From: a virus
Length of the DNA stretch: 64,000 nt
Reading direction: 5' to 3' (one strand)
Virus record (IMG/VR): IMGVR_UViG_3300005095_000072
Coordinates: 54,426 to 118,425 of that record
How positions within the stretch are numbered: the stretch's first letter is position 1; each line of letters opens with the position of its first letter. The notes under the pieces were generated by a model that worked only from the letters and a program-made list of their open reading frames with translations, did not search any database and was not told where the DNA came from. The position numbers were made by a program, and so were the translations under genes. Of the stretch, positions 1-64,000 are shown piece by piece.

Positions 1-237
1 TTAAAGTTAGTAAATAAAATAAAAGAAACTTTATCCCAACCTAATATTTATAAAAAAGATTATATAATTCTTTATAGGAGTCAAAAATATATTATATACT
101 TAGATTTGTTCTCTTATAAATATATGAGAGTTGGGCTTAAAATAGGCGAACCTAAAAATGATGAGTTCTATGCAGATATATATTTAAACATTGCAGGAAA
201 TATAGTTATTGTTAGTAAGCAAACTGTGTATATTTAA
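1..237 (+). CDS. hypothetical protein, 5' truncated by window edge
   Basis: Frame 1 open from base 1 to TAA at 235-237. Confidence 0.5.
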   Translation, partial: LKLVNKIKETLSQPNIYKKDYIILYRSQKYIIYLDLFSYKYMRVGLKIGEPKNDEFYADIYLNIAGNIVIVSKQTVYI

Positions 238-269
238 TATGAAAATTCTATAAATTGTAAAGGTATAAA

Positions 270-737
270 ATGGATTATATAGTAGATGGAGTAAAGATTT
301 TAGAAATTATGAAGCACGAGCCTAAACCATTACCTTGTGAAAAATGTTATGGCTCATGTTGTGGTAAGAAAGTACATTTCTCTAAAAAAGATTTAAAGAG
401 GATACAAAAGAAATACACTTCTTTAATTGAGAAATTAAAAATATATGCAGTTCAATTAGATAAAAAGACTTTTCAGTTTGAATCAGATTTAGAGAGTTAT
501 AAAAAAGATTGGTATTGTATCTTTTATGATAAAAATAGTAACAAATGTTTGATATATGAGGAAAGACCTCAGGTATGTAGAATGTATGGAAAGTCTAAAC
601 TATTATTATGTCCTTTTGAAGGGATGGATTATGTACCTGAAAAAGGAAGTGCAGAAGAACAAGATTTAGTTATACAAACTCAGATTAAACAATCTCAAAC
701 TTTGTTAGGTAGTTTTAATAAACTAGCAAATATATAA
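270..737 (+). CDS. YkgJ/FliB-like cysteine-cluster (CxxCxxxCC) protein
   Basis: CEKCYGSCCG ... CIFYD ... CLIYEERPQVCRMY pattern typical of the YkgJ family. Confidence 0.8.
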   Translation: MDYIVDGVKILEIMKHEPKPLPCEKCYGSCCGKKVHFSKKDLKRIQKKYTSLIEKLKIYAVQLDKKTFQFESDLESYKKDWYCIFYDKNSNKCLIYEERPQVCRMYGKSKLLLCPFEGMDYVPEKGSAEEQDLVIQTQIKQSQTLLGSFNKLANI

Positions 738-754
738 ATTCTAGGAGGAAAAAG

Positions 755-1096
755 ATGGGAGATTTTTTAAATATAAGACATTATTTAGAAAATATAATAG
801 ATAGAGTGGAGGATTTAAAAGCAGGTCTTGATGAAGAGAATTTAATAAAGATAAAATGTAGTGATATATGGGATGGGATAGCAGGTAATATTTATCTTGA
901 TAAAGATATGAGAATGATATATCTAACAAGTGAAACTACATTTAAAAGATTATATAAAGAAACTGAGTTCTCTAATATAAATGAAAGCTCTTGGTTAGTT
1001 TTTAAAATAGAAGATACTGAACTATTTGCAATAGATATAGATTATTCTATTGTCTTAGAAGATATTTACCAAAGATTTACAGAGGAAGAACTGTGA
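755..1096 (+). CDS. hypothetical protein
   Basis: AGGAGG RBS; overlaps start of next gene. Confidence 0.65.
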   Translation: MGDFLNIRHYLENIIDRVEDLKAGLDEENLIKIKCSDIWDGIAGNIYLDKDMRMIYLTSETTFKRLYKETEFSNINESSWLVFKIEDTELFAIDIDYSIVLEDIYQRFTEEEL

Positions 1097-1899
1097 GGCA
1101 AAGAACTATAAAAGATATGTTAGATATATTTCATCAGATAGCTAGTAATGGTTATTCTTTAAATCAAGTATATTCAGATTTTTTAGAGATAACTGCTATT
1201 TCTTTTAGAACTTCTGTTGTAGATGAAAAAACAAGAGAGAAGATAGAAGAACAATATAGTAGATTTTTAGATAAATATAAAGCAGATAATATGAAATTGT
1301 TTGCTAAAGTTTTAGCAGTACTAGTTGAGTTACAAGAACAAGAGTATAGAGATTATTTAGGAGAGTTAGCAAGTGAAGTTGCTATATTGAGTAATAAGAA
1401 AGGTCAAGTCTTTACACCTTTACATATTTCAGATATGATGGTAAAAATGACTTTAAATCAAGATAGTATTAAGAAAGCATATAAAGAACAGGGTTATATA
1501 ACTATTTTAGAACCCTCTGCAGGGACTGGTGCATTTTTAGTATCTATAGCTAGACAAGGAATAAAAGGGGAGTTACCTTGTAATTTTCAAAAGGAAATAA
1601 AGATTCAAGCTTGGGAACTAGATAGAACTGTTTTCTTTGGACTGTATATTCAAGCTTGTCTATTAGGGTTAGATGCTGAGATAATAAATGGAAACACTTT
1701 AACAAGAGAGGTTTATGAAAGATGGATAACTCCTGTATCTCATATAAATAGAATGGAAAGCATTATATCTAATATTTTTACTAAACCTAAAGAACAGGAT
1801 ATATTTAAAGATAGTGATGTTAAACTTGATAGGTCTATAAAAGATAGGATAGCAAAGATGAGTGAGAGACTAAAAAGAGGTGATTTTGATGAAGATTAA
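1093..1899 (+). CDS. N6-adenine methyltransferase-like SAM-binding protein (HsdM-like N-part, no visible NPPY motif)
   Basis: GQVFTP, ILEPSAGTG (motif I), ELD, GNTL; no D/NPPY afterwards. Confidence 0.7.
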   Translation: MRQRTIKDMLDIFHQIASNGYSLNQVYSDFLEITAISFRTSVVDEKTREKIEEQYSRFLDKYKADNMKLFAKVLAVLVELQEQEYRDYLGELASEVAILSNKKGQVFTPLHISDMMVKMTLNQDSIKKAYKEQGYITILEPSAGTGAFLVSIARQGIKGELPCNFQKEIKIQAWELDRTVFFGLYIQACLLGLDAEIINGNTLTREVYERWITPVSHINRMESIISNIFTKPKEQDIFKDSDVKLDRSIKDRIAKMSERLKRGDFDED

Positions 1900-2005
1900 A
1901 AATTATTCTCAAAATTGGATTTTAAGAGCTAAAGATAGTTATCATAAGTTAGAGAGTGTTTTAGATGTTTTCTTTCTTAAAATAGCTAATTTTGTTAAGT
2001 TGTAA
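1889..2005 (+). CDS. possible small protein (38 aa, MKIKNYSQNW...)
   Basis: ATG at 1889 after GAGG, TAA at 2003-2005; fills the gap before tmk. Confidence 0.35.
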   Translation: MKIKNYSQNWILRAKDSYHKLESVLDVFFLKIANFVKL

Positions 2006-2014
2006 GGAAATAAG

Positions 2015-2710
2015 ATGAGTAAAGAGAAAAGAAAAAATTTATATATCAATACAGAGGGGTTAGATAAGTCAGGTAAATCAACTTTACTGAATCAAATAAA
2101 TGGTTACTTTAATAGTAAATTTTTTACAGTAGCAGAGGAACTAGAAATTGGTAAAGAGAGTCCATTTGACTTAAGTAGAGCTATAAGGTCTTATTTGTCT
2201 TTTAGCTCCGAAGAACTTGTCATAGATAAAGAATTATATAATAAGATGGCAGGGATTTTATTTACAGCAAATAGATTTAGGCTTGAAGCTTATGTAAAAT
2301 CTCAAACAACAGTTAAACATCTTATTATGGGTAGAGGTATAGTATCAACTTTAGTATATGCAGAGATAGATGATTTACATTATAATAATTTGATAAAAGA
2401 AATAAACTTAACTAAGCAGTTAATCACTCAACCTGATATTATATTTTACCTCGATATAGATATGAACACTTATATAAATAGATTAGGTAATAACTATTCT
2501 GAGTTAGAGAGCTATGAAGCAGATATACATAGTTTTAACAAATATAAAGCTCGTTATGCTAAATACCTTGATGTTATGGAGAAAAGTGGAGTACAGGTTA
2601 TTAAGTTAGATGGTAGGGATAAACCTGAAATTATCTATAACAATTTTGTTATAGAGATAATAAAAGCAAGACCAGATTTAAACAATAAAAATAGTATATA
2701 TTTTATATAA
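2015..2710 (+). CDS. tmk: thymidylate (dNMP) kinase
   Basis: P-loop EGLDKSGKST, LFTANR, PDIIFYLDI. Confidence 0.8.
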   Translation: MSKEKRKNLYINTEGLDKSGKSTLLNQINGYFNSKFFTVAEELEIGKESPFDLSRAIRSYLSFSSEELVIDKELYNKMAGILFTANRFRLEAYVKSQTTVKHLIMGRGIVSTLVYAEIDDLHYNNLIKEINLTKQLITQPDIIFYLDIDMNTYINRLGNNYSELESYEADIHSFNKYKARYAKYLDVMEKSGVQVIKLDGRDKPEIIYNNFVIEIIKARPDLNNKNSIYFI

Positions 2711-2722
2711 AGAGGATTAAAT

Positions 2723-2950
2723 ATGAGACTAGAGGGTATTAAAACAGGTAAAAGTTTTATGTTCGCTGAGATTGAGTTACTTGCAGATAAAATGAACTTT
2801 AAGTTAGAAGAGTTGGGGGGAAATATTATAGGTAAAAACTTTTTAGTATTGGAAAATCCTTATAAAAAAGATGAACTATATTCTTTTATTTTAACTGATG
2901 TTAATCCTGCTTACATTTATACTTGTATTTATGCAAATAGTAAGGATTAG
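2723..2950 (+). CDS. hypothetical protein
   Basis: GAGG RBS, tight operon spacing. Confidence 0.6.
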   Translation: MRLEGIKTGKSFMFAEIELLADKMNFKLEELGGNIIGKNFLVLENPYKKDELYSFILTDVNPAYIYTCIYANSKD

Positions 2951-2953
2951 TCT

Positions 2954-3562
2954 GTGAGTAAACACTTAAAAGGAACTTCTTTAGCAGGTGGTAGTAATAT
3001 ACACCAAAGGGTAGAAAATGATTTTTATGCAACTGACCCAAAATCTGTAGAAGATTTGCTTATAAATTATGATATTGATGGAAGTTCTTTTTATGAACCT
3101 TGTTGTGGGCAAGGTCATATATCTAAAGTGTTAGAATGGTATTATCCTAAAGCTAAACATTATGCATCTGATTTAGTATATAGAGGTTATGGACAGGGAA
3201 ATATAGATTTTTTAAATACAAGCATTAATAACTTACCTATTAAAGGTAAAAAAGTAGATTGGATAATAACTAACCCACCTTTTAAGTTAGCACAAGAGTT
3301 TATAGATAAAAGCTTACAACTTACAAATATTGGTGTAGCTATATTCTTGAAAATTCAGTTTTTAGAAGGACAAAAAAGAAAAGAATGGCATCAAAAATTA
3401 CCTTTGAACTTTGTATATGTTTTTAGCTCAAGGCAGTTAGTTCTTAATAATGGAGAGAGGATTAACCCTAAAACAGGAAAAGAATGGTCAAGTACTATGT
3501 GCTTTGCTTGGTTTATCTGGAAACATGGGTATAGTGGAGAACCAATAATAAGGTGGGTATGA
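2954..3562 (+). CDS. phage DNA (adenine) methyltransferase
   Basis: DFYAT-P, EPCCGQG (motif I), IITNPPF (motif IV), FAWFIW. Confidence 0.85.
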   Translation: MSKHLKGTSLAGGSNIHQRVENDFYATDPKSVEDLLINYDIDGSSFYEPCCGQGHISKVLEWYYPKAKHYASDLVYRGYGQGNIDFLNTSINNLPIKGKKVDWIITNPPFKLAQEFIDKSLQLTNIGVAIFLKIQFLEGQKRKEWHQKLPLNFVYVFSSRQLVLNNGERINPKTGKEWSSTMCFAWFIWKHGYSGEPIIRWV

Positions 3563-4035
3563 TGAAAAAAGAAATAGATGATAGCTTTGTAACAGCTTGG
3601 GGGCAGGTTACTTTAAAAACAGATGCTAGTGGCAGTAGGTTAAAAGATTTTAATTTCAGACAATTTATGGCAAAGTTTATGTATGAACCTATTTTTTCAA
3701 ATTTTGAAGAAACTTTTAAAAGTGCATTAGAGAAACAACTAGAGGGTTACATGCCTAACCACTTGAGAAAATATGTTAAATATGAGATAATACAAGATAA
3801 AAGTAATGTATCTATTGTACCTAAAAATGTATTTACAATTTTTCTTATGATGGGTAAAATACAATATGCTTTAGATAAAATCCCTGAACTTTATTATGAT
3901 AAAGAAAGATATGAAGATAACAAATTTCTTGTATATTATTTTAGAGATGAAAACAATGAAGGGTTTAATTTTATAAGAAAAGAAGAACTTGCTATAAAAA
4001 ATATAATTTTAAATGAAGATAAGAAAAAGGATTAA
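3553..4035 (+). CDS. hypothetical protein
   Basis: ORF in operon. Confidence 0.6.
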   Translation: MGMMKKEIDDSFVTAWGQVTLKTDASGSRLKDFNFRQFMAKFMYEPIFSNFEETFKSALEKQLEGYMPNHLRKYVKYEIIQDKSNVSIVPKNVFTIFLMMGKIQYALDKIPELYYDKERYEDNKFLVYYFRDENNEGFNFIRKEELAIKNIILNEDKKKD

Positions 4036-4037
4036 AA

Positions 4038-4697
4038 ATGGAAGTAGAACTGTTACACAATACACCTTTACACATAGCGAGTAAAGCTATAAGAACTGCT
4101 TGGCAGAGTTTTGATAAAAGTGATAACGGAGGACAAAAAGATAAAGAGCTTATAGATAGAGTAGGGAATAAGTTTAAACATAGTTCAACTTTAGAGCATC
4201 TGGTTTATACTTTTTATATTAAAGGAATAAGTAGAGCATTATTACAGGAATTAGCAAGGCATAGGATAGCAAGTCTTACCGTAAAATCAACTAGATACAC
4301 ATTAAAAGAATTGAAAGAGGAAAAAATAAAGTGGTTTAATATAGCAGGTGAAGTTACAGATGAAGCATACAACCTTGTAGAGAAATATTGTGTATTACCT
4401 AAAGACTTAGATTTTGAAGATGAAGTTAAATTTAAAATTGCTTTAGCTAATTCTTTAGGAACAATAGCTAACTCTAAATTATCAAATGATAGGATAAAGT
4501 ATTTACTGCCTGAAAGTTATAAAACAGAGCTTACTTACACTATAAATGCTAGAAGCTTACAGAACTTTTTAAGTTTAAGAAGTGATAAATCGGCTTTATG
4601 GGAGATTAGGATATTAGCTCGTAAGTTGTATGAAGCTTTACCTAATGAACATAAATATTTATTTGGAGATTGTATGAAGGATATAAAAAGAACTTAA
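4038..4697 (+). CDS. thyX: FAD-dependent thymidylate synthase
   Basis: HSSTLEH, ISRALLQELARHRIASLTVKSTRY, NARSLQNFLSLR, ALWEIR; Campylobacterota-like N-terminus. Confidence 0.95.
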   Translation: MEVELLHNTPLHIASKAIRTAWQSFDKSDNGGQKDKELIDRVGNKFKHSSTLEHLVYTFYIKGISRALLQELARHRIASLTVKSTRYTLKELKEEKIKWFNIAGEVTDEAYNLVEKYCVLPKDLDFEDEVKFKIALANSLGTIANSKLSNDRIKYLLPESYKTELTYTINARSLQNFLSLRSDKSALWEIRILARKLYEALPNEHKYLFGDCMKDIKRT

Positions 4698-4748
4698 AAC
4701 ATATTTTGATGAGTATTTAAGTATAGTGTAAAAATAGGAACATATAAA

Positions 4749-5084
4749 ATGAGTAAAAATAAAGACTGGAGAAATAGTAGAATCTATAGAATATGGAAGA
4801 TAACTGTTATAAGAAGAGATAGAGTTTGTCAAGTATGTGGCAGTAGAAAAAAGAGACAAGCACATCATATAAATTCTGCCAGATATTTTCCTCATTTAAG
4901 GTTTATAGCAGACAATGGTATATGCTTATGTTATAGTTGTCATTTTCATTTTTATCATATATTATTTAAAGGCGGAACTAAAAAGAAAACAACTAAAGAG
5001 GATTTTGTTAAATTTATGGAGATAGCAAAACATTATATTGAAGTAGGTAAAGGATTAAAAGGTGAGTCAAAAGGAAATATCTAA
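4749..5084 (+). CDS. HNH endonuclease
   Basis: RDRVCQVCG ... AHHI ... NGICLCYSCH. Confidence 0.85.
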   Translation: MSKNKDWRNSRIYRIWKITVIRRDRVCQVCGSRKKRQAHHINSARYFPHLRFIADNGICLCYSCHFHFYHILFKGGTKKKTTKEDFVKFMEIAKHYIEVGKGLKGESKGNI

Positions 5085-6669
5085 AGAACAGGTAGATTTA
5101 TTTCATGTATCTAAGGTAAATAAGTTATCTAAAGCAAGACTTCATAAGTTAAGAGATATGGTGATATTTAAAAACTCTCCATATCTTAATAAAGAAACTT
5201 TTGAAAAAGCATATAACAAATATAAAAAATATGTTAATTATAAATGGAAGAACTTACTTCATAAATCAGATGAAGAGTTATCTCAAATAATGATGGCTTG
5301 TGCTTATAATTATTATCTCAACAAAGACCATTATTTAAAACAAAGACCAGATGCAAATACAAGAGATTTAACTTTATTCTTAGATACTAGATTATCTAAA
5401 GCCTATGATAGAAAAAATAAAATGTTATTGAAAAATAAGCTAGGTATAGTATTTCTTAATTATTTTGTTAAGGAATTTATCATAGCAACCAGGGTAGATG
5501 GTAAAGAAGATAAGTCAGTATTGAAAACATCTGAAAATTGGAAACAGTTGTATAGAACTACAATAAAAACAGTTTATCTTGGAGATGACCCAACCCCTGC
5601 AAATATATTTTCTACATTGAGGTTTAGTGATGGAGCACAGATACCATCTAATTTTAGACCTTTAAGTGCAGGTTGGATATTTTATAATTATGGTTTTTTA
5701 CCTAATAAAGATAAAACTAAAGATATATATTTGCATTGTAGCTCTGAAGGGTTTTTAGGAAGATTGTTGTCGACTTTTTATATAGCATACCATAATCCTA
5801 ATTATAATATACATTACTATACTATAGACCCAAATATTAATGTAGTAAAAGCTTTTGATGAAGTGGTAGAGTTTCTTAAAGATTATGGAAAAGTTAAGAA
5901 CTGGTTTCCTAAGATTTTTAATATAGGTTCTGAACAAGATGAAGCTGATTTTTATAAATTGTATGGTAAGAAGTTCCATGTATCATTCACAAGCCCACCT
6001 TATTTTAATTTAGAAAAATATGCAGAGACTTATACAATACAGGCAGTCTTAGACATTGAAAATAAAACCAAAAAAGAATACTATGTAATTGATGATAAAA
6101 AAGAAAATATTACTTATATAGAAGCATTGAAGTTATATAGAAAGGGCAACACTGTTTTGTATAAAGATAATAATTTTAATATAGAAGAGAAACATAGTGA
6201 GAGTGATAAAATAGAAATAATAGATAGAGGTCAATACAGACAAGAACTTGCTAGTAAGTTAAAAATAGGTGATAAGATAAAGAGAAACAACTTGGTATAT
6301 AAGATTATTAAAGTGAATAAAGTAGGTCAATCAATGAGATTTAAATCTTATGATGCTTGGAATGAGTATTTTTTGAGACCAACTGTAAAGAACATATATA
6401 ACTGTTTAAACGATAGTTGTTATTTGTTGTTAAATGTAGTTAATATAAAAACTCATCCAACTTTAGAAAATGATACCATTAGAATAGCAAAAGAGAATAA
6501 TTTTAAACATATAGATACATTGAAGTTCAAAATACAAAGAGTACCGGGTTCTGTTAAACTTAAAGATGGTAGCACAGTTCTCCTGAAAGAGTTTAAGAAA
6601 GATTGGGAACCGATATTTGTATTTCAAAAAGGAGAAGATAAAAATAAAGTTGTTAAATCTGACGAGTAA
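5062..6669 (+). CDS. DNA amino-methyltransferase with ~100-aa insertion after catalytic motif
   Basis: SNFRP, SEGFLGRL, IDPN, FTSPPYFNLEKY, WNEYFL, EPIFVF. Confidence 0.75.
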   Translation: MSQKEISKEQVDLFHVSKVNKLSKARLHKLRDMVIFKNSPYLNKETFEKAYNKYKKYVNYKWKNLLHKSDEELSQIMMACAYNYYLNKDHYLKQRPDANTRDLTLFLDTRLSKAYDRKNKMLLKNKLGIVFLNYFVKEFIIATRVDGKEDKSVLKTSENWKQLYRTTIKTVYLGDDPTPANIFSTLRFSDGAQIPSNFRPLSAGWIFYNYGFLPNKDKTKDIYLHCSSEGFLGRLLSTFYIAYHNPNYNIHYYTIDPNINVVKAFDEVVEFLKDYGKVKNWFPKIFNIGSEQDEADFYKLYGKKFHVSFTSPPYFNLEKYAETYTIQAVLDIENKTKKEYYVIDDKKENITYIEALKLYRKGNTVLYKDNNFNIEEKHSESDKIEIIDRGQYRQELASKLKIGDKIKRNNLVYKIIKVNKVGQSMRFKSYDAWNEYFLRPTVKNIYNCLNDSCYLLLNVVNIKTHPTLENDTIRIAKENNFKHIDTLKFKIQRVPGSVKLKDGSTVLLKEFKKDWEPIFVFQKGEDKNKVVKSDE

Positions 6670-6779
6670 TGATTTAACAAAATCAGGATAGAGCTATCTT
6701 AAAGATAGAGGGGATTCGGGAGGGCGAAAAACAGTTGTATGACTTTGGACGGTTATATGACTTAGAAAAGGAGTCCATT

Positions 6780-7094
6780 ATGAAAAGATTTATGCTAATG
6801 CTTGTAGCAATGGTAGGTGCACTATTCAGTGCTAGTTTTGGTGGTAACAAAGGTGGTAAAGCTTCCGACCTAACTGCTGTTAAAAAAGGTAAAGCAAGTC
6901 CTCTAAGATTTACTAAAGGTAAAAAAGGAACACCTGAGTTGAAAGCAGGTAAAGGAAGACTTACAGAAACCACTAAAAAAGCTATGGATAGAAGAACCAA
7001 TGTAAAAGGTGGTGGAACTACAGCAAGAGGTAAAGTCGGAGGACCAAACACTCCTAAAGTAGCTCCTACAAGAAAACCTAGAAGAAAAAAGTAA
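6780..7094 (+). CDS. small Lys/Gly-rich basic protein with hydrophobic N-terminus
   Basis: AAGGAG RBS before ATG 6780; MKRFMLMLVAMVGALFSASF then K/G/T/R-rich; followed by terminator. Confidence 0.7.
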   Translation: MKRFMLMLVAMVGALFSASFGGNKGGKASDLTAVKKGKASPLRFTKGKKGTPELKAGKGRLTETTKKAMDRRTNVKGGGTTARGKVGGPNTPKVAPTRKPRRKK

Positions 7095-7118
7095 TTTAGC
7101 TTTTAGGAAACCAACTTT

Positions 7119-7158
7119 TAGAAAGAGTAGTTAGAGTAAAACCTGCTACTCTTTTTCT
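7119..7158 (+). terminator. intrinsic terminator
   Basis: AAAGAGTAG ... CTACTCTTT stem followed by T-rich run. Confidence 0.65.
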
Positions 7159-7291
7159 ATTTATAATAACTTCAATTAACTTACTTCAAACAATTTAATA
7201 CAACTTAATTTCCAAATCTTTTTAATTGTTAATATTTAATAGAAAGTTTTTAGACTTGTATATATTCAAATAGTAATATATAGGAGAAAAG

Positions 7292-10204
7292 ATGAAAAGA
7301 GATATAAGAGTCCAAAAGAGAAAAGGAAATCTTGAGCCTTTAGATATATCTAAAATTAGAAAGCAAACTAAAATAGCAGAGTTGTACGAAGATACAAGTT
7401 TGTCTGAGCTGGAGGTAGACTCACATTTACAATTTTATGATGGAATAAAAACAGAAGATATACAACAAACTCTTATAAAAACAGCAGTAGATAAAATAAG
7501 TATAAGAAGACCTAATTGGACATTTGTAGCTTCTAGGTTGTTTTTATCTGATTTATGGCATAAGTTTGGTTTAGTATATGGTAAAGATGAAAATGAAGTA
7601 ACTCTAAAAGATGTTATTGATTACGGTATCAAAAGAAAGAAATATATAAGAACTTTAAATATTGATTATACAGAAGAGCAAATAAATGAACTTCATAATT
7701 ATATGGATTTTGACAGAGACCATCAATTTACTTACTTAGGTATAAAAACTTTATATGACAGATATTTAGTAAAAGAAGATAACGGTTATCCTATTGAGAT
7801 GCCACAATATATGTTTATGTTGATAGCTATGTATCTTGCTGGTAAAGAACAAGATAAAATGAATTGGACTAAGAAGTTCTATGATATGATAAGTAAGTTT
7901 GAAGTAATGATGGCAACCCCAACTCTTTCAAATGCCAGAACATTAAGACATCAATTAAGCTCCTGCTATGTAGGTTCAACTCCTGATAATATAGAAGGTA
8001 TCTTTGATAGTTATAAAGAAATGGCACTGTTATCTAAATATGGTGGTGGTATCGGTTGGGACTGGTCTAAGGTAAGGGCTATGAAAGGAGAGATAGCTGG
8101 ATTTAAAGGGGTAGCAGGTGGTGTAGTTCCTTTTCTTAAAATTGCTAATGATTTAGCAGTAGCAGTAGACCAGTTAGGCACTCGTGCTGGGAGTATAGCA
8201 GTTTTTCTACCAACTTGGCATTTAGATTTAATGGATTTCCTAGACTTAAAAAAGAACTCAGGAGAAGAGAGAAGAAGAACACACGATTTATTTCCTGCTT
8301 TATGGATAGACGATTATTTTATGGAATGTGTAGAGCTTGATAAAGATTGGTATTTATATGACCCTCATTCTGTAAAACAAAGATATAATATAGAACTAGA
8401 CGAGTTACAAGGTAACGATTTAAAAAGAATGCTGGTTAAGTTAGCTAATGATGATAAAATCCTAAAAGAAAAATTTAAAGCCAAAGAGGTATGGAGAAAA
8501 GCACTAACCTCTTATTTTGAGTCAGGTAATCCTTTTTTAGCATTTAAGGATACAGCAAACAGAAGAAACCCAAATAAGCATAATGGTATTATACGGTCAT
8601 CCAATTTGTGTGTAACAGGTGATACGAAGATATTGACTAAAGAGTTCGGTGATATTGAGATAAATAAAGTAGTTAATCAATCTTTAACTGTTTGGAATGG
8701 AAAAGAGTGGTCTGAAAATGTTACAATAACTCAAACTGCAATAGACTATCCTAATCTGTATAAAGTGATTATAAGTAATTTTGAAGATGGAAGAGCAGTT
8801 GAAATAAAAGCCACAGATTATCATAAATGGTATAATTCTATAGGAGAAGAATTTAGAACTAAAGATTTAAAAAAAGGTATGATTTTAGAAAGCTTTATGT
8901 TGCCTGATGGAAAAATTGAAAATAAATATGTAATCACTTATATTGAGAAGTTACTTTTACCTGAAGACACTTATTGTGCTTTAGAACCTAAAAGAAACAG
9001 GTTAATGTTTAATGGAGTCTTAACTGGTAATTGTACTGAAATCTACCAAAATACCGAGCCAAATGATTATAAATATAACCTTTGGTTTAAAGGTTATGAA
9101 ACTGCTCCTATAACTTTACATGAAAATAAAATTGTTAGTGTTATAGACCAGTCTGATACTTTAGATGGATATGAAGTCTTATACACTATAACTGTTAAAG
9201 AGCTTACAGGTGGAGAACATATTCTTTTTAATATTGAAGAGAAAAATGTATCTTTCTTTGGACAAGTAACTTGTATAGAGAAAACACAAGGTCAAAATGG
9301 TAAAACTGCTGTTTGTAATCTTGCTAGTGTAAATCTATCTAAGATAAATACTAAAAAAGATTTTGAAAGAATTATCCCTATAGCTATAAGAGCTTTAGAT
9401 AATGTTATTGATTTGAATTATTACCCAACTAAAAAAGCTGAAAGAGCTAATAAAGAGAACAGAGCTATTGGTTTAGGTATGATGGGTGAAGCACAAATGT
9501 TAGCAGATAATAAGATAATGTTTGGAACTAAGCTACATCTTGAAAAGATAAATAGTATTTGTGAAATGTTTAGTTATAATGCAATTAAAGCATCATCTGA
9601 CTTAGCAAAAGAAAAAGGCTCATATTTTGGATTTAAAGGTTCTGAGTGGTCTAAAGGTATCTTTCCTATAGATAGCAGTATTTCGTTGCAGGAAATTGAT
9701 GACAGGCTTTCAGGGAAGTATGTTTATAATTGGGAGAAGTTGAGAAAGAAAGTCAAAGCAGATGGTATGAGAAATGGTTATCTTATGGCAATAGCACCTA
9801 CAAGTTCAATTTCTATATTAGTAGGAACTTCACAAGCAATAGAACCTATTTATAAAAGAAAGTGGTTTGAAGAGAATAAGTCAGGATTTATACCTGTAAC
9901 TGCTCCAAATATAAACCCTGAAAATATAAACTATTATATAAGTGCTTATGATGTAGAACAGAAAGATATTATTAAAGCAGGGGCTGTAAGGCAAAGGTGG
10001 ATAGACCAAGGGCAGAGTTTAAATATATTTGTTAAACCACAGGAGGTAACTGGAAGATATTTATCTGAGTTATATATGTTAGCTTGGAAATTAGGATTGA
10101 AATCAACTTACTACCTTAGAAGTCAGTCACCAGAAGCAGAAGACAAAGATGAAGAAGATTTTGATGTAATAGACAGGTCTTATGAGTGTGCAGGATGTCA
10201 ATAA
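7292..10204 (+). CDS. nrdA: class Ia ribonucleotide reductase alpha subunit with intein
   Basis: ATP-cone N-term, TPTL, SSC, GGGIG, SNLC/CTEI, CNLAS, IAPTSSIS, DQGQS, KSTYYLRS, C-terminal ECAGCQ. Confidence 0.97.
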   Translation: MKRDIRVQKRKGNLEPLDISKIRKQTKIAELYEDTSLSELEVDSHLQFYDGIKTEDIQQTLIKTAVDKISIRRPNWTFVASRLFLSDLWHKFGLVYGKDENEVTLKDVIDYGIKRKKYIRTLNIDYTEEQINELHNYMDFDRDHQFTYLGIKTLYDRYLVKEDNGYPIEMPQYMFMLIAMYLAGKEQDKMNWTKKFYDMISKFEVMMATPTLSNARTLRHQLSSCYVGSTPDNIEGIFDSYKEMALLSKYGGGIGWDWSKVRAMKGEIAGFKGVAGGVVPFLKIANDLAVAVDQLGTRAGSIAVFLPTWHLDLMDFLDLKKNSGEERRRTHDLFPALWIDDYFMECVELDKDWYLYDPHSVKQRYNIELDELQGNDLKRMLVKLANDDKILKEKFKAKEVWRKALTSYFESGNPFLAFKDTANRRNPNKHNGIIRSSNLCVTGDTKILTKEFGDIEINKVVNQSLTVWNGKEWSENVTITQTAIDYPNLYKVIISNFEDGRAVEIKATDYHKWYNSIGEEFRTKDLKKGMILESFMLPDGKIENKYVITYIEKLLLPEDTYCALEPKRNRLMFNGVLTGNCTEIYQNTEPNDYKYNLWFKGYETAPITLHENKIVSVIDQSDTLDGYEVLYTITVKELTGGEHILFNIEEKNVSFFGQVTCIEKTQGQNGKTAVCNLASVNLSKINTKKDFERIIPIAIRALDNVIDLNYYPTKKAERANKENRAIGLGMMGEAQMLADNKIMFGTKLHLEKINSICEMFSYNAIKASSDLAKEKGSYFGFKGSEWSKGIFPIDSSISLQEIDDRLSGKYVYNWEKLRKKVKADGMRNGYLMAIAPTSSISILVGTSQAIEPIYKRKWFEENKSGFIPVTAPNINPENINYYISAYDVEQKDIIKAGAVRQRWIDQGQSLNIFVKPQEVTGRYLSELYMLAWKLGLKSTYYLRSQSPEAEDKDEEDFDVIDRSYECAGCQ
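8609..9031 (+). mobile_element. mini-intein (141 aa, no endonuclease) at the NrdA active-site NL/CTEI site
   Basis: Starts CVTGDTKILT, block B ATDYHKW, ends NGVLTGN followed by extein Cys; removal restores SSNLCTEI. Confidence 0.92.
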
Positions 10205-10241
10205 TCCTACACACTATATAATATAAAAGAAAAGGAACAAT

Positions 10242-10451
10242 ATGGTATTTACTTTTAGTTCTTATAGAGGAGAAAGAGAAGTGACTTTTCCTGCTAGTTC
10301 AGTTAGTCATATAATTACAGAAAGCTACAATGAAACATATAGAATAGTGTTTAAAACAGGAGATAACTTTGTAACTTATTGTAAAGAGAAAGATATTAAA
10401 CAATTAAAATCAAAACTAGGAGAAGATGATGGAAAGAAAGAGAGTATATAA
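10242..10451 (+). CDS. hypothetical protein
   Basis: AAGGA RBS; lies between nrdA and nrdB. Confidence 0.6.
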
Positions 10452-11442
10452 CCCTGACTCAAATGAAACAGTTAGAGAGAGAAAGATTTTTGGAGGTAAT
10501 CCAACAGGTATATTTGAACTTAATAGCATTAAGTATCAATGGGCTTATAATTTATGGGATGTAATGTTAAATAACACTTGGTTTCCAAAAGAGGTTAATC
10601 TTACAGAAGATGTTAAAGACTATAAAAATTTAACTGAAATTGAAAAAGAAGCTTATGATAAAGCTTTATCTCAGCTTATCTTTATGGATAGTCTTCAAAC
10701 AAATAATCTTATTGATAATGTAAATCCTTTTATCACTGCACCTGAAATTAACTTAATATTGGTTAGACAAGCTTTCGAGGAGGCTCTACATAGTCAAAGT
10801 TATGCTGTAATGGTAGATAGTATATCTCCTAACTCTGCTGAAATATATGACAGGTGGAGAGTAGATGAAAAGCTGAAAAGAAAAAATGACGAAATAGCTA
10901 AGGTGTATGAAGACTTAGCTAAAAATCCAACAGATAAAGCTATTGTATTATCTATGTTTGCTAATCAAATATTGGAGGGGATATATTTCTACTCAGGTTT
11001 CACATTTTTCTACACTTTAGCTAGAAGTGGTAAAATGTTAGGCTCTGCACAAATGATAAGATTTATTCAAAGAGATGAAATAACACATTTATTGTTATTT
11101 CAAAATATGATAAATTCTACTAAGAAAGAAAGACCTGAACTATTTACTTCTGAACTTATAGATGAAGTATATTATATGTTTGAAAAGGCAGTAGAACTGG
11201 AAGTAATGTGGGGACAGTATATTACAGGTGGAAAGCTTTTAGGACTTACTGATGGTATCATAGACCAATATATAAAATATCTTGCAGATAAAAGATTGAC
11301 AGCAGTTGGCTTTAAAAAGCTTTATAATGTTAGTCATCCTATAAAATGGGTAGATAACTTTTCTAAGTTCAATGACCAAAAAACTAACTTCTTTGAGGGT
11401 AATGTAACGAACTATAGTAAAGGAAGTCTTGATGAGTGGTGA
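10426..11442 (+). CDS. nrdB: class Ia ribonucleotide reductase beta subunit
   Basis: [39 protein letters not shown]. Confidence 0.97.
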
Positions 11443-11484
11443 GAAGAAAAATCAAGATAAATAGAAATTTTATAAATTTTTCCT

Positions 11485-11519
11485 ATTTAAGCTAGTTTTA
11501 AGGTTTTCTATGATATAAT
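11485..11519 (+). promoter_or_regulatory. host sigma70-type (Campylobacterota-style) early promoter
   Basis: ATTTAAGCTAGTTTTAAG ... TGATATAAT (extended -10); near-identical copy at 18768. Confidence 0.7.
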
Positions 11520-11554
11520 CTAAAATATATAAAAAATTATAGGAGGGTTATATC

Positions 11555-11833
11555 ATGGAGATAGCAGTAGTTAAAGGGGCAATATTAGTTCGAGAGATTT
11601 TAATTGAAGATATGTTTGAAGTGAAAGAACATAATGGAGAGTTAAAAGTTTTTGATAAGTATGGTAATTTATATAAAAGTCGTGGAATAGGTATATTAGA
11701 AAGGTTAGATGTTAAGTCTGATTTTAAAGCAGGAACTACAATAAGAAATAGTGAGCTTTATCATAAATTTATGGTAGCTAAAGAGGTTATAGTCCTTAAA
11801 GAGTGGCTAAAGTGTAAAGGTGAGGAGATATAA
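11555..11833 (+). CDS. hypothetical early protein
   Basis: AGGAGG RBS downstream of promoter. Confidence 0.7.
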   Translation: MEIAVVKGAILVREILIEDMFEVKEHNGELKVFDKYGNLYKSRGIGILERLDVKSDFKAGTTIRNSELYHKFMVAKEVIVLKEWLKCKGEEI

Positions 11834-13293
11834 TGTTTTCTTATATAAAAGAAACATCTAACAAAACAACTCACATAGAAATTTTAGATATTATTGATGA
11901 GTTGAGAGCTGAACCTAAAACTAACAATAAAAAGAAAATCTTAGAAGAGCATAGAGATAATGAACATTGGTTAGCAGTTCTTAAATATGCTTATGAACCT
12001 GAAATTAACTATGGTGTTATTTCATTAGACGAAGAGTGTTTTCAAAACCATCATAAGCATAATGCAGAACCATTTGGGTTAGAATATATGTATGCTCTGT
12101 TACAAAAGTTAGCTAATAGAGAGATAACAGGGAATAAAGCAAAAGATGAAATAAGAGATTTTTGTCGGAACTGCTATGATGGCTTACAAGATTTGTTACA
12201 ACTTATTTTATGGAGAGATTTAGATATTGGAGCTAGTATCAAAACTTTCAATAAAATTTATAGTAAAGAAGAACCATTCATATATGTCTTTGAAACTATG
12301 TCTGCTAGAGGTAAGACTATAAAATACCCTTGCATAGGTAATACTAAGCTTAATGGACAAAGACTTGTTATAGAAAAAGAAAATGGAGAAATAAAATTCA
12401 TATCAAGAAATGGTAAGGAATACACTCCTCATTATTTAATCAAACAAGCTGAGTTCTTGTTAGCAGAGAAAGATAACATTGTCTTAGATTGTGAAATAGA
12501 TGGTATTCCTAGTGAATATGGAGAAACTTCTTTATATAATAGTGATGCTGTTAGATTAAAAGTGAATGGACATATAAATCAATTCATAAGAGGAACTGCT
12601 CCTATGGGGCTAGATATGAAGTTCAGAGTGAATGTTTTTGATGTACTTTCTTTAGATGAGTTCAAAGGGAAAAAGAAATCGAAAATAATTCAAGAGAGAA
12701 TGGAAGACCTTGTAGCTTTATTTGATGGAGTTGAATTACATAATTTTAGATATGAAGAACCTGTCATTATAAATAATGCAGATGAAGCACAAGAGTTCTA
12801 TTATCATATAGTATCTAACAAAGGTGAAGGAGCTATTTTTAAGTTACTTGATAAACCTTATCAGTTAGGAGATAGTCAATATTGGGTAAAGGCTAAACAG
12901 GAAGTAGATGTTGATTTAGAAATTGTAGGCTTTTACAGAGGAGCTAAAGGTGGTAAAAGAGAGCATACTGTTGGTGGAGTTCATCTTAAAAGTTCTGACG
13001 ATTTGCTTTATGTAGATTGTGGCTCAGGATTAAAAGATAGTGATATAGAGTTCATTTTAGATAATCAAGATTGGTTAATAGGTAAAGTAGTTCAAGTGAG
13101 GTTTAACACTATTAGTAAAGATAAGAAAACTAAGATTAATTCTCTATTTTTACCTAGATTTGTAGGAGGTAATAAAAACATAGGTAATTTTGAAGCTAGT
13201 CTTAGATTAGATAAAGATATAGCTAATACATTTGAAGAGATTAAGCTTGAAGAATTAAATGCACAAAGATTTTTATTTAAAAAGGAGAATTAA
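11833..13293 (+). CDS. ATP-dependent DNA ligase
   Basis: Motif I KLNGQR, SRNG, LDCEI, VFDVL, EGAIFK, WVKAK, GSGL, SLFLPRF. Confidence 0.9.
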   Translation: MFSYIKETSNKTTHIEILDIIDELRAEPKTNNKKKILEEHRDNEHWLAVLKYAYEPEINYGVISLDEECFQNHHKHNAEPFGLEYMYALLQKLANREITGNKAKDEIRDFCRNCYDGLQDLLQLILWRDLDIGASIKTFNKIYSKEEPFIYVFETMSARGKTIKYPCIGNTKLNGQRLVIEKENGEIKFISRNGKEYTPHYLIKQAEFLLAEKDNIVLDCEIDGIPSEYGETSLYNSDAVRLKVNGHINQFIRGTAPMGLDMKFRVNVFDVLSLDEFKGKKKSKIIQERMEDLVALFDGVELHNFRYEEPVIINNADEAQEFYYHIVSNKGEGAIFKLLDKPYQLGDSQYWVKAKQEVDVDLEIVGFYRGAKGGKREHTVGGVHLKSSDDLLYVDCGSGLKDSDIEFILDNQDWLIGKVVQVRFNTISKDKKTKINSLFLPRFVGGNKNIGNFEASLRLDKDIANTFEEIKLEELNAQRFLFKKEN

Positions 13294-13295
13294 AG

Positions 13296-13685
13296 ATGGA
13301 AAATAATAATTATGTTAAATTGAATAATGATATTATCATTGTTTTAAATGATAATATTTTAACCTTTAAAAATTTAAAAACAGGCTATTCTAGTAGTTTA
13401 GAAGTAAAATTATATAGTTGTTTTCGATTTCCTAGTGACTTTAATAGAAATATATTAGCTTATATAACTGCTTTTGAAAAAGAGCATTTATTGGATAGTT
13501 TTAATCTTACTTATATGCATCTGTTTGATGGTATACATTGCTTTAAAAAGTTAAATGATAAAGAAATAGTAATTTTTGCAAAAGAGGAGTATATCCCTCA
13601 TATTATAGGTTATAAAGGTAGAAATATTATGAAATTAAAATGGATTTATAATTTAAGAAAAATTACTGTAAAAAAGGAGAAATGA
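13296..13685 (+). CDS. protein with C-terminal KH domain
   Basis: IPHIIGYKGRNIMKL (IGxxGxxI loop). Confidence 0.55.
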   Translation: MENNNYVKLNNDIIIVLNDNILTFKNLKTGYSSSLEVKLYSCFRFPSDFNRNILAYITAFEKEHLLDSFNLTYMHLFDGIHCFKKLNDKEIVIFAKEEYIPHIIGYKGRNIMKLKWIYNLRKITVKKEK

Positions 13686-14413
13686 TGAGATTAGAAGATA
13701 AGAACTTTGCAGATACATTAAAATTGTATAAGAAAGTAAAGGATGATATAGAAGAGAAAGGCTATAAATCAAAATACACTAGAGTTCAATTAAAACAACT
13801 TGAAATGCAAGTTATCAAAAAACAAAAAGAGATATTACAAAAGAAGTCTAAAGAAGAGTTAAGAAAAAAATATATAGCAAGGCAGGTCAATATTAAGCTG
13901 TGTGAAAAGAAAATTGATTCTTTGATGCAGAAGTTAAGGAGATATAAAAATCACCTTAGATACCAAAATATGAAAAAAGATATAATTTTAGATATTGAAC
14001 CTAGCCTTGAGTATGCTTTAGTAAAAGAGGAAATTCAGGCTTTAGTATCTATGCTTTTACTAGATTGTAAAGACTTTAATTATAAGGTATTTTATTATAA
14101 GCTGAACTTCTCTAATTTCACAGATAGTATAGACACTTTAGTAGATGTCTTTACATTTTTGAAAGTGTCTTTAAAGCTAGACTATGATGATATAAGAATA
14201 TTATTTTATAGAACTTGTAATAATGGAAACAAGGTTATGACTTATGAGATGGTAAATGAAAAATTAGAAAATCCATATAAAGACCATTTTTCAGTATCTA
14301 AGCGATACAACTCTATATTACAAAAAATAGGTAAGTTATTTCTTAAAAATAGAATTACAAATTATGAAGATATAAAGGATTTGCTATGGGTAAAGAACAA
14401 GAAAAAAGATTAG
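13682..14413 (+). CDS. coiled-coil protein with possible sigma region-4-like HTH
   Basis: C-terminal MTYEMVNEKL...VSKRYNSILQKI. Confidence 0.4.
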   Translation: MMRLEDKNFADTLKLYKKVKDDIEEKGYKSKYTRVQLKQLEMQVIKKQKEILQKKSKEELRKKYIARQVNIKLCEKKIDSLMQKLRRYKNHLRYQNMKKDIILDIEPSLEYALVKEEIQALVSMLLLDCKDFNYKVFYYKLNFSNFTDSIDTLVDVFTFLKVSLKLDYDDIRILFYRTCNNGNKVMTYEMVNEKLENPYKDHFSVSKRYNSILQKIGKLFLKNRITNYEDIKDLLWVKNKKKD

Positions 14414-14640
14414 TCAGTTTCTTTGAATCTTGCAGTATAGATGAAGGTGTTTTATATGAAACCTCAACTGTAAAGGTATATAAATCTAATATGTCTAAGC
14501 TGTTTGCTAATCTTGATGTAAGAGAGATTATAGAAGAGACTGATGATTATATAGTTTTTAATGGAAGAACTTTTCATGGTGCTAAAAATGTAGATTTTTA
14601 TAAGTCTAGTGAATATGATTATGTGGCTGCACCTAGATGA
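14386..14640 (+). CDS. hypothetical protein
   Basis: Overlapping operon ORF. Confidence 0.55.
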   Translation: MGKEQEKRLVSFFESCSIDEGVLYETSTVKVYKSNMSKLFANLDVREIIEETDDYIVFNGRTFHGAKNVDFYKSSEYDYVAAPR

Positions 14641-15047
14641 AGTTTTATAAGATGGAGTGGGTGTATAAGTTTATACCTGTTCCTGTGTTTTTATCTGATA
14701 AGATAAGAGAACCTTTTAGTGGGTATTCAAGATTTGTATATATAGTTATTAAACCTAATTGTATTGATGATTTAGGATTAATAGAGCATGAGCTAACTCA
14801 TATAAGGCAATTTTATAGAACTTTAGGTTTAATGGATTTGTTGAAACATTTTAGTAAAAGGATAAAGTTAAATAGAGAATTAGAAGCTTATATTAATCAA
14901 GCTAACGAGTATGGTTATTCTAGTTACTATGAAGTGTCTTGGATTGTAGATAGTTTGATATATGATTATGAACTAGGTATATATGATGAAGAGGATATAT
15001 ATGCTAGTATTTTAGTGAATTTAAAAAAGAGAAAGGAAAAAGAATGA
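14637..15047 (+). CDS. HExxH zincin-like protein
   Basis: LIEHELTHIRQF ... RELEAY. Confidence 0.6.
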   Translation: MKFYKMEWVYKFIPVPVFLSDKIREPFSGYSRFVYIVIKPNCIDDLGLIEHELTHIRQFYRTLGLMDLLKHFSKRIKLNRELEAYINQANEYGYSSYYEVSWIVDSLIYDYELGIYDEEDIYASILVNLKKRKEKE

Positions 15048-15850
15048 AAAAGTTATTATCAACTTACACAATAAAAATAGGAGATGTAGGAAATCCTATA
15101 GATATAGAGAAAGGAAAAACTGCTATACCTGTTACAAATACAAATAAAATAGAGTATAAACCGAATGAGTATGGATTTTTTACAATAGATATTCCAACTG
15201 GTTTATATATAGATTTACATCCAAACAAATGTTTGCAGGTAGAGTTAGATATAACTTTACCTAATCCTGAACACTATGTAATGAATTACAAAAGGATATA
15301 CACTAGAGAAGAGTTGTTAAATAAAGAACTTATAATAAAAGCTGTTTGTATAGCTGACGATACAGAGTATTGGTCTGCTGAAACAAAAGAAGCACAAATT
15401 ATAGATTCTTATACTAAACTAGGTTATCTTTATGTTACAAATGTAGATACATTAAACATTTTCTACCAAAAAAGAGATAGTAATAATAAAACAGTAGATG
15501 AAGTTCTTGAAGAAGTTAAGGCATCAACTTTAGCTGATTTAGATTTACAACAGGTTAAGGTGGTATCTGTAGATGAGAATAAAATTGCTGAATTGTTATA
15601 TAATCTTGAAAAATATAATGGATTGAGTATAGAAAATATCTTAGATAGTAAATATGCACCTGAAAAGAAAATCATAGTTATATATGATGTATATGAGTTC
15701 ATGGAAGAGAAGCAAAATATATCTAAAGAGATAAACAGAGTCCTTAAGGTTTTAGATAAAGATAAAGTTATTGAACTTTATAAAAAGATGAAAGAAGATA
15801 AAAGTAAAAACAAAGATAGCAACTCATTATCTTATTTTGTAGGAGAGTGA
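15044..15850 (+). CDS. hypothetical protein, weak dUTPase-fold resemblance
   Basis: IDIPTGLYIDL resembles dUTPase IPTGI strand; catalytic motifs not seen. Confidence 0.35.
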   Translation: MKKLLSTYTIKIGDVGNPIDIEKGKTAIPVTNTNKIEYKPNEYGFFTIDIPTGLYIDLHPNKCLQVELDITLPNPEHYVMNYKRIYTREELLNKELIIKAVCIADDTEYWSAETKEAQIIDSYTKLGYLYVTNVDTLNIFYQKRDSNNKTVDEVLEEVKASTLADLDLQQVKVVSVDENKIAELLYNLEKYNGLSIENILDSKYAPEKKIIVIYDVYEFMEEKQNISKEINRVLKVLDKDKVIELYKKMKEDKSKNKDSNSLSYFVGE

Positions 15851-16119
15851 ATATGAATAAAAATAGTTTAGATAATCTGTTAAGTATTTTACTTGTATTA
15901 TCAGCAATTATACTATTAGTAGTATGGGCTTATTTAGGTAGATATACTTATGATAATCCTAGTAAAACAAGTGCAACAGGGGGAGTGTTTTTTAAAAGAA
16001 CTTTAGATTTAACTAAATATGTTAAAAATTCTTCAGGCAAAGGATTATTTGGAAAATATGATACATATAACATAGGTGGAACTAAATCTAAAGTTATTTA
16101 CTACAAAGATGAGGAGTAG
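15847..16119 (+). CDS. small membrane-anchored protein
   Basis: Hydrophobic LLSILLVLSAIILLVVWAYL. Confidence 0.6.
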   Translation: MNMNKNSLDNLLSILLVLSAIILLVVWAYLGRYTYDNPSKTSATGGVFFKRTLDLTKYVKNSSGKGLFGKYDTYNIGGTKSKVIYYKDEE

Positions 16120-16121
16120 AT

Positions 16122-16580
16122 ATGACTTCTGAAAACATAGAAAAATTTGTAAAAGAGGAATTTATTTTCCTTAAAGACTTAAAGCATATAAAAAGCGAGT
16201 TCAATCAAATAAACAAATATAAGGAAGATGATTTATCTTTGTATCAAATAAAGAAAGGTAAAGCAGTTTTAACTATTGTACCTCATCTACAAGCACAAAA
16301 ATTTTTAATAAGAGTTAAAGGTGGAGAAGTCTTTGATTTAGTTCCTAACTTTGAAGAAGACAGCTATATTATATCCCCTAGAAATATAGCTATATATGAT
16401 AAACAAGATGACAGTTTTGATATGCATGAGGTGGCTAGTTATATTTTAGATAGCTTAGTAATGTATAAAGATATGTTTATCGAAGGTATTAAATATTCAA
16501 CTCAAACAATACATAATGTAAAAACAAAGAACTTAACAATATTTGATTTTTATAACTATAAGGTTTATCTAAATATATAG
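16122..16580 (+). CDS. hypothetical protein
   Basis: GAGGAG RBS. Confidence 0.6.
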   Translation: MTSENIEKFVKEEFIFLKDLKHIKSEFNQINKYKEDDLSLYQIKKGKAVLTIVPHLQAQKFLIRVKGGEVFDLVPNFEEDSYIISPRNIAIYDKQDDSFDMHEVASYILDSLVMYKDMFIEGIKYSTQTIHNVKTKNLTIFDFYNYKVYLNI

Positions 16581-16609
16581 AGCTGTAGTTCAAGAACGAG
16601 GAGTATTTT

Positions 16610-17671
16610 ATGAATTATGTATTGTTATCTGTAAGTGCAGTAGTTTTGTTTATAGTATCTGCTACACTTAACATAAGTGGATACACTCAGCTATTTCCTA
16701 AATCTGTTATAGTAGTATCTATAGTCTTAGCAGGGTTGGAGTTAGCTAAATTTACGATTGTAGGTGTAGTATTCAACTTAGGAGATTTGGTATCTAAAAA
16801 ACTAAAAGTCATTTTATCTTTGTTTATTGTAGTTTTGATATTTATATCAACTGTAGGGCATTATGCAGTATTGACTTCTTATTATGTAAAGAGTTATCAA
16901 AACAAAGATATATTAGTTAAGGATACTAAGTATTTAGATAATCAAATTGTTTATATTAAAGAACAGATAAAAGATTTAAAAGCTATATATCAAGACTATC
17001 CTAAAGGTCATTCTACAAAAAGATTAATAGCTTATAAGAAAGTTAAACCTGATATAGATAGATTGCAAAAAGAATTAAATGAACTTCAAAAACAAAAATA
17101 TCAAACAATAAAAGAAACTAACAATGAAGATAAAAAGAACACAAATATATTTCAAGCTAGTGCCGATTTGTTAGGTATCAATGCTAATAAGTTAGCTAGT
17201 CTTATAATATTTATCTTATCTTTGATTATAGACCCTATGACTTTATTAATGGTATATACAGCAGGAGCAGTTAAAAAGAATATAGAAAAAAGAAAAGAGC
17301 AACAGAGATTAAAAGAGGAAGAACTTAAACAGAAAGAACTAGAAAATAAACAAATAGAAGAGGATTTACATCTGTTTAGAAAATTGACAGAAGCAAGAGA
17401 TTATAATGTCAATAATACAACTATAGATGATATTGTAGAGTTCAACGATGATGAGGTTATAGATTTCTTTCCTCATCTTGATACAAAAGAAAAGCAGGAA
17501 TGGTTTAAGTTAGCTTTAGTGTGGCGAGAGTACGGTTTTATGAATGATAAAGATATATTGACCATAGATTTTGATAAGATAAGGGATTTAGATATAGACA
17601 ATATATATGATAAATATAAGGATATGTATTTAAGTAAATCTAAAGAGATAGAGGAAAAGAAAATTGAGTGA
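16610..17671 (+). CDS. multi-pass membrane protein with coiled coil
   Basis: Three N-terminal TM segments, GLELAK, coiled coil, fourth TM with IIDP. Confidence 0.7.
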   Translation: MNYVLLSVSAVVLFIVSATLNISGYTQLFPKSVIVVSIVLAGLELAKFTIVGVVFNLGDLVSKKLKVILSLFIVVLIFISTVGHYAVLTSYYVKSYQNKDILVKDTKYLDNQIVYIKEQIKDLKAIYQDYPKGHSTKRLIAYKKVKPDIDRLQKELNELQKQKYQTIKETNNEDKKNTNIFQASADLLGINANKLASLIIFILSLIIDPMTLLMVYTAGAVKKNIEKRKEQQRLKEEELKQKELENKQIEEDLHLFRKLTEARDYNVNNTTIDDIVEFNDDEVIDFFPHLDTKEKQEWFKLALVWREYGFMNDKDILTIDFDKIRDLDIDNIYDKYKDMYLSKSKEIEEKKIE

Positions 17672-17870
17672 AGATAACAGAACTGAAGAATTAGATAAAG
17701 AAACTATAAAAGAGGTCAAGGTAAATGCTAAGATAGCATCCTTAATCTTGAAATATAAAAGAAGTAAATCTAATCAATTTAATTTATTGAAAACAACTAT
17801 AAGTTATATAGAAGGATTGACTGGAGTTACTACAGATAAGTTCAACGATTATAAAAAGGTAGAGGTATAG
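17664..17870 (+). CDS. hypothetical protein
   Basis: Operon ORF (TTG start). Confidence 0.45.
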   Translation: MSEDNRTEELDKETIKEVKVNAKIASLILKYKRSKSNQFNLLKTTISYIEGLTGVTTDKFNDYKKVEV

Positions 17871-17874
17871 ATAT

Positions 17875-18744
17875 ATGAGTAAAGGAAGTCCTTTAAGATT
17901 TGTAGAAAAAGAAAAGAAGATATCTAAGTCTAAAACAGTAAAAAAGAAAAGACTTGTTAAATCTTCTAAAACTAATAAAGCAAAAGAACTTAAGAGGGTT
18001 TATATTATAGAACCTGAAAAGAATTGCTGTGTAATCTCTAAATCAGACTTCTTAACTAATTTAATAGTTTCTCATATAGTAGCTATCAATAATTATATAG
18101 GGTATGATTTAGAGGCATCTATCTTAGGAAAATATATTGTCATTGATGATGAAGCAGAACCTATAGAAAATACTAAGCTTGTAGTATCTAAAGTAAGACG
18201 AAAAGATAGTAGATTTTTAGAGATTAACTTAGATGAAGATTATATAAAGATATTTGCTTATTTGTTATTAGATGAACCTGATAAAAAATTCTTAAGATAT
18301 TGTGATAAGTATTTTAAGAAGCTAAGACCTGAACTCGTATTCTATTATATGTATGCTATAGTAGAAACAGCTTTTGATAGTGATGGAGAGTTCAACATTA
18401 TTCAAGCTGATTTAGTTAGAGAAACTTATAACTATAAAGGAGAACATACATATTTAGAGAAGTTCAGAACTGTAGTCAATTTTGTTAAGAGTCCTAGTGA
18501 GAAGACTTTACATAAATTGTTATTGATTGTAGATGGTAAAGATGAGAATTATCGAGGTATTGTAAGGATTATTGATAATATAGCAAATAAGAGCTATCCT
18601 AGTTATATAGAGAGTAAATTTAAAGATGTCTTAGAAGGTGTTAGCTTTCAAAAGAATTTACTAAAGATATTGGTTAATATGTTACAAGCTGATTCAAAAG
18701 AGGATTTTATCTTAATGTGTCTTAAGAATATAGTTTATATATAA
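17875..18744 (+). CDS. hypothetical protein (possible clamp-loader delta-like subunit)
   Basis: Basic N-terminal tail; size and proximity to dnaX; function is inference only. Confidence 0.3.
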   Translation: MSKGSPLRFVEKEKKISKSKTVKKKRLVKSSKTNKAKELKRVYIIEPEKNCCVISKSDFLTNLIVSHIVAINNYIGYDLEASILGKYIVIDDEAEPIENTKLVVSKVRRKDSRFLEINLDEDYIKIFAYLLLDEPDKKFLRYCDKYFKKLRPELVFYYMYAIVETAFDSDGEFNIIQADLVRETYNYKGEHTYLEKFRTVVNFVKSPSEKTLHKLLLIVDGKDENYRGIVRIIDNIANKSYPSYIESKFKDVLEGVSFQKNLLKILVNMLQADSKEDFILMCLKNIVYI

Positions 18745-18767
18745 TGGTAAGAAAATAATTATTTTTC

Positions 18768-18801
18768 ATTTAAGCTAGTTTTAAGTTTATTATGATATAA
18801 T
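18768..18801 (+). promoter_or_regulatory. host sigma70-type early promoter
   Basis: ATTTAAGCTAGTTTTAAG ... TATGATATAAT, matches the 11485 copy. Confidence 0.7.
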
Positions 18802-18862
18802 TATAATAGAAGTTGAGATAAAAGCTCATCTTCAAATTCTATAAATTTTAAGGAGAAAAGTT

Positions 18863-19081
18863 ATGAATAAAATTGAAGCATATAAAAGCTTAGTTAGAGA
18901 TGATGGAAATGTAGGTAAAGCTGTTATGTCTGTATCTGATTTAATAGAAGCATTAGAGAGGATAGAGGATAAAGATAGTATTCCTGTATCAATTATAGAT
19001 ACAGAAGGTGAAGCATGGTTTATAGATAAAATTCTTTTTCAAGATGAAGATGGAGAAAAGTATCTATATTTTAAGCCTTAA
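18863..19081 (+). CDS. small early protein
   Basis: AAGGAG RBS, own promoter and downstream hairpin. Confidence 0.7.
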   Translation: MNKIEAYKSLVRDDGNVGKAVMSVSDLIEALERIEDKDSIPVSIIDTEGEAWFIDKILFQDEDGEKYLYFKP

Positions 19082-19098
19082 GAGATTATCTCTTAAGG
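19076..19098 (+). terminator. hairpin / probable terminator
   Basis: Perfect stem CCTTAAGAGA-TTA-TCTCTTAAGG. Confidence 0.6.
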
Positions 19099-19130
19099 TC
19101 ATTTTATAAAATTCTAAAAGGATAAAAAAG

Positions 19131-19553
19131 ATGTTAGTATTAAATAATAGAATAAAAGCAAGAAGAGATTTTTTAAAGGATTGGTATAAATCAAAGAACG
19201 GAAATAAAGATATAAAAATTATTAACGATAATAATTTTTTTACAATAAAAGATGGCAATGAGGAAAGAAATTTTGTCGTATTGTTTGAGGTAGAGTTGGA
19301 GATACAGGCTAAAGATGTATTTAAGCAAAATTTTTATGATTATTATTTAGAAAAAATGAAAAGCAGTTTAAGTGAAGATTCTTTTAAATATATCTCTGAA
19401 AATATGCTAAAGAGTGTTGAAGAAGCTTTTAAAAGCTCAAATTACCTTGATACCTATAAAAAGAGCTTTAATATATATCAAGTTGAAGGTTATAATAAAT
19501 ATTTTAATGAAAATTATATGCTCAATATATTTATAAAAGAGATAGAGGAATAA
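19131..19553 (+). CDS. hypothetical protein
   Basis: AAGGA RBS. Confidence 0.55.
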   Translation: MLVLNNRIKARRDFLKDWYKSKNGNKDIKIINDNNFFTIKDGNEERNFVVLFEVELEIQAKDVFKQNFYDYYLEKMKSSLSEDSFKYISENMLKSVEEAFKSSNYLDTYKKSFNIYQVEGYNKYFNENYMLNIFIKEIEE

Positions 19554-19638
19554 TATATCCTTTATCTTTAAATTATTCGCCGTAAAGTTGTAGAACTTTG
19601 TATATATAAAATAATCAAATTTAATAAAAAGGAAAAAT

Positions 19639-20295
19639 ATGAAAAAGTTAGAAGTTAGCACGGATAAAGTTAATTATTATGCTTTAGAAGAAGAGGATAT
19701 AAAAAAGTTGTTTAAAATAGAAGCACAAGAGCAAGTGCTATCTATTTTAAAAGGTAAGTATGGGTTTAACCATATTTTAGGAATAGAATCTAAAGACCCA
19801 ATCTCTGTTATAGAGATATTAAAAGCTATGACAGGTATAATCCATACAGATTGTTTGCTATTTCCTGATGAAGAGGTAGAAACAGATTTTGAAGAGGGTG
19901 ATATAACTTATATTGCACAAGTAACAAAAGAGTATCAATTTGACTTAGAGTATATATTTAGTGCAGATAAAGATATTGCTAAAGAGTTCAACATACCTGA
20001 AGAGACTCCATTAGTGGTAGATACTAACTATGGCTTTAATCCTCTTATGAGATTTAAAGTAGATGGTAAAGTAGTAACTGAAGACTATTTACTAGCTATG
20101 GGTTATGCAGATAAAGAACTTATAAAGTCTTATAGAGAGTATGCATCTGCTTTTGTTAAGGTCTTAAGAGGTTATTTCATGGGTAAAGGTTATAAGCTTA
20201 TAAAAGGAACTGTAAAGTTAGGTGTAGATGTTGGAAATAGGCTTAGACTAGTGCAAGGTTTCTATCCTCATCAATACTATGTAATATCTTTATAG
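19639..20295 (+). CDS. degenerate SAICAR synthetase (PurC)-fold protein
   Basis: IAKEFNIPEETPL, VTEDYLLAMGYA, VLRGYFMGKGYKLIKGTVKLGVD align by eye to PurC but DFKxEFG/DEISPD are lost. Confidence 0.55.
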   Translation: MKKLEVSTDKVNYYALEEEDIKKLFKIEAQEQVLSILKGKYGFNHILGIESKDPISVIEILKAMTGIIHTDCLLFPDEEVETDFEEGDITYIAQVTKEYQFDLEYIFSADKDIAKEFNIPEETPLVVDTNYGFNPLMRFKVDGKVVTEDYLLAMGYADKELIKSYREYASAFVKVLRGYFMGKGYKLIKGTVKLGVDVGNRLRLVQGFYPHQYYVISL

Positions 20296-20318
20296 ATTAT
20301 TAAGTAGGAAAGGCAAAG

Positions 20319-21527
20319 ATGAGTTTATTTACGAAATACAGACCTAATAGTTGGGAAGATGTTAAAGGGCAAGACCATATAATATCTATCTTAAAGGGTA
20401 TTCTTAAGAGAGGAACATACAAGGAGATGAACTCATTAGTGCTTGGAGGGGGAGCAGGTAGTGGTAAAACAACTATAAGTCGCTTGTTTGCTAAAGCTGT
20501 GAATTGTTTAGATAAAAATAACAAACCTTGTAACAAATGTAAGCACTGTCAAATGTTTAATGCAGGTGAATATCCTGACTATATAGAAGAAGATGGTGCT
20601 ACATACAATAAAAAAGAAGATATACAACAATTAAAAGATTTAGCAAATATGTATGCTAATGTGCCTAATGGACTTCGTATCATTTACATTGATGAAGCTC
20701 ATGCACTTTCTAATCAAGCTTGGGATATATTGTTAAAGTTATTAGAAGAAGGAGAAACAAGAACTATATGGATATTTGCTACTACAGAACCTGAAAAGAT
20801 TAGACCTGCAATTATAAGTCGTTCTATGGTATTTTCTGTTAGACCTTTAGGGGTAGAAGATATTAAAGAAGAACTTATAAATATTTGTAAAAAAGAAAAA
20901 ATAAAATACGACAATCAGTCTATAACTAAGATAGCAACAATGTATTCAGGGAAAACTAGAGACGCTATAAAAACTTTAGATATGTATTATAAGTCTAAAG
21001 GTGATATTGTAGATATTGAGTTATCTTCAAGTGAAGAAGATATGCTTGATATTCTTAAGTTAGCTTATTTTAACAAAATTGATGAAGCATATAAATTATT
21101 AGAGAAGATGATAGTTATTAAGAACAGTGATTATCAAAGAATACTATCTAATGTTTTGATGAGTGCTTACTCTTTTGGCAAGTTCGATATATCCTTTAGT
21201 ATAGACAGTAAAAGATTGGATAAATTTAAAGAAGTAGTTCAAAATGATATAAAGAATCTAATTAATTTATATCTACAAAATAAGCCTAACTCTTTAGAAG
21301 ATATGAAATTATATTTGTTGTTAGTATCTGAGTTAGGTATTGGTTTATCTAATAAAGCAGATGGAGAAGAAAATTCTAAAACTGTTAAAAGGAAGTTTGT
21401 ACCCAATGTAGATAAACATTTAGGAGTTGATAACAAATATAAAGAGAAGTTACAACCTAAAAAAGTTATAAGAGTAACAGAAAAAGAGAGGAAAATAAAT
21501 AAGTTTAAAGAACTTGGTTTTAGTTAG
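20319..21527 (+). CDS. dnaX: DNA polymerase III gamma/tau clamp-loader subunit
   Basis: KYRP..W..VKGQ, GGAGSGKTT, C-x6-CNKCKHC zinc module, IDEAHAL, LLKLLEE, ATTEPEKI, IISR. Confidence 0.92.
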   Translation: MSLFTKYRPNSWEDVKGQDHIISILKGILKRGTYKEMNSLVLGGGAGSGKTTISRLFAKAVNCLDKNNKPCNKCKHCQMFNAGEYPDYIEEDGATYNKKEDIQQLKDLANMYANVPNGLRIIYIDEAHALSNQAWDILLKLLEEGETRTIWIFATTEPEKIRPAIISRSMVFSVRPLGVEDIKEELINICKKEKIKYDNQSITKIATMYSGKTRDAIKTLDMYYKSKGDIVDIELSSSEEDMLDILKLAYFNKIDEAYKLLEKMIVIKNSDYQRILSNVLMSAYSFGKFDISFSIDSKRLDKFKEVVQNDIKNLINLYLQNKPNSLEDMKLYLLLVSELGIGLSNKADGEENSKTVKRKFVPNVDKHLGVDNKYKEKLQPKKVIRVTEKERKINKFKELGFS

Positions 21528-21618
21528 TTAAGACTGTATAGTTAAATATGTATATATGTAAAATATTAAATTTGTGGGCTGTTTGGGTGGGTAAAGAATT
21601 TTGAAAAAGGAGAGTGTT

Positions 21619-22089
21619 ATGCCAAAGAAAAAAGCAAAAGACACTAAGAAAGTAGAACAAGAGGTGGCTGATTATACAGCTAAAAATCAAGAGGTTATAG
21701 AAGCTGAGAGTGGTAAGTCTGCAAATGATATATTTTATAGAAGACTTGCTAAGAGGTTAGGAGTTCCTATTAAGGATAGAAAAACTCTTGAAGATGTTAT
21801 GCTTACAATAGCTTTAACAGTTCAAGAGACAGTAGCTATTAAAGGCTCATTTACAATGCCAGGACTATGCACAGTAAAAGCTACAGAAGTTGGAGAAAGA
21901 GAGGGAACAATACAATTCGGACCTAAAAAAGGTGAGAAGTATGTTACTCCTGCACATATTGCTCCTAAGTTTGTTAAACCTGATGGCTCTTTTAAAGATT
22001 TATTAAATGGAAAAGAGGAGCTATTAGCAGAGGATGAAGTTGTTACACTTGAGGATGAAGAGTCTGATGTAGAAGAGACTGAAGAGTAG
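21619..22089 (+). CDS. HU/IHF-like DNA-binding protein with acidic tail
   Basis: FTMPGLCTVKATEVGEREG...GEKYVTPAHIAPKF..GSFKDLLN; start reassigned to ATG 21619 after AGGAG. Confidence 0.7.
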   Translation: MPKKKAKDTKKVEQEVADYTAKNQEVIEAESGKSANDIFYRRLAKRLGVPIKDRKTLEDVMLTIALTVQETVAIKGSFTMPGLCTVKATEVGEREGTIQFGPKKGEKYVTPAHIAPKFVKPDGSFKDLLNGKEELLAEDEVVTLEDEESDVEETEE

Positions 22090-22098
22090 GAAAAGCTA

Positions 22099-23217
22099 AT
22101 GCAATATAAGGTACTTTTATCTTCACAACCTTTTACTTATGAGGTTTATCAAGAGTTAGAAAAAAGAGGGTTAAAAGTACCTTATGACCCTAAAGTTCAA
22201 GATATAAATATATATGCTTATCTCCCTTTATCATTAGAGGGGGAGATAAGCAGTATATTAAAAAGATTTAACTTACAAGACCTTAATTGGTTGGTAAATG
22301 AATATGAAGTAAATAAGAACTTAAAAAAAGTTGAGATAGTAAATACACCTAAAATAAATGATTATGTATATTTACTGTCTGAATTTAAAGAGTTACCCTT
22401 TCAAGTAATAGATATAAAAAACGATGTAGCAACTATAAAAGCTATAATGAAAAATATAGATATTGTTGTTGAAGAACCTTTAGATAATTTAGTCTTAGTA
22501 GATTATGAAAAAGTAAAAGAAAAAATATACACTTCAAACAAGTTACCTGAAAATTTAAGTAATTCTATTTATATAGATTGTGATAGCATCGAAAACGATA
22601 TAAGATATTTATTTAGCTTGATATTAAGATTAAAGTTACAATATCAAGATTATGAAATCGTATTGTTAAATCCTTTACCTAGTTTTAACTCTTTAATAAA
22701 TGAACTGAAATTAGCTTGTATATATGGTGATATTAGGTTTGTTGCTAAAAATATAAACTATAAAGATTATATTTATTCTAACAACTTAAATTTATATATG
22801 TTTAAAGAGGATTTAGTGTTATTATATGAGGTCGTAGAAGGAGAGATATATCAGTATATAGAGGAGATAACTTATAACACTTTAGGATTTAGTAGCTTTG
22901 ATAGTTATCTATATTTTCAAGTTATTAAAAATCTGTATCATAGTGATATTATAGATAAAGATATAGATTTTAACATACTAAAAGTTAAGCTAAATCAAGA
23001 TATAAATTTAGTTAAAATGCTTTTTATCAAATATTGGAAAGATATTGAGAATAAATACAATCTATTAAGAGATAATATAAAAGTAGAAGAACCTTATCAC
23101 ATTATAGAATCAAGTAATGAAATAAACTACAATTCTTTAATAAATCTCTTAGAAAATCATAAACTACATAAATATATAGATAATATTGAATATTTTGTAT
23201 ATATGATAAAGTCATAG
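22099..23217 (+). CDS. NusG-like (NGN+KOW) N-terminus fused to unknown domain
   Basis: PKINDYVYLLSEFKELPFQVIDIKNDVATIKAIM...VEEPLDNL follows the KOW spacing pattern. Confidence 0.4.
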   Translation: MQYKVLLSSQPFTYEVYQELEKRGLKVPYDPKVQDINIYAYLPLSLEGEISSILKRFNLQDLNWLVNEYEVNKNLKKVEIVNTPKINDYVYLLSEFKELPFQVIDIKNDVATIKAIMKNIDIVVEEPLDNLVLVDYEKVKEKIYTSNKLPENLSNSIYIDCDSIENDIRYLFSLILRLKLQYQDYEIVLLNPLPSFNSLINELKLACIYGDIRFVAKNINYKDYIYSNNLNLYMFKEDLVLLYEVVEGEIYQYIEEITYNTLGFSSFDSYLYFQVIKNLYHSDIIDKDIDFNILKVKLNQDINLVKMLFIKYWKDIENKYNLLRDNIKVEEPYHIIESSNEINYNSLINLLENHKLHKYIDNIEYFVYMIKS

Positions 23218-23227
23218 GAGATAAAGA

Positions 23228-23911
23228 ATGGAAGTGAATAATAACTATTGGGATTATATATCAACTTTAGACACTAGAGAGAGTGAAGAAGATATAAGGG
23301 AACTTATAAAAGAGAACTTTCAATTTTTAAAACCTTATCTCAATGAACTGTTTTATGTAGAAGCAAATTATATTTATCTGAATTATGTGTTTGATATACC
23401 TCAAGCTAAGATAGCAGAACTGTTTGGAGTTAGTCAGTATGGGGTGTCTAAAAGGATTAAGTCAGCTTTAGAGAAGATAAATAATTTATTTAAAAGACCT
23501 GAAAATAATAGAAACATAGTTAGACAAGATTTTAAAAATTTATTACCTAATTATCTTGTTGAAATAGCAGTTATATATTATTTTATGAAAACTTTTAGTA
23601 TAACAAGTGAGATAACAGGGTTTACTTATGGTAATCTTAGAAATAAATTATATGATGTTATAAACTTATTAGATAAATACTCTAAAGTTAAAACACATCA
23701 AGAGTTTGTTAAGCTTTATAAAAGAACTAAAAAAGAAAAGAACCAAAATATATATTATATGAACTCTTTGAAAGATAAATCTATATTTGAGTTAGAGGTT
23801 ACAAAAGCAAAAAGATATTATGATTATCTTAATAAGTTAATAAAGTCGAGTAACTATGGTGATTATACTTTCAAAAGAGATGATAAAAAGAGATTAGAAA
23901 GACTTAAATGA
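23228..23911 (+). CDS. sigma70 region-4-like HTH protein
   Basis: YLNYVFDIPQAKIAELFGVSQYGVSKRIKSALEKI; second weaker HTH. Confidence 0.7.
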   Translation: MEVNNNYWDYISTLDTRESEEDIRELIKENFQFLKPYLNELFYVEANYIYLNYVFDIPQAKIAELFGVSQYGVSKRIKSALEKINNLFKRPENNRNIVRQDFKNLLPNYLVEIAVIYYFMKTFSITSEITGFTYGNLRNKLYDVINLLDKYSKVKTHQEFVKLYKRTKKEKNQNIYYMNSLKDKSIFELEVTKAKRYYDYLNKLIKSSNYGDYTFKRDDKKRLERLK

Positions 23912-24579
23912 AAAAAGAAACTTTGCTAGATGTTTATAATACAAAGAACTTAGATATAGCTAACGGATCTTTATCTTCTTTAGTAGAATATCTTATAAGC
24001 AATCCTGATTTAGATTATAAAACTGTTTATATAGATTTATGGAGTGATGATACAACTATAAAATCTATTTTTGGTGGTATTAAAGAGTGCAATCATAAGT
24101 ATATAAACGAAGATAACAATTTATGTAAGTGTGGAGCTTGGGTAGGAAATATTGGAGAAGAACAAGATGTTTGTTTATATTATAAACATTTGTTTAATTT
24201 ATATAATAATATTGATGTAGATGAAATCTTTATACGGTTAGATAGATATTACCCTATTGATTTTAATTTCTCTCTATTTGGTTTAGAGGTCAAAAAGCTA
24301 TATAGGTATGCTAAGATATATGTTATATATAATAATGCTCTTAGATTCAATTCTCGTAATGATATAGCTAATAAATGTAATTACTTTTTTCTGTTACATT
24401 TATCTAAGAAGAAAAAATATCTATGGAAAAATGAAATACTGTTAAATAAGAGTTTTAATCCAATTTATCTGTTTAAAGGAAAGACATTATTTGTTAATCC
24501 TTATTATGATGATATTAGTCTGCATAACATTGACTATTACATTTGTAATACTGATGTTTTAAAATATCTTCATAAATAA
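23908..24579 (+). CDS. hypothetical protein
   Basis: Operon ORF. Confidence 0.55.
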   Translation: MKKETLLDVYNTKNLDIANGSLSSLVEYLISNPDLDYKTVYIDLWSDDTTIKSIFGGIKECNHKYINEDNNLCKCGAWVGNIGEEQDVCLYYKHLFNLYNNIDVDEIFIRLDRYYPIDFNFSLFGLEVKKLYRYAKIYVIYNNALRFNSRNDIANKCNYFFLLHLSKKKKYLWKNEILLNKSFNPIYLFKGKTLFVNPYYDDISLHNIDYYICNTDVLKYLHK

Positions 24580-24598
24580 AATAGATAAAGGAATTAAA

Positions 24599-24985
24599 AT
24601 GAAAGCTAATATAAAAGGCTTAGATAGGGTTATGTGTGATGAACCTATGACTTCAGTAGCTTGTAAAAGCTCTGTAGATGGTTTTTTTAAATGTGAAACA
24701 ACTAAAAGTATGGGAGCAAAAGCATCTAGCTGCACTTTATGTCTTACTAAGATAAAGTCATTAGGAGGACAGGTCAATTCAATAGGAGATAAAGGTTATA
24801 AGATTAAAGGACTTGGGAGATTATCTGTAGTAGCTTTTACTAATCTATTGAAACAAAACAATGATATAGATGTTAGATACCCTGATGGTATTGATAATAA
24901 TGAAATGATAGAGAAGACTAAAGAACCTTTATGGAATGTATCTAAAGATATAAATGGTGATTTTGTTCTTCAAAGAAATTTTTAA
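24599..24985 (+). CDS. Cys-rich hypothetical protein
   Basis: AAGGA RBS; five Cys in N-half. Confidence 0.6.
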   Translation: MKANIKGLDRVMCDEPMTSVACKSSVDGFFKCETTKSMGAKASSCTLCLTKIKSLGGQVNSIGDKGYKIKGLGRLSVVAFTNLLKQNNDIDVRYPDGIDNNEMIEKTKEPLWNVSKDINGDFVLQRNF

Positions 24986-24999
24986 AGTAAGGGGTTATT

Positions 25000-25827
25000 A
25001 TGGGAGTTATGGATAGACTTATGAAACAAGATACAACTTCTATGAGAGTAGAAGATAAGATATCACTCAAACAAAGAGATTATGGAAGAGTTAGTGTCGC
25101 TAGAAATGAAATATTAGCTAAAGAACAAAATATGAAAACAACTGCAAGTCAAGAAGTAGTATATAAATCTCTATTTGATATTATGGATGATACTTTGTCT
25201 TTATTTGATAGTAGAGATAGACAGTCAATAAATGTATTGAGAGCTTTAAGTGCAAATATAGATGATGAACATAACATAACTTCTTTAGCTAGTTTATTTC
25301 AAAAGAAAAATGGATATAGCTTTGATGTTAAAAGTGAAATAGCAAAAAGAGGACTTTATAGTTCATTTTTAAATATGTTAGCAGATGGAAAGCTAGTTAC
25401 AAAAGAGATAAGAGATGTTATACCTAGTAGCATAAAGATAGCTATTGTTAAAAGAAAAGACTATAATAGCACTGATTTATTAAATAGAAATGGTGTTACT
25501 TTTTTAGGAACTTTACCTGCTGTAAAAGTAGATGATTTTTCAGAAGATAGCATAAATTACATAGGAGATAAGCTAAAGATTGTTAATGGTAAAAACCTAT
25601 GGAACTTTATGAACTCTCAAAGAAAAACATATTTAACAGAAACTAAAAAAGATATGATAGAGGATACACTTTTACAAAATGCAGATGCAAAGACATTAGC
25701 AGATATTGTATATAGAAAGTTCAGAAATGACATAGACAGTGGTCTTAACTTTCTAAGGAACCATAACATACCAACTCAAAAGATAAAAAAGGTATCTATG
25801 TTGCTAAAGGTATATCAAGATTATTAA
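25000..25827 (+). CDS. hypothetical protein
   Basis: GGGG RBS, long ORF. Confidence 0.65.
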   Translation: MGVMDRLMKQDTTSMRVEDKISLKQRDYGRVSVARNEILAKEQNMKTTASQEVVYKSLFDIMDDTLSLFDSRDRQSINVLRALSANIDDEHNITSLASLFQKKNGYSFDVKSEIAKRGLYSSFLNMLADGKLVTKEIRDVIPSSIKIAIVKRKDYNSTDLLNRNGVTFLGTLPAVKVDDFSEDSINYIGDKLKIVNGKNLWNFMNSQRKTYLTETKKDMIEDTLLQNADAKTLADIVYRKFRNDIDSGLNFLRNHNIPTQKIKKVSMLLKVYQDY

Positions 25828-25875
25828 AAATGAATACAACTATATGGGTAAGTAGTTGTAACAAAAGGAAATAAG

Positions 25876-26721
25876 ATGAGTGAAATAGAAGTAAAACTTA
25901 AAAGACTACGACCTATTAAAGGTGAATATATAAAAGATTATTTAGATAACTTAGATGTATATAAAAATTTATCAAGTAGTCATGAGTTCCAAAATCAAAC
26001 TAATGTAGGTCAAGGTGGAATAAATTTAGAAAGTATGCTTGAAACTGCAAAGAAACAACTATCTTTTGTATATGATAACCTAACTGATAATTCTAAGTCT
26101 TTTGGGGCTAAGATGGATAGTATATTATCTTTACAGATGTTAGCATTACAACCTATAATACAAAACCTTGATGAAACCTTATATGATGAGAGGAAAGCTC
26201 ATAGTGCCTCTCGTTTGAATGGTATGATAACTCATTTAAAAGATAGCTTAATACAAAAACAACAGTTTGAGTTAAAAGAAGAGATAGATTTATTGCACCC
26301 TAAAATACAAAAAGCTTTTAGTTTTTTAGTTGAGTCATTTATATATGTACTTACAGAGGTAGGGGTAGATGCTTCAACTAAAGCTATGATTGTTAATTCT
26401 CTATCTCTTAAAATAATGGGATTTGAAGAGGAAATGAATAATAGACTTAAAGGGCTATCATTCTCTATGCTTGATAATCTTGAAAATCCTATACTGGAGG
26501 GATTACCTAATATTAAACAGTTAGAGTTAATCAATCAACAAAAGAATACCGTAAAACCTATAGATAAAGATGATGACGAAGATATTGAAACTGTAGAAGA
26601 TATATCAAATAATATTAACCAACAAGAACAATATAAAAAAGTTAATTTAGATAATCTTAATATAGATGAAGATAAAAAGAAAGCTATATTAGAGAAGATA
26701 AAGCAAAGGAAAGGTGAGTAA
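25876..26721 (+). CDS. putative terminase small subunit
   Basis: Helical protein translationally coupled (TAATG) to terL; positional inference. Confidence 0.45.
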   Translation: MSEIEVKLKRLRPIKGEYIKDYLDNLDVYKNLSSSHEFQNQTNVGQGGINLESMLETAKKQLSFVYDNLTDNSKSFGAKMDSILSLQMLALQPIIQNLDETLYDERKAHSASRLNGMITHLKDSLIQKQQFELKEEIDLLHPKIQKAFSFLVESFIYVLTEVGVDASTKAMIVNSLSLKIMGFEEEMNNRLKGLSFSMLDNLENPILEGLPNIKQLELINQQKNTVKPIDKDDDEDIETVEDISNNINQQEQYKKVNLDNLNIDEDKKKAILEKIKQRKGE

Positions 26722-28586
26722 TGGCTTTATCTGACTTTCTAAGAGATATAGTTAAGCAAGTCGAAAAGGAAGCTAGAGTTAAACCTATGACTATAATAGA
26801 GTTTGCAGAAGCTCCATCAGGGCTTAACTATACTCTTTATCCTGTGCAGAAATTTATATTTAAAGTATTTTATAAAATTCCTCTGTCTAGTGATATAAAT
26901 GAAAATAGAATTATAGTAAAAGACCAATTCAATGAAAAAACTTTATATGAGTTCGACGAGGTATCTTTTTTTAAATTTTTAGAAAGAGAAGGACGAATAA
27001 ACTTATCTTTCCAAGATTGGGAAGAGATGGAAGACACTATTGATGAAATTATTTTTGTTATAGGGAGAAGAGGGAGTAAAACTACTATGACTTCTATAAT
27101 CTCTGCATATACAGTTTATTTATTATTACTTATGGAAGACCCTCATAGCTATTTTGGTATAGTTCCTAACGAACCTATTGGTATTGCTTTATGTTCTAAT
27201 AGTTCTGAAGGGGCTGAAAGACAATTAAGAAACCTGATACAGCTTATTAATCCCTCTCGTTTCTTCCAACCTTATATTTATGGAACTAAAGGTGGGAAGT
27301 ACTGGTTAAGAACAGTTAAGTTTAAAGAAAAAGAAGAGCTAGGATTAACTACATCGCCGGGTGATATTCTTATTGAAGCCTACGCCGCTAGTCCATCTGT
27401 TAGAGGTGCTAGTAATATTGTTGTAGTAATGGATGAGTTCGGACACTTTAATGATGCAGATGTTACAAACAAGAAAAAACCACTAGACGAGAAGTTATAT
27501 GAAGCTTTAACCCCCTCTGTTGCAGGTTTCACAGACGATGATGGAGTAGCTTATGGTAAATCCTTTATAATGAGTTCTCCTAATGGTAAAAAAGGAGCTT
27601 TGTATAAGTTCTATAAGAACTCTTTCAATGATAAAACATATTTAGCACTAAATATGCCTAGTAACTGGGTTAATTATAAAATATCTTCTAAGAGATTGAG
27701 AAATGCTTATAATAAATCTGAGTTATCATTTAGACAAGAATACTTAGGAGAATTTGTTGATTCTGCAGGAGGTTGGATAAGCAATAAAGATAAAATAAAA
27801 GCTATGATTAATATGAATATGGTCAATACTTTAAGAAATGGTGTAAGAGGTAAGAAGTACTTCTTAGGTATTGACCTTGCTATGAGTGGGGATGGTTTCT
27901 CTCTCTGTGTAGCTCATAAGGAAGCTAGAAGGGTTAATCATAAAACAGAAGATGAAAAACTTGAAATATTATTGAATGAAAAGAATATAATTGTAATTGA
28001 TTATATTGAATACCATTTACCTGAAGAGGGAGAGGTTTTAGACTATGAGTTCATAATACAACGAATAAAAAATGTTTATAGGTATTTTAATATAAGTAGA
28101 GGGTATTATGACCAATGGGCAGGTCAAGTATTTACTCAATTATTTGCTAAACATAAAGTACCTAGATTAGAGATGATACCATCTACTCAAAAACTAAATA
28201 GTGAAGTAGCTAAATTGTTTAGACAGTTAATTATGGAAGGTCGTTTAATGTGTCCTAGTGATGTAGATTATTTTATTGATGAGATTTCTAACTTACAAGA
28301 AACAGTATCAAGGAATAATTATGTTAAAGTAGAAGCTAACTCAGGAGAACACGATGATGTTTTTGATGCAGTTAGTAGAGCTGTTTATATGGCTTATAGG
28401 TTAGGAGAGTATGAACCTTATATCCCTAATAGTGCTAAGAATAACAAAGTTTTAGAAGAGAAGATTAAGCAACAAATAAAAGACAATGCAAGTAAAGTTA
28501 AGAAAAATTTTGGTGGTATGGAGCTACCTAGTAGTATAAAGATAAAAAGGAAAGCACCTTCTTATTTAATAAATAAAAGAAGATAA
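26721..28586 (+). CDS. terL: terminase large subunit
   Basis: LYPVQ, GRRGSKT (Walker A), VVMDEFGH (Walker B), SSPNG, FRQEY..EF, GIDLA, DQW, HDDVFDA. Confidence 0.92.
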   Translation: MALSDFLRDIVKQVEKEARVKPMTIIEFAEAPSGLNYTLYPVQKFIFKVFYKIPLSSDINENRIIVKDQFNEKTLYEFDEVSFFKFLEREGRINLSFQDWEEMEDTIDEIIFVIGRRGSKTTMTSIISAYTVYLLLLMEDPHSYFGIVPNEPIGIALCSNSSEGAERQLRNLIQLINPSRFFQPYIYGTKGGKYWLRTVKFKEKEELGLTTSPGDILIEAYAASPSVRGASNIVVVMDEFGHFNDADVTNKKKPLDEKLYEALTPSVAGFTDDDGVAYGKSFIMSSPNGKKGALYKFYKNSFNDKTYLALNMPSNWVNYKISSKRLRNAYNKSELSFRQEYLGEFVDSAGGWISNKDKIKAMINMNMVNTLRNGVRGKKYFLGIDLAMSGDGFSLCVAHKEARRVNHKTEDEKLEILLNEKNIIVIDYIEYHLPEEGEVLDYEFIIQRIKNVYRYFNISRGYYDQWAGQVFTQLFAKHKVPRLEMIPSTQKLNSEVAKLFRQLIMEGRLMCPSDVDYFIDEISNLQETVSRNNYVKVEANSGEHDDVFDAVSRAVYMAYRLGEYEPYIPNSAKNNKVLEEKIKQQIKDNASKVKKNFGGMELPSSIKIKRKAPSYLINKRR

Positions 28587-28597
28587 AAGGCTAAAAT

Positions 28598-30478
28598 ATG
28601 GTAAAAATTGGTAACAGTTTAACAGAGTCAGAACAAATAAAATTAAAAGCAAGAGCATCTGCAGGGGATGTTAAATCTATTAATGTCTTAAAGATAAACT
28701 CTGCAAAAAGAAATTTATCTACTACAAGTTCATTAAGCTTTGGTAGTGGAAATTTAACTTCATTAAGACAGGCTGTTGATAAAATGAGTTTAGAGGATAA
28801 TTATATTTATATAAGAGCTGAGTTATTAATGGAGTTAGTTATTTCAGGTGGGCTAACTATCTCAAGATTAACTTTAGAACAAAAGATTATTATATTTGCT
28901 TGGCTGTATAAGTATGATAAAAAGATAGGTAGAATCATAGATATATTTGTTAATTTACCTTTAAGCACTTTGAGATTACAAAAACCAACTCAAACTAAAA
29001 ATGATATACTTCAAGATTATGTGTATGCTTATTTTGAAAGATTTTGGAATAAAGTATCTTTTAAGAAAAAACTAAAAAAAGTATTTTTATACACTAAGTT
29101 ATTTGGGGTGGGGGCTTTACTGTTAAGCGATGATTATAATGAAAAGTCAGATACAGTTATAGACTTTACTAATTTAAAAACTCTTATTCAAGATGAGATA
29201 ACAGAAGAAGAATGGGAAGAGATAGACAAGATAACAAAGGAATATAATAACAACCCTGATAAAGTTTCATTAGAAGATAAAAATAAAGTTATATCTAAAC
29301 TTGTTAGAGGTGTTAATAATCAATATAAAGGGGTGGAGTTCGCTAAAGTTGTAAATCCTTTTGAAGTTATTAAAAGAAAATCAAATAAAGATATTGATTA
29401 TCATATATACAATATAAGTGAAGATACTCATATTAAAAAGTTCTTAGAAAGTGAGATGGGGGTTAAACTTAAAAGAAACCCTGATGATATAGTAAATATG
29501 TTAAAAAAGATAAACTATTCTGAAAGTTATATAAAATTATTTCTTAATAGCAATGGTATGGATGGAGTACAAGTTGATTCTAACCCTTATTATTCTTCTT
29601 GTTATATAGTATCTATGGAAGAAGAAGGACTATCTAACTTGGATAATTCTAACTTTAATAGAGTATTACAAAGTGCTATTGATTTAAAGATGGTTAGAGA
29701 TAGAGAAAGAATGAAATCAAATGAAGCTTATAAAGTTATAAGGCTTGTTACTATCCCTGAGGGAGAACTCACACCTGACCAAGTAGCTGAGTTTGAAGCT
29801 AAAGTATTAGACGCCGCTGAATCACCTGAAGGTAGTGTTATTACAACTAACTATAATGTTAATTGGCAAGAGTTTCGTTTGGATGCTAGAGAACAGATAG
29901 ATTTACAAGGAGTAGAACTTAAAGCAGAACAAGATATAAATTCAACTTTTGGTATAGCAGATGTACTCGTTGGAGGAGAAGATAGTTATGCTAATTCTTT
30001 TATGAAAACTGAAATGATGGTAAATGAGTTCAATGCTAGTAGAATGGAACTAAAAGAATTTGTAGAAGAGAAGATATTTAAACCTATAGCTATTAAGGCA
30101 GGATTTGTTGTTAAAGATGAATGGGGAGAACCTAAACCTGTTTATCCTAGCTTGAAGTTCGACAGAATATCTATTGCCAGAGGTTCAGAAGATTTTGCAC
30201 TATTACAAGAACTAGCTAGTGCAGGTAAGTTGCCTTGGGAGACAATTATAAATGCTCTCAATTTTGATTATGAGGAAGTACAAACTAAGTTGAGAAATGA
30301 AAAAATGAGTATTTTAAATGATAACATAGGTGCTGTAATAGATAACTCTGCTGGAGGTTTAGCTGAACAATTATCTTCTAACCCTGAGTTTTTAGAGAAG
30401 ATAGCAGATATATTACAGTTAAAGATAGATATAAATAAAGAACCAAACACAGATGAAGAATCACAGGGAGATGAATAA
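28598..30478 (+). CDS. portal protein
   Basis: Follows terL; 626 aa; IGRIIDIFVNLPLS, GGEDSYA, IFKPIA pattern. Confidence 0.8.
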   Translation: MVKIGNSLTESEQIKLKARASAGDVKSINVLKINSAKRNLSTTSSLSFGSGNLTSLRQAVDKMSLEDNYIYIRAELLMELVISGGLTISRLTLEQKIIIFAWLYKYDKKIGRIIDIFVNLPLSTLRLQKPTQTKNDILQDYVYAYFERFWNKVSFKKKLKKVFLYTKLFGVGALLLSDDYNEKSDTVIDFTNLKTLIQDEITEEEWEEIDKITKEYNNNPDKVSLEDKNKVISKLVRGVNNQYKGVEFAKVVNPFEVIKRKSNKDIDYHIYNISEDTHIKKFLESEMGVKLKRNPDDIVNMLKKINYSESYIKLFLNSNGMDGVQVDSNPYYSSCYIVSMEEEGLSNLDNSNFNRVLQSAIDLKMVRDRERMKSNEAYKVIRLVTIPEGELTPDQVAEFEAKVLDAAESPEGSVITTNYNVNWQEFRLDAREQIDLQGVELKAEQDINSTFGIADVLVGGEDSYANSFMKTEMMVNEFNASRMELKEFVEEKIFKPIAIKAGFVVKDEWGEPKPVYPSLKFDRISIARGSEDFALLQELASAGKLPWETIINALNFDYEEVQTKLRNEKMSILNDNIGAVIDNSAGGLAEQLSSNPEFLEKIADILQLKIDINKEPNTDEESQGDE

Positions 30479-31749
30479 TGGTAAAAGTTAAAAGAAGATT
30501 AAAAAGATTTAATACAAGTGCTTTAGATAAAATCATAGATTTACATGAAAAAACAGCAAGAGAGATATTTGATATACCTAATCTTAAGAAAATATCTAAA
30601 GGTGGCTCAGATAGACAAGTCTTTGATTTGGGTGGAAATAAAGTCTTAAAGGTAGCTAAGACGGCAAGAGGTTTAGCTCAAAATGAAGCTGAGTGGGATT
30701 TTAATTTAGCAGGAGGTATTTTACCACAGGTATTCTATAAAGGAAAGAACTTCTTAATAGTGGAGAAAGTTTATTTTGATAAGAAAAGACCTTTAATAAA
30801 TGCTCTCTGTAAATATTTGAAAAACCAAGATACATATACTCCAAGTGCTTATGAAAGAAAATATAATATGGATAGAGCTTTAGAAAATGCAGAAGAACAA
30901 TTTAAAATACCTTATTTAACTAATTTAAGAGATTATGATTATCTTATCGGAGATTTAACAGCACCTAGAAATTGGGGAGTTACAGGTAGAGGAAGAGTTG
31001 TACTTGCTGATGGAGGAACTGTTAGTTCTGATAGTATAATGAGTCCTCCTCAATGGGTTAAAGGAGAGTGGGAGGAAGTTAAACAAAAGAATAGAGAACT
31101 AAAAAAGTTATACGGAGATACAGATAAAATTATAGCTAGTAGTTTAGTAACTAAAGCAAAGATTGAAAAAGAGTTCCTAGAGAAGAACAAAGATTTACCT
31201 GAAACTGTTGTATATCAAACCCCACCTATAAAAGGTGGAAAGAAATTTCTATCTGTTATAAGAAGAGGGGATAAACCTAGTAATTATTACTATTATTCTC
31301 AAAGAGTAGGAAAAGATAGCATAAGATTTTTGTTATATGATGCAAATAAAAAAGATAAACCTTTTGGAGTTTTAGAACAGTTTGAAGCTAGTCAAAACAG
31401 AACTACAGTTGGAGCTTTTAGTGGCTCAATGGATAAACCTAATTTAACTCCAAAAGAGATATGTAGAGAAGAAGTCAATGAAGAGAGTGAATACACTGTA
31501 ACAAAAGCTGAGATGAACGATAGGATATTTCATCTTAAAAATATGAGAGTAGGGAGTCAAACAAATGAAGTAGCATATCTTTATATTGTAAATGTTACAG
31601 GCTTAAAAACAACTCCTAAAAAACCTGAGAATGAGTGGGAGGAGAACACAGATACTCACTGGCTATCTTTAGAAGAGATAAAAGATTATTGTAATTGGGA
31701 AGCTTTTATTATAGCAGACAGAGCTAAAGCAATATTTAAGGAATTATAA
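30478..31749 (+). CDS. protein-kinase-like domain fused to NUDIX hydrolase
   Basis: GGSDRQVF, VLKVAK, QNEAE, GDLTAPRNWG, VLADGG; then NUDIX-like box GSMDKPNLTPKEICREEVNEESEY. Confidence 0.75.
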   Translation: MVKVKRRLKRFNTSALDKIIDLHEKTAREIFDIPNLKKISKGGSDRQVFDLGGNKVLKVAKTARGLAQNEAEWDFNLAGGILPQVFYKGKNFLIVEKVYFDKKRPLINALCKYLKNQDTYTPSAYERKYNMDRALENAEEQFKIPYLTNLRDYDYLIGDLTAPRNWGVTGRGRVVLADGGTVSSDSIMSPPQWVKGEWEEVKQKNRELKKLYGDTDKIIASSLVTKAKIEKEFLEKNKDLPETVVYQTPPIKGGKKFLSVIRRGDKPSNYYYYSQRVGKDSIRFLLYDANKKDKPFGVLEQFEASQNRTTVGAFSGSMDKPNLTPKEICREEVNEESEYTVTKAEMNDRIFHLKNMRVGSQTNEVAYLYIVNVTGLKTTPKKPENEWEENTDTHWLSLEEIKDYCNWEAFIIADRAKAIFKEL

Positions 31750-31752
31750 AAA

Positions 31753-32139
31753 ATGAAGATTATAGCTTTTGAGATTAAAACATCAACTTTAGAAAAAATG
31801 TTAAAAAAGTATCTTAAAAGCATTTTTGAGAAAGATATTGAATATAAGATAAGTATCTATAAAGATGAAAAAACTAAAGAACCTTATATCTATATAAATG
31901 AAATTTATGTTTATCCTGATAAAAGAGGTCAAGGTTTAGGAACTAGATTCCTCAAAGAGGTTATTAAGTTCGCAGATATTCATAAGTTAAATATAGCTTT
32001 GTTATCAACTTTAATAAACAATAAAAAACAGAATAGCTTTTATTATAGACAAGGTTTTGTTAGATTAAAATGTAAAAATTGTAAATACAATATGAGAAGA
32101 TATTATAAAAGGAAGAACAATGAAGATAATAGCATATAA
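31753..32139 (+). CDS. GNAT acetyltransferase with MKIIA N-terminus
   Basis: IYVYPDKRGQGLGT (acetyl-CoA motif A), FYYRQGF. Confidence 0.85.
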   Translation: MKIIAFEIKTSTLEKMLKKYLKSIFEKDIEYKISIYKDEKTKEPYIYINEIYVYPDKRGQGLGTRFLKEVIKFADIHKLNIALLSTLINNKKQNSFYYRQGFVRLKCKNCKYNMRRYYKRKNNEDNSI

Positions 32140-33553
32140 CAGTAATCCCAAGAACTTTAGAAGATACCATCAAAGTAAAGGACTGTTTAATAAAAGGTCT
32201 ATGAGAATAGCTAAGAGAAATCAAAAGACACATAAAAAATCAGCTTTAAAAAGATTTTGTGGAGATAAAATAGACACTAATTGTATTACTAGAGCTTTGA
32301 GAAGTAATAAAAAAGAACTTAGAAAGTCTGCTAATTTTGCCTTAACTTTAAAAAAGATAGCTAGTCGTAGAAAGGGTATAAGAAATAAATTTGATATAGC
32401 AACTAGAAAGAAAAACGATGCTATTTATAATAGAAAACATAAAACTGAACTACAAAAGGTTAATAGAGCTAGATTACAAAGTAAAGCTAGTTCAAAGATA
32501 AACTTCGATAAGATACAAAATTACTTCACAAATGATATTTTAGAAACAGTAGCACCTAAAGAAAACAATTCTAACCTTTGGTTAGGTGGAAGTTTTATAG
32601 GAAGACCTTTAGAGTATTTACCTTATGTTTATAGAGGTATTTCAAATGAAGAGTGGAACAATATTCAAAAGAAAAAATATATCAAAAGTGATGGAAGATT
32701 AAATTTATCAAATGAAAAAGGACTGACTGTTTATAGTATCAATCCCAACACTGCTTTAAATTATGCTAATGATTTTATTCCTGATAGTAAAAAAGAGTTG
32801 AAACCTACAAAAGATAAGCCTAATTACATAGTTCAAGTAGATATTAGAGATATAAAAGATAAATTTTTTATAGATAAAGCTGATGGTTATGTTAAGACTA
32901 AAAGTAAAGTACCTATAAAATATATAACTAGAGTGTGGGAGGTATATCCTAATAACAAAACTAAGTTAATTTTCAAAAGAAGCAATTTAGACGAAACTTT
33001 TAACTCTAAGGCTAGTAACAAAACTATTGTTTATCATGGAAGTAATGCTAATATATCTAAGCTAGAACCTAAATATATGATGTTAGACCATGCAAACTCA
33101 CAAGAGGGTGTAGGTATTTATTTTACAACTGAAATATCAACTGCTAAAAGATATGGTAAAAACATTTACACAACAGAAGTAGAACATACAAATTTTATAT
33201 CTTCAAGAACTAAAGTATCTGCTTTAGGTAAGCAAAAAGTAATTAAATTGTTAAAAGAGTTAGGAAAGTTAGACCGTGAGAGTGCTTTTTATCTTGTGAC
33301 TGATTATGGTGTTTATATTACTGAACCTGAAGAGTATGAAGATTATATGATGGAAGATGTTTATAACAGTATGAGAACAGAGCAAATAAGAAATTTTCAA
33401 ATAGAACTATCTGAGAGATTTAGTGTAGTAGATTTTGTTAATGTATGGAATAAAGTATTGCCTAAAGTTCATGGAACTTATATTTTACAAAAAGGTAACG
33501 AGATTTGGTATTCCATTATAAACACAAAATACAAAATTAAAAGAGTTAATTAA
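32120..33553 (+). CDS. multidomain protein: basic N-region plus two ADP-ribosyltransferase-like domains
   Basis: VYRGIS...TVYS...ALNYA and VYHGS...GVGIYFTT...AKRYG. Confidence 0.65.
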   Translation: MKIIAYNSNPKNFRRYHQSKGLFNKRSMRIAKRNQKTHKKSALKRFCGDKIDTNCITRALRSNKKELRKSANFALTLKKIASRRKGIRNKFDIATRKKNDAIYNRKHKTELQKVNRARLQSKASSKINFDKIQNYFTNDILETVAPKENNSNLWLGGSFIGRPLEYLPYVYRGISNEEWNNIQKKKYIKSDGRLNLSNEKGLTVYSINPNTALNYANDFIPDSKKELKPTKDKPNYIVQVDIRDIKDKFFIDKADGYVKTKSKVPIKYITRVWEVYPNNKTKLIFKRSNLDETFNSKASNKTIVYHGSNANISKLEPKYMMLDHANSQEGVGIYFTTEISTAKRYGKNIYTTEVEHTNFISSRTKVSALGKQKVIKLLKELGKLDRESAFYLVTDYGVYITEPEEYEDYMMEDVYNSMRTEQIRNFQIELSERFSVVDFVNVWNKVLPKVHGTYILQKGNEIWYSIINTKYKIKRVN

Positions 33554-33554
33554 T

Positions 33555-34184
33555 ATGTTTGATTTAGAGAAAGCAGTAGAAGATTTTAAAACAAAAGGTG
33601 CAAAGTATTTTATTAGTACTTATGAGAAAGATTTTGAGAGATTGTTAAATCAAGCTCCTAAAGGAAAGCTAAGAAGCTATTTAAAGTCTAATTTTGGAGT
33701 ATATGCTCTTTCAAAGCTTAGGAATATATTATCATTAAATAAAAAAGATTTTCTTTATAATCCTATTTTTAGGCTTGTATTAGATGAATTTTATTTGCTT
33801 GATAAATATAGTCAAAAAGATTTAGATAAAGAGAAGATTATTTTAGATAGAACTCTTTCTAAATATCTTACAGATATGGGATACACTTATTCTATGGAAA
33901 TATTGAATGGTGATAAAGTTCTTAATATAAACTCAATATATGTAGATAAAGATAAAAGAGGTCAAGGTATAGGAACTAAATTTTTAGAAGATTTGATTAG
34001 ATTTGCAGATAAATATAATTATATTTTAACATTAACACCTAGTTCAGATTTTGGAAGTGATGTTAATAAACTTAAAAAATTTTATTTTAAATTTAAGTTT
34101 CAATCAAATAAAGGTAGTAAAGCAATAAATCAATTAAGAAACTCTATGTTTAGACTACCTAAGAATTATAAAAAGGATAGATAA
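33555..34184 (+). CDS. GNAT acetyltransferase
   Basis: IYVDKDKRGQGIGT, LTPS..FG...LKKFYFKFKF. Confidence 0.85.
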   Translation: MFDLEKAVEDFKTKGAKYFISTYEKDFERLLNQAPKGKLRSYLKSNFGVYALSKLRNILSLNKKDFLYNPIFRLVLDEFYLLDKYSQKDLDKEKIILDRTLSKYLTDMGYTYSMEILNGDKVLNINSIYVDKDKRGQGIGTKFLEDLIRFADKYNYILTLTPSSDFGSDVNKLKKFYFKFKFQSNKGSKAINQLRNSMFRLPKNYKKDR

Positions 34185-34579
34185 TGAGAATAATATCAAT
34201 GGATGTTAAAGCAGATTATAGTAAGATGACACCTAACAACACTAAAATAGTTATACCTTATATAAAAGTTAAATTGATTAAAAATTCAAAAGATAAAAAA
34301 GACTTTGAAACTTTTTTAAAATACTTTATAGATAAAGGTTATTATATAGTTATAAACAACGGTAGCTATGAAATTTCTCAAAAAGAACTTAGAGATTTAA
34401 AAATAAAACCTAGTTTATTAAAGAAGATACACACTTATGACTCTCCTAAATATAATCCTTATGTAGTGAGAGATTACAGTTCTTTTCCTGTCGAAGATTG
34501 GTTACAGCAAATAAAAGCCTTTGAATACATTAATAATGAAACAGATGAAGGAACTGGATTTTATGGTGATTGGAGCTAA
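34184..34579 (+). CDS. hypothetical protein with MRIIS N-terminus
   Basis: Coupled ORF; tag-like N-terminus. Confidence 0.65.
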   Translation: MRIISMDVKADYSKMTPNNTKIVIPYIKVKLIKNSKDKKDFETFLKYFIDKGYYIVINNGSYEISQKELRDLKIKPSLLKKIHTYDSPKYNPYVVRDYSSFPVEDWLQQIKAFEYINNETDEGTGFYGDWS

Positions 34580-34583
34580 AAGT

Positions 34584-34961
34584 ATGAAAATTATAGCATT
34601 AACTAAAGGGCAAACAGAAGATAAAGGAACTATTGCTATTGATTTTGATGGAGTTATTCATAAGTATTCTAAAGGTTATGCTGATGGTAGTATTTATGAC
34701 GAGCCTATGACAGGTGCAGAAGAAGCAATGATAGAACTTCTTGATAAAGGTCATAAAATATTTATATTTACTGCTAGAAAAGATAAGAAAGCGATTAAAC
34801 AATGGTTAAAAGATAACTTTAATGATAAGAGATTACATAATTTGCTTATAACAAATGAGAAACTACCTGCACAAGTTTATATTGATGATAGAGGGTATAG
34901 GTTTAAAGGTTGGGGTGGTGCTATGAACTTCATAGAAAAATTGGACGAGGAAATAATATGA
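34584..34961 (+). CDS. HAD-superfamily phosphatase with MKIIA N-terminus
   Basis: IAIDFDGVI, FTAR, KLPA..YIDDRG; start reassigned to ATG 34584 after GGAG. Confidence 0.85.
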   Translation: MKIIALTKGQTEDKGTIAIDFDGVIHKYSKGYADGSIYDEPMTGAEEAMIELLDKGHKIFIFTARKDKKAIKQWLKDNFNDKRLHNLLITNEKLPAQVYIDDRGYRFKGWGGAMNFIEKLDEEII

Positions 34962-36076
34962 AAGAAAATAAAATCATCAGTTTAGATAAAATACCTAATA
35001 AGGTAAATCCCCCTAATCCTATGAGAAGAGGTGTTAAAAGAACTGCAAGAAACTATTTCAAACAACCTCATATTCCAAAGAAAATGCTAAATCCTAATGC
35101 TGAAAATCTTAGTATTACTTCTGATAGTATAGAAGATGAAGCAAACACTAATAGGAACTTAGAGGGAGAAGAGATAATAAATCATTTTGATAAAGTAAAG
35201 TGCGACAATTATTCTTGTTATATTGAAAATGATAACTATTTTATATATCCTAGAACAGGTATAAAAGTGGATTTAGATGATACTGTAGAGTTGGCTTTTA
35301 ATTCTAATGATTGGATATTCACTCAAATAACAGGGTTAGCTAGTGTAAATATATTTGATAATTATAAGATAACTCCTGCAACTACAAAATTTGTCAATAA
35401 TAACGGTAATGCTTTTAGTGATAGAATATTAAAAAAATATTATAAAACTTTTATAGGAGCACATAATTTTAGAAATCATAAACAAGTTATTGATGAGTCT
35501 TATGGTATTATCTTAGATGCAGTATTAAGAGAAATACCTGTAAATAATGAAGAGTCTGTCTATTATGTAGATTTACTTATTGCTACAAATAAAGTTAGAC
35601 ACCCTGAATGGACTCAAAAGATAGAAAATAAAATTGTTAGATTTGGTAGTATGGGAGCTGAGTCATCTTCTTTTAAATGCACTTACTGTGGTAATATTCC
35701 AACTTCTTATGATGAGTTCTGCGACCATTTTAAGTTATATAAAGGTAAATATTATATAGACCCTGCTAGTGGTAAAAAGTTAAGGATAGCTCATCTTGTA
35801 GAAGACTATAAAAACAAAGAAGGTAAAGGATATGTAGAATTTGTAGAGTATTCCTTTTTGGATATACCCCCTGCTTTTGAGGGAGCTTCAATGGCTCATG
35901 TTATTAAAGTACCTCAAAATACAAATGTTAAGTTTAGTATTCCCAGACAGTTATTAACTAAATCTGCTTTTAATGTCTGGAAAGAATTTTATAAAATAAA
36001 TGATAATGGTAATAATGTAGGTTATGATGAACTTACAGAGAAACTACCTGCAATATCTGAGTTTAAAGGAGACTAG
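34958..36076 (+). CDS. prohead (maturation) protease with zinc finger
   Basis: FIGAHNFRNH, GIILDA, SMG, CTYCG...CDH, FVEYSFL..PAF; located between portal and scaffold; start ATG 34958. Confidence 0.7.
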   Translation: MKENKIISLDKIPNKVNPPNPMRRGVKRTARNYFKQPHIPKKMLNPNAENLSITSDSIEDEANTNRNLEGEEIINHFDKVKCDNYSCYIENDNYFIYPRTGIKVDLDDTVELAFNSNDWIFTQITGLASVNIFDNYKITPATTKFVNNNGNAFSDRILKKYYKTFIGAHNFRNHKQVIDESYGIILDAVLREIPVNNEESVYYVDLLIATNKVRHPEWTQKIENKIVRFGSMGAESSSFKCTYCGNIPTSYDEFCDHFKLYKGKYYIDPASGKKLRIAHLVEDYKNKEGKGYVEFVEYSFLDIPPAFEGASMAHVIKVPQNTNVKFSIPRQLLTKSAFNVWKEFYKINDNGNNVGYDELTEKLPAISEFKGD

Positions 36077-36163
36077 ATACTTTTAAAGTAGGTTAAGTTT
36101 GTTAGTTGTATCTTGTAGATATGGTTAGTAATTAGCTTATTAAGTTAGCTTAAAAGGAAAAAG

Positions 36164-36899
36164 ATGGGTAAAGTAAAAGCTACAGATGATTTAAAAATAT
36201 TAGAAAATCTTAAAAAAGGTATATACACTGAAGAGTATGTACAAAAATTAAAATTAAAAGATACATTTAGTTTTAAAATAAAAGCTTATTATATTCATAA
36301 AGATAGATATAACTTTGAGGAAAGTAATTATATTTCAAAAGAGAGTAAGGTTAAAGTATTTTGTAATAAGTGTAAAGAATATTTTAATGTAAGAGTAGAC
36401 ACTGTAATAAGAACTAACTCTAAAGGAGGGTGTCCTAATAGATGTTGGAGAGAACCTTTTAGAGGTTATTCTATAGGTAATTTACACCAAAAAGAAAAAA
36501 CTTTAAAAGAATTTAAAGAGTATGTTAAGATTTCAGGGTTAGATAAATTTTTTAAATATGATTTTTCAAGTTATAAAAGTGCAAATGAAGGTATTGTAAC
36601 TACCTGTCTATTACATAATGAAACTTTTAAAAAACCTTTACATAAGTTACGAAAAGGGGTGGAGTTTAGGCAATGTTTATAAGAAAAATGGATTTAAAGA
36701 ACATCATAAAACTCCTCCTAATTATTTTTATATAAAAGGGCAAGATAAATACAATAAAAAAAATTTTACAAAAAGTAAAATATCAAAAAGATATAATATA
36801 CCTATTAATGAGATAAAATCTGAAAAAGCTGTAATGTATGAATTAGGTTATAAAAGGGTATATGATAGTGGATTAACTTGTTATATGAAAGTAAATTAA
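36164..36899 (+). pseudogene. internally deleted/frameshifted Hef-type homing endonuclease
   Basis: N-terminal Cys repeats (36164-36682) and, in another frame, GNVYKKNGF...PNYFY...VYDSG matching the C-terminus of 40669-42246; nuclease core absent. Confidence 0.7.
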
Positions 36900-36912
36900 T
36901 TAAAGGAAATAA

Positions 36913-37674
36913 ATGAGTAATAACACACTAGATAAAATAAAAATTTATAATATTTCTAGTAATGAACAAAAATACCCTGAGATAGGCGATTGGCATAGTA
37001 TTAATACATCTGCATTGTTTGGCTACAATGAGATGAAAGAGCTTTATTTTAAAGATAAAGTTACTTATGAAAAGAAGTATAGGAAAAAAGGAAAGTTCAT
37101 AGGGTTAGGGCTGAATTATGGAGGAACTTGGAAAGTAGTTCAAGATAATACAGGTTTCTCTGAAAGTAAATCTATAAAGTTATTTGCTAATTATTTTAAA
37201 AATCTGAAAGTGTTTAAGAAGTACTTAGATAAAATAGTTGCAAAGGCAATGAAAGTTAAGTATGTAGAAACTTTTTTAGGAAGACGGTTATTTTTACCTC
37301 AGTTAGATAGTGATGAATGGTGGATAAGAAACAAAGGAAAGAATAAGATATACAACTCCCCTATTCAAGCTATGGGGGCTGAGATGGTTAAGCTGATAAC
37401 TTTAAAAGTGGGAGAGTACTTAGAAAGATATGATATTTATTCTTGGCAATTCAATAATATTACTAAAAGCTATCATAAAAGAATTGTAGGTATCAATTAT
37501 ATTTATTATAAAAAGCATAAGAAAGAAATTGAAAAAAGATTTAATGATGCACCTGATGGGCATACAAAAGTCTTAGTAATAGGAAAAGATAAAGAAGTTA
37601 AGTTCGAGTATCAAAGGAACTTAAAAATATCTATGAAAGATATACGAGATTTTAAAATGTTTATAATATGGTAA
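36913..37674 (+). CDS. polA: family A DNA polymerase fragment (fingers/motif B)
   Basis: GDWH, RKKGKFIGLGLNYGG, YVETFLGRRL, NSPIQAMGAEMVK. Confidence 0.88.
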   Translation: MSNNTLDKIKIYNISSNEQKYPEIGDWHSINTSALFGYNEMKELYFKDKVTYEKKYRKKGKFIGLGLNYGGTWKVVQDNTGFSESKSIKLFANYFKNLKVFKKYLDKIVAKAMKVKYVETFLGRRLFLPQLDSDEWWIRNKGKNKIYNSPIQAMGAEMVKLITLKVGEYLERYDIYSWQFNNITKSYHKRIVGINYIYYKKHKKEIEKRFNDAPDGHTKVLVIGKDKEVKFEYQRNLKISMKDIRDFKMFIIW

Positions 37675-37685
37675 AGGAAAAGATA

Positions 37686-38255
37686 ATGTTTGTTAAAGCT
37701 AAATATAATGATATAGATATGTATAAAAGAGATGTACAGCAAGATTTATTTATTCCGTTCAATACAGTCCATGATGAGATTGATTATCTTATAGATTCAA
37801 ATATGTTTAAACCACTTCTAAAAAAGATTATAAATATATCTGCACTTAAAAAAGTTATGGGTAAGTTGAAATTACCTTATATTAATATATTGTTTGATGT
37901 AGAATACGATGAGTATAATAGTTGGACTGCTAAAAAAGATATAGATATATATCAAGTAGCTTTACATGAGGAAGAACATAAGTGGAGAAAAAAGTATCAA
38001 GATTTGTATAGTAAGCTCAGTCAAAAGAGAAGTGATACAAATAAAAAAGAACCTTTAAAATCAAGTAGTAAAGAAAATCAAGTATCTTCTAACATAATAG
38101 AGCTGGTGTTACCTGAGAAAGAGATGACAGAAGAACTTTTAGAAAAGATACAAAAGTCATCAGAGGGTAATATTCGCTTAGGTGTTAATGTCAATGGAGA
38201 TATAATGTGGTACTCTAAGCTTATCAACGAAAAGGTAGTGAAAGAGTATCTATAA
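37686..38255 (+). CDS. polA: family A DNA polymerase fragment (motif C) with C-terminal extension
   Basis: NTVHDEIDY, FDVEY...W; own AAGGA RBS before ATG 37686. Confidence 0.8.
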   Translation: MFVKAKYNDIDMYKRDVQQDLFIPFNTVHDEIDYLIDSNMFKPLLKKIINISALKKVMGKLKLPYINILFDVEYDEYNSWTAKKDIDIYQVALHEEEHKWRKKYQDLYSKLSQKRSDTNKKEPLKSSSKENQVSSNIIELVLPEKEMTEELLEKIQKSSEGNIRLGVNVNGDIMWYSKLINEKVVKEYL

Positions 38256-38291
38256 AATAAATGGCATTAGCCAATATCTAAGGAGATACTT

Positions 38292-39176
38292 ATGGATAGA
38301 GAGAAAGAGATACTATCTGTTGTGTCTGCACAATCAAGAGCTATGGACACTATAGCTTCAAGATTAGTAGCAGGTGAATACACAGATGAGGACATTCAAA
38401 GCAAGTTAGAGTCTGTTGCAAGAGTTCTTGAAACAACTGCAAGTGCACAAGATTACCTATATAGTCAAATACAAGATGCAAGTTCGTTTAGTGTTATGGC
38501 AAATGATGAGTTCGACTCAGTATTGAGTAAAGTTCTAGCAACTCAAGCTCAAGCAGAACTACTAACACAAGCATTAGAGGGAGAGCTTGTTACTATTGCA
38601 GGTGATGAAGAGAGCGACGAAGATGAACTTGATGCAGAAGCTTGTGGAGTACAAGATGATGAGATATTAGAAGCTAAGTCTTTTGATATGTATGCAGGTG
38701 ATGAAGAAGGAAATGACGAGCCTAGTGATGAGGACGATGATGTTCTTGAAACTGATGCAGTAGCAGTAAGGCATAATCCAGAGACTGGAGATATAGAGGC
38801 TTATAGTGCTAAACCTAGTAAGCCTAAAATGATGTATATTAAAAAACAAAATGCAACTCCTCTAAGAAAACCTGCAGGTAGATTAAAAGTTAAACCTACA
38901 TCAAGAGGTAAAAAACCTTTCGGAAAACCAACTGCAAGTGCAGAGGAGCTTATGGCACAAGCACAAGAGCTTATAGCAATGGCACAAGAGATAGGGCAAG
39001 GTGATAATCATGGAGAGATAAATCCTCAAGTGAAGCAAAGAGAACCTAAGTCTTTAAATAAAATGGTAAATGATAGTGCAAATGGAGTTCCTGCTGTAAA
39101 AACTGTAGCAAGTGAAACTACTATGCAATCAACTGCAAATGATAGCTCATCTATGATTAGATGGGACTTTGTGTAA
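38292..39176 (+). CDS. capsid scaffold protein
   Basis: Acidic, Ala-rich, directly upstream of decoration and capsid genes. Confidence 0.65.
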   Translation: MDREKEILSVVSAQSRAMDTIASRLVAGEYTDEDIQSKLESVARVLETTASAQDYLYSQIQDASSFSVMANDEFDSVLSKVLATQAQAELLTQALEGELVTIAGDEESDEDELDAEACGVQDDEILEAKSFDMYAGDEEGNDEPSDEDDDVLETDAVAVRHNPETGDIEAYSAKPSKPKMMYIKKQNATPLRKPAGRLKVKPTSRGKKPFGKPTASAEELMAQAQELIAMAQEIGQGDNHGEINPQVKQREPKSLNKMVNDSANGVPAVKTVASETTMQSTANDSSSMIRWDFV

Positions 39177-39185
39177 GGAGCAAAT

Positions 39186-39644
39186 ATGTTGAAAATACTT
39201 TATAAAAATGGATGTATAGACGGAAATACATTTGAGCTAGACCCTGATATTTATCTAGGTCAGGATGCACTTGAAGCAAGTGATAATGAAGAAGTCCAAG
39301 CTCTAGTAGCAGGTAGATTAGCTACTATAGGAACTGATGGTTATGTAGAACTAGCAGATGGTAATCCTCTAGGTGTTATTGTAAATGATGCAGAGGGTAG
39401 AGACCTATATAACAAACCTGCTTTAGCAAGTGGTAAAGTTCCTGTTATGTTTGGAGGAGGTCTTGTAGAAACTGACCAAGTAGTCGAGGATAATATAGCT
39501 ATAGGTGATAAACTATATTGTGGAACTGGTGATAATAAAGGTCTATGGACAAAAACTGCTTCTGATGGTGCAGAAGTAATAGGTGTTGCTGTAAGTGCAA
39601 ACTCAGCATCAGACAAAACTGTTAAAATACAGTCAAGAGTATAA
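39186..39644 (+). CDS. head decoration / cement protein
   Basis: Gly-rich beta pattern ASGKVPV..GGG.VETDQ, IGDKLY; precedes MCP. Confidence 0.7.
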   Translation: MLKILYKNGCIDGNTFELDPDIYLGQDALEASDNEEVQALVAGRLATIGTDGYVELADGNPLGVIVNDAEGRDLYNKPALASGKVPVMFGGGLVETDQVVEDNIAIGDKLYCGTGDNKGLWTKTASDGAEVIGVAVSANSASDKTVKIQSRV

Positions 39645-39654
39645 GGAGAGTCGG

Positions 39655-40578
39655 ATGGAAAGATTTATCCCAACAAGTGTAGCTCAATCAACTAGCTCAC
39701 TACAAGATATAACAACTAGAAACGAGCTGACTGCAAAGCTTATGGTAACTGCCGCAGGTAGAGAAGAATTGGCTGTGTCAATGGTAGAACCTCTAAGAGA
39801 GATGAGAGACTATCGTGCAGTAGGTAGAAGAGCATTTAGAGTATATCCTCTAGGACAAGGTGCTATTCCTGAGTTTCCTAAAGATGTAGATGTACCTGCT
39901 TATGTAATAGGTGAAGAAGGTGATGAAGTTCAAGCTAAAATAAAAGGAAAGAAAGTACTTGTACCTCTTTTCAAAATAACTTCAAACCCTATGATACCTA
40001 TAACTGAAATCAAACAAGCAAGATTTGACTTAAATGATAGAGTTAGAGAGAAAGTTAAATCAGAGATTGTTAAAGTAGAGGATGGTAAAATCTTTGAGCT
40101 TATGAAGATAGTAGCAGAGAGAAGCACAGATATAAATGCACTAACAACTGTAAATGAGTCAGAGCTAACAGTTAAGCACTTTAGCGAAGCACAAGCAGAG
40201 ATAGAGAAGTGGGGAGAGCTTGATGCAGTAAATATCTTCATGAACCCTTATTGGAAACAAACTCTAAGAGAGATGAACAATGTTCAAACAGGGTACTATG
40301 TAGATTTTGAAACAGCAAGAGAGCTTATAACAGCAGGTTATGTTGCAAGAATCAATGGAACTCAAATTCATACTTCAAGTATGGTACCGAAAGATATGAT
40401 ATTCATAACAGCTGACCCTGAGTTCTTAGGAAGACTGGTTATTTCATTCGATTTAACAGTCATCGAATCAGAAGATGCAAAGGCTCTCGAAGTCGGGTAT
40501 AGTATCTTTGAAGAGATAGGTATCTTGATACACAACCCTAAAGCACTTAGTGCAATCAAAATCAATCTAGGACAGTAG
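39655..40578 (+). CDS. major capsid protein (HK97 fold)
   Basis: LAVSMVEPLR..RDY..VGRR, VPLFKI.SNP, EDG..F, GYSIFEEIGILIHNP; start ATG 39655 after AAGGAG. Confidence 0.85.
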   Translation: MERFIPTSVAQSTSSLQDITTRNELTAKLMVTAAGREELAVSMVEPLREMRDYRAVGRRAFRVYPLGQGAIPEFPKDVDVPAYVIGEEGDEVQAKIKGKKVLVPLFKITSNPMIPITEIKQARFDLNDRVREKVKSEIVKVEDGKIFELMKIVAERSTDINALTTVNESELTVKHFSEAQAEIEKWGELDAVNIFMNPYWKQTLREMNNVQTGYYVDFETARELITAGYVARINGTQIHTSSMVPKDMIFITADPEFLGRLVISFDLTVIESEDAKALEVGYSIFEEIGILIHNPKALSAIKINLGQ

Positions 40579-40593
40579 TCTTAGTTTGTTAAG

Positions 40594-40626
40594 GTAGTTG
40601 AGGGAGGTTATCCCTCTCTACTTTTG
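40594..40626 (+). terminator. intrinsic terminator after MCP
   Basis: GTAG..GAGGGA-GGTTA-TCCCTC..CTAC then TTTT. Confidence 0.7.
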
Positions 40627-40668
40627 TATAAGTAGTCAAGAGGACTTTTTATATAAGGGTAGAAAAAG

Positions 40669-42246
40669 ATGGGTAAAGATAAAATTAGAATAAGAACAGC
40701 TCAAGGTGTATTTTACATAGAACCTACTAATCATAAATTTTCTTACAATACAAAGCAATACCTTGAAAAGCTTTTCTATAGGTATCCTGATAAATTTAAA
40801 CCTAGACAATTTAGAAAATTTGCTTGGTTTAGTGCAAAGACTTTAACTAAAGTATATTGTTATGGCTGTAAAAAATATATAGAGCAAACTCCTGAAAGAT
40901 TACTAGGAGGTAAATTTTGTAAAGTATGTGCAGGTAATGTACAATACACAGATAAACAATTTAAAGAAAAACTAAAAGAAATTTATAAAGATAAACCTCA
41001 TCTTGATTTTTCACAAGGGATTTACACTAAAGCAAGAGAGCCTTATAAGATGGTTTGTAAGTATCATGGAGAGTATATTGTAAAATATGCATCTACTTTG
41101 TTAAAAGGGTATAATTGTTATAAATGCACTAGAAAATCAACTGCTGAAAATATGAATAAAGTAATGAAAGAAAAGTTTAAAAATGGTTATAAACCTGATA
41201 GAATTAAGATGAGGAAAACTTCATTTAAAGATAGATTAGATAAAGAGTTCGAGTTCGTAGAACCTATTGAAGTTGTAGACCAATATTATGCTACAGATAG
41301 AGTAGAGATACGACATAAGAAATGTGGCTCTATCAGAACTGTAAATCTTGATAATTGTTCTAGGTTAAAATGCTTTAAGTGTCATAGGGTAGGAACTTCA
41401 AAAGGGGAGCAAGAAGTAGCAGAGTTTTTAAAACAGTATGTAGATATTGAAGAACATATTAAACCTTTTGGAGATAAAAGAGAGATAGATATTTATATAC
41501 CTAGTAAAGATTTGTTTATTGAGTTCGATGGTGTATTTTGGCATAGTGATAAGTATAAAGGAGTTAAGGCTCAACAAGAAAAAACTTTAGAGAGTTTAAA
41601 TAATGGATATGATATTATTCATATAACAGATAGTCAATGGTTAAACAATAGAAGTACTATTAAATCTATCTTGTTAAATAAGTTAGGATTAACTCCATTT
41701 AAAATAGGAGCAAGAAAATGCACTGTAAAAGAGATAGATTACAAAACTGCTAGAAATTTCGTAGATAAAAATCATTTGCAGGGTTATGCTAGAAGTTCTA
41801 TAATTTTAGGATTGTATTTTGAAGATGAACTTTTATCTGTAATGTCTTTTTCTGTATTAAAGAAAGACTATGAAGTAAATCTTAATAGATTTGTGAATAA
41901 GAACTTCACTTTAGTTCAAGGTGGGTTTAGTAAGTTGTTGAGATATTTTATAGAAAATTACAAAGACAGATATAAGGTTATAACTTCATTTGCAGATTTA
42001 CAATGGTCTAAAGGTGAAGTATATTATAAAAATGGATTTAGATATTTATACACAACTGTTCCTAGTTATAATTATTATACAAAAACTGATTTTAAGATGT
42101 ATCATAAGTCCTATTTTAGAAAAAGAAGGCTCATGAGAATATTAGGATTAAAAAGAACTAATATGACAGAGTTTCAGATGGCAGATAAGTTAGGCTTGAT
42201 TAGGTATTATGATAGCGGTAAGATGAAGTTTCAGCTTAACATATAA
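40669..42246 (+). mobile_element. free-standing Hef-type homing endonuclease
   Basis: Repeated CxxC modules, SKGEQEV, EIDIYIP...IEFDGVFWH nuclease, ARKC..., GGFSKLL, FADLQWS.G..Y, DSG. Confidence 0.8.
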
Positions 42247-42329
42247 CAACACATATAATCTTTCAATTAATCTTAATTATAAAAGTTTTACTATTTGTAA
42301 TCATTAAATCTTAAAGAAAAGGAAATGAT

Positions 42330-42866
42330 ATGAAAGTCATAGCAAATATAACAATGAATGCACGAAACAATGGAGTTAAATTCCCACTTGTTAAAGGTAA
42401 AGAAGTTGAGTCAACTGTAGTGGAAGCTTTAGGGGATAAATATTTAGAGTTCCTTAAAGAGAACAAGTATGTTACTATTGTTAAGGATACAAATGAAGAT
42501 ATAGTAAATGAGGAACTAACAGATATAGATGAAGGTAATGATGATACAAAAGAACCTGAAACTAATGAAAACACAGATGAAACAACTGAAAACAATACTA
42601 ATGAAAACACAGACACAGATAACCAAGATGAAAATAATCTTATAGTTGTTGAAATAGATGGAGAAGAGTACGAGCTAACAGAAGAGGAGTATCAAGAGTA
42701 TCTAGCTTCATTAGAAGCAGAAGAGAACGAAGATACAACTGAAGTAGCAGATGAGCCTGAGATAGTGGAAGATGTTATAGAAGAACCAAAAGAAACTAAA
42801 ACAAAATCAAAAAGCACTAAAAAAACTTCTAAGAGAAGAACAAGTAAAAATACAAAAAAGCTGTAA
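42330..42866 (+). CDS. acidic low-complexity virion-associated protein (MKVIA N-terminus)
   Basis: E/D/T/N-rich middle, basic tail. Confidence 0.65.
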   Translation: MKVIANITMNARNNGVKFPLVKGKEVESTVVEALGDKYLEFLKENKYVTIVKDTNEDIVNEELTDIDEGNDDTKEPETNENTDETTENNTNENTDTDNQDENNLIVVEIDGEEYELTEEEYQEYLASLEAEENEDTTEVADEPEIVEDVIEEPKETKTKSKSTKKTSKRRTSKNTKKL

Positions 42867-42876
42867 AAGATAGATA

Positions 42877-43512
42877 ATGGAAAACCTAAGCACCTTAGCA
42901 GTTACCTTGTTGGAGTTATATAGGGAAAATGATATAAAACCAAATAAAAGGTCTAACAACTGCAGGGTGTATAGGATTAAGTATAAAGTCCAAGACTCAA
43001 AAAGATATATCTTCCTTGTTAAGTGCAAAGAAAGCTGGTCTAGTCCTGATGGACATATTGTTTCTATTTATTTTGAAGATAAAGGCAACAAGGTAAATAG
43101 AAGGAATATAATACCTCTTAACTCTAATATAAGAACTAGATGTCATTGTCCTGCTTTTGTTTATTGGGGTAGTGCTTATAATGCTACAATAAACAAATAT
43201 ATCTTAGATAAGAAAGAAAATAGACCTCCTGATATAAGAGACCCTTTTAGAGTAAATAAAGTTTGTAAGCATATAGTAGCAGTTACTAAAAGTTTATCAC
43301 ATAAGAATTTTAAAGCTTTACAACGAGGTCGTATTTACTCTAGTATCAATATGCTAGATTTTGCAGATATAAGTAATCTACCTGAAGTATCTATACAAGA
43401 AACTTTATCTGTTATTTCTCAGTATATAAAAGAAAATAATATAAGAACAGATAACTGTATAGATTTTGATAACTTCGAGAGCTATTTGCTAAATATAGGG
43501 ATGATAATATGA
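42877..43512 (+). CDS. SWIM-type zinc finger protein
   Basis: CHCPAFVYWG ... VCKHI. Confidence 0.7.
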   Translation: MENLSTLAVTLLELYRENDIKPNKRSNNCRVYRIKYKVQDSKRYIFLVKCKESWSSPDGHIVSIYFEDKGNKVNRRNIIPLNSNIRTRCHCPAFVYWGSAYNATINKYILDKKENRPPDIRDPFRVNKVCKHIVAVTKSLSHKNFKALQRGRIYSSINMLDFADISNLPEVSIQETLSVISQYIKENNIRTDNCIDFDNFESYLLNIGMII

Positions 43513-44135
43513 GTGATACAACTGAAAATACTGAAACTGTAATTCAAAAGAAAAAACATAAAATCCTAAGAAGGAACTTACCTCGTATTTTTAGATTAAT
43601 GAAAAAGATACATGGGTTTGAAGTAGATATATATAAATTAGTCGATTTTGAAAGTCCAGACATCGGTTTAGAGGATAGTTCTAAGCTTAAGTATAGTGAG
43701 AGTCCTGTTTATAGTGGAAAGGCTGTTATTCCTGCTTTAAATAGAGATAAGTATCAAGATAGTTATGGTATTTTAGATATGGAAGATGATGACGATATAA
43801 TTTTATATTCTGATGAAGATTTACAAATACCTAAAAAATCCTTAGTTATAGTTAAGACAGCAAACACAATGGGAGAAACTAGGCTCATTGTAAATAATAT
43901 AAAATCTATTAAGGACGATGATGGTTATCTTTATTTTAGATATTATTTAACTTCAGATAGTTCTAGTAATTTAGAAGATATAAGTAATGAAAGCTTGTTT
44001 GATGCTATAGTTAAAGAAACTGAAAGTATTAATAATGGAACTATCTTAGAAGATACCTCTGTAGTTAAAGACGAAGAAACTGATAATATTATTCCTGAGT
44101 ATGTAGAAGATGATATTATATTTATGGAGGATTAG
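43509..44135 (+). CDS. putative neck/head-closure protein
   Basis: Position between head and sheath genes. Confidence 0.4.
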   Translation: MSDTTENTETVIQKKKHKILRRNLPRIFRLMKKIHGFEVDIYKLVDFESPDIGLEDSSKLKYSESPVYSGKAVIPALNRDKYQDSYGILDMEDDDDIILYSDEDLQIPKKSLVIVKTANTMGETRLIVNNIKSIKDDDGYLYFRYYLTSDSSSNLEDISNESLFDAIVKETESINNGTILEDTSVVKDEETDNIIPEYVEDDIIFMED

Positions 44136-44894
44136 ATGATAGGTAAAGTTATTCACAATTTTGTTAAGTTCATAGAAGAACAGTTTAAAGTTTATGATAT
44201 AGATATGAACAGTAAGTATAATTCTGATATAAATAATATATCTGAGTATTCATCTTCTCTTAGACTTAGAAAACTTTTTAAAGATGATATAGATAATATT
44301 ATAAGCCCAGACGATATTAAGAATTTAAAAAAGCAAAATTATGTACTTATGTTATATAATTTTAATGCTATTGAGAAAGACCAAGAAGCTTTTAATAATA
44401 TCAACTTAGAAGCTGTGTTTTTACCTAGTGAAAGTTCTCCTTTTACCTATGATAGAACTGAAAAAACAGATATAGATACAGACCTTATTCATTATATTAG
44501 AAGTGTTAATGAGTATTGTAGTCAAGAGGATTTAACTGTTAGAGATGTTATATATGGTAGGATACCTTTTGACTTTAAGATAATAGTCAATGATATTGAT
44601 TTAGCTTATAATTTACAAATGGCTTATTTGTCTAAGCTAGTAAATGAAAGGTCTTTTGGTATATCTATCAAGTTTGCTAGTTATCAAGAACCTTTAGATA
44701 TTACATATAAACTAAAATTAAATAATATTAGTAATTTTAGTCAAATAGACCCTATCAAATATGGAAATTTATGGCAAATAGATTTCAATGGAACTTTAGA
44801 GGGTTATTTTCTTTCTGTTTATTCTAAAAAGATTAAAGGATTATGTAACATTGATGTTACTCTTAAAGTATGTAATGATTTAGAGAACTGTTAA
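44136..44894 (+). CDS. putative tail terminator/neck protein
   Basis: Position upstream of sheath. Confidence 0.4.
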   Translation: MIGKVIHNFVKFIEEQFKVYDIDMNSKYNSDINNISEYSSSLRLRKLFKDDIDNIISPDDIKNLKKQNYVLMLYNFNAIEKDQEAFNNINLEAVFLPSESSPFTYDRTEKTDIDTDLIHYIRSVNEYCSQEDLTVRDVIYGRIPFDFKIIVNDIDLAYNLQMAYLSKLVNERSFGISIKFASYQEPLDITYKLKLNNISNFSQIDPIKYGNLWQIDFNGTLEGYFLSVYSKKIKGLCNIDVTLKVCNDLENC

Positions 44895-44965
44895 AAATAT
44901 AACTAAGTTTTAAAAGCTCTTAGTGAGCCTTTATGTAAAGGCTACATTTATACTAGGAGTTATAT

Positions 44966-45154
44966 ATGATTAATGTTATCATTGTCAATAAGACAGGCAT
45001 GAATCAATATGTAGATGTAGATGGTAACGACAAAACAGAAGATACTGTTATAGTCGGACCTCACGAAAGAGTACAGGTATCTCTCCCAAATGAGAAGAGA
45101 TTTTTAGAGATTAGCAAACAATTTGCTAAATCACTTATAGTAAGAAAAAGATAA
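44966..45154 (+). CDS. small hypothetical virion protein
   Basis: AGGAG RBS, directly before sheath. Confidence 0.6.
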   Translation: MINVIIVNKTGMNQYVDVDGNDKTEDTVIVGPHERVQVSLPNEKRFLEISKQFAKSLIVRKR

Positions 45155-45164
45155 GGAGTAGTTT

Positions 45165-47726
45165 ATGGGTAGTGCAAAAGTAACGATAAGACAGCAAGAT
45201 AGAACATTAACTATTCCTAGTCTATCATCTGTTTATGGTGGTATAGCTATTAGAGCTAATAAAGGTAAAATAGGAGAACCTTTCCTTGTAACAGGTGAAG
45301 ATGAACTGATAGATAATTTTGGTGAGCCTTTGTTGGCTTCAACTGGGTATTACTCTGCTATGACTTATCTTGGTGAGTCAAATAAGTTGTGGGTAGTGAG
45401 AGCCGCACACGAAGATGTTAAGTATTCTGTGGCTTTAGTTAGAAGTAAAGTAAGCAATATTCCAACAGACCCTATCATAGATGGGTATATCCCTGACCCT
45501 ATTGTTAAACCTTTAGATGGTGGAATGACACAAGAAGAGTTAGATAGTTATATCTTCCCACTGTACAGCACAGATAGAATATATGAGTTAGCAGAAAATA
45601 CAATCTTTGCAAATGCAGATGATACAACTAAAGTTAGATTAAATAACCTTGATGGTCTTAAAGTTGGTGATAAGCTAGTATTTAACACAGGAGATATAAA
45701 TTCTCTTAATAATGATAATATAGCTTATGGTATAGTTGATTTATATACTCAAGATTTAACTTATGATAAAATAACAGTAGATACAGCTATAAGTGGGGGT
45801 GAAGGTGTTGAGGTATTTAAAGATGATGGAGAGGGGAACCTAACAGCTTATCCAAACCATCCTAAAGTAGTTAGAGATTTTACTAGTTCTAAAGAGATTT
45901 TAGTAGATAATGCAGACTATATAGCAAATGGAGATTTAATCTCTATAGGTGGAGCAACTGCTACTTTCGAAAGCAAAGAAGTATATCAAGAAGTAGGTAG
46001 CTTTGTAGAGCTTGACAATAAAGTTACTTTAACAAAAGACTATAAGGTATATAAAATCTTACAAGATAAAATGGAAGACAGAGATGCTTTCTTGGTTGCT
46101 AGTGCAAATCAAGGTAAATGGGGTAATAAAATCTCTATAGGTATAGCACCTGCAAAAGATGATATAGAACTAGGAGCTTTCTTAGTCTTAGTTTATTATG
46201 ATGGGGTACAGGTTGAAACTTGGAAAGTATCAAGAAAACAAGTTATCAATGGTAATGGAGACCAGTTATATTTAGAAGATGTTATCAATGGTAAATCTAA
46301 ATACATCTTAGTTAAAAACAATGTAGCAGATGTTAGCTATATTGATGGAGAACCTGAGTTACCTTTATTTACTAATTATAGTTTATGGTTACAAAATCCA
46401 ACTGATTTATTCCAAAAACAAAGTATAACTTTAGAAGAGAACTTACTTCAAGGTCATACAGAGGTTAAGTTAAATTCAGTTGCAGGTTTAGCTGTAGGGA
46501 ATAGAATCAAGTTCGAGATAGACATCAATGATAAACTATCTTCTGAGTATAAAATCTTGTCTATAGATAGTAATAACAACACTATTATCTTAGATAGACC
46601 TATAGTTGAGGTAGAGATAAACAAAGAGATTATAGATGAAAATGGAAGTACTTATACTGCAAGTCTATATAAATTTGATGATACTGTAACAGATTTAGCA
46701 AATGGTATCAAAAATGGAGTGCAGTATTATCCATTAACTAAACTAGATAAAGTTTATTATAACTATCCTATGGGTGTTAGCTTTAGTATAAGTGGCATTG
46801 ATGGTAAACTTGTTGATGCAGGTGCAAACCTTATGAAAGGTGGGGATGACGGAAGTCCTGTTACTGTTTCTGATATGGTAAATGCTATTAAACTGTTATC
46901 CAATAGAGAAGAAACTCCTGTAACATTGTTACTTGATGGAGGATACACTGTTCCTGCTTATGCACAAGCTCTTTATGAAGTGGCTAAAAATCACGATTTA
47001 ACTCATGTGTATTTATCTTCTGATATAAATGCTGAGTTAAGTGCTAACTATAAAAATGAGATAGTTGATTATAAAGCAAGTCTTAACTTAAACACTGAAA
47101 AAGCAAGTGTATTTACAGGTTGGTTAAAAGTTTTAGATGAATATAATCAAAAAGAACTTTATATTGCACCAGACGGTTTCGCCGCCGCTTCACAAGTATT
47201 TACAACAGATAACTATGCTATGTGGTATCCAGCCGCAGGTTGGAAACGAGGTAAAATCGTTGCTCTTGATATAACTAGAAAATTCTCTGAGGGAGATAGA
47301 GACTGGTTTGTAGATAATAGAATAAACCCTATTAGATATAAAAAAGGTTCAGGCTTAGTTATATGGGGTAATGAAACTCTTATCAGTAACCCATCTCCAT
47401 TACAACTTAGAAGTGTAGCTATGCTGTTAATCTATATCAAATATGGATTATATGAAGCACTTGAAAATGTAGAGTTCGACTTAAATGATGAAACAACTTG
47501 GAGCTTAGTTGAAGGCTCTATAGATGGCTTTATGAGAGATGATGTACAAGCTAAAAGAGGTGTTTATAGTTATAGAGTAGCTGTTAAAGATGTTATAACT
47601 GATACAGATATAGCAAATAGAAGGATGCCTGTATTCTTAGGTATTCAACCAACTATGGATATAAAAGAGATACCTGTTACCCTTGCTATATATAACAAGG
47701 GACAAAAAATAGAAGTAAGTGTGTAA
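45165..47726 (+). CDS. contractile tail sheath protein
   Basis: LIDNFGEP, LWVVRA, GKWGNKI, WYPAAGWKRG, INPI, IWGNETL, FDLND..TW. Confidence 0.93.
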   Translation: MGSAKVTIRQQDRTLTIPSLSSVYGGIAIRANKGKIGEPFLVTGEDELIDNFGEPLLASTGYYSAMTYLGESNKLWVVRAAHEDVKYSVALVRSKVSNIPTDPIIDGYIPDPIVKPLDGGMTQEELDSYIFPLYSTDRIYELAENTIFANADDTTKVRLNNLDGLKVGDKLVFNTGDINSLNNDNIAYGIVDLYTQDLTYDKITVDTAISGGEGVEVFKDDGEGNLTAYPNHPKVVRDFTSSKEILVDNADYIANGDLISIGGATATFESKEVYQEVGSFVELDNKVTLTKDYKVYKILQDKMEDRDAFLVASANQGKWGNKISIGIAPAKDDIELGAFLVLVYYDGVQVETWKVSRKQVINGNGDQLYLEDVINGKSKYILVKNNVADVSYIDGEPELPLFTNYSLWLQNPTDLFQKQSITLEENLLQGHTEVKLNSVAGLAVGNRIKFEIDINDKLSSEYKILSIDSNNNTIILDRPIVEVEINKEIIDENGSTYTASLYKFDDTVTDLANGIKNGVQYYPLTKLDKVYYNYPMGVSFSISGIDGKLVDAGANLMKGGDDGSPVTVSDMVNAIKLLSNREETPVTLLLDGGYTVPAYAQALYEVAKNHDLTHVYLSSDINAELSANYKNEIVDYKASLNLNTEKASVFTGWLKVLDEYNQKELYIAPDGFAAASQVFTTDNYAMWYPAAGWKRGKIVALDITRKFSEGDRDWFVDNRINPIRYKKGSGLVIWGNETLISNPSPLQLRSVAMLLIYIKYGLYEALENVEFDLNDETTWSLVEGSIDGFMRDDVQAKRGVYSYRVAVKDVITDTDIANRRMPVFLGIQPTMDIKEIPVTLAIYNKGQKIEVSV

Positions 47727-47736
47727 GGAGAACGGT

Positions 47737-48279
47737 ATGCAAATAGGTATAAATAAAAGAAAAGCATTGTTAGGCGAAGCTCAATCACTCTTACATTGGG
47801 ATGTCGAGATCGTTAATCCTCCAAAGGCAATAGGAGCACCTCCAAAAGGTTTTCCTATTAGGATAACAACTTCTGATATGCCGATAGAACAAGAAGAGTA
47901 TCAAGATGTAGAGCTTGGAGGTCATTCTTGGACTGGCTCAGTTAAAGTGATAAAAGCAGGAGAAATTAACTTCGAGCTATTTGAAGGAACTGACCAAGTA
48001 GTAAAAGACTATTTCTTGAAATTGCTAAATGCTAAATGGTCAGGAGATGGAAAAGAGACTTATGGTATTCAGCACACTATGGCTGATTTAAAATGTGATG
48101 TTAAAATTACATTGAGAGGACCTGATGATAAACCTACAAGAACTTATCTTTTAATAGGAACACTAATAAGGAGAACAAGTGTAGGTAGCTTAGGTCAAAC
48201 AGCAGAGTTGCAAAGAATAGGTGGTGCTATGAAGTATGATGACTTCCACGAAGGCACTGGAGGAAATGTAGTTTATTAA
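47737..48279 (+). CDS. tail tube protein
   Basis: Directly after sheath, ~180 aa; start ATG 47737 after AAGGAG. Confidence 0.8.
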   Translation: MQIGINKRKALLGEAQSLLHWDVEIVNPPKAIGAPPKGFPIRITTSDMPIEQEEYQDVELGGHSWTGSVKVIKAGEINFELFEGTDQVVKDYFLKLLNAKWSGDGKETYGIQHTMADLKCDVKITLRGPDDKPTRTYLLIGTLIRRTSVGSLGQTAELQRIGGAMKYDDFHEGTGGNVVY

Positions 48280-48292
48280 GCTACTAAAGAAA

Positions 48293-48317
48293 AGTTAAGA
48301 GGAAAAACCTCTTAACT
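48293..48317. terminator. hairpin after tail tube gene
   Basis: AGTTAAGAGG-AAAAA-CCTCTTAACT perfect 10-bp stem. Confidence 0.55.
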
Positions 48318-48340
48318 AATATTATAAGGAGAAAAGAACA

Positions 48341-48868
48341 ATGAAGATAATTGCAGGACTAAAAAATTTAGATGGGGTAAGTGGATATACTGTAGTTATA
48401 ACTTTATATTCAGAAACAGAACCTATAAAAGGTGTGATAAATAAAAAAGCAGTAGAAAAACTTTATCAAAAAATAGATATTATTTTAAAAGATAAAATGT
48501 TTAAAGGCATGAAAGTTGGTCGTATTCCTAAACCAAAAGAAAGTAATGGCGAAATAAGGCAAGGTATTATTGTAATAAATATTAAAGGAGTGGGTTCTAG
48601 TGTAGATTTACAGAAAAAAAGTGAAGAATTTATAAATAAACTAAAAACTATTTTAGGGGTGAAATCTCAAAAAGGATACAATAATAGTTTAACTGCTATA
48701 TCTATACATATAAGAAGTTTATATTCAGGATTTGAAAAAAGAGCAGACAAACTTTTTGATAAAAAACCGACAGGATTATATAAGGCAGAAGCTTTTGCAG
48801 GATATATAAAATCTTCTAAGGCTATTATTTTAGATAAAAAGAAGTTTGAAAATATGCTAATAGGTTAA
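48341..48868 (+). CDS. hypothetical protein with MKIIAG N-terminus
   Basis: Inserted in tail operon; tag motif. Confidence 0.65.
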   Translation: MKIIAGLKNLDGVSGYTVVITLYSETEPIKGVINKKAVEKLYQKIDIILKDKMFKGMKVGRIPKPKESNGEIRQGIIVINIKGVGSSVDLQKKSEEFINKLKTILGVKSQKGYNNSLTAISIHIRSLYSGFEKRADKLFDKKPTGLYKAEAFAGYIKSSKAIILDKKKFENMLIG

Positions 48869-48881
48869 AAGGAACTAAAAG

Positions 48882-49412
48882 ATGAAGATAGGTTTAAATC
48901 AATTAAAAAAAATAGGAGAAATTGGAAATAACTCAAATTGGTTAGTCAGATTTAGTAAACCATCTTCATCTTCTGTTTCTGTGTCAAATACTTTAAATGC
49001 TATTGATAATAAATGGTTTCCTGCTATGAGTGTAGATTATAACCAACTTTCTGTTACAAAGGTTGATGTAACAATAGGACCTGATTTAGTTATTCCTATA
49101 CCTGTAAAAGCTGAGAAAGCTAGTAAGGTATCTATAGGGTTTTATGATAAAGATTTAAAAACTTTAAGATTAGCTTTAATCTCTTGGGTAGAAAATAACA
49201 CTAAATTGTATAATAAGCATCTTGCACCAGATATATCTAAATTGAAAAGTATTGCTTTACAGTTAGATATTATTCACACAACTAAGCAAAAACAAGAGGT
49301 GTATAAAGATTCTTATTATGTAATATTAGATGAAGATATATCTTTTCATGGAGATTATCAATTTTTACTAGACACTAATACAGTAAGTTTTATGATTGTA
49401 GGGTATAATTAA
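48882..49412 (+). CDS. tail tube-like baseplate protein
   Basis: N-terminus MKIGLNQLK resembles tube MQIGINKRK; similar size. Confidence 0.55.
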   Translation: MKIGLNQLKKIGEIGNNSNWLVRFSKPSSSSVSVSNTLNAIDNKWFPAMSVDYNQLSVTKVDVTIGPDLVIPIPVKAEKASKVSIGFYDKDLKTLRLALISWVENNTKLYNKHLAPDISKLKSIALQLDIIHTTKQKQEVYKDSYYVILDEDISFHGDYQFLLDTNTVSFMIVGYN

Positions 49413-49437
49413 AAATAAAAAACAAAAAGGAAGAACA

Positions 49438-49698
49438 ATGAAAATAATTGCAGGGTTACAAAGTAAAGCAAATATTGCAGTTTATACTGTATTTTTTAAA
49501 AACAATGAAGATATGAATAAAGCTTTAAAATTAAATGATAAACTAAAAATAGTTCCTGATAGTGAAATTGAAAATATAGAAAAAGAGTCAAACGATAGAT
49601 TAGCACATTTTGATTTTTCTTCTAAATATGCATCTCAGTTTGATATAGAGATAGCAAAGAAGTTAAAATTAAAAGTGGGTTATGCTCTATCAAAATAA
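49438..49698 (+). CDS. small protein with MKIIAGLQSKA N-terminus
   Basis: Inserted in tail operon; tag motif. Confidence 0.65.
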   Translation: MKIIAGLQSKANIAVYTVFFKNNEDMNKALKLNDKLKIVPDSEIENIEKESNDRLAHFDFSSKYASQFDIEIAKKLKLKVGYALSK

Positions 49699-49715
49699 AA
49701 ATAAGGAACTAAAAG

Positions 49716-50588
49716 ATGAGTGAGAATATAAATAGTTCAGACTATATAGTTATTGCTAAGGAAGACTTTCCTACAAAGTTTAGAAGTTATACTCATGTAA
49801 AAGAGATATACACTAGAGGATTATATTATAGTGAAGCAAACACTTTAGCAAAATATATAGGAACTGAATTAGTTTTATATTCTCAATTAGCTAAGTTATA
49901 TGAAAATGTAATTAAGTTCCCTGAAGACTCAAATCTTACTATATATGATATGGAGATAGGAGATTTTATTATAGCTATGATAATCTCTTCTATCTATACT
50001 AAAAAACATTTTGGATGGATACCTAGTGTTGATTGTCCTCATGTGATTAAGAACCCTGAAATAGGTGCTACAATAAAAGATATTGAAAAGCTACAGAATT
50101 TACCTATTTTAAGTGAAGAAGAACAGAAAGAGCTAGAAGAACTTAAAAAGAAATTAGGTATATTACCTGAAGAAGTTCCATGTAAAGGTAAAGTGAAAGA
50201 ATTGATAACTTTAGATGATTTAGATATAGAAACTTTTGTTAATCTTGAGGTACCTAAAAAAGTTATATTGCAAAACGGTAAAATAGAAAAAAACATAAGA
50301 CCTTTAACTGTTAGAGATTTAATTATTTTAAATGAAAAAGATTTTAGTGATATAGAAAAAATAGACAAGAACTTAATGTCTTATGCTTTACTTATAGATG
50401 ATAAGGATATATCTTATAAGGAAAAATACAATATAGTTATAAAAAGCTTATATGGAGAGTTGATAGACTTAATAGAATACAATAAAAGATGTGAGTTACA
50501 TATTAATCCTATATATAAAAGATGCGAGTATTGTAGAAAAGAAGTTAAGCTTAAACTAGGATTGATGTCATTAAAGGCTTATCCCTAA
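49716..50588 (+). CDS. tail assembly chaperone / baseplate hub assembly protein
   Basis: DFPT...Y, CPH, RPLTV.D, CEYC zinc; immediately upstream of tape measure. Confidence 0.65.
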   Translation: MSENINSSDYIVIAKEDFPTKFRSYTHVKEIYTRGLYYSEANTLAKYIGTELVLYSQLAKLYENVIKFPEDSNLTIYDMEIGDFIIAMIISSIYTKKHFGWIPSVDCPHVIKNPEIGATIKDIEKLQNLPILSEEEQKELEELKKKLGILPEEVPCKGKVKELITLDDLDIETFVNLEVPKKVILQNGKIEKNIRPLTVRDLIILNEKDFSDIEKIDKNLMSYALLIDDKDISYKEKYNIVIKSLYGELIDLIEYNKRCELHINPIYKRCEYCRKEVKLKLGLMSLKAYP

Positions 50589-50736
50589 CTTTAAGTATTC
50601 AAGTATTATTCAAAACAGATTAACATATATGAAATGGTTTAATATGGACATTTCTGAAAATGCTTTCTATGAAGATGTTATTAATTTATTAGAGCTTGAA
50701 AAAGAAAAACGAGAAAAAGAGAAGAACAAGTCATAA
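50584..50736 (+). CDS. +1 frameshift extension of tail chaperone (predicted)
   Basis: CCC-TAA at 50583-50588; +1 frame open 50 codons to TAA 50734-50736. Confidence 0.6.
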   Translation, partial: PNFKYSSIIQNRLTYMKWFNMDISENAFYEDVINLLELEKEKREKEKNKS

Positions 50737-50745
50737 GGACTTATA

Positions 50746-53700
50746 ATGGCAAAGAAAAAACAAGAAGAGTTACTTTATGTGTGGGATAGTGATGGAGGTT
50801 TTTATAGACCTGTTGCACCTAATGATAAAGTTTATTACGATGAAAAAGATATAATAAGAACTATTCCTAAAAACAATACAGTAAATAAAGCTAATCTTTA
50901 TATTAAAGGAAAGGATTATTTTACTGAACCTAAAGTTAATAAAACAAGTAAGACAAATAAGCAAGATAAAGATTTAGTATCCCTAAAAGATTTAAATTTA
51001 TTGAAGAGAAATATAGAGAACTCTGATTTAACTAAAATTGTGAAAGAGTTAAACGAAATATTAAATAAAATTTCTAATGAAGAAATACAGCAAAAAAGTA
51101 AAAAAGCTTTAGATACCTTAAAAGAATTACAAAAAGTAAAAAATAAAAAAGTCTTACCTGATAACCCTAAATATAATGAACTGAAAAAAGAGAAGTTATT
51201 ATTGAACACTAAATTAGTAAATGAATTAACTTCAATTCAAGATTATATAGACAATTTAACAGATAAAATAGAAGGTATAGAACACCGAATAAATAGCTCT
51301 AAGTATATATCTAAAAAATCTAAGAGAAGTTATGAAAGTGTATTAAATCATATTGAGAAAAAAGAAGACTTACAAAAGCTTGAAAAGATAATAACTAAAG
51401 AGTCTCTATCTAGCGAATTGTTGATAAAAATGTTATCTAGTATTAAGCAGGACATAGAAGCTAAAAAAGAAGACTTTGAAAAAGAGGGAATAGATTATCA
51501 AAAAGAATATTTATCTAAGATTGATGAAATAGCAATTAATTATCAAAAAACAGGATTACTAGACACTTCTGAGATAAAGAAGATAATTAAGTCATTAGAC
51601 GAGTCATCTGTAGATGTTAATATTAGAGTAGATATAAAAGATAGTTTAAGAAAACTTGAAGAGAGTACTTACATTAAAACTATTCAAAATTTATTAAGTG
51701 AGCAGGTAGATATTTTTACTAAAACTTTAAGTAAAGATGAAGAGAAAAAGATAGAACCTATTAAAAAAGAATATCAAGCCGGAAGCTTGTCTTTTAAAGA
51801 TTTTACTAAAAAGGTATCTGAGGTAGGGATTAATATAGAACGGCTCTCTAAAGTCATTGACAGTCTTTCTGAAAGTAATAGATTAAAAGATAATCTTATT
51901 CAGTCTTATATGGAGAAAATTAAGGATAATTTTAGTTCTGAAAAAGATAAAAAAGAGTTATTTTACCTCGAAGAGTTATACAGACAGAATAAAATAACTA
52001 CAGAAGAGATAACTAATCAAATAAAAGCTCTCTCTAAAGGGTTAGATAATAAATCCCAAAGTAAAGTAGAAGAGTATCTGTATGAATTAAAGACTACAAA
52101 TGAGGTCTTAGTCGAGAACTCTAAAGAAACTAACCTTGATAAGATAGCAGAACAGAATAAGTTAGAAAGAGAAGAGAAACTTATTGAAACATTAGAAGAT
52201 GCTACTAATTCTTTGAAAGATATAAAAGCAGATAGAAATATTATGGGTAAAGTACTTGGCTCTTCTAGTGCAGAGGAGTTAGGAGAGAATTTAACTGATA
52301 CAGTTTTAGACCAAATAGGTGATGCATTAGATTTAGATTTTTTGAGAGATGAAGATAATCCAAATAAAGGTAAAAGAAGAAAAGGACGAAGAACTACAAG
52401 AGGTAAATCCAAAGGTAGATTTAAGTCTTTAAAAAATATCACTAAAAGATTTGGTAAGAAAGGTAAATTTTTATCTAAGCTTGGTGTGGTGTCTAAGATA
52501 CCAACTGTTGCTAAAGGTGCAGGTTTAATATCTGCAGGAGTAGGGTTATATAATTACACAACTGCTGAAAATGAAGAAGAACAAAAAGATGCAATAGGTA
52601 GTACTGTAGGTAGTTTTATAGGAGGGGGTTTAGGAACTTTCTTTGGACCTGCAGGGACAGTAATTGGAGCTTCTTTAGGTAGTATGGCAGGGAGCTATGT
52701 ATCAGGCTTATTTACAGATATTGATGACTATATACCTAATGATATAAAAGAAAAAGGGGTTATAGATGAATTAATGTACATTGATGAAGTCTTAGAACCT
52801 CAAGTAGAGCAGTCAATTCAAAATAAAGATGGTAGCTTTGAAAAAGATGATTTAGATGAACTTAGAAAATATAGAAAAGAGTTAGAGAGTGAAAAGTTAC
52901 CAAATTATCTTAAAAGTTTAGTTAATAAACAAAACAACTACCAAGATGATAAAGTAAAAGCTAGAGGATTATTGAAAAAGCTATCTAATATACCTGATAA
53001 AAAGTTATACACCGAAATTGCTTCTATTCTTGATAAAGAGTATAAATTAAGTAAAAAAACAGATAGTAAGAACAATATAAAAGTAAAATCTCCTAAGATG
53101 TCTGTTGTAGCTAGTTATGCTTTAGGTGAAGATAAAGAGCTAACTAAAGAACAGAAAGAAGAAGCACAAAAAGGTAATAATACAGATATATTACCTAAGA
53201 TAAAAGATGAAGAACAGAAAAAAGAGAGTAAATCTTGGTTTAGTAGTGCTGTAGATAGCATTAAATCTTTCTTTGGGATAGGTGATGATAAACCTATAAC
53301 AACTTCTATGGATAGTAAATCCACAATGACACCGCAAGAGATGGCTAAGTATGCTCCTAGTTCAAGGATTACTTTACCATCAACTTCTAATTATGGATTT
53401 AACACTAAGCAGTTAATATCTGATTTAAGAAGAGATGAGGGGGTTATACTTCACAAATATAAAGACCATTTAGGCTATGACACTATAGGTGTAGGTCATC
53501 TTATCGATAAAAGAGCTGGTATTCCTCTTAGATATATCATAGGAGAAGATAAAAATAGGATAACTTCAAGTGAAGCAGATTTTATATTGCAGTATGATAT
53601 TAATAGAACAGCTAAATCTTTGTATAGCAGGTTGCCTTGGCTGAAACAACAACCTGAAAATATACAAAGAGATTTATTGAATATGGCTTTTAATATGGGA

Positions 53701-54363
53701 GTACCAGGGCTTTTAGGGTTTAAGAATACATTAAAGAAAATAAAAGAAGGTAAATACACTGAAGCTAGTTACGGATTACAAGATTCTTTATGGTATAAGC
53801 AAGTAGGTAAAAGAGCTAAAAGAATTGTAGCAGATGTTTATTACACTGGTTTAAGATTAGCTAATAAAAAGAAAAACACTACAAATGTTAAAGAACCTAA
53901 TGTTGCTATTGTTAAGGCAGGAGAAAAAACAGAAGCTAATAAAGTTAATACGCCTATAAACACTAAAGTAGCTAACCAAGATAATAATTGGATATTACCT
54001 AAAGATAAAGATAGTTCTAAGGTATCTGATAGTGTTGATATACCGGAAAGTAAGACTAGAATTATAGATGGATTGTTAGAGCAAGGTATTAGTAACCCTG
54101 TAACCTTGTCTCTAGGTGCAGATGTATCTGTAGAGCAGGTTAATAAATATTTAGAAAATAGAGGTAAAGTTAAATCTAGTAAATATGAAACAACTGGAGA
54201 TAAAGTTATTACAGCTAAAAACAACGAAGATAAATCAAGTAGTAAAGATAAAGTAGATAGTTCAAATAATACAGTCGTTAATAACACAACTGTATTTACT
54301 TCTAGTGGAGATGATTTTAGAATATCTAATCATGGTTTGGAGATTATGGCTAATGTAATATAG
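50746..54363 (+). CDS. tape measure protein with T4-type (GH24) lysozyme domain
   Basis: Long coiled coil, Gly-rich membrane segment, then RRDEG..HKYKDHLGYDTIGVGH ... NMAFNMG ... SLWYKQVGKRA. Confidence 0.85.
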   Translation: MAKKKQEELLYVWDSDGGFYRPVAPNDKVYYDEKDIIRTIPKNNTVNKANLYIKGKDYFTEPKVNKTSKTNKQDKDLVSLKDLNLLKRNIENSDLTKIVKELNEILNKISNEEIQQKSKKALDTLKELQKVKNKKVLPDNPKYNELKKEKLLLNTKLVNELTSIQDYIDNLTDKIEGIEHRINSSKYISKKSKRSYESVLNHIEKKEDLQKLEKIITKESLSSELLIKMLSSIKQDIEAKKEDFEKEGIDYQKEYLSKIDEIAINYQKTGLLDTSEIKKIIKSLDESSVDVNIRVDIKDSLRKLEESTYIKTIQNLLSEQVDIFTKTLSKDEEKKIEPIKKEYQAGSLSFKDFTKKVSEVGINIERLSKVIDSLSESNRLKDNLIQSYMEKIKDNFSSEKDKKELFYLEELYRQNKITTEEITNQIKALSKGLDNKSQSKVEEYLYELKTTNEVLVENSKETNLDKIAEQNKLEREEKLIETLEDATNSLKDIKADRNIMGKVLGSSSAEELGENLTDTVLDQIGDALDLDFLRDEDNPNKGKRRKGRRTTRGKSKGRFKSLKNITKRFGKKGKFLSKLGVVSKIPTVAKGAGLISAGVGLYNYTTAENEEEQKDAIGSTVGSFIGGGLGTFFGPAGTVIGASLGSMAGSYVSGLFTDIDDYIPNDIKEKGVIDELMYIDEVLEPQVEQSIQNKDGSFEKDDLDELRKYRKELESEKLPNYLKSLVNKQNNYQDDKVKARGLLKKLSNIPDKKLYTEIASILDKEYKLSKKTDSKNNIKVKSPKMSVVASYALGEDKELTKEQKEEAQKGNNTDILPKIKDEEQKKESKSWFSSAVDSIKSFFGIGDDKPITTSMDSKSTMTPQEMAKYAPSSRITLPSTSNYGFNTKQLISDLRRDEGVILHKYKDHLGYDTIGVGHLIDKRAGIPLRYIIGEDKNRITSSEADFILQYDINRTAKSLYSRLPWLKQQPENIQRDLLNMAFNMGVPGLLGFKNTLKKIKEGKYTEASYGLQDSLWYKQVGKRAKRIVADVYYTGLRLANKKKNTTNVKEPNVAIVKAGEKTEANKVNTPINTKVANQDNNWILPKDKDSSKVSDSVDIPESKTRIIDGLLEQGISNPVTLSLGADVSVEQVNKYLENRGKVKSSKYETTGDKVITAKNNEDKSSSKDKVDSSNNTVVNNTTVFTSSGDDFRISNHGLEIMANVI

Positions 54364-54377
54364 AGTAGGAGAGGATA

Positions 54378-55067
54378 ATGTTATTATATGATAAGCTTGA
54401 TGATTTATTAGACAATTATGGAGTTTCTATTATATCAGAAAAAGCAGATATAAGACTTACAGGACTTATAAACAATCCTAGTTTCTCTTATTCAAATTCA
54501 GCTAGTTTAAGCAATAATACTGCTGTTGCTATGACGGAAAATTTAGTTAAAGGTAGTATAAATTCTATAACTAAAAGAACAGGAACTAAAGCTTTGTGGG
54601 ATGCTATTAAAGGTAACTTTCAAACACTGAGAAGCACTTATAGAGGTTATGATAGTGCAGATATAACCTCTTTTTCTATCACAATGCACTTATTTCCTAA
54701 TAAATTTAGAAACGGTAGTGTCAAAGACATTGAATATCAATTAAGTAAATTAACCCAACCTGATACTAAGTTTGGAGATAAAGATAGAGACGGAAAAATA
54801 ACAGATTATATGAAAAGCTATCTTTATGATGTAAACACCTTTGAAGGTTTAGAACAAGGTAAAGATGTGTTTAAAGGTCAATTATTGTCTTTATATATTG
54901 GAAAGCACTTTAGAATTGATGGAGATTTATTCTGTGATAGTGTCAGCAGAGATGTATCTAAGTGGGTAACTGTTGATGGAACTCCTATTTATAAAGAAGT
55001 TACTTTTAATTTATCAACTTATAGGGTGATGAACGCAGAAGAACAAGCAAGTTGGGTATTAAGATAA
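54378..55067 (+). CDS. baseplate/tube initiator-like protein
   Basis: Position after tape measure. Confidence 0.5.
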   Translation: MLLYDKLDDLLDNYGVSIISEKADIRLTGLINNPSFSYSNSASLSNNTAVAMTENLVKGSINSITKRTGTKALWDAIKGNFQTLRSTYRGYDSADITSFSITMHLFPNKFRNGSVKDIEYQLSKLTQPDTKFGDKDRDGKITDYMKSYLYDVNTFEGLEQGKDVFKGQLLSLYIGKHFRIDGDLFCDSVSRDVSKWVTVDGTPIYKEVTFNLSTYRVMNAEEQASWVLR

Positions 55068-55077
55068 AGGATAATTT

Positions 55078-55464
55078 ATGATAGATTCAAGCTTACCTAG
55101 TCAATTTAAAGAAATATACAACCAAGAGAATTATCTACCTGTTGTTAATGGCATTACAGATATTAACAATTCTCAATTCATAAAAGATTTAATGGAATTA
55201 CCTTTTAAATTAGTAACAGTTGAAATGAGAGAGCTTGATGAGTTAGCACTTATTTATTTAGGAAGTGAACAATTATGGTGGGTAATTTCTTATTTTAATA
55301 AAGTAGTAGAACCTATAGATTTTATAAAAGACTATACAAATGTTAAGATACCTTATAGTGCAGAACTAGAAGAGTTAATGTTATTATATATCAATGAAGA
55401 AAAAAGTTTATATATAAATGATAAATATAATGAAGATTTAGATGAAGGTTTAGAGTATGTATAG
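55078..55464 (+). CDS. baseplate wedge protein (gp53/LysM-like)
   Basis: LDELALIYLGSEQLWWVISYFN...P...VKIP. Confidence 0.7.
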   Translation: MIDSSLPSQFKEIYNQENYLPVVNGITDINNSQFIKDLMELPFKLVTVEMRELDELALIYLGSEQLWWVISYFNKVVEPIDFIKDYTNVKIPYSAELEELMLLYINEEKSLYINDKYNEDLDEGLEYV

Positions 55465-56515
55465 CTTAGGTGGTAAAGGTTATATAGATATTAAAATTGA
55501 TAATTTCTTTACTAACACTTTTACTTTTAATTATTTTAAAGCGAACTCTTATGCGGATTTAAGATTACCTATTGCTGAGGTTTCTATAAACACTACAACT
55601 TTAAAACCTATTGCAGGTATTAAAAAGAACAATACAAAAATAGTTATTAGTTATGGAAGAGATACAACTAATAATGAAACATACAACTATTTAATAAAAG
55701 ACTTTTTAGTGAAGCAAGATAAAAATAAATATAATGTTATTTTGTATTTAGTAGCTGATTATTCTAATATATTGTATAACTTCAAACAAGATATATATGA
55801 CACTTTAACATCTGATTTAGTTCTAAAAGCTTTAAGCATAAATAAATCTATTGATTATATTGGAGCAGACCAACAAATATGGATTAGACATTTTCAGTCT
55901 GATTATGAATGGATAAGAAGAGTATTGAAAAATAGCTATATAGCTAACTCTTTGGCTATAGGAGCTTACAGTAATAAAACTAAGTTAATTGTAAAAGATA
56001 TTAAGAAAGAACTTGATAAGTCTGAAAAACATACTTTTAGTAACACTTCCAAAGAGGGTGTAGATTATATATTCGACAGTTATCAAATAGAATCTAATTT
56101 TGCTTTAGCAGGTGATTTAGTAACTAATGGTAAAGAGTACACTTTCTTAAATTTAGTAGATAGTGAGTATTACAGCTATAAAGCTGATAGTATATATGAT
56201 GAAAAAAATACAAATAACTTCAATAATGTTATATTTGATAATGATAATACTTATAAAGATTACTATAAGTCTGAAATATCTAATTTAACAACTAAGATAG
56301 ATTTCTTTTCAATGAATGTTTATGGGGAGTTAAAAAACACTTTTTTTAAAAGCTCTGAACTAGATTTATTAGATGTTGTAAGAGTAAATATCCATGAGTT
56401 CGTAGATAATATTGACTCTCAATTTTCAGGTAAATATCTAGTTACTGAGAAATCTATTTATATCTCTAAGGAAGATAACATTATAAAAAATCGTTTTAGG
56501 TTTAATAGATTATGA
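55457..56515 (+). CDS. baseplate hub protein (gp27-like)
   Basis: Position; C-terminal FSGKYLVT. Confidence 0.6.
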   Translation: MYSLGGKGYIDIKIDNFFTNTFTFNYFKANSYADLRLPIAEVSINTTTLKPIAGIKKNNTKIVISYGRDTTNNETYNYLIKDFLVKQDKNKYNVILYLVADYSNILYNFKQDIYDTLTSDLVLKALSINKSIDYIGADQQIWIRHFQSDYEWIRRVLKNSYIANSLAIGAYSNKTKLIVKDIKKELDKSEKHTFSNTSKEGVDYIFDSYQIESNFALAGDLVTNGKEYTFLNLVDSEYYSYKADSIYDEKNTNNFNNVIFDNDNTYKDYYKSEISNLTTKIDFFSMNVYGELKNTFFKSSELDLLDVVRVNIHEFVDNIDSQFSGKYLVTEKSIYISKEDNIIKNRFRFNRL

Positions 56516-56826
56516 ATAATATAGTATTAAAGAACTATTTTGATAGTAAATCATTAAAAGGCAAAGATTGGATAGGAATTGTCGTTGCTGTTAATGACCC
56601 TAAGAAAGATTTTAGAGTCAAAGTGCAAATAGATAATTTAACAGATAAAATTGATAAGAAGTTCTTGCCGTGGTATGTAGTTCCCCATCAAGCGGGGGAT
56701 ATGGGAAATGCACAAGGAAAGAAACCACCTGTTAATTCAAGAGTTATAGTTTCATTTTATACTGATGATATTTATAACGGATATGTGAAAGAGGTAATAC
56801 CTAGTATTGTACCTGTAAAAGCTTAA
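56512..56826 (+). CDS. spike (gp5/gpV) N-terminal OB-fold, stand-alone
   Basis: WIGIVVAVNDP...RVKVQI...LPW...PPVNSRVIVSF..D. Confidence 0.8.
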   Translation: MNNIVLKNYFDSKSLKGKDWIGIVVAVNDPKKDFRVKVQIDNLTDKIDKKFLPWYVVPHQAGDMGNAQGKKPPVNSRVIVSFYTDDIYNGYVKEVIPSIVPVKA

Positions 56827-56836
56827 GGAGAGATAA

Positions 56837-58831
56837 ATGAACTTAATGGATAATAGTTATTATAATAGTAATGTTTATCACTCTAAAGGTAAAGAAGTAG
56901 GATACTTAAATTTATTAAAAGATTTGTCAGAAATAACATCTATTAATACTACAACAATAGAAGAACCTAAAGAAGTAACAACTTTAAAAAACTTTATAGA
57001 TAAATATAAATATCCTAAAGAAAATGTTAAATCTTATCTGTTAGATAGAGAAACATTATTGAAGATGAAACCTACATTAGACACTATTTTACTAAATATA
57101 CAAGATAATCTTTATTTTGTAGAAAATATTTTAGATGATTTAGTTGAAATTACAATGCTTATATATTTAAAGGAAGAACTTAATTATCATCACAGTTATA
57201 TCTATCAAAATATGATAATAGAATACACTTCTAAGACAATCTTTAGTAAAGCAAAAGAAATAGCAGAACAATCTTTGTTAATGATTGTAGATAAAAGTTT
57301 ATTAGATAGTCAAGATAGTTTAAATAAAGTTATACAAGATAGAAATTATGAAGACAATTATTTTAAATCAAATATAAATATAGCAGATATTGATTTATCT
57401 TTTTTAGATATAGTATTAAACGACACATACACTGAAGATTTGATAACAGATTCAATGCTTAGTTTATCCAACGGTTATTTTATTTTAAATCATTTAATAT
57501 CTTCTAGTATTAGTTCTAAGCAAAATAATAATGCAAGTATGCTAAGAGATAGGGTAATAGATTATCTTTCAAATGAAGCTAATCTCAGCTCATTACAAAG
57601 AGATTATTTATATCTATTGCAGTCGAGTAAAAATCAAAGCTCCTCTAAATACTTCTTAGCAGATATTGTTTTATATTTTAGGGTTATTAGAGAGATGACT
57701 TCAAGAATGTATTATTTACATCAAATTGTTTATATGAAATCTGAAAGACCTATGCTAGTAAGCATTGAAGATAGAAAAGATATTTTAATCTCAACTTATT
57801 CTACTCAAAAAGCTATTGCTAATCTCAATATGAGTATTAAGTATCAAGATATTAGTGAAGATGATATTAATTATATAAAAGAATACACTCTTGAATTTGA
57901 TGAGTTGTATCTGCAAAAAGAAACTGTAAATATAGCTAATGACACCATTAGAGCTGAAACTAATAAAGGTTTATTAAATGTTTATATAGCTAAAAATTAC
58001 ATATATGAAGATAAGATAAACTCTTTCAATTATAGGTATGAAGATTATCATCCAAATATATGGAGTGAGTTAGTTAAATTTGATAAGCTAGAATTTTATG
58101 ATTACACTTTAGAGTTTATATACTCTGATTATATTGAAAAAATAAAATCAGATTTAGTAACTTTTTCAGCTAACTTACAAAACAATTATGATAATCAAAT
58201 AAATATAGAGAACTTAAAAAATGATTATCTTTTTGATTGGGATGAAAATAATAAATCTAATTATTGTAATAGTGTTTATTTAGAAGATAATATACTTAAA
58301 TTAAATCAAGTTATAGAATTTGTTGATAGTGTTTTTTCAATTTTCAATTTATATGAAGCACCTTTTCAAACAGATATAAACAATAAAATCACAGATTTAA
58401 CAAATGCTTTGAATGATTTACCTAGTAAAGTTCTTGAAAGTGCTATCCAAGATATAACTAATCAATTAACAGAAAAGTTGAACAGTTTAATAAATATACC
58501 AGATATTCAAGCAGTTTTAGGTGATGATATTTTAGTAGATAAATATATAAACTCTTTAAAACAAACTCTAAATGATTTGTTATCTTCTATACCTAATTTA
58601 GATAGTATATTAGATGATATGAAAGCTAGTTGTAATTCTGCAGGGTTAAGTTCTAATGTAGGAACTTCAATAGACCAGATAGTAGATAATATCTTAAAAG
58701 ATGTATTATTGGATAATGAAGGATTAAGTAATGATATTTTTATAAATGGTATTATTGATGAAAATGGAAAGATAGTGAATATCAATAATTCTATAGATAT
58801 ACAACTAGGTGGAGGTTTAGAATTATGTTAG
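56837..58831 (+). CDS. large hypothetical protein within split spike locus
   Basis: 664-aa ORF, N/D/L/S/Y-rich, own RBS. Confidence 0.65.
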   Translation: MNLMDNSYYNSNVYHSKGKEVGYLNLLKDLSEITSINTTTIEEPKEVTTLKNFIDKYKYPKENVKSYLLDRETLLKMKPTLDTILLNIQDNLYFVENILDDLVEITMLIYLKEELNYHHSYIYQNMIIEYTSKTIFSKAKEIAEQSLLMIVDKSLLDSQDSLNKVIQDRNYEDNYFKSNINIADIDLSFLDIVLNDTYTEDLITDSMLSLSNGYFILNHLISSSISSKQNNNASMLRDRVIDYLSNEANLSSLQRDYLYLLQSSKNQSSSKYFLADIVLYFRVIREMTSRMYYLHQIVYMKSERPMLVSIEDRKDILISTYSTQKAIANLNMSIKYQDISEDDINYIKEYTLEFDELYLQKETVNIANDTIRAETNKGLLNVYIAKNYIYEDKINSFNYRYEDYHPNIWSELVKFDKLEFYDYTLEFIYSDYIEKIKSDLVTFSANLQNNYDNQINIENLKNDYLFDWDENNKSNYCNSVYLEDNILKLNQVIEFVDSVFSIFNLYEAPFQTDINNKITDLTNALNDLPSKVLESAIQDITNQLTEKLNSLINIPDIQAVLGDDILVDKYINSLKQTLNDLLSSIPNLDSILDDMKASCNSAGLSSNVGTSIDQIVDNILKDVLLDNEGLSNDIFINGIIDENGKIVNINNSIDIQLGGGLELC

Positions 58832-59709
58832 ATAATCTGCTTAGTAGTGTCAATTCTCATATAGAAACTAATTTCGTAAGCACTTTAAATAATAATCTAA
58901 GAACTTTAGATTTTGAAGATGATGTAATTGATAGTTTAAATGATATATCCAACTCTATTTCAGATGGATTAAGGGTAGATAGTTTTACTTCAAACGATAT
59001 ACTTGAAGCTTTGTGTTTAGATAATCTTTTAGATTTATTTGATTTACTAAAAAGACTGTTTAATTTTAGAATATTTGATGATTTATTACAATTTCTTTTA
59101 TCTTTATTAGCTATGTTACAAGCTATTTTAAATATGAAGATACAACTAAATGAAGAGTTACTATCAAAGGTGCATGATACTCAAGATAATAAAGTAGCTT
59201 TCAAAAGGTTAGATTTTAGTATAGATGATAAGGTAACCACCTCTCCCCCTAAAGTAACTAATCCTGATTATTCTTTAGATGAAGACTATCCTGACAGTTA
59301 TGGCTATGTAGATAGAGTATTGAATTGGTTTAAAGTTAATAAGAAACAAAAGACGGCTGAGGTAGTTCATCCTAGTGGCTCTTTTGTTAAGATAGATAAA
59401 GTAGGTAATTTTGTAAAGAAGATAACAGGGGCTTTTAAACAAATAGTAATGAAAGATTTTACTACAAAAGTTTTAGGTAGCTATGATTTGATTATAGATG
59501 GAAGTCAGTACATTAAAGTGAATAGTAATATACAGATTATTTCAGGTAAAAAAATAACTATGAAAGCACCTTTAATAATATTAGACACTCCTTTAACACA
59601 ATGTACTGGTAGTTTAAAAGTAGCTAAAGAAATTGATGATATGTTAGGAACTGTAACTCATCACGAGCATAGTGTTAAAGACCATTCTGTGGCAGTTAAG
59701 AGAGGTTAG
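58825..59709 (+). CDS. spike C-terminal beta-helix with helical N-terminal extension
   Basis: DYPDSYGYVD, HPSGS.VKID..GN, beta-helix repeats, apex HHEH. Confidence 0.7.
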   Translation: MLDNLLSSVNSHIETNFVSTLNNNLRTLDFEDDVIDSLNDISNSISDGLRVDSFTSNDILEALCLDNLLDLFDLLKRLFNFRIFDDLLQFLLSLLAMLQAILNMKIQLNEELLSKVHDTQDNKVAFKRLDFSIDDKVTTSPPKVTNPDYSLDEDYPDSYGYVDRVLNWFKVNKKQKTAEVVHPSGSFVKIDKVGNFVKKITGAFKQIVMKDFTTKVLGSYDLIIDGSQYIKVNSNIQIISGKKITMKAPLIILDTPLTQCTGSLKVAKEIDDMLGTVTHHEHSVKDHSVAVKRG

Positions 59710-59712
59710 AAA

Positions 59713-60093
59713 ATGACTTATGATAATATTATAATTTACTCAGATATAGCAAAGAGTAATGATAAGTCTTTATATAATTATAAATCGGTTTTGGATGCTG
59801 TAGAAAATGTTTTATATACTAGAGTAGGAGAAAGACCTCATAATAGGCTATTTGGCTCTAAGATAGAAGATTATCTATTCGATTTATGTACTGAATTAAA
59901 TGCAAGATTTATACTGTCAAATATTATCTATTCTTTAAGTGTATGGGAGAAGAGAGTAACTGTTTTACCTGAGTCAGAGGTAATAGCTGATTGTGAGAAC
60001 AGAAGGTATATAATTAATCTATACTTAAAAATAAAAGGTTTAGAAGATATAGTTAATTATTCTAAAGATTTATATTTAAAGACTAAAAAGTAA
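59713..60093 (+). CDS. baseplate gp25/GPW-like protein
   Basis: VLYTRVGERPHNRLFGS..DYLFD, WEKRV. Confidence 0.9.
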   Translation: MTYDNIIIYSDIAKSNDKSLYNYKSVLDAVENVLYTRVGERPHNRLFGSKIEDYLFDLCTELNARFILSNIIYSLSVWEKRVTVLPESEVIADCENRRYIINLYLKIKGLEDIVNYSKDLYLKTKK

Positions 60094-60102
60094 GGAAAAG
60101 AA

Positions 60103-61728
60103 GTGGCAACTGAAATAATATCATCTAATAATATATCTTTTGTCAATATTAAGCAAGATATTGATAATTTTTTAAAGAACTCTTCTAACTATCAAGACAT
60201 ACAAGATAGCTTACCTGCAAGTAATATAACTTTAATTGAAGAGTTGATGGCTAGTTTAGGAACTTATTTAGATTATAAATACACTAGAAATAGAGAAGAA
60301 ACTTATTTATCAAAAGCTTCTTTACCTAGTTCTATTTACACTATAAGTTCAGTATTTGGTTATAATATAAATAGAGTGTCTGCACCTGTTATTTTAGTTA
60401 GATACAATGATGTTCCTACTTTACCTATAAAGAACTTAGATGTTTTTGGAGAATATCAAGGTTATAAATTAATTTATTTTGGAGAAGATAAACTAATAGA
60501 AAAAGGAGACTTTTTACAACTATATATTGGAGAACCTATTAAAGAGACTGTAAAAATAGTGTTAGATGAAGAAGGTTTTTTTAGTTATAATGTAATTCCT
60601 AATACACTTCAAGCAGTAGATAAAATATTATACAAATATGGAAACACTATAAAAGAACCAACTCCAAATATAGAAGATTTTGTTGTTTTTAATGAGGTTA
60701 TACAGTTATCTAAAGATATATTTTCTTTGGAGCTTTTTATAACAGATAAAAATAATCGTTATGGTATAGATATACAAACAAATGATGAATTGTATATTGA
60801 GTATATAGAAACAGATGGGTATATTGACACTATAAACACTAAAGATATTAAGTTAAATGAAAATTTTATATATTATCAGTTATCTTCAAAAGGAACTAAA
60901 GGAGATAGTTTATCTAAAATAAAAAGATTAGCTCCTTTACTTTATTCTACAATGAGAAGAATGGTTACTAATAAAGACCATAGTTTTTTGATTAATGCTA
61001 ATAAGTATATAAAATCTTGTTATGTAGAGAGTGATAAAGGTGAACCCATAAAATATCAACTAACAATTAGTGATGCAAGTAGAACTGAAATAACTATAAA
61101 CGGGTTTACATTTGTTAGTATTGAAACTATAGCAAGTGAAATAGCAAGAGATTTATACCAACAGATAGACCATTCTTATTTAAAAGTAAATGTTAGTTAT
61201 ATTGATAATAATTTATATTTAGAAGGACTTAGTGGATTTGATGAATACACTTTTATTTTGCCTGATAATATAGAAAGCTCTATTATTAAACAACCTGTGA
61301 AACCTTTATGTTGTACTAATTTAGTATATTATATAAAATACAACACAGTTGATACGCCTATAAGTTTAACAGATTATGAAATGACTTCTATTTCTAGTTA
61401 TTGTGATATGTATAAGTTAGGGGGAGTTAGATTAATATTTGTTACAGCTCAAAAGATAAATGCTTATTTAGATATAAAAATAAGTTTATATGATAACCAA
61501 AAGCAAGAAATAATTATAGATAAAATAAAAGACTATATGAAACAATATGAATTAATTTTAGGTGTTGATTTTAGTTATACAAAAGTTTTAGCAGATATAG
61601 CAAATATTGAAGATGAAAATGGAAGACTTATCTCAAATATATACCCTAATCAAGATGAATTTAATTATAATACAGAAGATACAAAAGATAAATATTTAAA
61701 GTTCAGTTATAATATTATTTTTATTTAG
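60103..61728 (+). CDS. baseplate wedge subunit (gp6/J-like)
   Basis: ETYLSKA..SSI, GYN, Y..TDG, RMVT..D. Confidence 0.8.
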   Translation: MATEIISSNNISFVNIKQDIDNFLKNSSNYQDIQDSLPASNITLIEELMASLGTYLDYKYTRNREETYLSKASLPSSIYTISSVFGYNINRVSAPVILVRYNDVPTLPIKNLDVFGEYQGYKLIYFGEDKLIEKGDFLQLYIGEPIKETVKIVLDEEGFFSYNVIPNTLQAVDKILYKYGNTIKEPTPNIEDFVVFNEVIQLSKDIFSLELFITDKNNRYGIDIQTNDELYIEYIETDGYIDTINTKDIKLNENFIYYQLSSKGTKGDSLSKIKRLAPLLYSTMRRMVTNKDHSFLINANKYIKSCYVESDKGEPIKYQLTISDASRTEITINGFTFVSIETIASEIARDLYQQIDHSYLKVNVSYIDNNLYLEGLSGFDEYTFILPDNIESSIIKQPVKPLCCTNLVYYIKYNTVDTPISLTDYEMTSISSYCDMYKLGGVRLIFVTAQKINAYLDIKISLYDNQKQEIIIDKIKDYMKQYELILGVDFSYTKVLADIANIEDENGRLISNIYPNQDEFNYNTEDTKDKYLKFSYNIIFI

Positions 61729-61797
61729 ATAGGTATTGATAAATCTTCTAAGAGGTTATAAAAGATGTTATAGAGAAGAAAATTAAGGGCAAATGAA

Positions 61798-62640
61798 ATG
61801 GACATAAAAGAATATATACCTGAGTATCTATTAAAAGAGTATAAAGATGTATCAAGCCCAAATTTTATAGAGAACTATGAACCAAATATAATAACTATAT
61901 CTGCTGGTATATTAGAGTATTTATTTAAGAAAAATCCTAATATAAATACTTGGTCTGATGAGAACTTTGAAAATTATATTAAAGAGTTTAAAATTGATGA
62001 AGTTTTTTCTCAACCTGATTTAATTTACTCTATGAGAAACCCAAAATTATTAGAAGGGTTTTTTAAATTTAAAGGAACTAAATTAGATATCAATTTTCTT
62101 TCTAAGCTATGGAAAGATTATTTTTTAAATATAAATTCTGTGGAAAATCAATTTATATCTTCTATTACTGATTTAAACAGAGAAGAACTCTCATCAGAAG
62201 ACTGTTTATTATCTATCGATTCATTTATGAAGTTAGAGGCAAATACTATAAATGATATGCTGGATAGTGGAAATTTTGAAGAAATAATATTGTATATGCT
62301 ACAGAGCAGACTATCTAGTTGTGTAAATTATAATATTAAACCTTTTATATTAAACACTTCTGATAGTTATGATTTTTTATTAGATGATAGTAATTTATCC
62401 ACTACTGTTAAAGAAAATGCAGAGGATAAGTTATGTTATGAAGAGATATATCCTATAAAATATGGAGGAGTACCTAACTATTACTCTAAAGACACTAATT
62501 TCAAATACTCAAAAAATACAGATTTAAAATATTTGAAAACTGGTAAAGTACCTGTAAAATATTCTAAGAATACAATTTATAAATATACTAAAGGAAGAGG
62601 TATTTTTGAAGACACTTTAAAAATTAAAGTTTTATCTTAA
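61798..62640 (+). CDS. baseplate wedge subunit (gp7/I-like, putative)
   Basis: FFKFKGTK motif; position after gp6-like. Confidence 0.5.
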   Translation: MDIKEYIPEYLLKEYKDVSSPNFIENYEPNIITISAGILEYLFKKNPNINTWSDENFENYIKEFKIDEVFSQPDLIYSMRNPKLLEGFFKFKGTKLDINFLSKLWKDYFLNINSVENQFISSITDLNREELSSEDCLLSIDSFMKLEANTINDMLDSGNFEEIILYMLQSRLSSCVNYNIKPFILNTSDSYDFLLDDSNLSTTVKENAEDKLCYEEIYPIKYGGVPNYYSKDTNFKYSKNTDLKYLKTGKVPVKYSKNTIYKYTKGRGIFEDTLKIKVLS

Positions 62641-62670
62641 TATCTATAAGAATAAGAAATAGGACTTAAA

Positions 62671-63144
62671 ATGAAAGATAAATATCCTTTTAACCTACAA
62701 GGTTTTTTTAAAATATATGATTTATCTAATAAAAAACAAATATTATATGAAAGTAATTTAGTTGTAACTAAAGCTAGATATATTTTAAGAGATTTAATGT
62801 TTGAGGCTAATGAAGACATTATTATATCTAAAATAAAGTTTGGAGATAAAGGTTGTAGTGAAGAAGATAACATACTTCCTATACCTCCTATGCTTACAGA
62901 TATAGGTTTAAATGCAAATGAAAATATATATGAAAAGGTTGTAAATAAATCTATATTAGATGCTAATAAAATTGTTTATTCTGTTATACTGGAGAAAGAC
63001 GAAGCAAATATAGGTGGAAGTTTTAGTATAACAGAAGCAGGTTTATTTAACAATAGGGGTGAAATGTTTGCTAGAAAAACATTTCCTGTAGTGTCTAAAA
63101 CTCAAGATAGGGCTTATGAGTTTGAATGGACAATATTATTTTAA
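62671..63144 (+). CDS. tail collar / fibre attachment protein
   Basis: NLVVT.AR, ITEAGLF...MFARKTFPVVSK....EFEWTILF. Confidence 0.7.
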   Translation: MKDKYPFNLQGFFKIYDLSNKKQILYESNLVVTKARYILRDLMFEANEDIIISKIKFGDKGCSEEDNILPIPPMLTDIGLNANENIYEKVVNKSILDANKIVYSVILEKDEANIGGSFSITEAGLFNNRGEMFARKTFPVVSKTQDRAYEFEWTILF

Positions 63145-63155
63145 AAGGATAATAA

Positions 63156-63794
63156 ATGAGTGATATAGTTTTACCATATGAAGAACCTCAATTTATTTAT
63201 GATGGAGATGATCCTTCTCAAGAAGAGTATGTTACACCTGATGTGGCAAATAGAGCTGGTAAGCAAATACAAGAAAATGTAAAATTTCTAAAAGATATAT
63301 TAAAACAAGTATCGTCTTCTGCAAAAGATTTAGTAGATGATGAAGTTTCATCTGATTTAGTAGATGGAGATTTCGTTTATAAAAACTCTGATGGTAAGTA
63401 TTATAAAGCTATAGACGATGGAACTTTAGCTAAAAATGTAATTGGTGTATATAGAGAAGATTCAAACGGAAATAAATCTATTGTTTTAGGTGGTTTTATA
63501 CCAATGTCTGGTTTGCAGGTTGGAATGAGATACTATCTTTCTGATGAAGAGGCAGGTAAAATATCAACTGAAGGTAGTATCCCTATTGGTATAGCAATAG
63601 ATGAAAATAATTTACTATTAGATATAGACACTTCTTCTGTAGAAAAAACAGAGGGTATGGTTATCCATCCTAATGTAATAACTAAAGATTATGCTATACC
63701 TGAAGGGTATAACGCTATAAGTGCAGGACCAATAACTATAGAAGATGATGTAACTGTAACAATACCAGAAGATAGTACTTGGGTAATAGTATAA
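63156..63794 (+). CDS. tail fibre-associated protein
   Basis: VANRA..Q..EN, GLQVG.RYYLS, C-terminal IPEGYNAISAGPITI...TIP..STWVIV module. Confidence 0.6.
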   Translation: MSDIVLPYEEPQFIYDGDDPSQEEYVTPDVANRAGKQIQENVKFLKDILKQVSSSAKDLVDDEVSSDLVDGDFVYKNSDGKYYKAIDDGTLAKNVIGVYREDSNGNKSIVLGGFIPMSGLQVGMRYYLSDEEAGKISTEGSIPIGIAIDENNLLLDIDTSSVEKTEGMVIHPNVITKDYAIPEGYNAISAGPITIEDDVTVTIPEDSTWVIV

Positions 63795-63807
63795 AGGAGA
63801 TTAAAAA

Positions 63808-64000
63808 ATGAGTAAATTAGTTTTAGGAAATACAACTATAACAAATGATAGTAATAGTAGTCCTAGTAACGATATAATTATACCACCTAGTGGTATAGCT
63901 AGTCAAGAAGATATTTTAACTTTAAATAATACTATTACTGAAAAGATAAATGGATTAAATATTAGAAATAATAACGGGATTATCGAAGATTTAAATGGTA
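63808..64000 (+). CDS. probable tail fibre protein, 3' truncated
   Basis: AAGGAG RBS, ATG 63808, open to window end. Confidence 0.55.
   Translation, partial: MSKLVLGNTTITNDSNSSPSNDIIIPPSGIASQEDILTLNNTITEKINGLNIRNNNGIIEDLNG

Follow-up and report, generated by a model that had tools for sequence, protein, structure and literature searches.

Why do otherwise unrelated proteins of one phage begin with almost the same five residues? The question is raised by a 64,000-nucleotide stretch (the window) of a 118-kb phage genome (G000) with 28% G+C, 152 plus-strand genes and a proteome of 36,842 residues. An earlier note on this DNA had read the recurrent start MKIIA and its variants as an address for loading enzymes into the head. 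All eight starts that it listed, namely seven tagged ORFs and the displaced form MKENKIIS of the protease at 34958, were found (Table 1), and the four codon strings that it quoted match the sequence exactly. It was also right that no tagged gene lies at 1–25 kb of the window.

Frequency of the tag and conservation of the peptide

Exact MKIIA starts occur in 7 of the 152 plus-strand genes of G000, where position-specific residue frequencies predict 0.05. For the degenerate form M[KR][IV]I[AS], 10 starts were counted against 0.03–0.14 expected. All ten ATG-[KR][IV]I[AS] words in any plus frame of the genome are called gene starts, and the whole proteome holds a single internal copy of KIIA.

Such an excess might be put down to chance or compositional bias, MKI starts being common at 28% G+C. 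Lysine is indeed the commonest second residue in G000 genes (20%), isoleucine is common at positions 3–4, and of 262 control genes, drawn from 21 unrelated AT-rich loci, 57 start with MK. However, only 3 of these controls start with MKI and none has a tag-type start, and in two relatives one gene cluster is fully tagged (7/7 and 6/6). At the scale tested (genome counts, 262 control genes and clusters of relatives) we rejected this explanation, whose probability is close to nil; the recurrent start that the earlier note had seen is real and greatly exceeds chance.

BLAST revealed no paralogy among the tagged G000 proteins, except between the tagged GNAT protein (31753) and the untagged GNAT-like protein (33555). 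One short N-terminal peptide is therefore common to otherwise unrelated proteins, as is the T4 capsid-targeting sequence (CTS).

Residues and codons of the tag were tallied in 17 cluster genes of G000 and the relatives G001 and G003. The second residue is R ten times and K five times. All 17 have I as the third residue (ATA 9, ATT 7, ATC 1); 16 have I as the fourth and 16 have A as the fifth (GCA 10, GCT 5, GCC 1), while positions 6–10 vary freely. The variation of synonymous codons means that the peptide is the conserved entity, and selection on the tag acts at the peptide level.

Alternatively, the shared start could be a translation-level element: an mRNA motif or early-codon "ramp" that aids initiation or coupling in packed operons, or the operator of a translational regulator. 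A-rich early codons of the AAA-ATT type are linked to high expression, which would fit this idea, and many tagged genes abut or overlap the stop codon of the preceding gene. Moreover, GGAAGAACA lies upstream of four tagged G000 genes, and GCA encodes the tag alanine in 10 of 16 cases compared with about 0.33–0.40 genome-wide. Yet the regions upstream of tagged genes are otherwise unrelated, and no tag is present on the products made in greatest amount (capsid protein, scaffold, sheath). The residues stay constant where synonymous sites vary, K and R are interchangeable, the eight-residue motif of a further relative (G004) uses 2–5 codons per position, and the tag survives as a peptide within fusion proteins. 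We consider a translation element very improbable.

A secretion or lipoprotein signal peptide was also rejected: by inspection, polar and charged residues occur within 6–10 positions of the start, and no hydrophobic core of about 10–20 residues is present behind a basic N-terminus.

The gene cluster between portal and protease

In the window, the tagged cluster opens at the stop codon of the portal gene.

Table 1. Features of the locus; positions refer to the window unless marked as genome positions of G000
Feature	Position	Strand	Start or motif	Basis or remark
Portal protein	28598..30478	+		phrog_16240 portal, E 6.8e-11; 55–56% identity to G001 and G003 portals
423-residue fusion, untagged	30478..31749	+	MVKVKRRL	Residues 227–419 are the Nudix-like module
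Internal fossil tag	31126..31137	+	KIIA	Residues 217–220, at the junction within the 423-residue fusion
GNAT acetyltransferase, 128 residues	31753..32139	+	MKIIAF	Pfam Acetyltransf_7, 39.9 bits (cut-off 27)
477-residue fusion	32120..33553	+	MKIIAY	BLAST to relatives; Pfam ART-PolyVal 21.5 bits, below cut-off 31.2
GNAT-like protein, 209 residues, untagged	33555..34184	+	MFDLEK	Pfam Acetyltransf_7, 29.2 (cut-off 27)
131-residue protein	34184..34579	+	MRIISM	Start context
HAD-like phosphatase, 125 residues	34584..34961	+	MKIIAL	phrog_1238, E 1.8e-21; DFDGV motif
Prohead maturation protease	34958..36076	+	MKENKIIS (displaced tag)	phrog_18299, E 6.6e-16; alignment; AF2 model
Candidate scaffolding protein	38292..39176	+		Position only: between protease and cement and capsid genes
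Major capsid protein	39655..40578	+		phrog_2522 major head protein, E 8.8e-44; Pfam Phage_capsid 20.8 bits, below 24.2
178-residue protein	42330..42866	+	MKVIAN	Doubtful member of the tagged set
175-residue accessory protein	48341..48868	+	MKIIAG	Tail module; start context; candidate extra cargo
86-residue accessory protein	49438..49698	+	MKIIAG	Tail module; GGAAGAACA upstream, common to other tagged genes
Tagged gene outside window	genome 8941		MKIIAG	Beside lysis genes
Tagged gene outside window	genome 9746		MKIISL	Beside lysis genes
Tagged gene outside window	genome 19600		MKIIAM	Among replication genes

The first product of the cluster, the 423-residue fusion, has BLAST matches in three relatives (G3_102358, 55%; G1_12434, 57.5%; G4_71345, 36%). 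Its Nudix-like module is free-standing and tagged in relatives, where the domain follows MRIIA (G001, G003) or MISRYSKL (G004), and the internal KIIA aligns with the N-terminal tag of these stand-alone orthologues. The NUDIX Pfam match of the G004 orthologue is weak (17.6 bits, cut-off 21.1).

The 477-residue fusion is composed in a similar way. Residues 1–118 match a tagged 131-residue protein of G003, and residues 298–476 match an ART domain that is stand-alone and stands directly behind the tag in G001, G003 and G010. The label "ART-like" given to this ORF by the earlier note is backed by 42–44% identity to the ART proteins of relatives, although its Pfam score stays below the cut-off. The acetyltransferase label of 31753 is confirmed, and the HAD-like label of 34584 rests also on the source names of homologues.

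In the 128-residue GNAT protein, the five residues may at the same time form the first strand of the fold, which would count against an address. The untagged GNAT-like protein is 36% identical to G1_14129, and its G001 orthologue starts with MRIIAS. The 131-residue protein at 34184 matched nothing in Pfam or PHROG. For the HAD protein, the start at 34584 is our choice, as the database gene call (P0008) begins 7 codons further upstream; we favoured it because orthologues begin with MRIIAL. In the AF2 model of the protease, about 104 residues behind MKENKIIS are predicted to be disordered, and the orthologues start with MNIIAN (G001) and MSIIAF (G003). A fold search ranked T4 gp21 first for this protease as a weak match (E 0.058, TM 0.21/0.40), with herpesvirus proteases also among the weak best matches.

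We note, as a point against a cargo role, that two cluster genes of the window (30478 and 33555) are untagged and that the protease tag is displaced.

The distribution of the tag was compared by Fisher tests between the cluster, which was taken to begin at the stop of the portal gene and to include the protease gene as its last member, and the remaining genes. In G001, 7/7 cluster genes are tagged vs 0/51 others (p 3e-9); the values are 6/6 vs 2/160 in G003 (p 1e-9) and 4/7 vs 6/145 in G000 (p 3e-4). Enrichment by position thus stands for the portal–protease cluster of these three genomes. It does not extend to the wider claim that all tagged genes lie in structural operons, which fails genome-wide, since the gene at genome position 19600 sits outside, among replication genes.

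Other lineages carry other peptides. In G010, a third lineage, the tag is of the MKIF[AV] type: of its 126 genes, 7 start with MKIF and 3 with MFIF. Three MKIF/MFIF genes and one MKVL gene directly follow the protease. In the 224-kb relative G004, MI.[KR][YF]S.L begins 19 ORFs with rich synonymous variation, 11 of them consecutive upstream of the protease and two just past the portal; the protease itself is untagged. Among the 19 proteins, three ART-PolyVal and one SprT-like domain score above Pfam cut-offs. Tagged clusters adjoin portal or head genes throughout, lying between portal and protease (G000, G001, G003), after the protease (G010) or beside both (G004). No cultured relative came to light; the nearest cultured phages share 34–35% capsid identity, and neither of the two inspected, phage G and Tunturi_5, has a tag.

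The tag is also an addition to the folds that it precedes. In the HAD protein it is followed by a linker of about 13 residues and only then by the DxD strand. The AF2 model shows pLDDT below 50 at residues 1–3 and 5–8 and no secondary structure before residue 16. In the G003 protein, 14 inserted residues separate the tag from the domain. Among the 120 listed HAD homologues, tag and linker occur in 4, all of this clade, and are missing from 116; in 83 the DxD strand lies at residues 6–12 with neither tag nor linker. Furthermore, database homologues keep fossil tags (NKVIAKYE, NRIIAKYE, SIIAS) at fusion junctions. The tag is therefore start-specific, lineage-specific, concentrated between portal and protease, and separable from the folds behind it.

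A candidate address for capsid cargo

According to PMC3012670 and PMC8442874, the T4 CTS is a short N-terminal peptide that is the sole shared part of diverse proteins and directs them into the prohead core, and foreign proteins fused to it become encapsidated; its 10 residues are MKTYQEFIAE (PMC8442874). The tag resembles the CTS of IPI–III in being the only shared part of diverse proteins, but M[KR]IIA has 5 residues instead of 10. Unlike the T4 internal proteins, which are small and basic, the candidate cargo consists mostly of enzymes, and its genes form a cluster flanked by those for portal and protease. The capsid lineage differs as well, the nearest cultured capsid relative found being phage G at 34%. 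The T4 prohead cleavage motif is hydrophobic-x-Glu, and the tag ends in no such site. Nor does any cleavage motif recur consistently behind the tag, and in the ART proteins Glu is absent from the stretch that leads from tag to fold; this also tells against the address reading.

A further link to T4 comes from the ART homologues. A CTS-like leader just ahead of the first ART strand was recognized by a regular expression in 27 of 81 stand-alone homologues, and in more by eye; these leaders occupy the position of the tag and come from T4-like phages. In at least 9 of 28 ART loci, neighbouring genes share the leader. Of five records with CTS-like leaders, the three that are most complete code for a Peptidase_S77 (gp21) protease; Peptidase_S77 (PF03420) had no match in G000, G001, G003 or G004 at E up to 1.

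The position of the cluster in relatives, the swap of the tag between lineages, its add-on nature, the junction fossils and the ART leaders mean that a cargo-address reading, as proposed in the earlier note, is well supported by comparison, although tagged genes are not confined to structural operons. We give a probability of roughly 65% to M-[K/R]-I-I-A being a modular N-terminal address peptide for prohead incorporation, capsid transit and entry into the host with the DNA. The tag would mark proteins for uptake into the assembling prohead and would itself cause encapsidation, being read by a prohead component such as the scaffold, the inner capsid surface or the portal. The marked proteins would then ride in the capsid and reach the host together with the DNA. 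This cargo would be mostly small, presumably host-modifying enzymes (GNAT, ADP-ribosyltransferase, Nudix-like, HAD phosphatase, a HExxH protein). In relatives, the tagged prohead protease would belong to the marked proteins as well.

Five residues are very short for a specific binding epitope, which speaks against an address.

The tag might instead give its proteins another common fate, such as co-assembly of the enzymes into one complex, localisation in the infected cell, or a signal for timing or degradation that the prohead protease or a protease of the host recognizes. What the data show is a shared modular N-terminal peptide, not the destination of the proteins, and tagged genes also occur outside head modules; speculatively, the GNAT enzymes of the cluster could act on N-termini. 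However, capsid loading accounts better for the tight association of the tag with portal and protease genes, seen in four lineages, and for the T4-CTS-like leaders that ART homologues carry in the place of the tag. Moreover, the protease is tagged in G001 and G003, and the prohead interior is where such proteases act. Such a different fate seems unlikely to us.

It is also conceivable that the proteins are virion cargo and that the tag acts at exit, as a leader engaging the portal or tail channel N-terminus first. This would agree with the conservation of the extreme N-terminal position rather than of the distance to the fold, and with the predicted lack of structure in the tag-bearing segment of the HAD and protease models. 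Nevertheless, we are aware of no tailed phage in which ejection is known to use a sequence-specific signal, and a protease that is tagged in two relatives works inside the prohead. The T4 CTS, which is the precedent known, works during loading (PMC8442874, PMC3012670). A role at exit is accordingly improbable.

Other loading systems and genes outside the cluster

Encapsulin cargo-loading peptides are short terminal peptides that take unrelated enzymes into an HK97-fold shell; most of them sit at the C-terminus, and the site at which the shell protein binds them is known. The address that we propose would likewise be a short terminal peptide on unrelated enzymes, as deduced here from gene sequences, but it is N-terminal, the particle would be a DNA-filled virion, and only candidate receptors can be named. 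Terminal segments also suffice for prohead entry of the HK97 prohead protease (its targeting tail) and of the antirestriction Dar proteins of phage P1. Each of those segments serves one protein only and is longer than the tag, which is a single peptide on many.

The repertoire appears to overlap with that of polyvalent proteins (ART-PolyVal, SprT-type or other metallopeptidase, NUDIX, GNAT), whose domains are predicted to be packaged and injected and whose genes similarly adjoin portal and head genes, according to Iyer et al. 2017 (PMC5512222). Within the window, GNAT exceeds its Pfam cut-off and ART-PolyVal does not. In polyvalent proteins, the domains are joined in a single giant polypeptide, in which a MuF or portal domain is often the presumed anchor; the term "N-terminal peptide" has 0 occurrences in that paper (PMC5512222). 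Here, by contrast, the genes are mostly separate, each with its own short tag. Instead of many domains (2 to 15) per polypeptide, most candidate cargo genes encode a single module. The exceptions are 30478 and 32120, with two modules each; fossil tags are kept in two-module fusions.

Further tagged genes belong to the tail module (48341, 49438), adjoin lysis genes or lie among replication genes, where cargo is unexpected a priori; this, too, counts against a cargo role. The start MKVIAN at 42330, which the earlier note had counted as tagged, is confirmed, but its positional counterparts are untagged (MKYDVL in G001, MIYSVL in G002) and BLAST found no similarity to them. The 48341 protein has no family match and no homologue in G001 or G003; the ESM Atlas gave a low-confidence lead. 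The 49438 gene is an insertion relative to G001, which has no gene at that position.

The candidate scaffolding gene (38292) has no family match and is conserved in G001 and G003. Its product is a possible receptor of the tag, and so is the major capsid protein (39655).

MKIIA starts in the genome

The stretch studied, 64 kb long, forms the right-hand end of a 118,425-bp virus record with a G+C content of 28% and almost all genes on the + strand; a 91-bp terminal repeat suggests that the assembly is circularly closed. The region that carries the finding is the head module (table below). The best matches to its capsid protein, 34–35% identical, come from an uncultured 485-kb phage, Tunturiibacter phage Tunturi_5 and Bacillus phage G. 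None of the cultured phages is close to this genome, and no cultured member of its clade was found.

Features of the head module and tagged genes elsewhere in the genome (window positions unless marked genome)
Feature	Position	Remark
Large terminase	26721	
Portal	28598	
Seven genes, the last being the prohead protease (34958)	30478-36076	
HNH homing endonuclease	36164-36682	between protease and scaffold
Candidate scaffold	38292	
Cement protein	39186	
Major capsid protein	39655	
HNH homing endonuclease	40669-42246	between capsid gene and next gene
Tail sheath	45165	followed by probable tube protein, then tape-measure protein
Tape-measure-position protein, 1,205 residues	50746-54363	phage lysozyme domain PF00959, 37.5 bits
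MKIIAG gene	genome 8941	just downstream of tail-fibre and endolysin genes
MKIISL gene	genome 9746	just downstream of tail-fibre and endolysin genes
MKIIAM gene	genome 19600	among helicase genes

The HNH genes are placed differently in two relatives of the same clade: at 4163–5641 and 6396–8081 of locus L005 in G001, and before the terminase and after the protease in G003. A 253-residue protein inside the head module (36913–37674) matches 'DNA polymerase' PHROGs (phrog_17, E 1.9e-18) and is kept in the head modules of G001, G003 and the more distant G010.

Gene calling used our own program, with scores for the ribosome-binding site and ORF length. The earlier note had claimed that unrelated proteins here share an almost identical MKIIA start. 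All the gene starts it listed are present, the codons it quoted are exact, and the observation is confirmed: MKIIA opens 7 of the 152 + strand genes against 0.05 expected from position-specific residue frequencies, while every other five-residue start occurs at most twice. The degenerate form M[KR][IV]I[AS] was observed 10 times, with 0.03–0.14 predicted from such frequencies. Inside proteins KIIA occurs once in the 36,842 residues of the proteome, and each of the 10 ATG-[KR][IV]I[AS] words present in the + strand frames coincides with the start of a called gene.

Such starts might simply be common in AT-rich genomes, an objection raised in the earlier note itself. A control set of 262 genes, obtained with the same caller from 21 unrelated AT-rich (<36% G+C) metagenome loci, has 57 starts with MK and three with MKI, but none that matches the tag. 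At the scale of this control, the motif is not an effect of base composition. The whole genome has three further tagged genes outside the window. It is worth stressing that the tag is very short, that some tagged genes lie in unexpected places and that two of the seven genes between the portal stop and the end of the protease gene in the window (hereafter the cluster) do not carry it.

After the endolysin, a run of small genes (genome 8633–10914) begins MKIVYY, MKIIAG, (untagged), MKIISL, (untagged), MLKIIS. The syntenic run in G003 has MKIIAG and MFKISA, and the tagged proteins themselves cannot be aligned. The public gene call for the HAD-like protein begins seven codons upstream of 34584 (MVIGAKSMKIIAL; 34563–34584) and overlaps the end of the previous gene; the start at MKIIAL (34584) is favoured because of the starts of orthologues and a GGAG at spacing 8.

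The nature of the conserved unit was studied in the 17 pooled cluster genes of this genome, G001 and G003. Position 3 is Ile in all 17 (ATA 9, ATT 7, ATC 1), position 4 is Ile in 16 and position 5 is Ala in 16 (GCA 10, GCT 5, GCC 1). Position 2 varies (Arg 10, Lys 5, Asn 1, Ser 1), and positions 6–10 show no preference. What is conserved is the peptide, not the RNA. The regions upstream of tagged genes are unrelated, save for four genes of this genome with a common GGAAGAACA ahead of the ATG. These four MKIIA genes carry an identical ribosome-site spacer, (G)GAAGAACA, directly before the ATG (genome 8935; window 32114, 48335 and 49432). All six AGAACAATG words in the genome are at gene starts, four of them those of MKIIA genes. 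Cassettes may have been exchanged by recombination at the tag, leaving the common spacer as a trace.

Tagged clusters and other codes in relatives

A capsid-protein search returned two IMG/VR relatives at 84% capsid identity, and a search with the protease alignment returned 39 loci. The G001 sequence is a 55.8-kb fragment in which an unbroken series of seven genes, running from the portal stop codon to the protease gene and including the latter, starts with M[R/N]I[I/V]A throughout (in order MRIIAL, MRIIAK, MRIVAS, MRIIAS, MRIIAM, MRIIAL and MNIIAN); 0 of the 51 other + strand genes do so (Fisher p 3e-9). In G003 (109.8 kb), all six cluster genes are tagged (MRIIAE, MRIIAS, MKIIAM, MRIIAN, MKIIAI, MSIIAF), and two further MKIIAG genes lie outside the cluster, among 166 + strand genes in all.

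More distant relatives use other codes. G010, with a capsid protein 42% and a protease 38% identical, has a neighbouring one: MKIF opens 7 and MFIF 3 of its 126 genes. Three of these ten genes directly follow the protease gene, with an MKVL gene among them, and five others form, together with an MKVF gene, a second cluster that contains the ADP-ribosyltransferase (ART) of this phage. The code of G004, a 224-kb relative (protease 37–38%, capsid 38% identical), is wholly different: MI.[KR][YF]S.L is found on 18 ATG-initiated ORFs and one GTG-initiated ORF, with 2–5 different codons per position. Eleven of the tagged ORFs follow one another upstream of the protease gene, a single untagged gene intervening, two lie within 0.7 kb after the portal gene and the remaining six form three small groups.

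By-eye inspection of 38 protease-bearing loci found shared tags in L012 and L014 and none in the other 36, and no shared N-termini were seen near the head genes of phage G or Tunturi_5, two cultured phages that ranked among the best matches to the capsid protein or the protease. A protease-only search of viral contigs gave no close relatives. Scanning metagenomes with the protease alignment found no loci; the Nudix-like alignment found 27, mostly in other contexts, with a new tagged head cluster in 0 of the 24 examined.

In GC-rich loci with the same protease family (L017, L044, L029, L030 and L042), giant proteins of 1,200–1,750 residues lie directly upstream of the protease in place of many small tagged genes. 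By eye, a possible [KR][KR]-hydrophobic-Ala motif is frequent near their N-termini; it was set aside because R and A are too common in GC-rich genomes.

The tag as a module

The tagged proteins of the window are a GNAT (Pfam above cut-off), an ART-like fusion (below cut-off), an unknown 131-residue protein and a HAD-like phosphatase. Untagged there, but with tagged orthologous modules elsewhere, are a Nudix-like fusion and a second GNAT-like protein; G001 adds a tagged HExxH protein. Among the 19 tagged proteins of G004, Pfam recognizes three ART-PolyVal proteins and one SprT-like protein above cut-off and one NUDIX below it, 14 having no family above cut-off; BLAST links five pairs, three of them over much of their length. 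The MKIIAG proteins are small and fast-evolving. One pair occupies syntenic positions in this genome and G003, and no homologues are detectable between the two sets. For the protein at 48341, the ESM Atlas gives a Peptidase_M17_N-like lead (0.94, 169 shared features) that is below trusted level.

Comparison of the Nudix-like, ART and HAD sequences indicates that the tag is a module and not part of the folds that follow it. The Nudix-like domain (~190 residues) directly follows MRIIA both in G003, where it is a protein by itself (217 residues), and in G001, where it makes up the first half of a protein; its G004 orthologue, 33–36% identical to the clade copies, begins directly after MISRYSKL. 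In the window this module comprises residues 227–419 of the 423-residue protein at 30478. All seven database matches (the query's own record and six homologues at 63–67% identity) start with M[RK]IIA. Likewise, the ART domain lies directly behind the tag in G001, G003 and G010. In the window it occupies residues 298–476 of a 477-residue protein whose first 118 residues, tag included, match a separate 131-residue tagged G003 protein.

In the HAD protein of G003 the domain is set 14 residues further from the tag, which is still terminal. Among the best 120 HAD homologues, the catalytic DxD strand starts at residues 6–12 in 83, and M[KR]IIA with a ~13-residue linker occurs only in four clade members. 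In the AlphaFold model (mean pLDDT 85), residues 1–3 and 5–8 have pLDDT <50, and no secondary structure precedes residue 16. For the window GNAT no homologues were found, and its tag may be the first strand of its fold.

The sole internal KIIA of the proteome is at residue 217 of the 423-residue protein, at the join before the Nudix-like module. Database homologues that have gained a second module carry NKVIAKYE, NRIIAKYE or SIIAS at the join. These remnants are fossil tags at fusion junctions. The N-terminal 216 residues of the same protein (30478–31125) have phrog_4301 (unknown function) as their sole match; a Gly-rich loop followed by VLKVAK is reminiscent of protein kinases.

The most economical reading would be that the tag brings each protein, in G001 and G003 including the protease, into the assembling prohead. 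The first ~104 residues of the window protease are predicted to be disordered and would act as a tether. Candidate receptors would be the scaffold (38292), the inner face of the capsid protein and the portal. When the capsid protein, the candidate scaffold and the HAD cargo were modelled as a complex, without controls, the score was 0.00, which counts neither for nor against binding. No common cleavage motif was found after the tag, only family-specific candidates with Glu-containing linkers, namely GQ-x-E-DKG (HAD linker) and LPE (Nudix-like proteins); ART proteins yielded none. A profile search of solved structures with the prohead protease gave nothing below E 0.48, and a fold search placed T4 gp21 and herpesvirus proteases on top, none at E ≤0.001.

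Known capsid addresses and the meaning of the tag

The T4 capsid-targeting sequence (CTS), MKTYQEFIAE, is cut once, and fusion to it is enough for any protein to be packaged (PMC8442874); it is all that the T4 internal proteins have in common (PMC3012670). Iyer et al. described domain types fused in 'polyvalent proteins', predicted to be packaged and injected (PMC5512222), and these types overlap those of the tagged proteins. A term search of that paper gave zero hits for 'N-terminal peptide'. In open-access literature text, tags of the M[KR]IIA or MIKKYSxL type were not found described.

Searching the full library with the G001 ART protein yielded 131 representatives; cultured phages gave no match. 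In 81 of the 131, the first ART strand (hydrophobic, aromatic, His, Gly) lies within 45 residues of the Met start. By our own regular expression, 27 of these 81 carry a T4-CTS-like leader (e.g. MKFKEFFLES, MKTFEQFINEA), 33 fall under 'other', many being CTS-like by eye, and 21 have no extension. Among 28 IMG/VR loci around such genes, 14 have two or more genes sharing at least five of their first eight residues, and in at least 9 of the 14 the common peptide is the CTS-like leader. In L109 (4025–16083), 12 neighbouring genes start MR[AY].EL[YF]E; runs in other loci (L097, L099, L100, L103, L121) include MKTFREWLRE (three genes), MKI[RK][DE]LFE (four) and M[RK]I[RK]QI.EA (three).

A gp21-family protease (Peptidase_S77) is present in three of five tested records with CTS-like leaders (G005–G007, the three most complete); none was matched in the L109 record, a 31% fragment, or in this genome, G001, G003 and G004. 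Since ART homologues carry CTS-like leaders alongside gp21, the same cargo family bears a validated kind of address in T4-like phages. The runs of neighbouring genes with common leaders suggest that the injected proteins of many T4-like phages could be listed from leaders alone. The window lineage differs in having another short peptide at the same place on ART and a protease that is not recognizably gp21.

The earlier note had taken the MKIIA start for an address that loads enzymes into the head for injection. Several independent lines of comparative evidence make this reading a probable one. What is new is the sequence class and the phage lineage; the kind of system was already known. Should the tag serve for loading, T4 would not be alone in targeting capsids by a shared leader; this would be a recurrent solution with lineage-specific codes, and a minimal tag of 5–8 residues would be available for packing enzymes into phage capsids. 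One could then predict from sequence alone which proteins an uncultured phage injects, and such proteins are prime candidates for functions in anti-defence and host takeover; the small MKIIAG proteins, which lack annotation, would correspond to the T4 internal proteins. The fossil tags at junctions would also show in concrete terms how polyvalent virion proteins arise and come apart.

A wider reading, to which we assign roughly a three-in-ten chance, is that M[KR]IIA, MKIF[AV] and MI[KR]KYSxL are short, fast-evolving N-terminal 'zip codes' in a broad group of uncultured phages with a common protease and capsid lineage. They would define the whole injected set, with a prohead component recognizing them in much the way that encapsulin shells recognize cargo-loading peptides. 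Were it true, the sequence could directly give the list of injected proteins (up to 19 in the 224-kb phage), giant polyvalent proteins would arise through fusion of tagged modules and no portable capsid-loading signal smaller than the five-residue tag would be known.

A separate observation concerns the N-terminus of the major capsid protein (39655–39720), which is ~18–21 residues longer in the clade than in some 30 homologues at ~37% identity; the extra residues may be a propeptide.
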